64,000 nt of DNA, taken from the NCBI GenBank assembly GCA_048213135.1, contig PS015203.1, forward strand, positions 1-64,000, in the 5' to 3' direction. Position numbers and translations under genes: made by a program. The first letter of the stretch is position 1; each line of letters begins with the position of its first letter. Source of the DNA: Reclinomonas americana ATCC 50394 (Eukaryota). Shown here piece by piece: positions 1 through 64,000 of this stretch. The notes below the pieces were generated by a model that saw only the letters and a program-made list of their open reading frames with translations, searched no databases and was not told the DNA's origin.

Positions 1-1030
1 GACGGCCAAGAGCGAGGTGATGCAGTTGAAAGACGCCCTGTTGCGTGCCATGGCGGGCGGTGCTTCTCACAGTCGGGGACCGACACCCACGGGCGAAGCG
101 CCACCGCCGCCACCACGATCCGCATCGGCGTCGGCATCCTCCTCCCGCCCCAGTTCTGCTCGCCACCATCACCAGGGCCAACAACAGCAGCAGCAACAGC
201 AGCAACAAGAACACGCTCCTCCAAGTCGCCCATCGAGTGGCAGGAAGGCGGGGAGGAAGAGCACAGAGCCGGAGTGGGCGCGCCAGTCACCATATGCGGC
301 GCCAGTGACATTCGGTGCCGCACACCATCCACCATCGCCTCCTCCATCGCCTCCTGCGCTGCTGCTGCCGCAGCCGCCACCACCACCACCACTGTTGGAA
401 ACCTCGACGGCGCCCGACGGCAAGTGGGCGCTGCGGCTGCGGGGACTGACGGCTCGTGAGCGAGTCGACATGGTGTTGCAGTCCACCGACGAGGAGCTGA
501 CGGAGCGTGGTAATCACCAGCGTCAGCGAGCGTCGGCCAGTAGCGTCCGAAGTGCTGGCATTGTGCACAGTGGGCCCGTCAGCGCACGCTCACACGAGCT
601 CACGGCGCTGGTGATGATGGAGATGGGCGGGGTCACGGACAATCTCCCACTGCCGTCCGGTTCAGCAGCCTCCTCTCGTGCGACGAGCGCCGCCAGCTCG
701 CGGCCACCGAGCGCCAGACAGTCACGTCCCAGTAGTGCACGCTCTACGGCTAGCGCCGTAGCAACAGCGGATTCTGGTGACGTGATACACCGCAAGGATC
801 GACTGAAAAAGGCCAACATGCTGCTGCGCCAGGCCGGTATCGTGATGCCGACGGGAGCCCCCAGCGACGACGGTTCCGACACGTTCCTCGACAGCCACTC
901 ACGCGGTTCGTCACCACAACGCAAGTCGGTGTCACCGAGGATACGCAGGCAGTCCAAGGCCACCAGCGGCTCACAATACCGATCGAGCTCGGTCGAGCGT
1001 GCCCATCGGCCTGCTCAATATCTGATGTGA
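1..1030 (+). CDS. 3' part of a low-complexity Ser/Pro/Arg/Gln-rich protein (5' end outside window)
   Basis: Uninterrupted ORF 17-1030 with recurrent RPSSAR-type motifs and polyQ/polyP; no recognisable domain. Confidence 0.55.
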   Translation, partial: TAKSEVMQLKDALLRAMAGGASHSRGPTPTGEAPPPPPRSASASASSSRPSSARHHHQGQQQQQQQQQQEHAPPSRPSSGRKAGRKSTEPEWARQSPYAAPVTFGAAHHPPSPPPSPPALLLPQPPPPPPLLETSTAPDGKWALRLRGLTARERVDMVLQSTDEELTERGNHQRQRASASSVRSAGIVHSGPVSARSHELTALVMMEMGGVTDNLPLPSGSAASSRATSAASSRPPSARQSRPSSARSTASAVATADSGDVIHRKDRLKKANMLLRQAGIVMPTGAPSDDGSDTFLDSHSRGSSPQRKSVSPRIRRQSKATSGSQYRSSSVERAHRPAQYLM

Positions 1031-1078
1031 TGATGATGATGACGCGCAATATACCTATATAATGATGTCTTTTGTGCT

Positions 1079-4000
1079 CTACATGTAATGGAATCCCTCT
1101 CCGGCCACCGCTGCAGCAGGTGTAACGTGTGCATGAGGAACAAAAGGTTGACTTGTGCACACGGTGGCGAACCAACCAAAGGACACATACCGTGACAGAC
1201 GGCCAACTCCATGGTGCGTCGCAGTTGGTCGAAATCGGTGTGTGGATGCAGTTCCATAGAGAGGCCACTGGAATACGAGAAGACGAATGAGGGGGAAAAG
1301 GAAGGGCGGGAACGATTAACAAGGAGAAACGGCAATACAAACCAGACGTGAGCTGCAATTCACACAGAGAGTCACAGTCAATGAATCTCATCAAAAAAAA
1401 AAAACAAACACCAAAAAGTGGAAGCAACAGCTCACCAATCGGCAAGTGCTGAGGAGAACTCGTGCTGTTGTAGATGGTGATCTTGGCGTTGCTGAGCTGA
1501 TGGTCCGAAGGGTTGGCAAATCGCCCCGACGGCAGTGCAGGGAGTCCTGCGATGAGCTCGACTGAGTGAGTGCAACACATGGCAGTCACTCACGTACGTG
1601 AAAACACCACGGTTACCGGTGACAAACTCGAGGAAACACAGGAGGTTGGCCGGTGCCTCTCTCTCCCACGTGGTGAACAGTTGCGTCACGAGCTCTGCGT
1701 CGCATGTGCGTCATCGTTAGTAATATATTTGCAATGCTGCCACGCCGCCTTCTTGCACAACGCACCCGGAGTGGGAGTCGCTTCAAAGTTCGAAAAGATA
1801 ACGTGCTCCAACAGCTGCGCGGCACTGATGTTGCGATTGCCGCAAGCAAGAACACTCAGCTCATGCGGCTGCAACAGCGAAACCTGTGGCGCGCACAGTC
1901 GGCGTTCAGCATGGTGGTTTGTGGGAGTACACAGCAGCGCATCACGAAACCTCATCGACAAGTTCACGAGCGCTCACAAATCCGTGGAAGCCCTCGTGCA
2001 TGGCGTCGAGAGCCTGCTGGTGGCGCTCCACAAGTACGTGGCGGACCATACGCGACACAAAGACGCTCTTGTTGACATTGGTGACAGGCGCTGCTGGTTC
2101 GCCCTCTGCAATCACCAAACAAATGTCAGCAGCACATGAGCACGCCGCACACGCGACGCGAACAAAGGGAGTAACCGATATCCGAGAAATCGAGGCCCAG
2201 ATTGCTCTCGGGATCGGGGTCGGCCAGGATCATGCGCAGTGTGCGGGCGTATTCCGGATCGTACACCTGTGCGCAATAGGGGGTGAGGAGCCGACCAATG
2301 ACGGGAGACGACTTCACAGAGTGAAAAAGACACCTCCATATCGCGCAAATCCACCGGAGCCTCCTTGTTAACAAGGTACTTCCAGAACGAAGGACTGTGT
2401 GGAGAGCGGATGAGGCGAAGAGCGCAGATGACGGTACAGTTTGTGCAAGCGACGCAACGGGAACGTGTCGGCAGGAATCAGGCGCTGGTCCCACATGGCC
2501 CGACCAATCATGGTACCGATACGCTGGACAAACACACACACACACGCACATGAGCAAGTGCGTCGCAGCGCAGTGTTCGCCAATATGGAAAACCTTGAAC
2601 GGTATCACATCCGACAGTCCACGCTTCGGCAAGCAGCCAATGCCTGATCCGCGCTCAAACAGATCTTGCGCGTCGAGCAGAGCGCGGAAGAATGCCGTAT
2701 AAAAGTTGGTAAGCAGACCGCCACCATCATATCCGGCCTCGTCTGTGTACATAGCACAATCAGCCTCAGCATGCTGCCACATTGTCGCAAAAGAGCGGCA
2801 GGGAGTGTGGAACCTGCAAAGCGGATCTTGAACTCGGAAGTCCACCACCCATTTGTCATGTCGTCTTGCATTTGTTCAAGAGCATCGACAACCAAATGCT
2901 CTCGGCGGACGCTCACAGAGATCGAGTCCGATGTCTGGAACCGCCGGCTCTCGGCAAAGCGCTGTCGAATGACGCGGACCTGGTCGCAGCGAGAGAGCCC
3001 GTGAGGAAGAGGTGTGAAGAGGAGAGTGGGAAAGGGAGTCGCAGACCTTGGTATCGGAATCGCTGTGCGATGCCGAGGCACCATTCGACGGTGCTGGCAG
3101 GAAGAACATGGCGTGCGAAGCAACTTCGGTTGCCGACAGCCGCCGCGACGGATCCATCACCAAGACGTCACGCAGCAGCGTCTCGCACTGTGCACACGTC
3201 GACTGATCAGCTCAGCACCTTTGCTGTGGCAAGTGCATCCACTACTCACCTCACTGTCGACCATGGTAGCAGGCAGCTGCAGCTGCTCGTCGGCGCCATA
3301 CACAACGTCGGCATTGATGCTGGAAAATACTTTCAGCAACACAACGCCATACGCCCAAATGTCGGCGGCCGCCGACAGCGTCAGTGCGCCGTGACGCAGC
3401 ACTTCGGGTGCACATCCAACGCCAGACGGCAGTCGCCACTGCCGCACATCAGCCGGCAACATATCGCGCCCCGACGTGTCGAATGCCGCGTCGAAGCCGA
3501 CCAGTTTGGGTTGCTTAGAGACGTCGAGCACGACCGATTGCAGACAGAGGCGGGTGTGCGCGATATCGTGCGAGTGCAGAAATGCCAGCGTCTGAGCAAT
3601 AAGGTAAATAAGCAGAGTAGGGTACGCGAGTGGGACTTGTATAAAACCGCAACATCTGCAACCCGGTGTAGAACAGTCAGCTTTTCGCCTTTGCTGGGGT
3701 GCGCACCCAGCCACTGCCGTGTGCACAGGGAGCGTAGTGAGCATCGTGACCAGCCACGTTGTCACCAAAGTCGCACTCACCGTGGCCAACGAGCCGCCAG
3801 AGTAGTACGCGGTTTCCAGATAGGCGACGTTGCCGTCCACGAAGAAGCCGTACGCCTCCTCGATGCCCGGATGTTGCAGGTTCAGTAGCACGCTGCACAG
3901 CATCAGGCAAGGTGAGGAGCAGGCACAGAATTATGCACGTGCTACATCGCCTCCCGCACTTGGCAGCGTTGACAAACAGGTCCAACTCGGACGGCAGATG

Positions 4001-5610
4001 GAACGGCTTGAGGACGCACTGGCGACCTTGCCGTTCGGCCAGTTGAGAGCGCCGGCCGATGCTGCACGACAGCCACAATTGTGAGGGGAAAAGAAGCACA
4101 GCGGGTATTCTCTATCCGACGATGCCCACGCACCGTCCGCCAATCGTGTAATCGCTGAGCGAGTGGTTGAGGAAACGCTCACTCTCGCGGAGCCAGCGCG
4201 GGAAGTGCATGAGATGCGCCGAGGCACCGGTGGCCAACACCGAGGCGCGCACGGGCATAATGGCAGAATCGAAGAGAACCAAATGCTCGGGGAAGGAGTA
4301 CTGTGTGTGTGTTGGCAGGGTCACGTATGCGCGCAGCTTCGATGGAGGAAATAAAAGTGCCGCACCTGATTGGCAGTGACTTCGCTCTTGAGCGCGGCAA
4401 ACTCCTGCTCCAGCGCACGAGCGCGTTCCTGCGCAAGCCGCCACTGTCGCTCATCCTCAGCCAACACGGACGGCGGTGCACCGCGCAGTGCATCCTTGTC
4501 CAGCTTGTACTTGGTGTCGAGAAGTTCGTCTTGCGCGGCGAAAATGTCGGAACGCAAGCGACTCACTCGCTGACTCATTGCGTCCCACAGCGCCGATCCG
4601 TCTTTTGTCGCACGCGCAGTGAGTGGCTGGCACACGCGACGGAGCACAGTGAATCGCAACTGACCTTGGTCGGCGTGCGAGGCACTCCGCAGACCAGGCA
4701 CCGTCGAGAACTCGGCCACGAAGGCGCGCACTGAACTCACGCGGAACCGCAGCGCCTCTGTGGCCCGCGAGTTGACGTCCAGCAGACCGTCGAGCTTCTC
4801 CGCCGCCTCGAGAATCCGGTCCGTGAATGAAGCCGTCTGTCCACATTGTCACACGACTGCGGCATGAGTGTGTTTGTGTATGCAAGGGTGGAGACTTACC
4901 TCGTTGTCCAAGGCGAGGAGGAATTCGGCGGCCAGTCGTGCATGGCGACTGGCACTCTTGGCCTTCTTGTTGGTGCGCCCGCCACCCAGCTGCTTGCGAT
5001 CGCGCTGAATGCTGACGAAATTCGTGTTGACCTCGGCCACCACCGCCGGACCACGCTCGGCAAACCACGCCGCCACGTCGCAGAGCAGACCGTTCACCGA
5101 ATCAAACAGCGACGACACGTCAAAGACGCGCTCGGCGGGCGCGATTGAGCCGAGACGGGCGAGCAGCACTGCGATGCGGGGTGCGTGAGAGAGAGAAGGG
5201 AGAGAAACACGGAAACTTTGCACACCTTCTTGGTCCTCCTCAATCGACAAAACAGCAGCGCCGCTGTGCTGCTCCTCCGCTGCTGCTTCCTCGCTCACGT
5301 CGTCGTCATCATCATCCTCTCCATCATCATCATCGTCCTCATCATCATCGTCGTCATCGTCGCCATAGCCAAGCATCGCATCCTCCGCAGCCTGACGCTC
5401 GACCTCAAACTCCTCACGCAGTCGCTTCAGCTCACGACGCGTCGTGCTGCTCGTGGCCAGCACAGTGGCCAGACGGCGCTCGTGTTGACCCAGAGCCGCT
5501 CGCAGCGAGGCTTGGCACGCCACGGCCGCCGGCGCGCACCGTGCACGAGCCGCCTGCCGCCGAGAAATCGCCTCAAGAACTCGACCGCACAACTCGCTGG
5601 CGTCTCGGTC
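1079..5610 (-). CDS. Coiled-coil + protein-kinase-like (probable pseudokinase) + HECT E3 ubiquitin ligase; multi-exon, 5' end lost at microsatellite/gap
   Basis: Kinase motifs CVLKPF, LNLQHPGI, YYSGGSL, APEVL, ADIWAYGVVL (~3100-4100). HECT N-lobe VRREHLVVDAL...IRFA..EAGYDGGGL (~2700-2950), FLEFVTG, spliced LPIAHVC catalytic Cys (~1340-1440), terminal GEGFHYM* with Phe at -4; stop at 1079-1081. Confidence 0.8.
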
Positions 5611-5650
5611 GGGCACTACGTGTGAGTGAGCAAGTGAGTGAGTGAGAGGA

Positions 5651-5772
5651 AGGAGGAGGAGGAGGAGGAGGAGGAGGAGGAGGAGGAGGAGGAGGAGGAG
5701 GAGGAGGAGGAGGAGGAGGAGGAGGAGGAGGAGGAGGAGGAGGAGGAGGAGGAGGAGGAGGAGGAGGAGGAG

Positions 5773-5812
<40 letters not shown>
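5651..5812. repeat. (GAG)n microsatellite followed by (GA)n, ending at a gap
   Basis: Directly visible perfect repeats. Confidence 0.97.
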
Positions 5813-5813
<1 letters not shown>

Positions 5814-5833
5814 NNNNNNNNNNNNNNNNNNNN

Positions 5834-6837
5834 CGATGGCACGTGTCAGTGCAATGCGAATTATTACGGTGCATCGTGCAGCGTGAACTGCGTGGCAGCC
5901 ACGACATGCTCTGGCAACGGCACATGCAAGAGCGACGGTACATGCCAGTGCAGCGCCGACTACTACGGTGCGTCGTGCAACGTGAACTGCGTTGCAGCCA
6001 CGACATGCTCTGGCAACGGCACATGCAAGAGTGACGGCACGTGCCAGTGCAGCGCCAACTACTACGGTGCGTCGTGCAACGTGAACTGCGTTGCAGCCAC
6101 CAACTGCTCTGGCAACGGAACGTGCAAGAGTGACGGTACGTGCCAGTGCACTGGCGATTACACGAACGCCAGCTGCAACTGTAGTCCGTCTTCGACATGC
6201 TCCGGCAATGGCACATGCAAGAATGACGGAACGTGTCAGTGCAACGCCAACTACTACGGTGCGTCGTGCAACGTGAGCTGCGTGGCATCCACCACCTGCT
6301 CTGGCAACGGAACGTGCAAGAGTGCCGGCACATGCCAGTGCACGGGCGACTACACCAACGCCAGCTGCAATTGCAGTCCTTCGGTGACATGCTCCGGCAA
6401 CGGCACATGCAAGAACGATGGCACGTGTCAGTGCAATGCGAATTATTACGGTGCATCATGCAACGTGAACTGCGTGGCAGCCACGACATGCTCTGGCAAC
6501 GGCACATGCAAGAGCGACGGTACATGCCAGTGCAGTACCAACTACTACAGTACCTCGTGCAACAAGTTCTGTGCGTCTTTCTTGACGTGCTCTGGCAACG
6601 GCACGTGCAAGAGCGACGGAACATGCCAGTGCACTGGCGACTACACGAACGCCAGCTGCAACTGCAGTCCGTCAGTGACGTGCTCTGGCAATGGCATATG
6701 CAAGACTGACGGAACGTGTCAGTGCAACGCCAACTACTACGGTGCGTCGTGCAGCGTGAACTGCGTCGCAGGCACGACATGCTCTGGAAACGGTGCATGT
6801 AAGAGCGATGGTACATGTCAGTGCAACACCAACTACC
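5834..6837 (+). CDS. Tandem EGF-like repeats (CSGNGTCKSDGTCQC..NYYGASC); probably a flipped contig belonging to the neighbouring minus-strand gene
   Basis: About 10 repeats of the same unit found at 6868-7480 on the - strand; bounded by gaps on both sides. Confidence 0.8.
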
Positions 6838-6867
6838 NNNNNNNNNNNNNNNNNNNNNNNNNNNNNN

Positions 6868-9485
6868 TTCTTGCATGTGCCGTTGCCGGAGCATGTCACC
6901 GAAGGACTGCAATTGCAGCTGGCATTCGTGTAGTCGCCCATGCACTGGCATGTGCCGTCACTCTTGCATGTGCCGTTGCCAGAGCAGTTGGTGGCAGCAA
7001 CGCAGTTGACATTGCACGATGTACCGTAGTAGTTGGCGTTGCACTGACACGTTCCGTCATTCTTGCATGTGCCGTTGCCGGAGCATGTCGAAGACGGACT
7101 ACAGTTGCAGCTGGCGTTCGTGTAATCGCCAGTGCACTGGCACGTACCGTCACTCTTGCACGTTCCGTAGCCAGAGCAGTTGGTGGCTGCAACGCAGTTC
7201 ACGTTGCACGACGCACCGTAGTACTTGGCGCTGCACTGGCACGTGCCGTCACTCTTGCATGTGCCGTTGCCGGAGCACGTCACTGACTGACTGCAGTTGC
7301 AGCTGGCATTCGTGTAGTCGCCCGTGCACTCGCATGTGCCGTCACTCTTGCATGTGCCGTTGCCAGAGCAGTTGGTGGCAGCAACGCAGTTCACGTTGCA
7401 CGACGAGCCGTAATAGTTGGCATTGCACTGACAAGTTCCGTCGCTCTTGCATGTGCCGTTGCCGGAGCAAGTGAGAGACGCTACACACAACTGCACTTCC
7501 GCGCATGACTCCACCAACTCGTTCTCGAACGACGTAGAAGCGATCTGGCCTGCAGCGTCTGTCGTAAACTGCACCACACGCCACCAGACATAACTGTTGG
7601 GATTGTTGGTCGGCACCCTCAGCGGCTGCAGGCGACCCGTCTCGTCAATGTATAACACAGATGCACCTGACGACTCGAGCGGCGCAGTCGAGCCATTGCT
7701 CTGCGGCACCACATTCACACAGTACGTGTAGGTGGCACTCGAGCTCAACTGCGTCACCACTGTAGTCTCCACGCCCACTGCGCCGACGACGATGTCTTGA
7801 TCGATGAAGGCAAAAGGCGCAGACGTCGCAGCGCCGTATCCAAAGATTGCACTATCGGCCGTGAGTACGCTGCCGGCACTCTTGGTTATCGTCGACACGA
7901 CTGGCGGCAGCCGCAGCCGCTTGACGAGCGGCGCCCCTACCACGTAGTTGTCGAAGGGATCGGCAAGGAAGCCGTCCAAGTCGGTAGTCGCGTGAGTCTC
8001 CCACGACAGCAGCAGTGTCACCGGGAACGACCCTGGGACGTCGATGACCAAGTCGCCAATGTCGGCCGTCTGGCCCAGCGCAGGTGTAACGTACGACACA
8101 TCGGGCGCAGTGAAACCGCGATACTGGGCGCCAATGGCAATCTGCTCACCACCGCCCTTGGCAATCATCGTAAAGCGTCCGTCAGCATCGGTCGGCACGG
8201 TGTAGTAGCCGTTGTAGCTCACGCCATAGTGGTGAACGGTGGAGCCGATCAGCGACCGACCATTGCTCGACACCACACGCCCAGTGATAAACGCTCGCGT
8301 AAACACTTGGTCAAAGTTCCAGAAGGAAAAGTGTGTCACTCTGCGTACCAAAAGCAACGTCAGCCTCACGGACACAGAGACACACAACCACTTGCGGACT
8401 CACATTCCACCATAAGTATCATCCTCTGTCCGGAACACAGCCTCGCCCTCCTCAACCCAGATGCCGAGCTGCGCATCAAAGTACCACAGTGGAATCGAGT
8501 TCACACCCAGCAACGACGACTGCCCGGCCCGTGGAAGCGAAACACGCGCGCCCACGGTCGGATCCAACTTGGGAACGACGCCGTCATCCCGCGGATAGAT
8601 GGTTGCCACAAAGAAGCCAAAGCTCTCAATCGGCGCCTCGAGCTCACCGTTGCTTGCCGTTCGGCCAATCAGAAGGCCAGGCAACGCGAACACGTCAGTT
8701 GACGTGGAAAACGTGAAGTCTGAGAACGCAATTGTCACCGGGTTGGTGTCGAGATCCGTCAGCGTCTTCCCAGTGGCCGAGTCCATAAACGCAAGCGGCG
8801 GAATGGAGACTGCAATACGGGCGTTGCGAGTTGCGTCGTCACTTGAGAGGATGCCGCCACTCGAATCGATGGTGAACAGCTGGTCAGCAGTCACCAGGCG
8901 AATCTCCGTCGTTGTGATGATGCCGGCCGCTACCGCCACCGTGCGGAATGTATCGTGGTATGCGACCGCCGATGCACGCAGCACTGTGCGCTCCGAAACA
9001 GGCACATTGGCGATCACGAACGTGCCAGTGGCGCCGGTGGTCACTGCGCCCACACCATCGATTGAGACCAGAACGTTGGCAAGCGGGCGACCGTCAGAAG
9101 AAGTGAGGTCGAGAACGGTGCCTGTCACAATGCCGAACGGGGTAGAGCTGTGTGTGGGAGAGACAAGAGTCAGTTGCTGACGGAACGATGCAGCAGCTGC
9201 AATCATCCACGGACCACTGCCGATCACTGGTGGCCGTCGGAACCTCCAGTTCGATCTCGCCGCGACCGCACACCTTTGCCAACTGGCATGTGCGATCAGC
9301 CGTGGTTGAGCAGGCGGCTGACTGGAACTGACCAGCTGGGCAGCTCCCGGTGGAGCACAGAGAGCAGACGCGGTCGGCGGTGGCCGAGCAGGCAGCCGAC
9401 TGGAACTGACCAGCCGGGCAGTTGCCGGTGGAGCACGGAGTGCAGACACGATCGGCGGTGGCCGAGCAGGCGGCCGACTGGAACT
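6868..9485 (-). CDS. Large extracellular protein, middle/C part: TNFR-like Cys repeats, carboxypeptidase-regulatory-like beta-sandwich region, EGF-like repeats
   Basis: CPAGQFQSAACSATADRVC repeats; GIVTGTVLD..GRPLANVLVSI; IESFGFF; SIPLWYFDAQLGIWVEEG; THFSFWNFD; LLSWET..DLDG; EGF repeats at 6868-7480. Confidence 0.75.
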
Positions 9486-9505
9486 NNNNNNNNNNNNNNN
9501 NNNNN

Positions 9506-10550
9506 CGACGATCTTCTCCGTCCGAGAGCGAGAGCCAGCCGCTGGGCGTGATAATTGACGCCATCGCCCGCCGCTGCATCATCCACCGACATGACACAGT
9601 CACCCGCCCCATCCATACCACCAACCGAGCCACCACCATCTCCGAGTCCAGGACTGGGGAGTCGCATGCCACCAGTGGCCTCCAGCCGCTCCACCGCACC
9701 AGCCACCTGTATCAGCAACGCCAGCGACGAAAGCGCCGGCTGTGACGACGCGGGCGGTGGCGGCGTCGCTGGAGGCGACATCATGGCGGCCGGCGGCTGC
9801 GTGTCACACACCATCATCGGCACCGCCGTGCTGACCATGGTCACCACCGACGTGGTGCCGGTGCCGCCGGGCGAACTCGAACCACTGCTTCCCAACGACG
9901 ACGGCGGCGGTCGCAGCGTCGGCTGACTCTGCCGTTGCGCTCTCCACGTGCCCGTTTGCCCCGAGAACACCTTGGCATTGGTGAGCGACACACGTCGTGG
10001 CGCAGCGGTGGTCGTTGTGGTCGTGGTGGTGGTCAGTGGCGACGCGGCTGCGGGAATGGCCGGCAGCTGCCGCGCCGACAGCGGTGGTGGCACCGCCAGT
10101 AATGACGACGACCGCGGCGACTGCAATGTCAGCGGTGGTGGTGGTGGCGGCGGTGGCGGAGGAGGAGACGGTGACGAGGCATACGATGGCGGTGGCGAGA
10201 GCACAGGCGGCGACAAGCTAATCAGCGGGCCCTCGTCCACTCCCATGAACATGGACGAGGAGGGTGACGGGGAGGCGGAGGAGTGCGTGGTCGGCGAACG
10301 AGACGAGGCCAGCGCAGCCACTCGGAAGCCGGCACTGTTCCAATACATATATGATCACAATGAGCATGATTGATGAAGAATGCGCGCGCGCGAGAGTGTG
10401 AGAATGCGAACGCAACTCGTCTTGCCGCGTGCTGAACTCTGACACGTGGAACTTGACTGGTCGCGCAGTGCCTCCCACAGCGGCTGCTGCGGAGTGTGCT
10501 TGTGCAGAGGCGGGCAGAGAGCGGTGCAGGCGTCGCCGTCTTTCCATGTG
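9506..10550 (-). CDS. Ser/Pro/Thr-rich low-complexity protein, 5' part (truncated by gap)
   Basis: Long - strand ORF to 10348, preceded by a probable first exon MERRRRLHRSLP with a GTTGCG donor near 10416. Confidence 0.45.
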
Positions 10551-12175
10551 ATGATGCGGTTGCGAGGAGGATGAGGAGGAGGACGAGTGGTCGTCATCAC
10601 CACCATCTGTGTGTGTGTGAGAGAGAGAGAGAGAGAGTGGGAATGGAGGGGAGAGAGAGTGGATGGAGAGAGATGTGAGTGTTTTGTCAGACAAAACTCA
10701 TCAATACACGCGCAGCAGACCTTGAGAGTGCATTCGCGCGCTGACGTCAACGCACACACGCACGCACACACACGCAGGCTCACAACGCGAGGAGGTGCAC
10801 ACGCGTGGGGAGTGTGTGTGCGGTGTGTTGTGTGTCTCAGCGTCCCACACGAGTGAACGATGACAGGTTGGACGCAATTGAGCACGGAAAATGTGCGAAA
10901 GTTGACCAATACACCAGTGTCTGAATGCAGGGAGAGTTGGCGTTGCGCGTGGCAGGGCACTCAGAGAATGCGCGGAGGAGAGTGGGAGGAACATGAAGAT
11001 GCGCCACACAGCTCACCACCACCTCCATTTCCGAACCGCGTCGACTGAGGAGTTATATTGATATCGAAATATGTCGGATTCGCATGTATGGTGTACAAAC
11101 GGCAGCCAGCGCAGGCGGCGATGGCGGGAGGGCGATGTGGCGTGCACTGTATCGTGGAAGAGAGGGAGCGGTGACCCACGAAACACTGCACAGCGGTGAA
11201 ATGCGGATGTCCGGTTTTGGCATGGCGATCGGAATTTGAAGCTTAAGGGCCTGCAAATCTGCAACCTCCCGCGTTTGAACTCCACAGCGCGCGTGTGCGT
11301 GTGCAGGGTCATGTTACACGGACATACCTGCTCACACTGCGCACGCACGGAGTGAGAGATCTAGACTGCCGCGAGATATCAATGCCGGCGCCGGCAATTG
11401 TTTGGCCATGGCCACGCAGGGTGTCGATATCTCGTGGCCGCTGTCTCCTGCACATGCAAGCCGGTTTGTGCACAGCAGTGCAGACTGCAGCTGTGCGGTC
11501 AGGAGAGGCTGATCGTCTGCAAGAGCGCATGCAAAGCACTGCACGCAGCGCGCTCGCATTTCCCTGCGTGTGCGTGCGCACGTCTGCAACCGCTCTCCGC
11601 GCTCCGGGAAGCACTGCCACATATGGAAATCGCAAAACGGGGTCTGCAAGCGTCGCAGTGCAAAGCCAAGCGTCTAAAAAGTCACGAGAGCCAGATTGGT
11701 TGACCACCGACGTCTCCGAAATGCCATCGCCATGCACGGCATACCGCCTCCTCGCCCGGGCCCGCCTCTCGCTGCGTACCACCATCGATAATCCACACTT
11801 CTCCACACGCCGCGTCGCAAGAAAAACGAATGCATTGACAGGAGTGGGACAAGTCGACGTTTTGTGCAAGCACTCTTCTCTCCTCAGCCTCCTCGCACCA
11901 GCGCGTTTGTGCTCATTCCACATGTCAGTCTGCAGCGATGCCGACTCGGCCGCTGGCAGCATCTGTTGCGCGTGTCACGATTGTCGGGTCATCGATCACA
12001 GCTCGCACAGAAACTATTTGTGATGATTTGGTGTTGTGTTGATGTTTCGGATATATATGGTTGGACTTGGTCATCAAGGCAGCTGTTACTTGTTTGGTTG
12101 GTGAATGAAGTTGTTGTTGTAGTTTGACGCGACGTCGCGTCATCCGCCAATTTTTCCGGTCGCGCTGCTGTTCTG

Positions 12176-13091
12176 ATGTCGCGCAGTGCTCCTCTCCTCC
12201 TCTTCCTCTTCCTGCTCTGCCTTGTGTGTAGTGTGGCGCACGGCTTGTACCAGTGCACGTCCGACGCGCAGTGTAATGCGCCGTTTGGTTACTGCAGAAA
12301 GTTGTGTGTTTGTGCGTGTGCATTTGTTCGCTGCAGCGTCTGGTTTTCATTCTCTCACACTCCTTCTTCGGAACCCCCCTCTCTCACAGTGCCACGTCCT
12401 CCTGCGTGTGCGGAAACCGTAGCAACGGCAGCGCGAATCTCAACCGCGGTGATCGCTGTCAATGCTTCGCAGGAGGCACACGCGGAGAGTGCAACTCGCG
12501 ACCATTCCCCTTGAACTATTCGCACGCCGGCGCCGTCGGCACATGCATGTCGGCCGACGCCTGTGTGGCTGCCACCGATCTTCTCGCACCCAGTCCACCT
12601 CCAGCTGGTGGTGGGAGCTGCTCAGCTGACCAGCAGTGTAATTCTCCGTTGCGTTCGTTGTTCGTGTGTCGGCAGAAGATGATGATGAAGGTTTGACTGC
12701 CGCTGACATTCACAAACAACGCTGACACAGTTATGGTTTCTGTCGCTCTGGCGCCTGCTTCTGTGGCAACCGCAGCGACCTCTCCACCAACCTCAACCGC
12801 GGACGCTTCTGCCAGTGCTTTGCTGGCGGCCCGAACGGCCAGTGTCAAACGGTGCCGTATCCCAACAACTACTTTTACAACGGTATCTGCGGCTCGGCAA
12901 GTGCCTGTGTCGCGAACACGGAGGCCACCGACTGCAGCGCGTGTCCAAGTGGGCTGTATCAGGTGGCCGCCTGCAATGTCGCCACCGGAACCAATCGCAC
13001 GTGTTCGCCTTGTTCCACCGGCAACTGCCCGGCTGGTCAGTTCCAGTCGGCCGCCTGCTCGGCCACCGCCGACCGCGTCTGCTCTCTGTGC
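12176..13091 (+). CDS. N-terminus of a secreted Cys-rich protein (signal peptide, CxxDxQCNxP[FY]G[YF]C repeats, TNFR-like repeats); probably the 5' end of the 6868-9485 gene
   Basis: Signal peptide MSRSAPLLLFLFLLCLVCSVAHG; ends in CSTGNCPAGQFQSAACSATADRVCSLC, the same repeat as at 9300-9485. Confidence 0.75.
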
Positions 13092-13144
13092 NNNNNNNNN
13101 NNNNNNNNNNNAGCATGAGCGAGTGAGATGATGCCAACAATTGA

Positions 13145-16100
13145 TTAACTGATGCACACGCCCGCAGCGTACGTACCGAGCGAGAGGTTGAGCATTTCGC
13201 CCACTGTGTCGGTCGACACAAAGTCCTGCTCTAGCATCGAGTCGAGTCGCTGCGTTGTGGCCGCAGACTGCACGCGATCCACGTTGGTGAGCGCCACCAA
13301 CACAACAAGTCTCGCAAACTGCGGCCGCGCACTCACCACTCCAGCACTTGCCACAGCTGCATCGCCGTACGACAATCTTGCGCCGAGAAGCACTGCACGA
13401 CCACCAAAAATATGAGTGCGCTGGATGGATGCCACGTCATGTTACCAACACTGAGGCAACTCACCGCTGTTGACTTCCTCGGGCGCCATCGGAGTCATCG
13501 GGCCCCAGTGCGACAGCGTGGCGGCCGGGAGCGGTCCAGGGACTGCCAATGGGTCCTCCTCACCCACCACATCCACATGCAGCGGCACCTGGATGCTCGC
13601 TTCACCACTGGAGACCAGGGGTGAAGGTGACGGTGGTGCGACAGGCGATCGAGGAGCAACGCGCCGTGGTGGAGACGACGGCGGTGACGACGGCGATGCT
13701 GCAGACGACGGCGGCGATTGCGGAACCGAACCTTGCAGTTCTGCCAGTCGACGGGAATGAGAACAACAACAACAACAACAACAGAGAAGAGAGAGAGAGA
13801 GGGAGGGAAGTGAGAACAGCAAACGCACCACCGATGAGAGAGTTGATGACCACGGCGTCTGTGTGTCTGGCTCGCGCCAGTACAATCGCGCGAGCTCGCA
13901 CTCCTTGAATCAGAGCTTGTAGTTGGTCACGGATGCCGGCAGGCGCTTGGTTTAGCTGTATTCGTATCACACAGTGAGACTCATTTCCGGGGAAAATTGT
14001 GTGCTCTCNNNNNNNNNNNNNNNNNNNNACAGTGTCTCACCAATGGATTCTCCATCGACACGGCCGAGATAAACACCGAGGCAGACGACCTGTCACACAA
14101 CTCCACGTGAGACAACACATTGTCAAGGAGAGCATCGCCGACGCGATTTTCGAACTCACCCATCACCCGAGTCGCCGTCGAGCATCGTCGCCACATTGGT
14201 CAAAAACATCCAGGCATACCTGCATCACAAAGCACGAGTGAACCAACTGACCACTGTACACACACACGCTCCACTCGTCCACGTCACGCAACAGCTGGAA
14301 CTCTGCCGGCAGCACAATGACGGCAAAGTCGACAAACTTGAGAGCCTCGGCAATCACATTGAGGTCGAGCGATTCAGGCGACGAGAACGAGCGAATCTGC
14401 GTCGCAGCAGCGAGAGAGAGAGAGAGAGAGAGAGGGTTCAGCCCTTGATGCACCACAGCAGCAGTACCGGTAATTCGCAACACACCAGCTCCGTCAGGAT
14501 CAGAGGCCAGAACGAAATCAAATTCGAGGGAGAGATGCGCGTAATCAACACCCGGAGAGTGAAGAACACCTGCTTCTGCACCTCCGCAGTAGCTCCCGCA
14601 TACGAGCCCTTCAAACAGTCGACTGCACAGCACGAATAAGCAATTCGCCTCTCCCTCCTCCTCCCCTCTCTCCTCGATACTCACCGAGTCGCTCCTGGAT
14701 GGCTGTCAGTTGCGTCAAGTAGAAATCAAAGGGTGCGGCGAACATGGCGAACGAGATGCGTTGCAGAAGGCGAGCGCGCAGAATGCCCTCGGACTCGCGC
14801 GACGCAAACACGTTCATGCTCTGGGTGCTGTTGAATTTGGCTGCGCACACACACACACGCGAATCAGTTTTGCCCGCTTCTCACATCATCGATATTGCAC
14901 AGGAGTGCACAGACGCACCCAACAAGTCCGAGAACGACGGCTTCTCCTGGCACAACATATTGTGCACAATCGGCTTCCACGTCGATATTGTGCTCTTGTC
15001 GGACTCGAAGAAACGGTGGTCGAGGAAAATGTCCCAGGCCTCCTTCCGGAACGCCTTGACCATGTACGGATACTTGCAGAAGGAGCCCATGAGCACCACA
15101 CCAGAGTAGATGTGCTGGCGCGAACTGTGACCCGCGGAGCAAATGAGCGACGAGAGTGCGCAAGTGCGCCTAATGGGAAAGCAACACTGACCACCGCTTC
15201 TTGGAGGTGGTCGGGCGCAGCAGGTTCATCAGCTGCTGAATAGCACCCGAGACCACACTGACGGCGCGGTCCTTGTCGTCAAAGATGCGATCCACGAAAC
15301 CGGCGAGGAACTCGGACAGCGTCATCAGTGGACTCTGCGGGAAGGCGGAACATGAGAAAAGGAGGCCAGTAACATGCACAAGAAGATACATGCTCCGCCG
15401 CACCTGCGACGAGTCGCGCGTCGGATCGACCGTGTCGTCGAGAGCGAACGAAGCTGACGGATCTTGCAGTCTGTGTAGGTGAAGATTAGCCGCAACACTG
15501 GGTGATGAATCAACACAACAATGCCAGCCGCAACTGTGAGCTCGCCGCCTCCTTCACACCACGCTGGAATGTCTTGACCGCAACAGAAATGGAGAACTCT
15601 ACATGCCGACCCACAATATCCTGTCACGAGATATACACGAGGAGTGGTGAGCCGAGTCAAGTCAGGCAGCATGCCCTCCCGCTGCGCGGGGCTGACGTAC
15701 CAGCACGTCGCGCTTGACCTTGCGGTCGTCTAGCACCGCTGGTACCCGTCGAAGCAAGTCCTTCAGGATCCTGCCGACAACACATGAGCACCACCACACA
15801 AATTTGTGCTTCACATACGCGCACGCACCGCAAATGCGCGACGTGGGACCACGGGTGCATGACGCGATTCATGTTGCTGTGCGAGACCACATCCTTCATG
15901 TGCTGACACAACACTGGCACCACCGCGCGCAGCGAGTCGGGCATGGCACACTGACACACGTAGTGCCACAGGAAGCTGTACACGGCTGTCTCTGACCTAT
16001 TGTCACCGTGTCAGACGAAAACATCACTAGCAGAGAGAACCATCAAAGCACCACATACGCACACAGTGGCGTAGAGAGACTGCAGAGCAGCTAGTGTCGC

Positions 16101-19100
16101 CGGATCGGCCGACCGGCGACTCGAAGCTGAGCGCTGTCCGAGAGACTTGACGCGAACGACTTCAGTGGCCACCTGAAGGCCAGCCGCCATGATCGCATCG
16201 GGAGTGGCGCTGTCGACGCAGTTGAGTACCTCTACGACAACTGCGGGCCAGTCGCTGTCAGCTTGCGCATCGAGACCGTCCTCGAACTGTGGACATGTGT
16301 AAGTCCACCACCCTACCGCACGAGCGTTAACGACGACGACGCAACGACCAACTCCGGCCACAGCTGACTGATGGCGCAAATCAGCTGCAAGGGGTAGTGC
16401 AAGAGCAGAGGATCCACAAAGCGCAGGATGGGCTTCTCGATGCTGACTTTGGTGTGCAGACCGCCAAGTCGTGGTGCTTGTGGAGCGGCACCCTGCAAGC
16501 ACCAATCAGTCACACTGTCGCCGCTGCATCACGTCTCAACGTAGGCGCAGCAAATTCCGCACCTTGGCCAACGACGGTACTCTCAGACACTTCCACACCG
16601 TGAAGAGCGACTTGAGCACTCCAGAGAGCGAGCTGAAAATGTACGTGTGCGCCTGTACCATCAATCACCAGTCAGCATCACACAGCCGTGGCAGGATTGG
16701 GAGTAGGTGGAGGGGTGAGATNNNNNNNNNNNNNNNNNNNNNNNNNNNNNNNNNNNNNNNNNNNNNNNNNNNNNNNNNNNNNNNNNNNNNNNNNNTCCTG
16801 CAGCGACCGAAACAAGAAAGACATGGTTGACCGATAGTTTTCCCCTCATTACAGTGACGTGAGCACCAACCTCGAGCCACTCGGTCGTGTCCAAGCCCGC
16901 ATCTGTGACCGGCGACTGTGCACCAGCGCCAACCACAGATATGATCGGCAAACCGCCGGGGCCTGGACGATGTCGAATCATGGTCGATTTGGACACGGCC
17001 GCCGCCAAACCAGTGTGAATGATGCTCAAGAAGTGCGCCGACGTCACAAACGAGTCGGGCGAGATGCCACCGAGAATCAACTCCAGCTCGGTACCACCGA
17101 TAACTTCTGAAGCGCAAGAGACGAGTGCGTGAGCAAACGCATCGGCGACGACGCCATCGGTGAGTGTGTGTTGACTCACCAAACTGATCCTCGCGTCGCT
17201 GGCTGTCCGAGTCGCACGGATACTCTGCATGTTTGTGCGTGTGGTGTTGGCAAACGAGAGTATGCGATTCTCCCACCTTCGCACACATACATGCACGCAA
17301 CGAGGGAAAAGAGAGAGAATCGACGAGGCCCACGAGCCGACCTCGGCCGACGCACGCAGCGGAGGACGCCCGTCTACGCTGCGCTGCTTGCTCTGGTACT
17401 GCACCGAATCGAACTCGTACAGACGCACCAGCACCGAATGAATGAGGGCCAGCAACTACACACACAACACCACACGTCAGAAGGAATTGAAGTGGAACCA
17501 TCGAGACACAACCCCCTCCCGCATCAAGACGAAACGTGGACTTGCAGCACAGGATCGGCGTGCTCGACAGCGACGCGCAGGTGATGGAGCGCCATGTTGG
17601 CCAGCGAGGCCGCGCACAGGACCGATCGCTTCAGCGGGCGCATGTGGAACAGCAGCGATCGGAGCAGGAACACACTGCAGGCAAAATGGCAAAAGGTTAC
17701 GCTCTGGCAAAAATAGCCAACACTCAAATGTCACACCAACCTGTTGGTGCGGATTGCCGCCGCGCTGACAGCGTCCTCCACACGCAAGTCACCGTAGCCG
17801 TACACGACCAGCCGCGAGCACACACCGAGCAGCAATCCAAGGTAATCCTCGGAGCTTAGCAGCGACGTGCGGGAAGCACCGATGCCCATGTACTCGTCTG
17901 ATCGTGATCGCGCACCCGTGAATACATCCCTTCATCTCACACCAACCCTCCTCTTTGTTCCCCCACGTACCATCAGCAAACTGCGGCGGGCACACATTGG
18001 TGGCAAAACTGTTGTACAGCGACCGAGTGACTCGGCGCGTGGCCAGCGCCTCGATGAAATCCACTGGACACACTTCGAGAATGGACTGGATCTTGCGCAG
18101 CGAATACAGCGTGCGTCTGCACAACATATACGTCAAGACACGCACACCGCCGTGTTTTTTTCACAAGGCCACACACACACACCCCTCATCCAGCATCAGC
18201 TGTGTTGTGCTGCCATTCTGTCGGCCGTACGCGAGAAACTCGTCGTCGTACAGCAGCCACAGCAGTGGATCCAGCAGACGATTCACATTGGCGACCACGG
18301 CATCGCGCATCCACGTGCGTCCAAGCAACTGCAGATTTGGCTGTGTGGCATAAACCGTGTCGAGCATCAGGGCCAATCCGGTCTCCAGACCACACTCGTT
18401 CGGCTTCAGCTCGTCGAGAATACGCCAGAAGAGTGCGTAGCGGCAGTACGGCTCCAGGAAAAAGTTCTTGCTCGTCGAATCCTTGCGCACCATGTCGTCT
18501 GCATCGCAGTGAGGATGTGAGGAAGACGTCAACAAGAGTGCATGCGCCTGCGACTCTGCACACTTGCCTGTGATGACACGCTGGCACGTGTCGACGCACA
18601 ACTCGTTCAACTCGATGAACATTTTGGCGGCCTCAAAGTGATGCGCGGCAGCATCAAGCGCCAAGAAATTCCACAGCTGCCGAGAGACCATAACGCGTGT
18701 GTGCGTCGATGAAGGTCGACACAACATAAATCAACTGCATGCCGTGCGCGCGCCTTACCTGCGAGGCAATGATGCGCGGATAGTCCGAGTAGTACAACAT
18801 GTGCTCCATCACGGCTGGCGGGTAACCGAGGTGCACCACCGAGAAGAGATCCAAGAAGGCGCGGATACCCGACGACGCCACGTACACATCCGGCAACTGC
18901 GCAGAAACACATGCGTTACATACCACCGACGCCTATCTTCGTCAACACGACAAACACGAACCTCGCAGAACTTGATCAGCGCAGCAAAGTGCAGACCAGG
19001 GAACGCGTCGGCCGACGGTACCGCCGTGTGTACGCCCTTTAACTTCTGCCACTCAGTGCGCACGGCGATAAACTCATGCACAAGCTGCGAGAAGCCGTGT

Positions 19101-22079
19101 GGGTCGGCAGGAACGCCGTACAGAGTCTCCGTCTGCATTCGCACGGTCATACACGTGCACAAATTTTCACCACGACGAAGACGACGACGACGCAACATCG
19201 GCTGGACCCTCGGACGGGGGCGGATCCTGCGAGGCCACCGACGGCAGATCCTCGTGCGACGCAATCGCCTTGGCCACGCTGCTCGTGGAGACTGTGGTCT
19301 CCAAAATCACCAACACCGACGTGATGAGACGCACAATCTCAGGCAAGTCCTCGGTGGCGTGTGCCTGCACTGCGACCACGCGTGCACTAAAGAATTCGGC
19401 GAGGAACTTTTGGTAGAGCAGGCGCGCATGCACCACGTCACAAAACGCCGGCAATACACGGGACGACACGCCATACGACATGTCCATGCGATTGATCTGG
19501 CGAGGTTTCCCCGCAAGTCAGCACTGCATCAAACGACACGAGATGACAGGGAAACTCGGATGCACTGACCAGCTTCAACGCCAGCTGCAGTGCCGCGTAA
19601 ATCATGAGGAAGTCTGCCTCGTGCACGTAGTCCTGTGGGGAAGAAGTGATGATGAGTATCTCGCAGGTGTCATCATCCGCAGTTGTTTCACACGCAACGA
19701 AGCAAAACTTGGTCACCGACAGCAGCATCCGCGGAAAGTGTTTCCACACCACGGCCTCGCTCTTCGGCAGCACGTCAAGCGTGTAAATCAGCATGTGGAA
19801 GCGCTGTGCGATGCAGCGTGGGCGTGAGTTTCTAGCCGTGCTCGGTACAGTGTCAAAACTCGACAAGTCACCTCGACATCACCACTGTCCGTGATGTTTG
19901 TGGTGGCCAGCAGCGACTCGATGCACATCCACACATCCTCGTAGGTGACGAGCTCAAAGAACCGCTGCTGCGCCTCGGTCAGCTGCGCGACGACCCCATG
20001 GGAGTCAGCCACAAAACTGCAACGTATCGAGTGCACGTATCAATTGCACACAAAACACACCGCCCCGTTTGACATGTAGATTGCGCGCAGTGCCGGCACC
20101 ACAATGTACGGCACAATGTCCATGTCGATGAGCTCCGAGCGCGACACAATGTTGGTCGCCACGCGGAAGGCGCGGTCCAGAATGGCGGCGTTGACCTTGC
20201 TCGTGTTGACGGCAGCACCCGAGGATGCAGCATCGCCACTCACACTCGTGTCCGCACTACCGCCACTCCCAGCCGCTCCCGCTGCTCCCCCAGCAGAGCC
20301 ACCCGCCGATGAGCCGGCATTCGGCATCGGCAGTGCCGAGACCAGGAACAGATTCTGTGAATATAAACACCCGTCGATGCATCAGCCTCCAACGCAGGAT
20401 TAGATAGAAACAGTAGCTCGCACCTGCAACCCTTCGATCAGGAAGCCGCGGGAGTACTCCATGAAATACTCACGGTCGAATTCGCCACCACCGTACAGCC
20501 AACTAAAGAAGCGACGCATGATGGGAACCTCCCGTGAGGCCAGTGTCGGCAACGAGGCCTTGAGCAGCAACAGCTTGTGACTCGGATCAAACATGCTGTG
20601 TTGGATGGTGAGTTGCGGAGCTCACACGAGACAGATAATGTCGCTGTGACGCAACTCGTCGCTGAACGGCACCAGAGTGGTGATAAAGTCCAGTGATCCA
20701 CGCTGCACCAACACGGCCTGATCTTGCACGCAGGCACACAGCGACTTGAGCACCACACCGCGTTGTCGTTGCAGGCAGTTGCGCATGACTGTGTCGACGG
20801 AAGCATGAGGAATACACTTCCATCATCACCGTCTGGACACATACACGCACACACCTGGGGCACCGTCCTTTGACAACTTCTCGTTGAGGTAGTTGAAGCC
20901 GCCGAGTCGGTACTGTGCACACAACAAGAGACCCTCGAAGATGGCGCGGTAAAACTCGTCTGGGCTCGTCATCTCCTCAATGTAGTCCAGAAAGTCGCGG
21001 ACCTGACGGGAGACACAAGTGGTCAGTTGCGCTGTGGCGGCATGCATGTCGCGCGTGAGTGCACGTGCCTTGTCAAACACATCGGTGCCTGGCTCCTCCA
21101 TGCCAGGCAGCAGAGCCAACACCAGACCCGGCAACGCCGGAGCGAGTGCCGCTTGCAACTTGTCCACCAAGTGCTCACGAATCAGGGCCAGCACTTGCGG
21201 CTGTACGCATACATGCACAGTCACGACCACTACCTCTCACACACAATCACACGCACACGCGTGCGCACCCTAATCTGCACAGAGGCTCGCTGAAAGAATG
21301 GAAACAAGCCGACGCTGTACAGCGGCAGATCCCGCGCCAGTGTGGACGGCTGTACATTCACCGACACGCGTAATGAGCAAAGGAAGCGCGCGTGATGCCT
21401 GTGCCTCGAGAGCGACAACGTGCCTCCATGCGATTCAAGATAATGGCATACGTTTCCAACACCTTCATGTGCACGCCACCCGGCAGCGCCGGATTCAAGC
21501 ACTGCGCCAGTCGCTTGGCCACCGTGACCTTGTCCTGCGCACCGCTGTGAGGGAAGGCACACACACATACAGCATGCAACAGCAGCAAGCAGCGCAACTG
21601 GCACAGTGGTGAACTCGTTGAAGCGTTGAAACGTCTGCATGCACTTAATGAGCCATCGCAATCACAGCAGCGAACAACAACAACAACAACAGAGCGACAG
21701 TGCCTTTTGCAGTCTTTGCAAGCAGCGAATGAGATCGGCCCTGCACAAGAACACACACAATCAATCACACTCTGTCGTGCTGAACAAGCCGCGTGCACAT
21801 GAGCGTGCGAGGGAGAGACGCACCACTCGCGCACTTGATCAAACAATCTGCAATCACATCATCAATGTGAGAAATGCATGCGCACGCTTGCATCACACGA
21901 CATACTCACCGCAACACCGCCTGCATCTCATCCGCGAACGGGCGATAGCGCGACTTGCGCGATTCTGCATGTGCGTGTGTGAGAGAGAGCAAGAACCAAA
22001 ATGAACAACATGGCGCACACGCGCTCACACAGACACACACGCGTGCTCGCCACTCACCCATCTCCTCCATTGACTCCAT
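13145..22079 (-). CDS. DOP1: Dopey family protein (DOP1), many exons, spanning two gaps
   Basis: Dopey_N signature [63 protein letters not shown]; Dopey_[19 protein letters not shown]; probable terminal MLEQDF motif near 13230 (3' end approximate). Confidence 0.9.
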
Positions 22080-22172
22080 CGCTAACAATGCGCACACGTG
22101 TGTGTGCGTGTGTGTATCGATGGCAATCACAGTCGAGCGCGGATCGACTAAAATCTTCACTTGCCAGTCACA

Positions 22173-23072
22173 ATGATGAAGAGAAGATTACACGTGCTTG
22201 TTCTCTCGTGTTTGCTGCTTGTGTGTGTGTGCGATGCGGGGAGAGCGCCACTGACATACCACCCCGACACGCGCTTGTACACGGTCGATGTGGTGTTTGG
22301 AATCAGTGATGACACGGGTGACTTGGCGTCGCCTCCACTGCCCATGGTGTTTGACACTGGTGAGTGAGCAAAAAGTGTGTGTGAGTGAGTGTGAGCAAGA
22401 GCAAGTGACAGATGCCTTATGTGTCGCAGGGAGCTACTGGACGATGGCGATCTGTTGCTCGGCGACTGACACCTCGGCGGGATGCTCGTCGCCGCGCGTG
22501 TTGCCACTGTGCAGTTGAGTGCCTCACACTGTGCCACGTACACTCATGGCATCCTCACTCGGTTGTCCGCAGGCGATCGACCACTGAAGGTGTCAGAGTT
22601 GCGCATTGATGGCACCACGGTGTCGATGCGTGGCGAGTACTACTCGAGGTACACGCTGGCGGTGCCTGGGGCGCTGCCAAACAAGAGCGACAAGACGTAC
22701 GATCTGTTTGCTGGCACCCCGCAGGGCGATTCGTCGCCCTTCTACTGGGGCAACACCAAGGGTCAGCTGGGCTCCGCCGGTCTCATTGTGGTGCGCGACA
22801 GCGTGGTGCAGTTTCTCGGCTTCTACCAGCTGGCCTCGCAGCAGCAGGTGACACGCTTTGCGTTGGATTTGCACGGCTCGTCGGGCGCCAGCTTCTTGAC
22901 CACCGACACGGATGTGGACACGGGCGGCACTCTGTTGGCCTCGGAGCCGTACCTGGGTGGTGTGAACACGCGCAGTCATGTGTTGCGCATCTACCACCTG
23001 ACTGCGTGTGGCGTGGACTTGTTCTCGTACTACGCCTCCAACTGGTTGACGCTGGTCGACACGGGCTCGCGA
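22173..23072 (+). CDS. Secreted pepsin-like aspartic protease (3' truncated by gap)
   Basis: Signal peptide; two catalytic motifs, MVFDTG(S) near 22350 and TLVDTGS near 23060. Confidence 0.7.
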
Positions 23073-23404
23073 NNNNNNNNNNNNNNNNNNNNNNNNNNNN
23101 NNNNNNNNNNNNNNNNNNNNNNNNNNNNNNNNNNNNNNNNNNNNNNNNNNNNNNNNNNNNNNNNNNNNNNNNNNNNNNNNNNNNNNNNNNNNNNNNNNNN
23201 NNNNNNNNNNNNNNNNNNNNNNNNNNNNNNNNNNNNNNNNNNNNNNNNNNNNNNNNNNNNNNNNNNNNNNNNNNNNNNNNNNNNNNNNNNNNNNNNNNNN
23301 NNNNNNNNNNNNNNNNNNNNNNNNNNNNNNNNNNNNNNNNNNNNNNNNNNNNNNNNNNNNNNNNNNNGCTGATTGTGACTCACTCTCTCTCTCTCGCTGT
23401 GCAG

Positions 23405-24499
<1,095 letters not shown>

Positions 24500-24596
24500 C
24501 ACGATACGCTGCCCGTTCGGCTACACCCGGGATGAATACACGACGTGGTTTTCGTTTACTGATGACGCGTTCATGGCACACAACTCGATCGACCGC

Positions 24597-27500
24597 TCAA
24601 AAGTCCAGTGGGAACTTGGCTTGCTGTGCTCGGCAGGCAGTGGTGAGTGAGTTGGCCACTGGCAATAGAAGAAAGACAGAGCTCACCGTGTAGCCGGACT
24701 GATGCAAGTAATTCAACTCGTCAGTCATGTATTCGGCATACTGCTTACGGTTGACTCCGGCGCAGCACTCCTGAATGACGCGCAACAGGTGCTCAAACGT
24801 GTACGCGTAACTCGTCGCACCTGCACGAAAGGATGGTGAGTATCACAGATACATTGGAGAGTATCAGCAGTGACGACAGCGCGCACCGAGGGCCAGCACT
24901 TTCGAGGTGCGCACGCCGACATTGTGGGACTCGCTGCCAAAGACCACCACTGGAGTCATTGCACCGTCCCTTCGCATGTCGGTGATGTGGCTATGTGGTG
25001 TCAAAATAAGCACTCAGAAGGAAACAATCTCGGCTGCGTGCGAACAGTGACGCAACCTGCGCATGGCACGAAGCAACTGGCACGCTTGCGCCTCAGAGTT
25101 GATGCGGTGCGTTCCACCATAGTACGTGATCACTGCACCGCTCGTAGTGAGAACGGACTGCACAGCCTGCTCTGCTCTTGCAACACGCACCGAGATCGAA
25201 TGGGATTTGGGCCTTGGCAGCGCGCACAAGCACCCGAAGAGCTCGCTTGATGGTTGTTGCGTGTGTCACCACGGCGCACTTGGCGTCGGTGGTGTCCAGC
25301 CACTGGCGGCGAGTGATGAACAAGTAGTCGCGTACACATCGCTGGAAGAAGCGGGTGATGAGCACGCTCCACTTGTACTGCGGTCCGACCCACAAAATCT
25401 TGCGCTCATAGAGCAGGCGGCCGACTCTGCACCAGAGTAAGCACATTGCATGTATTGTGCGAAAACAAAGATTGGTGGGTACAACAAACTTGAGCACTGG
25501 GTTCGTGGCCTCGTTGATTCTCGACAGGTAGCCTTCGACGCCGGTAAAGTCGGTGAATCCTGTACAGCACGACAATGTGTCAGTCACAGTACTAGTCGCC
25601 AGGCATGCCAGTGAGTGCATTCTAATGCCACACCAACCTTTGGAGTTCCACGTCAGCACATGCACACCCTCGTGCCTCCGATAGTACTCGATCTGCATGG
25701 GTTTTGCACGAATAAACAACGAGCAGTCCTGAACAAAGAGATCTCCACCGTTTCACACAAAGAAACCTGATGCGGCTTCATGTCCGGCAGAATGGCATAC
25801 GCCGCCGGCGTGTCGCCACCAAACATGGACATCATTTCTGTGGTCGCCAAGAATTATCAGCACCGTGGGAGAACGCAGAATCACGCGTGTATGGTCTCAC
25901 CACTGCGCAGCTCATTCAAGTAGCCGTCGCTGAAGCTGAAGCCGACAAACAGCAGCGTGCAGGTCGACATGACCGACATGAGGAATGTGCGATACGGTGT
26001 CCTGCAAAAAACAACAGTGGTCGTCGTGAGCTTGGAATGCTTACTCAGTGAGAAGGCACCGACGATGGAAGAGTCGCACTTGTACAGCAGGTTGCGGTAT
26101 CCCTGACGGGTGAACACCAATGGACCAGTGCCCGTGGTCGATCCGTGCACCTGCACGACCGGTGGAACATTGGTGGCTGTGCACATAACCGTCAGACCTC
26201 GCTGCCCCTCAATGATAGCGCGACAGAAACTAACCATAGTCGAACTCTTCCGCCTTCATCACCTCGTTCCACCAGCGGTCTACGGAAGGCGGACGGAGGA
26301 AAGAGCGGAAAGCGTCGGCGCCGTCGAACGGTGTCTTGCCCGACAGCAGCGAGTCGAAATTGGTCGTCAACTGCACAGCCAGAGATGAGATGTGCACGAA
26401 TATGCGCATGACACGGCTCGATAATGAGTGCGACGCACGATTCCACGGAAAGGAATGGAGAGCAAGAGTCGCAAGCGGTTTTTCATCTTGGGTGGAAGAG
26501 TGCCACCTGCAGAGAGTGGCACAGATGACATCAGTGGTCTTACCAGTGTTGTCTTCTCGAATGAGGATGCGGAGTACGCACCTGGCAGCGTCAGCACTTG
26601 ACCACACAGCAGTTTGAGCTGCACGCGGTCCAAGTTCAGTACTGAGAAAATGTTGAGAGAGACACGATAACACGAAACTTGCTCGGGTCCGAGGTGGTCT
26701 TCGAGGACTTGCGCAGCGGCATCGAACTCACGAGCATCGAGGAACGACAGCGTGCCGGCAACATCCGCTTCCGAAAACTGATCCGGATATAGCTCGCGCG
26801 CGAGGCGGGCCATGTTGCGCACAAGGCCATCCCATCTATTTACCAAGTGGTGAGTTAGTCATATCCGACATGAGTGCCAACCACGACAACACGCAACGTG
26901 GGGAAACCGGCCGGTGCCGAGAAGCCACTGCCCACGAATGCCACCACATTGCCGCGCCGCACAGCTTCAAGGAGCTCTGGAGGAACGTCGCTGAGGTTGG
27001 CGGTGGTCTCAATGAGATCGAGATCCGTACGTTCCATCAACATGGGGCCGCCGGGTGTGAGCGGAGGCTCCGACAGGGAGCGCTCCATGTGCATGCCGAA
27101 AATGTCGTCGCTGGACGACCCAGAATCCGAGACTGCGCGCGGCAATGAGCACCACTCACACAGCACAACAGAGACACCCCAAAACGCACACACGGATCCG
27201 GAATCCATCGATGACTGCGGCGTCTCCGATCGACTCGGCGGGTGTAATGGGGCTGCCGATGCAAAGTCGCCGGGTTTGGCCATCCACGTGGGTACGCGCA
27301 TGTGCGCTGCGCAGAACAAGTCGCCCTGAGGCCAGCACGATTGAGCAACGACGAAGAGTGCTCACACCAAACCTTCAACTTGCGATATCGCGTCGTCATC
27401 GCCGTCATCGTCATCGAGGTCGTCAGCAAACAGATCGTGGTCATCGGAAGCCGCCGCAGAATCTGCTATGCAAGCAGTGTCGTGAGAAGAGGAACGGGGG

Positions 27501-28160
27501 AGAAAGCAGATACGCGCGCAGACACAGGCCACCTTGCATCGGGAAGCGCCCAAACTTGGAGAGATGCACCTGCGCAATGGCCTCTTGCAGACGCGGATCC
27601 GAAATGTACTCGTCACACTTGTAGCACCAAACCGCCATGTCGGTCAGGCTGATGGCGATGCAGTTGGTGGTGCCGTCGGCTCCGCACGTGGCCTCGTAGT
27701 GCTTCAGCATGTGTCCATGTACAAATCTGGCGGCCGCCCGTGAGAAGAGAGCTTCCTGTGGAAAAACCGCCAGCGAGCGATGCTCATACGTACCGCGAAC
27801 AGTACACTTCGTGTGACTCGAGGTTGAGCCTGGTGTGAATCAGCAACGGATCATCATCAACAACAATCCTGACATGACAAACCAGTTCTCGCCCACATGC
27901 TCACACTCGCCACACGGACGATGGACTGTGCGGTACACACACACACGTACATGAGAGGAGGAATGTGCGAGAGACAGAGAGCGCGCGAGGAGAGCAGACC
28001 ATCAAACAATCGCTTGAGCTCAGCAGAGTCCGGATAAATGACATGCCTGGCGACATGTGGGCACACTGTGCGTGTGTACCCGGAAAGTGAGTGATTCCCA
28101 GTGAGCTGTGGCGCACAGCGACACGGCACCATCACACGCACGGCGAGAGGAGCTGGCCAT
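24597..28160 (-). CDS. zf-UBP zinc finger + SIR2_2-type (zinc-ribbon-less sirtuin-fold) domain + receiver-like C-terminal domain (paralog A; 3' end approximate)
   Basis: CPHV...ENWFC...HMLKHY...[16 protein letters not shown] (zf-UBP); [44 protein letters not shown] (SIR2_2); ILWVG...FDLVITYYG...TPVVVFG...LALGA. Confidence 0.8.
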
Positions 28161-28496
28161 GCTTGCGTGCATGCTGACAGCCGCCAGAATGTGCTGTGAG
28201 GGCGAAAGAGTGAGTGAGTGAATCGGTGGAGCAGGGGTGGGCGAGGTTCAACGCACTGGTGCGACACTTCCGTGATGCTCGTCGGCGAGAGACATGATGG
28301 GAGTTACTTGGTTGTCCGCAAGCGGGATTTTTTTGGATTGCAACGTTCATAAGTCGCTGTCTTTGGACACTATCAGTTTCATTACTTGTTTAGTACGTGT
28401 CGCGGGCATACCCGTGCACCTGCATGGACACCACGTAGTGAGCACGAAGGAAGCCAACAAATAGTGCAGTGTAACCGATCGAGGGGCGACTGATTA

Positions 28497-31293
28497 TTAC
28501 GAAACTGGTGAATTGCCTCGATCTGCCATGTATTCGAGGAGGTCGCGCTGCGAGGCAGCCGCACAGCACTCCTCCATGGCGCGCAACAGCTGCTCAAAGG
28601 TGTACGTGTAACTCGCCGCTCCTGCGCTCACACACGAACGTCAGCATCTGCCCAGCCTCAGTGGCCGTCGCGACCAACGCACCGAGATTGAGTACTTTGC
28701 GAACACGCATGCCCACATTTGGTGACTTGCTACCAAACACAATCACTGGCGTCAGTGCGTCGTCGCCTCCGCGATCTGTAATGCGCCTGTAGCACCAAGA
28801 AAACAGAGATCGGCATGGTGACAATGCACACGACGACCGACAGAGTGACTACTCACGCCCGCATCGCTCGCAGGACCTTGCACGCCACGGCTTCGTCTCC
28901 CTGCTGCCGTGTGCCACCGTAGTGCGTGATCACTGCACAGTGTACAACAGTGAGATGGATCGTACAGCGACACAGCGACGGCAGCTGCAGAAACGCACCC
29001 AAGTCGAATCCGCGCTCTCTCTTCAACAACTCCATCGCGCGACCCATGCGCGTAACAGCCGTCACAATGCAGCACTTGGGGTCGCTCGTCTCCAGCCATT
29101 GTCGTTGAGTGATGAATAGGTAGTCGCGAACGCATCGCCGCAAGAACTTTTGAATCAGCACCGACCACCTGTGTGCATTTGTGAGTGTGAATGCACGATC
29201 CACCTCTGGCGCGATAAGCAATGGAGTGTCGCCGCAACTTGTAATGCGGCCCAATCCACAGCAACCGGCGCTCATGCAGCAGGCGTCCAATTCTGTCTCG
29301 TCTTTCAGCACAACTGGCAGCAACAGCGACAACAGAGAGACAGACGAGACCACACCGAAGTACTGGGTTGGTGGCCGCATTGATGCGTGACAGGTAGCCC
29401 TCCACTCCACTCCAATCCGTGTAACCTACTTGCGCTTAGCATCAACGAGCCGAAGGCACGATGAAAACAACGCAAATAAACCTTTTGTGTCCCAAGTCAA
29501 CACATGCACACCCTCGTGTCGGCGGTAATGCGCAACCTACAGCGACAGCAGTGAGCAAGGCGATGAGCAGACTATTATCCTCGCGATCGCATCGCTTCAA
29601 AACCTGGTGTGGCTCCATGTCGGGCAGGATCGCGTACGCTCCGGGTCGATCGCCACCAAACATGGACATCATTTCTGCGGGTACGGGGGAGGAGATGCTC
29701 AGCACCCAGTTCGTTTCAGCGAGCAGAACACCGACGTACCACTGCGCAGCTCGTTCAGGTAGCCGTCGGTGAAGCTGAATCCGATGAACAGCAGAGTGCA
29801 GGTCGAGAAAACCGACATGAGGAATGTACGATACGGCGTGCTGCGACGCATGGAGTTGGATGAGATGACTTGGCATGCGCGATATGCAGCAACGAGTTCT
29901 CCCCTTACCGATACAGCAGATTGCGGTAGCCCTGGCGGGTGAACACCAACGGGCCATGGCCAGAGGTGGAACCGTGCACTTGCAAGATCGGTGGCACATT
30001 CGTGGCTGCGCGTGAAGCAACAGTCGGTCGATCTTGGTCACAAGGGAAGAGAGGAGAGGCAGAGCCACTCACCATAGTCAAACTCTTCGGCCTTCATCAC
30101 CTGCCACAAGCGATGTAAACAAACGAGTTAGAACGGTCCACGATGTGCATCACCAACTGCAATCATGATCACCTCGTTCCACCAGCGATCCACAGGAGGT
30201 GGCCGCAAGAACGAGCGGAATGCATCGGCACCATCGAATGGGGTCTTTCCGGGCAGCAGCTGATCAAAGTTGGTGGTCAACTGCGCGACGGATGACGTCA
30301 ATATCAGCGGAACGGAACACCAGAAGAACCATGCAGCTTGGCACGCAACAATGCCGCGGAACGGAATGGAAAGCAGCAGGCGCAGTCGGTTCTTCATGGC
30401 CGGCGGCAGCACTCCGTCTGCATGTACAGATACACAGTCAATGACAAGCACCGCAGGAGATCATGTGCATGAGAACTCACCAGGAAGACTCAGGCCCTCG
30501 GCCACGAGCGCCTTGAGCTGCTACAGGATGAGCACGAGCAAGGGCATATCATCCACCACTTTTGCCGACACGCACCTGCTCAGGGCCCAGGTAGTCCTCC
30601 AACACCTGCGCAGCGGCATCGAACTCGCGCCTTCTGAGAAACGCCAGCGTGCTCTGCACCTTGTCCTCTTGAAACTGTTCCGGGTACACCTCGTGGGCGC
30701 GATGCGCGACCTGTCGCACCAGCCCGTCCCACCTGCCCCAGCCGCTCGAGTAAGCACACCACCGCATCACCCTTGTCGGCGCGTCATGACACGACGCAAC
30801 GTCGGAAAGCCAGCGGGCGCGGAGAAACCACTGCCGACAAACGCCACCACATTGCCTCGCGCCACCTCCTGCAGCAGCTCATCGGGAATGCCACTCAGCT
30901 CCGCCGTCGTCTCACACAGATCCAGATCCGACCGCTCCATCTGCATGACACCACCGGCCGCACTCGGCGTCGATGGGCACTGTTCCGACAACACACGCTG
31001 CAGATCGGCGAAATCCTCTGCGCCTCCACCACTGCCGTTGCTGGCTGTCGTACGCACACACACGCAGATGAGCAAGCAGCGTGGCACACAGAGAACCATA
31101 ATAAGCACACACGCACAAGTGTCTGACGGCGACGAGCGGCTGGAGTTGGGCGGACTCGGCACCAAATCTGGCTCCGCCGCCGCCCATGCATCAAGACGCG
31201 GAGTCGCTGCGATACATAATACAGTGAGCATCGTTGCTATGTACACCACGCACAGAGACAGACGCAACGCTCTTCCTCCTCTTCTCCGTCCAT
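28497..31293 (-). CDS. SIR2_2-type domain + receiver-like C-terminal domain (paralog B, no zf-UBP)
   Basis: Same motifs as paralog A ([58 protein letters not shown]); stop at 28497-28499; start codon inferred. Confidence 0.8.
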
Positions 31294-31487
31294 CAACTCG
31301 GCATGAACACCACTGCCACTGGCCACTGAATGGCGCAGATACCGATCATCGCCTGCAGCGTCCGCGGCTGCTGTTGCTGTGGGAGCAGCAGCAGCAGTAG
31401 TGGCCCAGATAACGCGACGTGGTGATCGCTCGGCTTCACTCATTGTCGCTGATTACGTCCTGTGATCGTCCTCGCGCGTTTCCGATC

Positions 31488-32766
31488 ATGTTGCAGGCGA
31501 TTGCGCGACGACTGCCTACGCGTCGCCTTGTCCTCTGCGCGACTCGCTGCCTGTCGCAGCACAACCGACCACCAACCAGTGGCGATGACATCGATCTGAT
31601 GTCGCTGTTGCAGGAGCAGAGCAGTGCGCCAGTGACGCGCATTGAAGGCGCACGGCCACCACCACCACCACAAGCCGCAGCGCCACCAGAGGTCGCACCA
31701 GTGCAGACGAGTGCGGGTACTGTGGATCTGAGCAAGAGTTGAGGCCACACGCACGCGCGTGATCACACAGTTGGATGCTCACATGCATGCGCGCAATGCA
31801 GTGAGTGGAGGCGAGCTGTACGCGTTTGGGCATCGGTTGTATGAGCAGCAGGATGTGAAGGGTGCGGCGGAGGCGTGGCGATGGGCGGCGGAGAAGCACG
31901 GGCACACGGATGCGCAGTATGCGTGGGCTGGCGTGTTGCGAAAGGGCGAAGGTGGTGTTGCGCGGGATTCGCTGGCTGCGGCCCGGCTTCTGCAGGATCT
32001 GGCCGCGCGGGGACACCCGTGGGCGCAAAAGAGTCTGGCTGACATGCTGTATGCGGGCGAGGGTATCAAGAAGAATGCGGCAGATGCGGTGCGAGGGTGG
32101 ACGATTGCCGCACAGAATGGCATCGTCACGGCGTTGCACAACATTGGTGCGTGTGCTCACTGCAACAGCAGCATCTGCATACTCGTCTCTCACTTGTGTG
32201 CTTTGAGCAGGCAACGCCTATGCCTTTGGCGAAGGAGTGGAAAAGGACGTCGAAAAAGCAATATCGTGGTACTCGAAGGCAGCAGCGCAAGGCGATCCAC
32301 TGGCGCAGTTCACCCTCGGCGATCGCCACTCGCGTGGCGACGGTGTCAAGCAGGACCACAGTCTGGCCTTCGAGTACTTTTCCAAGGCCGCCACACAAGG
32401 CCTGGCCAAGGCCATCTTCAACTGCGGTGTGATGCACTTTGCCGGTCTCGGCACCCCGCAAAACCTCCAAAAGGCCGCCGACATGTTCCTCGACTCGGCC
32501 TCCAAGGGCTTCGCTGCCGCCGCGGTGCGTGCATCGCTCCGTGCCACACTCACAGCCGAGTGTGTGCTGACTCAGAACTGCAGATCAACCTCGGCCACAT
32601 GTACCGCGACGGCACAGGCATGGAGAAGCCCGATCTCAATCTCGCCCTGCACTGGTACCGCCGCGCCGCCACGCAAGCCGAAGCCGACGGAAACACCGCA
32701 CAACGTGAACACGCACAGCTGCTCATCCAACGAGTCACCGGGCAGCAGCAGCAGCAAAAGTCATGA
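31488..32766 (+). CDS. Sel1-repeat protein with probable mitochondrial presequence
   Basis: N-terminal MLQAIARRLPTRRLVLCATRCLS; repeats AISWYSKAAAQGDPLAQFTLG, INLGHMYRDGTG...ALHWYRRAA. Confidence 0.85.
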
Positions 32767-32778
32767 TGATTTGCTTCT

Positions 32779-33329
32779 TCACTTTATCGTCAGTGAACGC
32801 TGCGAGTCGGTGATTGTCGTGAAACGGCCGCGATGATTAAAGTGCATGAAGCCGGGTCGATGAAACGTGCCCTCAAAGCTCCTGAGCAAGCAGCAGCAGT
32901 GTGAGAGAGAGAGAGTGCAATCGGAGCATGACAGGCGGAGAATGTGCTCAACTTGCGCGCCAGCGAGTTGCGCAAGAGAATGGGTCGCAGTCGCCCTGTT
33001 TGCTGCACGTAGCCCCACACTGCCAGCGCGAAGCCTGCCACCGTCTCCACCAACACCTGCACATTTGGCGCGTGGTGAGTGTTGACCAGAGTCTGTGCAT
33101 GTGAGAAGACGCACATCAAATGGCGGCCACGTCGAGTCATCCGCCGCCAACTCCGCGTCCATATCCGCCAGCAGCTGGCGATCTGTGCGTGTGTGTGAGT
33201 GTGTGCAGAGTGAGACATGTGCACACGTGTGTTTGCGCAAAGAAATGCAACGCAACAGTGCCAATAGGAGAACGCTGCGTGACATAGAATCAGCAGGCCA
33301 ACGAGAACAAACACTTGCGCAAGTCGCAT
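32779..33329 (-). CDS. EMC5: ER membrane protein complex subunit 5 / MMgT family
   Basis: GLLILCHAAFS..H, PFDVLVETVAG, SFEGTFHRPGFMHFNHRGR; two hydrophobic helices. Confidence 0.85.
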
Positions 33330-33485
33330 TTGAGAGAGAGAGATAAGAGCGAGAGGATGGACTCGTTCACCGATCCGATTGCTCGTGGATCACACTGTGT
33401 TCAAGTCGTTGTTGTGGAGCACAGGCGGCGACGTTCCTCGCTCAGCTCGACGTCGTCACTAGCGCACGCACGACGAGCAAGGCGA

Positions 33486-36450
33486 ATGGACGTGGAAGTG
33501 CGGTGGCCGCACAGTCCCGCAGGCACCGCCGCAGTGGTCGAGGTCACTGGCAACTTCCCCGCCTATGACGTTGCGTCTGTGCACACTGATTGACGCGCAC
33601 ACAGACAGCGTGTGTATGTGTGTGTTGCTGATCAAGTGCGACACGCACAGTGGCAGAGATTCGCGCAGCTGCGTTGGGACGATTCGGAACGAGTGCACAA
33701 GGTGCGTTTTCATTCTCTCTCTCTCGTTTGCTCGCTCGCAGTGTGCTGCTCATGTGTGTGTGTGTGATGCGGATGGCAGGTCGTCTTGTCGGCGATTCCA
33801 CCGGGAACATGGTGAGAGACGAATTTGCTACACATGCGCGCGCGCGTTTTCGTTCACCAACAGTGTGTGTGTGTGTCCAGGGAATACAAGGTTGATTCTC
33901 TCTTTCATACAGCGCATGTCAGTCGCTCAGTGCACATGTCTGATCGTCGTCGTGGTTGTGTTAGTTTCGCGTGGATGGTGAGTGGCGTGAGGACTGGACG
34001 CGACCACGCGTGCAGAATAGCTTGGGATCGTACAACAACGTGATCCACTTGGAGCGACGGGCCATGTCGTCGTCGCCGCCGAGGCAGCGGTTGCGAGTGG
34101 GATCGGTGCACGAGACGGACCCGGCGATGCGGCATCAGGTGAGCTGTCGTCGCTCGCCTCGAGTACCAGTCTCGTCTCTCTCTCACGATCGCATGTGTGG
34201 TCGTAGTCACCGGCTAAGGCGTCGGCGATTCCCGATTCGCGGGTGCGTGCTCGATTCGGTGTTGCTCTTTTGTGTCTGTGCCTTTGCTGAGCGTGGAGAA
34301 CGCGTATGGCACAGAGTTCGGCGTCGTGCGTGTCGGCGTCGTCCAGCACGTCGTCACTGGTGCGATGCGACGCTGTCCTCTCTCTCTCTCTCTCTCCTTG
34401 TCTCTTTTTTCTCATCGATTGTTGTCGAGCAGGAGGATGCCACTGATGCCGGGAGCATCACCAAGGAGGACTTTCTCACGCCGGTGCGCTTGTGGGAAAT
34501 GCGACTGATGCGTCACTCGGGCACGTGGACCATGTGTGGTGAATCCGTGAGCAGCGCACTGGATCAGCACCTGGCTGCCGGCGACACCAAGTTCTCGCTG
34601 GAGGATCGTGGAAGTTTCGCCGTGTTTTCGTTGCCACATCTCGCGCGATGCTCACACACGCACAGAGACGTACACTGTCGACCTGAACAGCATGCTGGTG
34701 ACGAACACCGCCGACGGCAAGGAGCGTGCACTGCGCTCTACCGAGTGCTACTCGTTCCCCGACAACTGCGCCCTGTTGGAGGCCATTGGCGCACCGCGTG
34801 GCTCCATGTGGGAGTACGAGACGCGCCAGACGTGGCGACGATGCAGCGATGAGTGGTGCATGGCACTGGAGAAGTTGTATCAGATGATTCGCGCCGGCGA
34901 GGCGACCTCGCATTTGCTGCTGCTGAAGATCGGGCGAGCAAGGTGAGCGCGATCGCCGACTGGATCGTGTGTCAGTGCTGCCATGTTGATCGGCTGACAT
35001 CGCACAGATTTCTCGTGGACCTGGCACACTGTCATCAACGGCGACTCGACTCGCACTCGGAGCGCCGATTAATATGTCGACAGCACGCCGGCTCCACGGG
35101 ACCGGTGCGTGAGCATATATGTTCGCACAGAGTGACCATGTTAGGAGGGTTGGCTTACTCCCGCAATGATGACTGCAGTTGTGCGCGCTGGACGACGTGG
35201 AGGGCGCGTTGGCCACCCTGCCGGTGGGGCGACCACTGGCCGGCACTGCGGTGGACGAGGTGCTCTCCGACGGCGCCGCTTCGTCGGCGGCGTACTTTCG
35301 AGTGCCCATGCTGCTGTCGGAGCCGCCGCACGATTACCTCAAAGTCGGTCAGGCGATACGGGAGGCCATGGAGTATCGTGATATGCAAGCGTTGCGACAA
35401 ATCCGCCGACAAATCATGGTCCAGACCGGTGAGTCGCTTTCCTTGCCACGCTGCGCTGTCCCCCCGAGTCGCTGACGTGTGGTGGTGTCTCAACACGATG
35501 ACGGCAGTGGCTCGTGTGTACAATCTCTGGTTGCACCACGAACTGGAGGACAGCGAAGCGTTTGTGCGTGCCGCACGCATGTACGCCTCGACTGCGGATC
35601 TGGTGGTAACCGAGATGCCACGGTGTGACTCTTTGTGCATATTTGGTGGGATTGCATATGGTAGGAGAACTCATTCGTGCAACACAGATACGAGACGCGA
35701 CTGGAACTCGTCAGCAGTGACCCCATCGACAGTGCAATCGAGATGCAGGCCGGTGGCTACTCGCCCGCCGTAATGATGGTGGCCTCGTCGTCAACCCCCG
35801 GTGGCGGCTTCACTCAGGGCAACAGCGGCCAAGAGGAGATGGTGTACAGAAGAACCTCCATGTTCCTCCACGGTAATTTGCCGCTTCGTTTGACTTACTC
35901 TCGTCGCTTGTGTCTCACATTTGCTGCCTCCACCAGCACTGGATCCGCTGGGCATTGATGGAGCGCGCGACTGGCATTTCCCCTTGCCACAATGCGGTGT
36001 GCTGTACACGCCCGGCGTGCGCGTTTTGAGACGGGGAGAGGATGCCGGCTACATGTGGTATCGCCCGCAGGGCGGCCGTCAATTGAATTTCATCACAGTG
36101 GCGGCCTATGCCGATCCCCTCACTGTGCGCGGTCGTGATGGGTACGTGCTATGTCTTTGTGTGTGTGCGTGAAGCTGTGAAGTGTCCTCACTCGACACTG
36201 CCGGTACAGTGAGCTGCACCTGAAGGAGGACTGGATCGTGGAGGGCACTCGCGAAAAGATCCGTTCACTGCTGCGAGTGGCACTGCACAACGAGCACGAC
36301 AGTGTGGTGCTGACGCCACTCGGCTGTGGCGCACACCGCAATCCACCCGGACACATTGCACGACTGATGCGGCACGTGCTGCTGGAGCCCGAGTTTGTCA
36401 ACTGCTTTGCGTGGGTGCGAATCGCCGTCACGGAGGACGAGAACAGGTGA
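33486..36450 (+). CDS. CBM48 (AMPK-beta-like glycogen-binding) + two WWE + TIGR02452/DUF2263 bacterial-type PARG macrodomain (3' end at gap)
   Basis: VRWP...VEVTGNF, EYK-FRVDGEW, GSYNNVI (CBM48); LWEM...YTVDLNSMLVTN..GKERALR and MWEYET..WRRC...FLVDL (WWE); ASSSTPGGGFTQGNSGQEEMVYRRT, LYTPGV, VLTPLGCGAHRNPP (PARG). Confidence 0.8.
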
Positions 36451-36632
36451 GAATGATCGCACGTCACGTGCACTGCACTGCACTGCGCATTGCATTCATG
36501 TGTGTATTCTCGCAGTGGCCNNNNNNNNNNNNNNNNNNNNNNNNNNNNNNNNNNNNNNNNNNNNNNNNNNNNNNNNNNNNNNNNNNNNNNNNNNNNNNNN
36601 NNNNNNNNNNNNNNNNNNNNNNNNNNNNNNNN

Positions 36633-37761
36633 ACACGCAAATACACACCGGCGGGTGATCGTGAACGCGGGCGGTCGCGGTGTGTGCTGCGCAGGAGGTC
36701 AACACAAGAGAGAAACAGAGGAGAGATGAGAGACACGGGGCGAAAAGCTCACCGCGCACGCGAGGCCGATGGCGAGGGAGTGCGGCTGAAGGATCGCCGA
36801 CGGTGTCGCGGCAAGCGATCCACGCGGTGCTCGTACGACGGGCGGCGCGGACTCGACCGACGTGGACTCGCATGACGCCGCGGGCTTGCGCGACGCGGGC
36901 TGCGTGCCGGACTGCGTGCCGGACTGCGCGACTTGTAGCCCTCTCGGCGGTACGAAAAGGCGCGGTCTCGCTCAAGCACCGCACTGTCGTTGACATGAGC
37001 AGCATGCCAGCAGTAGTGACAAGAGACAATTGACATACACGCACCCCGTGTTCTTGCTGCGCTTGCCGAGATCAAAGTCGACGCGGAGAACGCGGCCCTC
37101 CAGCTCCTTCTCGTGGAAGCGACCGTGGGCTTTCTCGGCCTCCGCCTGGAAGAGGAGACGAGGAGGATAAGGGAAAAGAATGCGAAGAGAGGAGAAGAAG
37201 GAGAGGAGGAGAGAAGAGAAAGAGATGAGATGAGAAGAGAGGTGGCACAGTGAGCAGACATGCACACAGCGCAGAGACACAGAGGGTGGGAGACAGACCT
37301 GCTCGTTGAACTCGATAAAGGCATATCCCTCACTCTGCCCGCGATTATTCGTGCCAATCTTGATCGACTCCACTTGCCCGCACTGCCCAAAGAGCTCCTC
37401 CAGCGACTTGGCAGTCGCCGAGTACGGCAGGTTGCCCACAAACAAGTACCGCGACGGCGGGTTGCGTTGCAAGCTGCGTTGTGTAAACACACACAAAAGT
37501 GTGACATTTCCACACACTCGTTGGCTCCACAGCACACAGAGACAACTCACCGTGCACCACGTCGGAAGCCACCACCACCACCACCACCACCGCCACCGTG
37601 GCCACCATGCCCGCCCTGCGCGCGAGTGTTGAGCACACATGACTTGACAAAACAAAGTGTCACAGGGGAATCACCTCTCGCCGCTCACGTCGCCGATAGT
37701 GATCCCGGCTCCCCGCACGCTCTGCACTGCGACTCCGACTGCGGCTGCGACGATCGCTCAT
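36633..37761 (-). CDS. SR-family / Tra2-like splicing factor (RS-RRM-RS)
   Basis: RNP2 LFVGNL, RNP1 EGYAFIEF, ELEGRVLRVDF; RS/RSP repeats on both sides. Confidence 0.85.
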
Positions 37762-37963
37762 CAAAGTGAAAAACAAAAAACAAAAGTGTGTGACCAAAGT
37801 CACGTTGTCGGAGAAATTTCGCGCACTGCAATCAGGTAACCCATCAATCACACGTGTGCAGTGAGCGCTGCGGTGTTGTCAGTCTCTTCCACCAGCAGAG
37901 TGCGTGTGAGTGCAAAGTGTGTGCGACATGTCTGCTGCTGCGGGTGCTGGTCGGCGACGCGCC

Positions 37964-39474
37964 ATGTCGCCTCCGTCGTCGCGCAGTGTCTCCGAGCTGC
38001 ACAGCGAGTTGCACAGTGATGACGCTGTGGCGGTGGACGGGAATGTGTCGCCAAGCAGCTCTGTGGGAGGCGGTGGCGGTCATCGTGTGGCGTCGGTGCC
38101 GGATGTCACTGTTGTGCGAGGACACATCATTACGCCCTCCAATGCCTCCTCTCGGTGCGGAAAGTATCAGTGATTCTCTGTCTGTCTTGTGTGTGTGCGC
38201 GCGCGCAAGAGTGATGCATTTGTCGGTGGATGTAATGTGGCTGACGACGGCGTGTTTGTTGTGGTTGGGAAGAATCACGCGGCAGGAGCTGTATGCGCAT
38301 GAGTGGGAGGGCGAGGCGCGGACGCCGGCGGAGGAGCGCGAGGTGCAGTTTATGATTGAGGAACGCATGCTGCATGAGATGAAGAAGAGCGCGGTGAAGC
38401 GCGAGAAGCGACAGGCTCCGTTGCGTTGTTTCCTCGACGCGAATTGTGTTGCGTTGCGAGGGAAAGTGGCTGACGGCAGTGTGTGGTGCGCAGGTTGGTG
38501 TTCACTGAGCTGTTGCCGTTTGCGCGCGACGGCGTCAAGAGCATCATTGAGGATGTTGCGTCTTGCTGTCTCACTCGCTGGATTCTGTATCTCTCTCGCT
38601 CTCTGACGATGAGTGCGGTCTGCAGGANNNNNNNNNNNNNNNNNNNNNNNNNNNNNNNNNNNNNNNNNNNNNNNNNNNNNNNNNNNNNNNNNNNNNNNNN
38701 NNNNNNNNNNNNNNNNNNNNNNNNNNNNNNNNNNNNNNNNNNNNNNNNNNNNNNNNNNNNNNNNNNNNNNNNNNNNNNNNNNNNNNNNNNNNNNNNNNNN
38801 NNNNNNNNNNNNNNNNNNNNNNNNNNNNNNNNNNNNNNNNNNNNNNNNNNNNNNNNNNNNNNNNNNNNNNNNNNNNNNNNNNNNNNNNNNNNNNNNNNNN
38901 NNNNNNNNNNNNNNNNNNNNNNNNNNNNNNNNNNNNNNNNNNNNNNNNNNNNNNNNNNNNNNNNNNNNNNNNNNNNNNNNNNNNNNNNNNNNNNNNNNNN
39001 NNNNNNNNNNNNNNNNNNNNNNNNNNNNNNNNNNNNNNNNNNNNNNNNNNNNNNNNNNNNNNNNNNNNNNNNNNNNNNNNNNNNNNNNNNNNNNNNNNNN
39101 NNNNNNNNNNNNNNNNNNNNNNNNNNNNNNNNNNNNNNNNNNNNNNNNNNNNNNNNNNNNNNNNNNNNNNNNNNNNNNNNNNNNNNNNNNNNNNNNNNNN
39201 NNNNNNNNNNNNNNNNNNNNNNNNNNNNNNNNNNNNNNNNNNNNNNNNNNNNNNNNNNNNNNNNNNNNNNNNNNNNNNNNNNNNNNNNNNNNNNNNNNNN
39301 NNNNNNNNNNNNNNNNNNNNNNNNNNNNNNNNNNNNNNNNNNNNNNNNNNNNNNNNNNNNNNNNNNNNNNNNNNNNNNNNNNNNNNNNNNNNNNNNNNNN
39401 NNNNNNNNNNNNNNNNNNNNNNNNNNNNNNNNNNNNNNNNNNNNNNNNGTTTCCCTACTCAAGTTAGTCGTCCG

Positions 39475-39505
<31 letters not shown>

Positions 39506-41134
39506 GTCGCGTGCGCTCACCAGCTGAGTGGCCGCCTCGCGCAGAGTCTTGTTTTTGGTGGGTGGCACGCTCTCTCTCGGCATCGTGTTTGCCATTGTGC
39601 TGCTGCTGAAGAACGGGCCGAGCAAGACATTTATGATTGTGCGTGGGCGTCGGAGATGTGCTTGTCCCCACTCAACTCCGCTCGCTCACTGTGACGCGTA
39701 CGCAGCGCAAACTGTTGCAATGGTGGGCCGGTGTCTTTATCCTGTCGTGGTTTGGTGTCATTCGCTACCACGGCGTCTTCCCCGCACGGCGAGCCAATCA
39801 GGTGCGAAGAGCGGTCGGCACGATTTCTGCCATCGCCTTTTTCTCACCTCGTTCTCGTGACAGATTTTTGTGGCGAACCACTCGTCGCTGACCGACTACA
39901 TTCTGCTGCTGCACTTTTCGCCGTTTGCCAGCGTCGGCCAGGCTCACCCTGGGTTCCTTGGTGGGTGCATTTGTGCCACGAAGAAAGGCTGTGTCACCTA
40001 GCCTGACTGACACTCGTCTGTAGGTGCTCTGATCAAGGTGATCTCGCCCCTCGGCAACATCATGTTCAATCGGTAAGCCATGGCCATGATAGCCAGCATA
40101 CATACTGATTGGTGGAGTGGTGTCTGACCCCCGGATCGCTGCAGCTTCGAGGCTCGCAATCGCCACTTGGTCACAGAGAGGTGCGACGCGCCGACAATTT
40201 TTCTTGCATCCGCCTGTGATGTGCGTGCTGACTGCGTATTGCAAACAGACTGAAGGCACACATTGCCGACGTGAGCAACCCACCGCTGTTGATTTTCCCG
40301 GAGGGCGTCTGCGTCAACAATCAGTACACGGTGCGTGCACACACAGTGTTTTTCCTTACCGCCTGATTCTCTGTGGTGCTAATATCATTGTGTCGACATG
40401 CAGGTCATGTGGCGCAAGGGAGTTTCGTGATGGAGAATGCACCGTGGTCATGTTAGGAAGGTGCTGAAATTCATGCGTGTCTATGTTTCTGCAGGCTTTT
40501 GAGATCGATGCCACGGTGTGCCCGGTGGCCATCAAGTACAACCGCAACATGTGCGATCCCTACTGGAACTCGAAGCGCGAGGGCTTCCCCACGCATCTCC
40601 TCCGGTGAGTGTGTGTGAGACAAGCTGCTGCTTAGACTACTTGCTTACCTTCATGTTCCGTAGGTTGATGCGATCGTGGTTCATCGCCGCCGATGTGTAC
40701 TTCCTCGAGCCACAGCGCATCCGCGACGGCGAGTCTCCCATCGACTTTGCGTCGCGTGTGCAGGTATGTTGTCGGTACTTGTCACCAGAGTGAGAGACCT
40801 GGCTGAACGCAGATTGTGTGCAGAAACTGGTGGCCAACAAGGCGCGCCTGAAGGTGTGCCCATGGGACGGCTACCTCAAGTTGCGTCCGCGCCGTTCTCG
40901 AAGCACGTGCGCAGTTGTCTCACGCTGTTTTCTCCGTGCAGGTACTTTGAGCCGAGTCCACGCTTCAAGGAGCGCAAGCAGAAGCTGTTTGCCGACATTC
41001 TGCTGAAGAACTACGAGTCCACCGCACTCGGAATGCCGCGCTCCTACACGGAGGACAGTCTCGCAAACAGCGACACGGAGGAGGTCGGTGAGGCGGACAA
41101 GTCGTCGCAACAACCGGCGAGGAGTGCAGAGTGA
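37964..41134 (+). CDS. Glycerol-3-phosphate acyltransferase (GPAT3/4/GPAT9 family), spanning a gap
   Basis: IFVANHSSLTDY (HxxxxD), LIFPEGVCVNN, PVAIKYN, PWDGYLKYF, FKERKQKLFA. Confidence 0.9.
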
Positions 41135-41243
41135 CGAACGAATCATATCGCTCCACGCACGTAATGCTCACTGAGGATTGTACAAAAGCTTGTCGAAACT
41201 CTCGCGTGTGTGTGTGCGCGCGCGTGTGTTCTCTCATGCACGC

Positions 41244-42705
41244 TCAGCTACAAATGACATCGCGGAACGGCGTCACATTTCCGTTGGGATTGTGACTCTT
41301 TCGACTGTTGTGATCCTCGATGATGGCGAAACAGACGTATCTGCATGCGTGTGTGATGCGTCAGGAATACGAACAGAGGCAACGACCACTGGGGAGAGAG
41401 AGACGCACTGGAATTTGCGGGCAAACTCAGCCTCGGCAAACACCTCGCGGAACAGAAGTGCCACGTGCCGCGGCGGACAGCAGTATGCGCCACACCCAAA
41501 CGCACTCAGCACCAGCGCCGTGCGACCATGAGCCAGACTCATGCGCAGAATGGTGCGGATCTTGGCCTTCATGGCACGAATGTCACGTGCATCGGCCAGC
41601 TCTTGCCTGCATCGGGATGAGAAGGAGCAGAGCGTGTCAAAAACACATGCGACGCAACCCTCGCAGTGGCGGGTGATGAAGGGCGGCCACGGCAACAAAG
41701 TCCATGAGGAACGGCTTCTCCAAGAACGGATAGCCTACGTGCGCGACGCAGTGAGTGCACACACAATAATTCCCACCATCTCCAGGCATCCCCGCTGCGA
41801 ACCGAGAGCCTCGTTGCCGCGTATCACTGGCACACCGGGTGAGTACACACCACCCTCCAGTTCAAGCGGGTATCGCCAGCGGCGGCCAGAATCCAAACGC
41901 GCCGGATCCTACGCAAGTGTCAACATGACAAGTCGATATCACGAGCGACACAACGGCACACGCACCACCAACGCCATAAAGTAGGCACTCCGGCGGAACA
42001 GGTTCTCCTCCTGTGCACCGGCACCGCCCACCACGCCACCGCCCGGATGCCTCGCCGAAGCCATGTTCAGCACGACCACACTAATGTCATGCAAGCTCAG
42101 CATGCAGACTTTTACACAAGAATCCAACCAACAACGCAAACCTGTGGCCCACATCCAGCAACTGCTGCGCCTTGTCCAGACAGTCGCACTCGTCGACCTC
42201 AAACACCGTGTCGTACCTGTGTATCACGATCGAGTTGAACATGCAACGATCAAAGTCCGAGAATACTCCCTTCCCATCCCCTGCCTGCTCACCCCTCATC
42301 CTCCGACGCCACCGGAGCCGACACCAACGCTCTCGAATCCGCATACATGACGGTGCCACGCGCAGCGCGCGCACACTGCTCGAGGAACTCACCCGCCGAC
42401 TCCACGCTCGTCTCCACAAACGCGCGTCCTCCACTAATCACATGCTCGCACGTCTGCACATACACCAGCTTGCGCAAGCGCCGCAGCGAGTCGCGCATGC
42501 GGTCGCCACCTCCGCGCTCCACTGCGGCATCAAAGGCGTCGCGCCACGCGCCTGCATTGTGCGAGCGCCACGGTGATCGAAGTGCGGCAGTCAGCATTTT
42601 GCGCTGTTGTCGCAGGAAGTAGCGAACGGCGTCGACGGCATTGAGGTCGTCGCCGCAAATGTCGCTGTAGTCGTCGGAGGAGGATGAAGAGGCGGCGGAG
42701 GCCAT
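41244..42705 (-). CDS. TIGR02452/DUF2263 bacterial-type poly(ADP-ribose) glycohydrolase macrodomain protein
   Basis: VLNMASARHPGGGVVGGAGAQEENLFRRS, GVYSPGV, LVLSAFGCGAYCCPP, AIIEDHNS...NGNVTPF. Confidence 0.9.
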
Positions 42706-42834
42706 GTGATTGCACGATCGAATTGAAGTGGGAGGTAATGGATCGCCAGTCGACTGCGCGGAGTTGTCTTAGTAAGTCTCTAACTACGAGTGAGTGAGAG
42801 AGAGGTTGCGCTTTAGGCGAGCAAGCAAGCAAGA

Positions 42835-45696
42835 ATGCGTTTGGTGACAGTCAGCACGACGGCGCTGGATCAGTGGGCGATGGATTTCGAGGGCAACCTC
42901 GCTCGTTGCGTTTGCTTGTCTCCTCCTCCACACGAGCGTGCTTGCATGCGTGTCTGCACTCGTCTGTGGCGGGAGACGCAGAGTGCGAATCTCCCTTTTC
43001 CCTCGCTGTGTTTGTGTTGTGTGTGATCACGCACTGCTGCACATGTCACGCACACTTTCCCACTCACTGTGTGTGTGTGCGTGCGTGTGCGCGACTGCAG
43101 GCACANNNNNNNNNNNNNNNNNNNNTTGATGTGGTTGAATGGTTGGTACAGGGCGCGAGTGTGTGTAGTGTGTGCCCTCGGCTGAACACGAGGTGTGCGT
43201 GTGCACCAGGTGTGGACATTGTGGCCAATGGCTCCGGCAGTCACCACCAGCTGCGCAAGCTGCACCAGCGCGTGCAGCTCATCAATGGCTCCACTGCCAA
43301 GGTGCGTCCACTCTCATTCATGTGTGGATGTGGTTGCTGATGATCTCGTCTTCTGTCAGTGTGGAGGTGTGTATCTGTATGCCAACCAGCAGGGCTGCGA
43401 CGGCGGCCGCCTGTATTTCGACGGCTGCGCCATGGTGTCGGTCAACGGCAACGTGATTGCGCAGGGCAGTCAGTTCTCGGTCAACGACATTGAGGTGGGT
43501 GTGAGAGAGAAAGAGCGAGGGAGAGAGACAAGGGCTATTTTCTCATCTGACATGACTCTCGCGATGCAGGTCGTCACCGCCACCATTGACCTGGACCAAA
43601 TACGCAGCCGTCGTGGAGCGGCCATGAGCCATGGTGCGCAGGCGGCCGAGTGTCAGGTTCTGCCGCGCATCGCGGTCGATTTCTCGCTCACCGAGCCCAG
43701 TGCGCACTTTAGCCGCACCGTCTCCAGTTGCGCACTCACGACTGCACTACACTCTTTGTGCATTGCTGACAACTCTGGGTCGAGCAGGCCCGATTGATGT
43801 CTTCTATCACTGCCCGGAGGAGGAGATTGCCCTCGGTCCGGCCTGCTGGCTGTGGGATTACCTGCGGCGATCGGGTGCCAGTGCGTACCTGTCACCATTC
43901 TCTCTCTATCCTCCCTGCCCTTGACTCACTCACCTTCATCTTTGCAGGTGGCTTCTTCTTGCCGCTGTCGGGTGGAGCCGATTCGTCGTCCACATGTGCC
44001 ATTGTGGGCTCCATGTGCCAGCTGGTGGCCGCTGCTGCCAAGATCGGCAACGAGCGAGTGATTGCCGACGCTCGTCGCATCGTGGGCGACCCGGAGTACG
44101 TGCCACTCGAGGCGAAGGAGTTTGTCAATCGCATCATGCACACCACGTACATGGGCACTGTGAATAGGTATGCTAGCATTCGTGGTGTGTTGGTGCCGCC
44201 ATTGTGTCACTAATCGCTGAGAGCAGCTCGGAGGAAACGTGCACACGAGCACGGAAGCTGGCCGAGGAGGTGTGTGTGAGAGAGAGAAGGAAAGCCAAGG
44301 CGTTTCCATTGATGGCTTCCTATCTCTCACTAAGTGTGTGTGCGCTCATGTGTGTGTGGCTGTCTGCTCCCTCGGAATCCCTCAGTGCCTCTCTGTTTCC
44401 CCTTTCTGCTTTCTCCCTGTCCCTCTCTCTCCTTTCTGCCTTCTCCATCGCCTTCCCTTTGACTCGCCCTCATCTCATGAACCCCACAGGTCGGCTGCCA
44501 CCACTTGGACGTGCGCATTGACCCGATTGTGACAGCCATGTATGACATGTTTGTGTCGGCCACTGGATTTGAGCCGCATTTCCGTTCACAAGGAGGTGCA
44601 GTGTTCGCCTGTGTGTGCAATCACTCTCCCTCCCCCGTCTCACCGCCGGTGTACAGGCTCTGCGGAGGAGAACCTCGCCCTGCAAAACATTCAGGCTCGA
44701 CAGGTTCCTTATTGTGGTGTCCGCCGTTGGAGTGCATGGATCTGACCACCGTTCCTCTCCCGCCCCTCCCCGCAGCGCATGGTGTTCTCGTATTTCTTGG
44801 CACAGTTGCTGCTCAAGACGCGCGGTCGTCGCGGCTGGCTGCTGGTGCTCGGCTCCGCCAATGTCGACGAGGCCTTGCGTGGATACATGACCAAGTACGA
44901 CTGCTCGTCGGCCGACATCAACCCAATCGGCGGCATTTCCAAGACCGACATTAAGCGCTTCCTGCGGTGGGCTGCCGTGAACCTCGGTTATCCGACTCTG
45001 GGTGAAGTTGCGCAGCGAGTGGTGATGACGGTGGTGGTGGTGGTGGAGATGGTGAGTTGCTCACCCTCAATGCAGGTGGTGGCTGCGCCGCCGACCGCCG
45101 AGCTGGAACCGATTGAGGCGAATTACACGCAGACCGACGAGGCCGACATGGGCATGACGTACGACGAGCTGAGCGAGGTTGGTGTCGTGTTCGCGAGGTC
45201 ATTTCTATCACCCTCACTCACCCGGCCTGTCACCAGTTTGGCCGTCTGCGCAAGGTCCACATGTGTGGCCCCGTGTCCATGTTTGAGCGACTGGTGCTCA
45301 AGTGGCAGCACCTGTCGGTGCCGGTGGTGGCCGAAAAGGTGTGATCGCATGCATGCGCGTCGGCGTTGTTCACGTCTCATCCCTCGTTTGCAGGTCAAGT
45401 TCTTCTTCCGCGCCTACGCCATGAACCGACACAAGATGACCACGCTGACGCCGTCGTACCACGCCGAGTCGTACTCTCCAGAGGACAACCGCTTCGACCT
45501 GCGGCAGTTCCTCTACAACACGCGCTTCCCGTGGCAGTTCCGCGAAATCGATCGCCTCGTGGAGATGGCCGCCGATGCACCACCACCCGACACTGCTGGC
45601 GAAGGCTCTTCGTCCTCTGCCCCGATGGCCTCGATCGCCACACCCGGTGAGCTTCGCAGCCCACTATCGTCGTCGTTCCTTGTCGCGCGTCTGTGA
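42835..45696 (+). CDS. NADSYN1: Glutamine-dependent NAD+ synthetase (part of the glutaminase domain lost in gap)
   Basis: [91 protein letters not shown]. Confidence 0.97.
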
Positions 45697-45854
45697 GTGT
45701 GGAATGAACGGAAAACGCTGGAAACTGATTCGCCATTGTTTTGTTGTTGCAGCGGAATTGCCGCTGTCGCAAATCCAGCGCAAGCGGCAGCCACCACCAC
45801 CACCACCGCCGGCCACTGTCGACGGTGCATCGGGATCGGGCTCGCACGGTGCCG

Positions 45855-48639
45855 ATGGTCACCCGTAGACGACGACTACCGGGGGGAAACATCCACACAC
45901 AATTTCCGGTGGCGGGAAGGCCATTTCCGGCTCGCCAGTCTGTCTTTCATTCATCACGCGCTCTCTCTCTTGTGTGCAGTGAACTCTCTCGACCATGTCA
46001 TTAGCACAGCTTCTGAAATCGGTGCGCTCGCGGCACAAGCCATCCGCAGCGCATCATCACAATCATCGTCCGCATGCGTGGCACAGCAGCACCACTCATC
46101 ATCACGGCCATCGCAAGACAAGTGCAATCGCCATCCCCAACATGTACGCCAGCAACGTCGGCTTTGATCTACGCGTGTGGGCCGGCTACGTCGACACCAA
46201 CATGTGCCTCATTATGCAAAACGTTGCGCGCGTGCGATGATCCGTGATTGCATGAATGCATGCATGTTGATCGATCAGCAAACAGGGCACCGATGTGGCC
46301 GCCGAGCACGGACAATGTCGCTTTGCGCAGGGCGACTATGGACGTGCATTGCCGCAGTTGCGAGTCGCGGCGGGCGATGCGTCGGCCAGGCATCGTCGTG
46401 GTGAGCTGGGAGCAGTGCTGCTCAAGCTGGTGAGATCGATAGCCGCAGCGATCTGCTGTCCGTGTCGATGTTTCCGACAATGTATGCGCAGGGGCGACTG
46501 CACGAGGCGATTGTGGAGCTATCGGCGTGCGCCCGGGATGCAGAGATCGACGGCGAGTGGCGCACGTGTGTGGGGGCGTTGCAGTTGCGAGCGTTTTGCT
46601 TGGAGGCCGTCGGGAGTGTTTCGCGAGCGCTGGAGGACTGGACGCGCGTGCTGGAGGAGAGGCCGCTGATGCGGTGCTTGTCGCCGTCGGAGCTGCGGCG
46701 GTGTCAACTGCAACGGGAGCGGCTGATCAACGGCGAGCACTTCCGCATGGTGTACACGCTGCGCGAGGTGCTGACCGTGCTCAGCGAGATGGTGGTGCTC
46801 TTCGAGTTGTGTCAGCCGAGTTACAACGATCGGCTCACCTCGGACGACTCGTTTTACGCGGCACCGTCAGCGGAAGAACTGCGGGCGGCGGCGGCCGTGC
46901 CGGGTGCGTCGTGCATCGAGCGTGCACTGGCACCGCTGAACGATGTGGATCCGCTGCGGTCGTCGACATTTTTGCGATCTGCTCCGTGGGTGGCGCAGGA
47001 GCCAGTGCTGAACAAGGCGCTGTTTGAGCACGCTCCTCTGCAGCAGTGCCTGCACGAGTGTGCGAGATTATGTGTCCGATTGGCGCAAGAGGTGAGTTTG
47101 TTGTTGGGAGAGAGAGAGAAGTGGTCAACAACATGGTGCTGATCGACTTGCAGGAGGAGGTGGAGGAAGAGGACGGGCGAGCCATGTACCTGGCTCGTGC
47201 GGTTGAATCATACTCGAACATGTGCTTTTGCTGTCAACGACGGAGGTATGTCTCAGCGGTGAAGTTGTGAGCTTTCTCGTCCACTCATTATCACTCCAAC
47301 AGTTTTCGCCGACGAGGGCAGCTGATCCCGGAAGCTCAGATGGTGGCTATCTTTAGCGAGTGCATCGACATTCTGCTGGCCACGCAGCACCAAATCCGGT
47401 CAGGAGTTGCGTGCACGCTGTGTCGATCACGTTGGATCGGGAAGACAGCTGTGTTGAACACGCATGCATTTAGCCGTGGGAGTCTCCGCGACATGCCGTG
47501 AGTATCGCCGTCATCGGATGGCAGCTCTGCGCAGTGTACTATCGCAACGAGTCGGTGGATCTGACACCGTTGTGGTGCGATAGCCATTCCCCCTCAGTCG
47601 CCATTTTTCCGCACCGTGCCTCACTCGATACAGGTACGCCGGTGTACGCGCCTTTGCCAATGCGCTGGGCGAGGGCACAAACTGCTGCGTGTGTGCGTTT
47701 TGCTGGGACCCCGCACTGGCACTGTGCGGAAGTCACGTGGTGCCGGCCAAGAGTTTCGTTGCATCGGCGATTACGAGTGCGTCGTCGCGTGAAGCTGTGC
47801 GTCTCTCATTCGTTTTCTCTGTTTGCAGTTCTCAAGTACGCACGACTCACGGCCAGTGAGTCGGGACTGTGGGGTCACCAGCTTCGACTGCAGGTGCCGC
47901 TGCTCTGCAAGCACTGCGACATGATCACCACGTCGAGACACGAGGCCCTCTTTATGCAGACCGTCTTCAATCCATACGTCTCGGTTCGTGTTGTGCTCTT
48001 CTTCGTCTCATTGTTTCCCCTCACTGGCGACAACAGGGATTGCTGGCGGCCGAGGTACCGTGCCACGAATCGGTGCACTTCTTCGCCTGGTCGCTCCTGT
48101 GGCGCGTTCTGTGTCTGCCATCGGGCGACGCACATCGCCACCGCAGCATGCAGATCACTGCACTGTTTGGCGGCCTCTTGGCCGGCCTGCGTCCACCACT
48201 GAACGCCTCGCACCTGCCGCTGACCGCCACCGTCTTCATGTTCCCACTGGCGGTGGACGCGGAGACAGAAGGCGAGGCGCTCCTGCACTTCGTCGAGGTC
48301 GGAGTCGTGGCCGGCACATACGTCGACCATCGCGACAGCCAGCACACGCTCGTCTTTGCCAAGATTCCGAGATTCCTCTTTGTCGCTGTCGAGAGCACCG
48401 ACGGCGACCACGACCACGACCACACCAGCGAGTGGAGCTCATTCGCACTGCGTCCAGGCGTCACCCGGGTCCCATCGCTGCGCGTGTGGACTGAGACAAG
48501 TGGGGAAGACGACGTTCTGCAATGCGACGTTCGATCGCCAGCCTTCAATCGCCTCTTCCGCGGTGCGTGGATGGCTTTCGAGGGCGCAGAGCTCGGTGCC
48601 GAGCAAGTCGACGTGAGACTACGCGCCAAGGGATCATGA
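45855..48639 (+). CDS. Uncharacterised multi-exon protein with TPR-like helical repeats
   Basis: YAQGRLHEAIVELS...RAFCLEAVG...ALEDW pattern; long exons 46490-47090 and 48037-48639; start uncertain. Confidence 0.5.
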
Positions 48640-48664
48640 TTAAAACATCAGGGACAACATCGCA

Positions 48665-49134
48665 ATGTTGCTCGCACGCCGACGCTTGCATCAGCACTCG
48701 CCCACTGCATTACTCCGCTCCGCACAGCACATCGCCATGTCTCACGGACACGTCAAACAGGCACGCACGCATGTCTCTCTCCCTCGCGCGCACATGTCCA
48801 TCGCTCTCACACTCTCACAGGAAGGCTCTCGCGCGCCCGACGAGCTCCTCCTCAAGTTGGCCGCCTACGCCACCTCCTACAAGGTCACCAATGCCGACAC
48901 GCTGACCACGGCGCGGTATTGCCTCATTGATGCTATCGGTAATGCATGCATGCATGCATGCACGAGACACACTGATGCATACTCTCACACACACACACTT
49001 GCACGCGCACAGGATGCGGTCTGGCCGCACTCGAGTACCCGCAGTGCCTGCGTCTGTTGGGCCCTGTTGTCCCAGGCACAGTGGTGCCGAATGGCGTGCA
49101 TGTGCCTGGCACTGATGTTGCGTTGCATTCTTTC

Positions 49135-49170
<36 letters not shown>

Positions 49171-50198
49171 GAAGATTAACGTGCGTGCCTGTGCGTAGTT
49201 TGAGCTGGACCCGATCACTGGCGCCTTCAACATTGGCGCCTGTGTGCGCTGGCTCGACTGGAACGACACCTTCCTTGGCAAGGAGTGGGGTCATCCGTCG
49301 GACAACTGCGGAGCGATTCTGGCGGTCGCCGAGTACGTGTCGCGTCAGCGTATGGCTGCTGGTGCGACTATGATAGATCGAGAATGTGTGAGTGCGCGTG
49401 GCTCACTGTGCTGTGCAGGTCAGGAGCCACTGACGATGCGCGTTGTGCTCGACGCCATGGTCAAGGCGTACGAGATTCAGGTGCGCATGCAAGTGTGGTG
49501 TGTGTTTCGTGTGCGGAGACACGGGGTTTCATTGTTTGGTGGTGCAGGGCCGCATCGCCATTGAGAATGCCTTCAACGGCATCGGCTTGGATCATGTCAT
49601 CTTGGTGCGCATCGCCTCGACGGCAGTGGCTGCCGATTTGCTCGGTGAGAACTTGTGCATTTTACTCTCCCCCGTGCCCATCCGCTCACTGTGCCCACCA
49701 ACAGGCTGCTCGCTCGAGGAGACGGTGAATGCTGTCAGCCATGCGTTCATCGACGGCGGCGCCATGCGTTGCTACCGGCACTACCCCAACACCGGCATCC
49801 GCAAGTGCTGGGCCGCCGGTGACGCCACCTCTCGTGCTGTCTTCCACGCCATCAACGCCAAGAAAGGTGAAGTGATCTGGCTGCACGGTGATGTTTGTAC
49901 TCGTTGCTTATTGATGGCGCGCAGGTGAAATGGGCTACGCCGCGGCGCTGAGTGTGCCACGATGGGGCTTCTACGATGTGTACATGCCAGTGCATCTGAC
50001 GCAGCCGCTCGATCACTACATCATGGACAACATTCTGTTCAAGGCCTCGTTCCCGGCCGAGTTCCACGCGCAGACGGCGGTGGAGTGCGCCTTTGCGCTG
50101 CACCCGGAGGTGGCACCCCGCCTCGATGAGGTGCAGGAGGTGCACATTTGGACGCAGGAGTCCGCCGTGCGCATCATCGACAAGAAGGGCCCGTTGAC
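48665..50198 (+). CDS. prpD: 2-methylcitrate dehydratase, mitochondrial-type presequence (3' truncated by gap)
   Basis: [65 protein letters not shown]. Confidence 0.95.
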
Positions 50199-50262
50199 GT
50201 TGCGTGATTGTGTATTATCCGTGATGCTTGGAGGCGACTAGCCNNNNNNNNNNNNNNNNNNN

Positions 50263-51157
50263 NGTTCTCACTCAGAAAAAAGAAGAATACACAAGCGATG
50301 CTGTGTGAGACAACCTGCAAGCAACGTGAATCACCTTTTGCAGAGCACCAACAACGATAGCCGACGGCGACGCAGCCGCCGCGCCCTCCAAGCCGAACGA
50401 CATGCGCAATCGCTGAATGCACAACGACATCTCCTTCTCCGCCTCATCGCCACCCCCCACAGAAGACGACGATGACGACTGGCCACCACTCGCAGCGGGC
50501 GCTGCCGCAGTCTTTGCAGTCACAGCAGGAGCAGCAGCAGTGGTGGTCGTCTTTGTCGCCACATCCGATCCCGTCGCCGCCTGCATCATCTGCAACACCT
50601 GCATCTCTGTCGCCAGCCAGTCCAGCAACAACAGGCGCATCTCACTCTCCGGCAGCTCCTCGCTCTCAAACAGCTCCGAGTACGGGAAGTCTACATGCAA
50701 GCAGTAAGTACGTGGAGTCTGACAACAGCAGCAATGAGAGGGGGGACACTCACTCACCTTCCCGCGATGCAGCATAATCAAATGCACTGAGCGATGCAAC
50801 CGATCGATCAGAGTTGCCGCGCTCTAGCATGGCAACAATGGTCGATGTCTGTCAATGAGAGAGACAGTGAGAGAGAAAGGCAATGTGAGAGAGGCCGAAT
50901 ATACACCCTTGTTATGTTTTTGTCACACACCATTCGCTCGTACTCGCGTGCGTCGCCGTCGGTGGCATCGACAATGCTCTGCAGTTGCTCGACTTTGGTG
51001 GATTCGGCGCACAGCCTGTTGTGTAGTGTGTGAGTCTGAGAGAGTGAGAAATGGCGCGCCATGTGATTCGAGTGGTGGTGTGCGAGAGTGGTGATGGCAC
51101 AAGTGCGCACCGCAAGTCCACCAGTGCCTCTAGCACGTCCTCAACGAGCGTTTCCAT
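50263..51157 (-). CDS. FAM98-family protein (3' truncated by gap)
   Basis: METLVEDVLEALVDL start and RLLLLDWLATEMQ motif resemble FAM98 conserved blocks (recognised from memory, not searched). Confidence 0.6.
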
Positions 51158-51655
51158 GGCGACAACTCGTACACACTACACTCAGATATCGTGTGTCCTG
51201 TGATAAAGAATGCCTTCACTGTGGGGGCGATGGCGATGGAATCTGCTGACGTGAGTATGGGCACAAGTGTGCGAGAGGTGTGTGTGACGTGCTTGCCTGC
51301 ATGTCGCAGTGAGAAGCACTCGCACTGCCGACGTCGAAACGTCGGAAGAACTCTTCTCGCTCGCCTGTTGCCCGCGTTCTTGCACGCCACCGCGCACTCA
51401 TGTGGAGAGCAGTACACCAACAATGGCGACGCTGAGGAGGGTCACTGCACGCATGCGTCGGGTCAGTGAACTGCGAAGTTCCGCCAACGCGCCAAAGAAA
51501 TGCAACACGCGCGCGGATAGCAACGCGCCGCTCAGTAGCAACACGGAGCAGCACTCTCCAGACACCCCACGCAGCCCTGGCCTTCCATCACACAACGCAT
51601 TGACGTTGCAGGACAGTTTTGCACCAATCCATCCCGAGGAAACACGCAAGCAACA

Positions 51656-54600
51656 ATGGCATCGGCCTCCGCAGCACCAGCAGCAGCAGATGCCAACAAG
51701 AACTTCACCATTACGGGTGCGTTCTCTCTCCTCCCATTCTCTCCCTTGCTGCTGTTTGTGAGCGGCAATTTCCACCCACGCAACACACACACTCGCACGC
51801 TGTTTCCTCCCCGCTGCACTCTTCCTCCGCTCTTCCTTCTTGTCTACGCAACACGCGTCATGTCGCCAACTGTCATGCAGCAGTTTCCGCGCACACGAGA
51901 GCTGACATGTCGCGTTCTTTATGTGCGTGCGTGTGAAACAGAACTGGCGCCTGGCATTCGCCTGAAGCGCATCAAGAACGAGAAGGTGTGTGCTCACATA
52001 ATGCACACACATGCTCGCGTGTGTGTCACTGACGAGTGTGTGTGTGTGTTGTCGCAGCCGGAGGTCACCTTCAGCTTCGAGGTATGCGGAGGGCCTTCTC
52101 CGCACACACATGCACTCCGCTCACTCATGTGTGTATTATGCAGCTTGATAACGCTGTGATGCGTCTGCTGGAGGTTCATCTCTCTCTCCGCTCTTGTCTC
52201 TTCTTGTGTGTGTGTGACGTGTAACTGATGCATGCACAGTTCGAGTATGACTTCACCGGATCCAACAACGTCAAGGTGGACGGCGCCAGCGCACCGAATG
52301 GAATGGTCGTCACTGCGCGCATGAAGCCGTTTGAGCGCCGCACCATCTGGTGAGTTTCCAGGCGGAGAAGCAAGGGAGGAAAACGGCGTGTGGCTCACTC
52401 CTGCGCTCTCTGTGTGTGCAGCACTGTGCGCGCCAAGGACCCGCGTGCTGGCTGGGGACTGCGCTCGAAGGTGTTTCTGCTCGTGTCATGATGTGCTGGG
52501 AGTGAGTGGATGGTGACTCACTCGTCATGTCTCTGTTTCACTCGCGTGCAGTGGAAGTACACGCTGGCTGGTTCGTCGCTGCTGCGCTCTCTTGCTTGGT
52601 GCTGAATCCACGTTCTCATCTCCCCTTCTTCTTCTCCCTTCCTCTCTTTGTGCAGACCCGCCGCGCGCTGAGGTATGTCCAATATTCCGTCACTCTGCTG
52701 CGCCATGACGCTGTTAACTGACCAACTCCTCGCCATGTCACAGATGGACGATTTCTACGATGCGGTTTGTCGTGTCGGTCAATGGCTGGATGCCATCTCC
52801 CCCTTGTTCACCCACTATTGTGCAGGAAACCCGTCGCTTGGTGGCCGCCGCCGAGACGGTAAACCGCCTTCACTCGTGCATTCACCGTTGAGCGTCCGAT
52901 GTCTGAATGTATGCGTGCTTCGCTCGCAGGCGCTCGCCGCTCTCGACATGTGCCCCTCGGATGTGGCACCCATCGAGGACATCAAGGCCATCTGTGCACG
53001 CAGCAATACGGTGAGCCGCAACTCCTTGTCCTCTGTTGTTTGTGTGCCTGACGACTGTGTGACCGCAGCACTTCATGGATCTCGATTTCACGCCCGGCGA
53101 TCGCATTCTGTACGCCGATCCCGACAAGTACGCGCAAATCAACCCTGAGTCGATGCTTCTTCTCTGGTGTACTCACTTCATTCGTGTGCAGGCAAGATTC
53201 GGAGCGCGTCGTGCAGTGGCGTCGGTGTGTTGCTGGTTGTTTTCTTCAATGCATTGATATCTATCTCTCATGCGGTTTGCTTCTGTTTGTGTGCGTCTGT
53301 AGCCCGGAGGAGTTCTGCGAGGTGTGTAATGTCTCTTTTGAGGTCGTGAGGCACAGATCACAGCGGCTGACTATGTGAGTGCGGCATTGAAGGTGGATGC
53401 GTCCAAGGGTCTGACCGCGCCGGAGATTTTCGTCGGAGCCATTGAGCCGGCCGATATTCGACAGGGCGCTCTGGGCGATTGGTGAGAATCCGTTTTGTCT
53501 CTCTGGTGTATTGTGGACTGACCATGAGTGTGCAGCTGGTTCATGTGCTCGCTGTCGTCTCTGGTACGAATAACGTTTCTCTCTTCCGTTTCCGTCTCGT
53601 GGCAATCTCCGCTGACACTGTTCTCTGCACAGGCCGAGCGCCCGCAGCTCGTGCAGCGCCTGTTCCTCACCACCTCCCACGATGGCTCAGGCATTTACCG
53701 GTGCGTGAAGATGTGCAGACTTGCCTGTTTTGCCTTCCGTAACTCACTCCGCTTATCATGGTGACAGTATCCGCATCTGCAAGAATGGCGAGTGGCGCCG
53801 CGTCACCATTGACGGTACGTTTTCTTGTCTCTTCGCCTCCACTGCAGTGCATTCCCACTCACTGCAACCTCGCCGCAGACTACTTCCCCTGCTTCCCCGG
53901 TTCGCCAACTGGATGTGGAGAGTTGCAGTGCAGTTCACACCGTTCGCTCATGTTGTGCTCTCGCAGGCTCTGGTCCGCTGTTCTCGCGCGGCAACGGCAA
54001 CGAGTTGTGGGTGCTGATCCTGGAAAAGGTACTCACAATGTCGTGTGCAGACCGTGTCTTGTGTCGCGCACACTGCTGACTGCCTGGTGGTTGCAGGCGT
54101 ACGCCAAGCTGCACGGCAACTACGACACCCTGCGTGGTGGCTGGGCTCACGAGGGTGCGTTCCTTCTCCGGTGTATGTCTCTGCCCTGCTCAGCGCGTCA
54201 TTGACTGGAGCATTGCAGGCATGTTGGATCTGACTGGCTGCCCCGGCCGCAAGTACACTTTTGCGGACGAGCCGACCAAGACCATGGTCGCCAATGGCCA
54301 GTTGTTCGATCTGCTCGAGCAGAACGACGAGGCCGGTTTCCTGATGTCTGCTTCGACTCCAGGTCCTGCATTCGATCTTGTTACTCTCCCTACTATCTGT
54401 GTTTTGTCTCACGCATACATGCAACCACAGGTGAGGATCGATGGACTGAGGTCGGTGGCCCGTCTGGCGAGGACAAGATCGGTCTGGTGCCTGGTCACGC
54501 CTACACGTTGCTCGCGGTGAAGAAGTACAATGGCGGTAAGTATCGCGATCTGCGCCTGGTGCAGCTGCGCAACCCGTGGGGCAAGTTCGAGTGGAAGGGC

Positions 54601-56265
54601 GACTGGAGTGACACGAGCCCGCTGTGGACCGACGAGATCAAGCGAGCGCTCGATGTGAGGGTCGACGCCGACGATGGCACCTTCTGGATGAGCTGGTCGG
54701 ATTTCACGAAGCACTTTGTGTCGCTCAACGTGTGCTGGTGAGTGTGGTTGTGAGTGCGTGGAGGATTCTGTGCTCGGGCGCCACTGAACGCGAAACTGCG
54801 CACAGCGTCGCTGGCTGGTACGAGAAGCGCCACAAGGCCCGCTTTGTGCGCGGCAGCAAGACCGTGTACTCGGACGCCGCCTTCGACCTGACGGTGACGG
54901 AGCCGACGCACGTGTTCCTGACGGTGCATCAGGAGGACCAGCGCGTCCACGGTGCCATCAAGTGCCGTCCGTACCTCGACATGGGTGTGGTGGTGCTGAA
55001 GGCCGTGGCCGGTGGCTACGAGATTGTCGACGAGAAGCTGCCCGACCTGGACCGCCAGACGGAGCTCGAAGTTGACCTGCCGCCGGGCCAGTACATTGTG
55101 TACCCGAGGTGCGGTGGTGTTGTGTTTGCACTGTGTTGTTTGGGAACCAACATCCTTTTACTGCTTTGATGTTTTCAGAACCACGGGCTGCCGCATGTTT
55201 CGTCACGTCCTGATGCACGGCGACTGTTGTGTGTAGTGTGCTCACTCTTTCGTGTGTACAGGGAGCTGGCTGCCGATGAGGCGCGGGCTCGTGAGCGCAT
55301 CACCATTGCTCTCAACGAGGACAATGACTTCTCGCACGAAGTCACCTTTACCATTTATGTGCGTCCATGGCATCAATGACTCCCCAGTCAGTGACTCTGC
55401 TGATGCATGTGTTTCTGGTCGCGATGTAGGACATTTTCCGCAAGTACGACATTACCATGGACGAGCTGCTTTCGTTTGAGGAGTTTGCCGTGTTCATTCG
55501 CGAGTCGTCACCCGACAACCACGAGCTGACGAAGGCCGAGTGGGACGCTTATACGCGCGACTTCAACTCGACGCCGCAGGGTCTGTCGGCACGCGGTCTG
55601 CTCATGTACTTCAAGGACTTGTTGCGCAAGAAGGGCGAGGTAGCGTCACTGTCGGCCGAGTCCTCACCTGTGAATGTGTGACGAGATTTTTCTCATACGG
55701 TGGTGGTGGTGGTGGTGGTACAGGCTGCGGTGTGGCGCGTCCTCAACAAGCTGGGCTACGACAACTCGCTGTTCTCAGCAGCCTCGCGCTGCTACGTGCT
55801 GGCCCTGCACGCGGACAAGAAGATTCGTCTGAAGCGCTCGGATCCTGTGCCCGCCGCTCAGCAGGAGGAGTTCGACCGCGAGGTATCGGCTCTCAGCGTG
55901 CTGCGCAACGGCCACGCTTCGGACCCCGATGCCGAGGTGGTTGTGTACTCGTCCTACTCGACGTTGCGTCGTCACCAACAGTCTATTCGCAGTGATGTTT
56001 TTTAAAGGGTCCGCTCATTTTCCCTCTTCCTCGCCGCAGTGACGCACACTGCTACAGCTACGTGCTGGAGAACCGCGGTCTGGACTTTGACATTGAGGCG
56101 ACGCTCGACAGCTCCTCCGTGCAGTCGATGCACGCCCTCGGCGGTTCGTTCGTTTCCACCCTCGTGGTGCCGCAGGGACAGGCTGTGTTCTTCCACCACA
56201 TTCAGGCCACCCGCACCGCCCGCGCCTACTCGAGCTCGTGGTCAATGAGCTGGACAAGCACGTAA
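51656..56265 (+). CDS. Calpain-family cysteine protease (N-terminal beta domain, CysPc, domain III, EF-hand, C-terminal beta domain)
   Basis: IRQGALGDCW (Cys), LVPGHAYTLL (His), LRNPWG (Asn), LEKAYAKLHGNY; EF-hand DITMDELLSFEEF; stop at 56263-56265. Confidence 0.93.
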
Positions 56266-56949
56266 GCGGTTTTTTTCTCGCCACGACGCCGACATGCTCA
56301 CATTCCTTTTGACACAAATCAACAACACGATTTTTCTCAACTCCTCCCTCCCTTGTCTTTCCTTTGTCTCTCTCTCCTCTCTCTCTCTCTCTCCGCTCTC
56401 TCGACGAGGCAGTACATCACGCTACTCCNNNNNNNNNNNNNNNNNNNNNNNNNNNNNNNNNNNNNNNNNNNNNNNNNNNNNNNNNNNNNNNNNNNNNNNN
56501 NNNNNNNNNNNNNNNNNNNNNNNNNNNNNNNNNNNNNNNNNNNNNNNNNNNNNNNNNNNNNNNNNNNNNNNNNNNNNNNNNNNNNNNNNNNNNNNNNNNN
56601 NNNNNNNNNNNNNNNNNNNNNNNNNNNNNNNNNNNNNNNNNNNNNNNNNNNNNNNNNNNNNNNNNNNNNNNNNNNNNNNNNNNNNNNNNNNNNNNNNNNN
56701 NNNNNNNNNNNNNNNNNNNNNNNNNNNNNNNNNNNNNNNNNNNNNNNNNNNNNNNNNNNNNNNNNNNNNNNNNNNNNNNNNNNNNNNNNNNNNNNNNNNN
56801 NNNNNNNNNNNNNNNNNNNNNNNNNNNNNNNNNNNNNNNNNNNNNNNNNNNNNNNNNNNNNNNNNNNNNNNNNNNNNNNNNNNNNNCTCTCTCCCGCTCT
56901 CTCGACGAGGCAGTACATCACGCTATCCCGTGTCGTTATTGCACGCATT

Positions 56950-58790
56950 CATTGACGGCGATGAGCGGCGTGTGTCACACTGATCATTTCTCGTCATCGT
57001 CGTCGTCGTCGCTCAGCGTCACGTCGGGCACATCATCAGTGTCGACGGATACTTTGGCTGGTGTCGAAGTGGCAACGGCTGCAGGTTTCGCCTCTCCGGT
57101 CTTGGTGGCTGCGCGAATCATGTCATGCGCGGCTTTGGAGCACCACTCGCTGCGAATGTGCAGCGCTTCATCGAGGTTCTGTGAGGGGGCATGCACATTG
57201 AGAGGGCGAAATTAAACAAGTGGAGTGATCTCATTTCGCACCTCACGCATGGCCGCCACACGAGATTTGTGCGATGGGTGCGTCGAGGTGTATGACATGT
57301 GATCGCCGGTGGCCGCGTCCATGCGCTTCCACACGCTGCATGGCGGTGAGACGTTCCAAACAACTCGCAGAGAAGACGGAACCACAAACCCGGGAGCATA
57401 GTTTGGATCAAAGCACGCGCGTGACATTAACACAATGCCTGCGCAAGGGTGTGGGTGCGTCATCTCAAGGAAGGGATCACAAAGGAGCGCACACACCGAT
57501 TTGGTCAGCCTCCTCTTCGTGGAGCCGCGAGTACGGCAACTCCAGTGCATCTGTGAAATGAATTTAACACGTGTGAGCCACAGTGGCACGGGTCTGAGTG
57601 ACGAACAGCTGCCGCAACATCGCATGACCTGCAGCGACAAGTCAGCAACAACAACCACTTTGTGCGTGCTCAAAGACTCTCCGCATGCGCAACTCGCTTC
57701 GCAATAAACGAGGTCATGTCGAATCCGATGAGACTGAGGAACGCACTCACCAACACCAGCGAGGTGTGGAAGAAGCCTTTTTCTGCCGTGTGTCGAGCTA
57801 ATGCGTGACCGATTTCGTGTGCCAGAACACTGGGGCGTGCAGTGAGGATGGGATTGAAGACACTGAGTTGCAGAGCACATACACAACAGTGCAATCTCAT
57901 CGTCTGCTTCCATGATCTGCAAGATGCGAGGGAGGGAGTGAGTGAGTGAGTGAGTGGGGGAGTTGATCTGCCCCGCGCAACACAACACAACATCCATGAG
58001 TCCTCGGAAAACCACAATCTTGCCGCCTTTGTGCCAACGCGGTGAGCAAATCACCCAGTGCGAAGAGGAACAAGAGAGAGGACTCACCCGGTGCACACAT
58101 GGCATTGACTGTCTTGTCATCCAACACTGCGCGCCACGACAGTATGTGAGTGAGCACGAGAGACGCAAACGACAGGCAACAAAACAACAACTCAACCAGC
58201 AAACTTCCAGTCAAACTTGGCGCCACTGACCGCCACCAGCCGATCGGCCACCGCCCTGACACGCTTCACATCCTGCGCGCACACAAGACACGAGTCACGA
58301 GGATGAAAGCACCAACAAGACACAGCCAGCCACAAACCGGATGATTATCAGGCATCCGCTTGTACTTCTTCACCAACTCAGCAAACACCGCCTCGCCCGT
58401 CTTGTTCTCCTGCTCCCGACTCATCGTCACAAAGTGCATCCGACCTGCCACAGACATCGTCACTCACTGACACCGCCGACGGAACCCATTTGCAATCAGG
58501 CATTGCAAGTCTCACCAGTGATCGGCACCTCCTCTCGCACAATCGATCCCGACAGGTAAAAGCCCACAAACGGCAGTGGAATGCACAGCAACCACCACGC
58601 CGATCGCCGAGCGCCCTTGGGCACAGGTCGACGAGCTGTGCCTCACAATCACATGAGACACACTGATGGAAGAATGAGAGAATGATTGTGCATATGTGCA
58701 ACTGTTATCCATGCCAACACTGACATTCTGTGGTGTCGACGATGACATGTACCGACGAGACCATGTCACCGCACCCTGCACATCTCATGT
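56950..58790 (-). CDS. Peptidase M48 / OMA1-like metalloprotease (ends approximate)
   Basis: VNAMCAPGGKIVVFRGL, VLAHEIGHALARH (HEXXH), EEEADQIG, STHPSHKSR. Confidence 0.85.
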
Positions 58791-58983
58791 GTCAACACGA
58801 GTGTGACAAAGAGAGAGCGAGAGAGTGACACGCACCTGCTGCACTCGCTGAACTGCGCGTTGGCACACATTCAGCACAGACGACAGCAACATGCCTCTCT
58901 TGTGCACAATAAAACGACGCAAGGGGCGCGTCCTGTCCAACTTCGCCGGATTTCATTCATTACTTTGTGAGCGCGCAAACAAC

Positions 58984-59957
58984 ATGGCTTCATTCCAAGA
59001 GATCGTCGACGGAGTGTTCCTCGGACCCGCCTTTGTGCACGAGCTAAAGGTCCACGCGTGCGCGCCTCTGTGCTTGTCTGTCTTTGTCGCTCACTGTGTC
59101 TTGCACACGCAGGCGGATGAGCTCGAGTCACGCGGGATCACCGACGTGTTTCCGATCACGATGCGCGTGGCCGAGTTCCATCCATCACGATTCACCTATC
59201 ACAGTGTGACACTGGAGGATGAGGCCGAGGCGCCCATTGAGCAAGTTGCGGTCGTGCATGGAAGAGCAAGCAGGCAGTGGACAGCAACTCATGTATATAC
59301 TTAGCATTTGCATGCGGTGGCCGATGGCATTCATGCGGCGTTGCAGCAGACGGAACCGCGCCCGGGACGAGTGTATGTGCACTGTGAGGCCGGCATCTCG
59401 CGCTCGTCGAGCATGGTGTTGGCGTATTTGGTCAAATATCGCGTTGCGTGCCTCCTCTGCTCGTGTCTGTCTCTCTCTCTCTCTCGTGTGCGCTGACTGT
59501 GTGAGCGTAGGACATGACACTGCGTGATGCTGTTGCGTTTGGAGGTCGTCGTCGTCTGCTGCTGCGATGTTGTTGGCGCTCATGCTGTGTTGTGTTCCAG
59601 TTTGCGCATGCGCGTGAGAGAAGACCCGTCATTGAGCCGAATGTGGGCTTCTGGGCCAAGCTGGCCGAGTTTGAGCAGGAGGTGCGGGGCAGCAAGTCGT
59701 ACACCCGCGAGGACTACACCATCGGTGAGCAGACGAGTCGTCTATTTGCGTGCGTCTACACAACAAGTGTGCTTATTTCTCACATGCGCAGACATGATGC
59801 GCCCGATGTGCCCGCGCATTCCGCCGGTGAGTCAAAGCGTGGACGGTGTGGTGCGGTCTTTGCCTCTCATTAACTCTGTGTGCAGGAGGAACTGCGCAAG
59901 CTGTTGGAGCAAAACAACTGGGACATCCACGCGGCGTTCAGTGCAATTTTTAGATGA
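58984..59957 (+). CDS. Dual-specificity protein phosphatase with short UBA/CUE-like C-terminal tail
   Basis: EIVDGVFLG, VYVHCEAGISRS (CX5R), RPVIEPNVGF; tail ELRKLLEQNNWDIHAAF. Confidence 0.9.
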
Positions 59958-60139
59958 TCATCTCGCTCGACGGTCGGCTGCCTCAGCACGACGTCTGCAT
60001 CTTTGCCGACCTGTGACGGGAGGAGAGGGGTTAGTGCGAACATCAGATGCGTGTGAAAAAAGGAGCAAAACAACAACAATGTACCAGAATCCAATGTCGC
60101 CAGCGACCTTGTTGCGGTTGCTCAGGATTCTGTGCACTG

Positions 60140-61858
60140 GATAGTGAGAAGCAGTGGAGTGGGGCTTAAGACAAGGAGACGGTGCGCAACGTGGACAGCT
60201 GTGTGAGAATGCCATCGCGTTGCTTGATGGTCTCGGTGACCTTGGCCTGCAGACTCGACAGCTCGGTGTTCAGAGCCGTGCGCTGCACAGTCGACATTCG
60301 TGAGACAGAGTGTGTGAGAGAGAAACAGAGTGGGCGCCGGCAGCACGCACCGTCCAGGTGGTGTAGTCCTCATTGGCGGTCGCAAACGTGAGGAACACCT
60401 GCTCATCACTGGCTTCCACATCCTGTGCGTGCGGCAGAGACAGGTGAGAACGACAAGCGGAAGACGAGGGCGAAGCTGACGCCGAATACAGACCAGAATC
60501 GTCTGCAGCGAGTCGTTCTCCACCGGCTGCACAACCGCCTCGGTTTCCACAAACTCGGCCTGCACCGGGGTCGCGTCCGAAGGCAGTTCAACCAGCGCCA
60601 CGGTGGTCAGCGCCCGCTGGATCATCACAATCTGCAAGAGGGGTGAGATCACTTGTCTCTCGATTGCACTACAGCTGCGACGGGGAACACTCACATTGTT
60701 CTGCAGCTGCGCGATGGTTGCATCTGCAGTTTCGAGCTGCAAGCGGGCATTCATCTCTTGCTCCATGAAGCGCACCTCCTCGCCCTTCCAGAACGCCAGA
60801 CTGCCTCGAGCTTCGCAGCACGTCTGTAACGAGGAGAAATGTCGATGAGGACGCCAGAAGACATCGCGTGCGACAGACGGACAACGCACCTGGATCGTCT
60901 TGCCCTCAATAATCAGGCCCGCCTTCTTGGACTGCACAGCACGAGGTAAGCGAAGCAACGGAACACATACAGGCAACAGTTACGCAACGGCGATCTCGTT
61001 GGACATGTCTTGTGCCCACGGCGGCAGGGTGGACGAGTCGGTGACACCAACCATGGCCAGTGTGGCGTAATCAGCAGCATCCTCCTCTTCCGCCTCTTCC
61101 GTCGTCTCCCCCTCGGTCTCTCCCACGGTCACGTCCACGGCCTCGTTCTCCTCCTCCTCCTCCTCCTCAATCTCCTCTTCCTCAGTCTCCCCTTCCTCAA
61201 TGTCACCTTCCTCAATCTCCTCCTCCTCCTCGGTCTCCACTTCCTCAGTCTCACCCTCCTCAATCTCCTCCTCCTCTTCGACGAACTCCTCTTCCTCCTC
61301 ATCCTCCTCCTCGGCCTCCTCCTCCTCCTCCTCTGGCTCCTCGCTGTCGGCCTCCACTTCCACCTCGTCGGCATCGGTGTCGGCAACATCGTCGAGCGAG
61401 TCGAATTCCGACTCCATGCTCACAAACTCGTTCTCCATGAGGCTGAACACCGCGTTCTCGCTCTCGACATCGACCTCCTCATCTTCTTCGTCCTCCTCAG
61501 ACACCCAACCCTCGTCGTGTTGCTCTTCCTCCTCGTCTTGCTCCTCGTCTTCCAAGGCACCCTCGGTGACGACAGCTTCCGCCGACACAGACTCGGCATT
61601 TTGCTCCTCTGCAACCACTGCCGGTGCTACTGACTGCTGCGCATCGTCGCCAGTGTACTCGCTGTCGTTCGCTGAGAAGACTAGCGGGATGAGTGCACTG
61701 TGCGTGCGAGCGCGGGAAAAAACGTATGACACGCAAGAGAACGAACCAGTGTACGACGGCGCCGGGAAGGTCGCCGAGTCCACCCGCCTGGAGAACTCCA
61801 CCACGACGAGCAGCGCCGCCACCAACACCACACTGAGAAGGATCGAGCTCCACTTCAT
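60140..61858 (-). CDS. Secreted, extremely Glu-rich protein with C-terminal coiled-coil segments
   Basis: Signal/anchor MKWSSILLSVVLVAALLVVV; ~180 aa acidic tract; heptad-like LQLETADATIAQLQNN. Confidence 0.65.
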
Positions 61859-61939
61859 CTCGCGCGAAAACACAAAAAAAAACAGCCAAAGATCTGGCGC
61901 GAAAAAACACACTGTAAATCACCGCGTACACAATCTTGT

Positions 61940-64000
<2,061 letters not shown>

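Follow-up and report, generated by a model that had tools for sequence, protein, structure and literature searches.

In a 64-kb stretch of DNA from Reclinomonas americana ATCC 50394 (GCA_048213135.1, PS015203.1; hereafter the window), the GTTGCG(T) sites are very probably true donors, at which unexceptional short introns of the GT-AG type begin. Judged from homology, paralogy and counts, it is, jointly with GTGCGT, the commonest intron start, and it does not rely on a G at the last exon base (-1), unlike most other donors. The proposal of a frequent donor class linked to non-G exon ends thus stands, and roughly one intron in six belongs to it (16-19% of verified introns). Since GTTGCG is expected to pair only poorly with a standard U1 RNA, donor recognition in this organism may be out of the ordinary.

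The window is gene-dense. Seven genes are covered and 58 introns were reconstructed, with junctions inferred from spliced alignment of homologues, from a tandem pair of paralogues (A and B) and from the spacing of Pfam profiles. The donor motif was constrained only to GT or GC, and the two were penalised equally in the homologue alignments. Five genes, with 56 donors, were modelled in full and serve as an unbiased subset. All 24 motifs listed in the preliminary description are present, 23 of them exactly where they had been placed; the one given as about 32953(-) is at 32952. Its observation largely holds, and its interpretation is partly supported. The introns and donors are collected in the table, and a slash in the text marks the exon-intron boundary.

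Table. GTTGCG introns and donors in the window, with one GTGCGT comparator
Feature	Start	End	Strand	Length (nt)	Phase	Exon end	Evidence or remark
Dopey, C-terminal candidate	14220	14292	-	73	2	gct	best local join
Dopey	21535	21598	-	64	0	cca	domain logic, typical intron anatomy
Paralogue A, -1 G	24991	25056	-	66	2	cag	joint search, 47 vs 30
Paralogue A, comparator GTGCGT	26371	26438	-			atc	homologous to the 30349 intron of B
Paralogue A	26836	26897	-	62		cac	sole frame-keeping GT-AG join
Paralogue B only	29169	29238	-	70	2	caa	
Paralogue B	30281	30349	-	69		att	joint search, 40 vs 24
Paralogue B	30733	30800	-	68		gac	joint junction search, 85 vs 73 for the next
CBM48-like gene, after first exon	33570	33650	+	81	0	gac	domain logic, anatomy
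Candidate	40880	40941	+	62	2	caa	best local join, branch-like motif
NAD synthetase, donor after first exon	42905	42910	+				acceptor lost in gap 43106-43125
NAD synthetase	43727	43787	+	61	1	cca	15/40 homologue alignments (plurality)
NAD synthetase	45007	45075	+	69	0	gaa	40/40 homologue alignments
2-Methylcitrate dehydratase (PrpD)	49117	49198	+	82	0	gat	29/30 homologue alignments; TAG acceptor
PrpD, donor of last visible exon	50199	50204	+				acceptor lost in gap 50244-50263
Calpain, near 3' end	55963	56039	+	77	2	gac	8/24 alignments (plurality)
Dual-specificity phosphatase, candidate	59245	59304	+	60		caa	frame logic only; TAG acceptor
Dual-specificity phosphatase	59443	59510	+	68		cgc	Pfam DSPc spacing
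Dual-specificity phosphatase, after 7-codon exon	59532	59600	+	69		gct	Pfam DSPc spacing, intron anatomy
Candidate after 310-codon exon	60932	60988	-	57	0	gcc	frame logic, 8 candidates, margin 2.4

Unconstrained alignment also yields 69 nt for the 45007 intron of NAD synthetase and 82 nt, within 2 nt, for the 49117 intron of PrpD. The 43727 intron is located in a poorly conserved region, where the main GT alternative (43700, GTGCGC) is chosen in 6/40 alignments; in calpain, frame logic selects the same 55963/56039 pair as the alignments do. Some donors next to gaps lack a visible acceptor (42905, 50199 and 38555), as had been described. Homologue matches to NAD synthetase end at the 42905 donor, with ~165 codons missing, and the PrpD alignment spans, in 5/5 of those listed, stop at 50196 (homologue residues 288-329). 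In the phosphatase, the match to the DSPc profile runs to position 99 in the exon upstream of 59443 and resumes at 109 once the 59532 intron has been passed, and the 7-residue exon with 2 further residues exactly fills positions 100-108; a Pfam search with the exon upstream of 59245 gave no match.

The tandem paralogues fix five GTTGCG sites. The introns at 26897 in A and 30800 in B are homologues, and the 25056 intron of A matches a ggc/GTGAGT intron of B in position and phase. At the 29238 site A reads through, and excision of 29238-29169 from B restores an equal-length match. Reading-frame logic only supports the candidates at 14292, 40880, 59245 and 60988. The exon downstream of the 21598 intron begins at about position 47-50 of the Dopey_N profile, and the join was also compared with what we take to be the human sequence. 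The gene at 33570 has a presumably CBM48-like domain pattern, and Pfam searches found no match for its 28-aa exon before 33570 and no family match at the 40880 gene.

On both strands of the window, GTTGCG occurs 91 times against 38.7 expected from base composition, or against 74 and 80 under third- and fourth-order Markov models, and the 7-mer GTTGCGT 38 times against 16.4. Although the hexamer makes up 1.05% of GT hexamers (91/8,649), 11/58 verified introns begin with it, and in the five fully modelled genes it shares first place among donor hexamers with GTGCGT (9/56 each). Nine of its 11 sense-strand copies in those genes are spliced; the two exonic copies that remain are at 55621 and 29536. 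A content-only, motif-blind parse also has GTTGCG as its top donor (8/109). The introns resemble others in length (57-82 nt) and composition, a branch-like CTSAY is present in 8/11 of them versus 33/47 of the others, and their cores share nothing beyond the motif (local scores average 7.7 inside the class and 7.9 across classes). As a control, NAD synthetase relatives at 80 metagenome loci were examined by spliced alignment, which placed introns in 25 loci and gave zero GTTGCG donors. Inclusion of GTTGAG in the class, as first suggested, is not borne out by counts in the window (27 observed, 28-34 expected), and GTTGAGT, the shifted counterpart of the common GTGAGT donor, is found 5 times against 8.6 expected. 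The two listed GTTGAG sites, 31738(+) and 32952(-), are without support either way, as are 12648, 31268 and 33256.

Among the 58 verified introns, GTTGCG donors follow G once and another base ten times, against 38 and nine for other donors (Fisher p=1.6e-5; p=5e-4 for genes modelled in full only). The preliminary description restricted the class to non-G exon ends; this is true of every site that it listed, but the unlisted 25056(-), fixed by the paralogue, reads cag/GTTGCGT, and the restriction is better regarded as a strong tendency. In other donors, 81% have G as the last exon base, and the intron side is almost arbitrary. GTTGCG supplies 10/19 non-G donors, and together with GTGCG 14/19; in the normal register, GTGCG outnumbers GTGAG among non-G donors by 4 to 1, the four (43881, 26438, 26079 and 55359) upholding the statement that such donors exist.

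Across the window, G precedes GTTGCG in just 9/91 occurrences (~10%), so its absence from the 22-24 listed sites is unremarkable alone (about 0.9^22 = 0.1), and the donors show no G preference, not G exclusion. Because their -1 base follows background composition, the suggested compensation for a missing -1 G is indistinguishable from a donor able to work without one. A is found at -1 in 3/11 GTTGCG donors (6/22 of the listed sites), whereas 20/39 G-ended donors have A at -2; the -2 preference is therefore not copied, which speaks against exon contacts having shifted register in full.

The idea that GTTGCG corresponds to GTGCGT with its GCGT core one base downstream has gained support from several directions. 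In GTxGCGT only x=T is enriched, with GTA, GTC and GTG before GCGT at or below expectation; T at +7 in 8/11 verified GTTGCG donors mirrors T at +6 in 9/12 GTGCG donors; and the same paralogous intron position has atc/GTGCGT in A and att/GTTGCGT in B.

The canonical U1 5' end is ACUUACCU. In nearest-neighbour duplex calculations over all registers, its pairing to non-G/GTTGCG averages about -0.55 kcal/mol, where G/GTGCG reaches -6.9 and random GT sites -2.8; 81% of unused GT sites are predicted to pair more strongly. A stable duplex is not obtained in any register, and the shifted or bulged register originally envisaged is insufficient if the U1 end is canonical. Of 16 modelled U1 variants, the one carrying G at position 5, a hypothetical form, best tells the 56 donors apart from 870 GT sites that are not used (AUC 0.807 vs 0.736), though it was chosen after seeing the data and the bootstrap AUC difference of 0.07 is borderline (95% interval -0.004 to 0.145). 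At non-G GTTGCG it would pair as +1:C9, +3:A7, +4:U6, +5:G5, +6:C4 and +7:A3, the exact +1-shifted register; eight non-G sites are modelled as shifted and the G-ended 25056 as bulged. On these models a variant snRNA, also raised in the preliminary description, fits better than shifted or bulged pairing to canonical U1. U1 and U6 genes were sought within the 64-kb window, and neither is present.

The explanation preferred here, with a probability of about 0.55 as a whole, combines real GTTGCG donors, a displaced core paired to U1 in a +1 shift, and a changed U1 or other factor. Its pairing step, +1-shifted contact with the U1 5' end, is offered more tentatively. The working element would be a U-GCG-U core, one base deeper in the intron than in GUGCGU. 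C9 of U1 would pair with the +1 G and A7 with the +3 U, followed by the GCGU core, and the cut would still be placed at GU by U6 and U5. With C9 already occupied by the +1 G, a -1 G would gain nothing, which would explain the absent G preference. Since the canonical end cannot form a stable duplex, this scheme calls for an altered U1 or a further factor: the C of GCG is predicted to pair with a position-5 G or a second U1 variant, or another factor may help. The rarity of GTTGAGT also counts against a shift with canonical U1, which would favour that sequence.

It may be instead that the donors are real and read in the normal register, by a U1 variant complementary to GUUGCG, by U6/U5 contacts or by a protein. 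The likeness to a displaced GTGCGT would then be coincidental or merely historical, and a one-base insertion in an intron would cost nothing. Such a reading, rather unlikely overall, is consistent with the failure of canonical U1 to bind these sites in any register, with the background -1 base and uncopied -2 A, and with the frequency of +3 T among donors generally, including 9/39 G-ended ones (GTTCGC, GTTGGT, GTTTCT). It does not account for the enrichment of T alone before GCGT or the parallel between +7 and +6 T, and the GCG preference shared with normal-register non-G donors points to one recogniser and one core in two positions. More doubtful is a bulged register, in which the +1 G and +2 U would pair with U1 C8 and A7, one U of +2/+3 would bulge out and the GCGU core would pair. 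The required UU is present, the position-5 G model predicts a bulge at 25056, and Tan et al. 2016 (PMC4856993) document the +2/+3 bulge in human cells. However, a -1 G would add a C9 pair, so that some G preference would be expected where 1/11 is seen against a 10% background; the same model shifts the eight non-G sites, and canonical U1 forms a stable duplex in neither of the two registers.

Misplaced exon ends are very improbable. The true introns would then be GC-AG introns 3 nt downstream (GTT/GCG) or use another nearby site; such a move keeps the frame, and a few alignments pick it (1/30 at 49120, 4/40 at 43730 and 1/24 at 55966). Under equal penalties, though, GT beat GC by 40:0, 29:1, 15:4 and 8:1, the extra codon would create an indel at 29238 and 30349 (against paralogue A) and at 59443 and 59532 (against Pfam spacing), and a conserved exon-end GTT would be needed in all three phases without a coding rationale. 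Least credible of all is an origin in chance, composition, mobile intron copies or a systematic sequencing error doubling the T of GTGCG. The bare hexamer is only modestly above the high-order Markov expectation, but its share of verified donors (16%, from 1% of GT hexamers) and its 9/11 spliced sense-strand copies argue against chance, the lack of extra similarity among intron cores argues against mobile copies, and an error, by reasoning, would neither track the -1 base nor be common to diverged paralogues.

Shifted-register (+1) 5' splice sites of human genes were reportedly described by Roca & Krainer in 2009, and the bulge +2/+3 register of U1 pairing is said to have been described by Roca et al. 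in 2012. According to Tan et al. 2016 (NAR, PMC4856993), validated non-canonical U1 registers together make up 1.5% of 201,541 human sites, and 68 human sites are predicted for the bulge +2/+3 register (Table 3). The human +1 shift, as described, has the same geometry: the +1 G replaces the consensus -1 G, a U takes the +2 place and the consensus follows one base late, giving GU-U-AAGU where the window has GU-U-GCGU, with the cut at GU in both. The human shifted sites in that account are rare and pair measurably with canonical U1, whereas those here constitute 16-19% of verified introns and, as predicted from sequence alone, do not. The bulged human sites, as given there, similarly have UU at +2/+3 and then the consensus core, a likeness by which bulge and shift look identical in sequence, and the frequency here is higher by orders of magnitude. 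The absence of a -1 G preference here argues for the shift over the bulge.

At 5' splice sites, the -1 G depends on positions +4 to +6, a dependence used in maximal-dependence donor models. Similar compensation between exon and intron sides occurs in the window, where weak intron sides are tolerated in -1 G donors and a strong GCG core marks the non-G ones; that half of the compensating sites have this core one base out of register is not predicted by it. Strict intron starts in Ostreococcus, a rigid lineage-specific donor motif, were reportedly described by Irimia & Roy in 2008. That system resembles the one described here in its GC-rich genome, its short introns and a donor core rich in G and C, but genomes of the Ostreococcus type are said to have one uniform donor, whereas this window combines a degenerate G/GT class with a pair of strong cores that lie one base apart.

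GTTGCG is very probably a real and frequent class of 5' splice donor in this window, with a probability of roughly 0.9 judged from homology, paralogy and counts. All junctions are comparative inferences within the 64-kb window, which is ~57% G+C, contains 14 runs of N and carries multi-exon eukaryotic genes tightly packed on both strands. Introns were rebuilt with a protein-to-DNA spliced aligner of our own that admitted GT and GC donors and AG acceptors wherever they occur, all at equal cost. The NAD synthetase gene was aligned with the first 40 by id of 82 full-length sequences among 120 retrieved homologues, PrpD with 30 of 120 and calpain with 24 of 120. For two tandem minus-strand paralogues (A, 24.9-27.2 kb, and B, 28.7-31.1 kb; gene regions 24600-27720 and 28700-31350), all frame-keeping GT-AG pairs were enumerated in both copies and the junction peptides were scored against each other. 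The verified set comprises 58 introns: 11 from NAD synthetase, 6 from PrpD, 16 from calpain, 11 from paralogue A, 12 from paralogue B and 2 from a phosphatase. In each of them GT-AG ends go together with a restored frame and restored homology, GT/GC-AG ends having been imposed in the aligner. Seven N-terminal calpain introns, each picked by at most 6 of the 24 alignments, were left out; all have G at -1 (the last exon base) and none begins GTTGCG. Also kept out were previously listed sites placed by frame logic only. Joining coding segments in this way recovered many known introns and missed others (43306 for 43302).

In the five genes modelled in full, the commonest donors are GTTGCG and GTGCGT, tied at 9/56 each, and nine of the 11 sense-strand occurrences of GTTGCG are spliced. 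The unused occurrence at 55621 (+) lies in a calpain exon whose real donor, gag/GTAGCG (the slash marks the exon-intron boundary), is 19 nt further downstream, and that at 29536 (-) forms the first six bases of an exon, directly after a TAG acceptor. GTTGCG accounts for 91 of 8,649 GT hexamers in the window (1.05%), which amounts to a ~15-fold enrichment at donors. The 91 occurrences, counted on both strands, compare with 38.7 expected from base composition and 74-80 under third- and fourth-order Markov models; GTTGAG shows no enrichment in the window by the same motif counts. Neither chance or composition (16% of donors against 1.05% of GT hexamers) nor homopolymer sequencing error, which was also considered, fits these counts.

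The aligner itself does not appear to be the source of the motif. When splice dinucleotides were left wholly free, it again placed a 69-nt intron at 45007 and an 82-nt one at 49117, to within a few bases. Among 80 metagenome loci with NAD synthetase relatives (64-83% identity; none near enough for a conservation test of the 45007 intron), introns were found in 25 and none started with GTTGCG, so that the aligner does not manufacture such donors. A content-only parse with GT as its sole signal ranked GTTGCG first among donor hexamers (8/109). This parser, also of our own making, is otherwise poor, placing 3-4 of the 11 NAD synthetase introns exactly both without and with self-trained signals, and it was used for the motif-blind ranking alone, not for counts.

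The sites are collected in the table with the evidence for each. All 24 motifs listed in the preliminary description are present in the sequence, 23 of them at the base given and the one placed at ~32953 (-) at 32952, and its example joins were recovered again in the present reconstructions. The NAD synthetase gene (42.8-45.6 kb, +) has 11 introns of 55-220 nt in the 40 homologue alignments. Nine calpain introns were picked by 23-24 of 24 alignments; every one has G at -1, and no GTTGCG donor is among them. Comparison of the paralogues established 11 intron positions common to both copies and one intron found only in B (29169-29238, -), which was thus gained or lost after the duplication. At most shared positions the donor hexamers of the two copies differ (GTTAGT versus GTGAGT, for example, or GTTTCG versus GTGCGT). 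In the phosphatase, the exon before 59443 stops at position 99 of the Pfam DSPc profile, which resumes at 109 in the exon downstream of the 59532 intron. The two GTTGCG introns enclose a 7-codon exon that, with two further residues, exactly accounts for positions 100-108.

GTTGCG and GTTGAG donor sites, by kind of support (slash, exon-intron boundary)
Position	Strand	Gene	Donor	Support	Remark
45007	+	NAD synthetase	gaa/GTTGCG	strong or moderate, independent	40/40 alignments
43727	+	NAD synthetase	cca/GTTGCG	strong or moderate, independent	15/40 (plurality), poorly conserved stretch; next GT alternative 43700, 6/40
49117		PrpD	gat/GTTGCG	strong or moderate, independent	29/30 homologue alignments
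55963	+	calpain	gac/GTTGCG	strong or moderate, independent	8/24 alignments, best among alternatives
26897	-	paralogue A	cac/GTTGCGT	strong or moderate, independent	homologous to B 30800
30800	-	paralogue B	gac/GTTGCGT	strong or moderate, independent	homologous to A 26897
30349	-	paralogue B	att/GTTGCGT	strong or moderate, independent	homologous A intron 26438 starts atc/GTGCGT
29238	-	paralogue B	caa/GTTGCGG	strong or moderate, independent	A reads straight through
59443		phosphatase	GTTGCG	strong or moderate, independent
59532		phosphatase	GTTGCG	strong or moderate, independent
25056	-	paralogue A	cag/GTTGCGT		homologous to ggc/GTGAGT in B
33570			GTTGCG	domain logic, normal intron anatomy
21598		Dopey	GTTGCG	domain logic, normal intron anatomy
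40880			GTTGCG	frame logic only (candidate)
14292			GTTGCG	frame logic only (candidate)
60988			GTTGCG	frame logic only (candidate)
59245			GTTGCG	frame logic only (candidate)
42905			GTTGCG		adjoins assembly gap, no acceptor
50199			GTTGCG		adjoins assembly gap, no acceptor
38555			GTTGCG		adjoins assembly gap, no acceptor
12648			GTTGCG		listed motif outside supported groups
31268			GTTGCG		listed motif outside supported groups
33256			GTTGCG		listed motif outside supported groups
31738			GTTGAG		listed motif outside supported groups
32952			GTTGAG		listed motif outside supported groups

Runs of N at 43106-43125, 50244-50263, 38628-39448 and elsewhere fall within genes and delete coding sequence; NAD synthetase loses ~165 codons in this way and PrpD its C-terminal third, and such gaps account for the three listed donors that have no visible acceptor. 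The Dopey introns other than that at 21598 are putative; a HMMER search for Dopey homologues with one exon gave 7 matches and no full-length Dopey. In Pfam, ten long open reading frames returned Dopey_N only, those exons of paralogues A and B that were searched no family, and short exons of a putative acyltransferase, of a CBM48-like gene and of the Dopey C-terminus no match. The CBM48-like gene, as read from the sequence, has an apparent 10-nt micro-exon at ~33881-33890 (+) between two short introns, followed by a donor aag/GTTGAT. The best protein matches to genes of the window have 84% identity or lower, and a 487-aa open reading frame matched only bacterial-type carboxypeptidase-regulatory-like clusters in a protein atlas. 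A stretch at 5653-6764 (+) may encode a run of 42 Glu and EGF-like cysteine-rich repeats, and is overlapped by a 702-codon open frame on the other strand (4849-6957, -). No Rfam family is present in the window at gathering thresholds. Two sub-threshold matches at E<=1 are probably chance: one mir-341-like (62581-62676, -; 34 bits, gathering score 90) and one 5.8S-like (38347-38471, +; 23 bits, gathering score 42).

The base preceding the intron separates GTTGCG donors from the rest. G occupies -1 in one of the 11 GTTGCG donors and in 38 of the 47 others, leaving 10 and 9 non-G donors, respectively (Fisher p=1.6e-5, 58 introns). In the 47 introns that derive from high-confidence homologue alignments or the paralogue comparison, the G/non-G counts are 1/6 and 34/6 (p=5e-4). 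Put differently, GTTGCG supplies 10 of 19 non-G donors and 1 of 39 G-ended donors. The preliminary description had the motif occurring only after a non-G exon end; this stands as a strong tendency and fails as an absolute rule, since the donor at 25056 follows a G. The -1 bases of the 11 donors (A3 C4 G1 T3) are plain background, and window-wide G precedes GTTGCG in 9 of 91 occurrences. What sets GTTGCG donors apart is that they do without a G at -1, which other donors need. The association with non-G exon ends is thus very probably strong without being absolute, and is better described as independence from the -1 G. Ordinary donors of the 58-intron set have G at -1 in 81% of cases, and their intron side is nearly free (GTCCTG, GTACTC, GTAGCG and GTTCCT all occur).

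It had also been proposed that GTTGCG is GTGCG displaced by one base, and several observations bear this out. Among the GTxGCGT 7-mers in the window, only that with T is enriched (38 on both strands against 16.4 expected); GTAGCGT (5 against 4.1), GTCGCGT (16 against 17.9) and GTGGCGT (20 against 26.3) are not. The next base is T in 8 of 11 verified GTTGCG donors, as it is after GTGCG in 9 of 12. GTGCGT and GTTGCGT replace each other at one paralogous intron (A 26438, B 30349). T at +3 is found in 12 of 19 non-G donors versus 9 of 39 G-ended ones. The GTTGCG sites read as the local consensus moved one base downstream, G standing at +1 and U at +3, as in a +1-shifted register of U1 pairing.

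Beyond the donor, GTTGCG introns resemble their neighbours, with a median length of 69 nt versus 67 nt, a similar composition, and a branch-like CTSAY, located 8-50 nt upstream of the 3' end, in 8/11 versus 33/47. Introns in general are very short here (median 67 nt) and carry this branch-like motif. GTTGCG introns end in TAG instead of CAG more often than the others do (4/11, at 49198, 59510, 26836 and 24991, versus 4/47; a small sample, uncorrected for multiple comparisons). A mobile or introner family would predict related interiors. Local scores of intron cores average 7.69 for pairs inside the class, 7.85 between the class and other introns, and 7.73 for the others among themselves; the interiors share no sequence and are hence not copies of a mobile intron. 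U12-type introns have the donor motif /RTATCCTT, and all 11 donors read GTTGCG instead. If the introns were GC-AG introns starting 3 nt downstream, the aligner could have chosen that start at equal cost; GT won by 40:0, 29:1, 15:4 and 8:1, and the extra codon would break the paralogue and Pfam spacing.

How U1 might read such donors was considered by computing, for every verified donor, the best duplex over all registers with the canonical U1 5' end taken from PMC4856993. Mean energies are -9.2 kcal/mol for G/GTGAG, -6.9 for G/GTGCG and -1.9 for non-G/GTGCG, and only -0.55 for non-G/GTTGCG, which is not stable in any register and is worse than random GT sites (-2.8). Of all hexamers in the window GTTGCG is the one spliced most reliably, and its predicted pairing with canonical U1 is weaker than that of 81% of unused GT sites. 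The earlier suggestion of a shifted or bulged register is consequently insufficient where canonical U1 is concerned, as a shift or bulge alone does not explain GTTGCG. Two further features also point away from it: non-G donors favour GCG over GAG in both core positions, and the shifted form of GTGAGT was not seen, although canonical U1 would favour A there.

It may be that a one-base-displaced core is read by a shifted U1 register, a possibility to which we give somewhat less than an even chance; a diverged or additional U1 is more doubtful still. When U1 positions 5 and 6 were varied through all 16 combinations and scored on 56 donors versus 870 unused sense-strand GT sites, G at position 5 was the best variant. 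Its AUC of 0.807 versus 0.736 for canonical U1 is a borderline gain (bootstrap 95% interval -0.004 to 0.145) for a variant found post hoc. With this hypothetical U1, non-G GTTGCG donors are predicted at -4.2 to -6.2 kcal/mol in the shifted geometry, in which +1 pairs with C9 and +3 with A7 and a run of four or five uninterrupted pairs follows. At position 5, such a U1 would carry a base that pairs with C, as in ACGUACCU in place of ACUUACCU; alternatively, two U1 families with different 5' ends would coexist. With C9 taken by the +1 G, a further G at -1 would add no pair, and its lack of gain would fit the absent G preference. A bulge at +2/+3 is an alternative geometry, and the UU it needs is present. 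However, a bulged U1 would still reward a G at -1, and under the position-5 G model just one site, the one with G at -1, is predicted to form the bulged duplex. Counter to a complete shift of register, the -1 base lacks the A preference of position -2. Returning to the changed U1, it is conceivable on these models, if rather unlikely, that an altered 5' end, or a second variant with, for example, G for pseudouridine at position 5, pairs with the C of GCG and that about one-sixth of introns are read in the +1-shifted register.

A motif incompatible with canonical U1 at one-sixth of introns would imply either a diverged U1 or a recognition of 5' splice sites that begins in a different way. If true, a pairing mode that is a rarity in humans would be part of standard intron definition here, a near-universal U1 end would have co-evolved with its splice sites, and a genome with such donors would offer a natural system for the study of register choice. 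Gene finders with one donor matrix would miss or misplace GTTGCG introns (compare the motif-blind parser), and any annotation of this genome will have to model two donor classes, conditional on the -1 base.

Few features of eukaryotic gene expression are as conserved as the U1 5' end and the register in which it pairs, and to our knowledge departures by a shift or a bulge have been described only as rare exceptions. No description of a GTTGCG or GUUGCG donor class was found in the open-access literature, in a search that figure logos and supplements would escape. The counts given by Tan et al. (2016, PMC4856993) put validated non-canonical registers at 1.5% of 201,541 human sites, and predicted bulge +2/+3 sites at 68. 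The human +1 shifted register (or bulge +2/+3) has the same geometry as the GTTGCG sites. However, a donor type of non-canonical register that is rare in humans is a major class in this window, and here it appears incompatible with the canonical U1 end.
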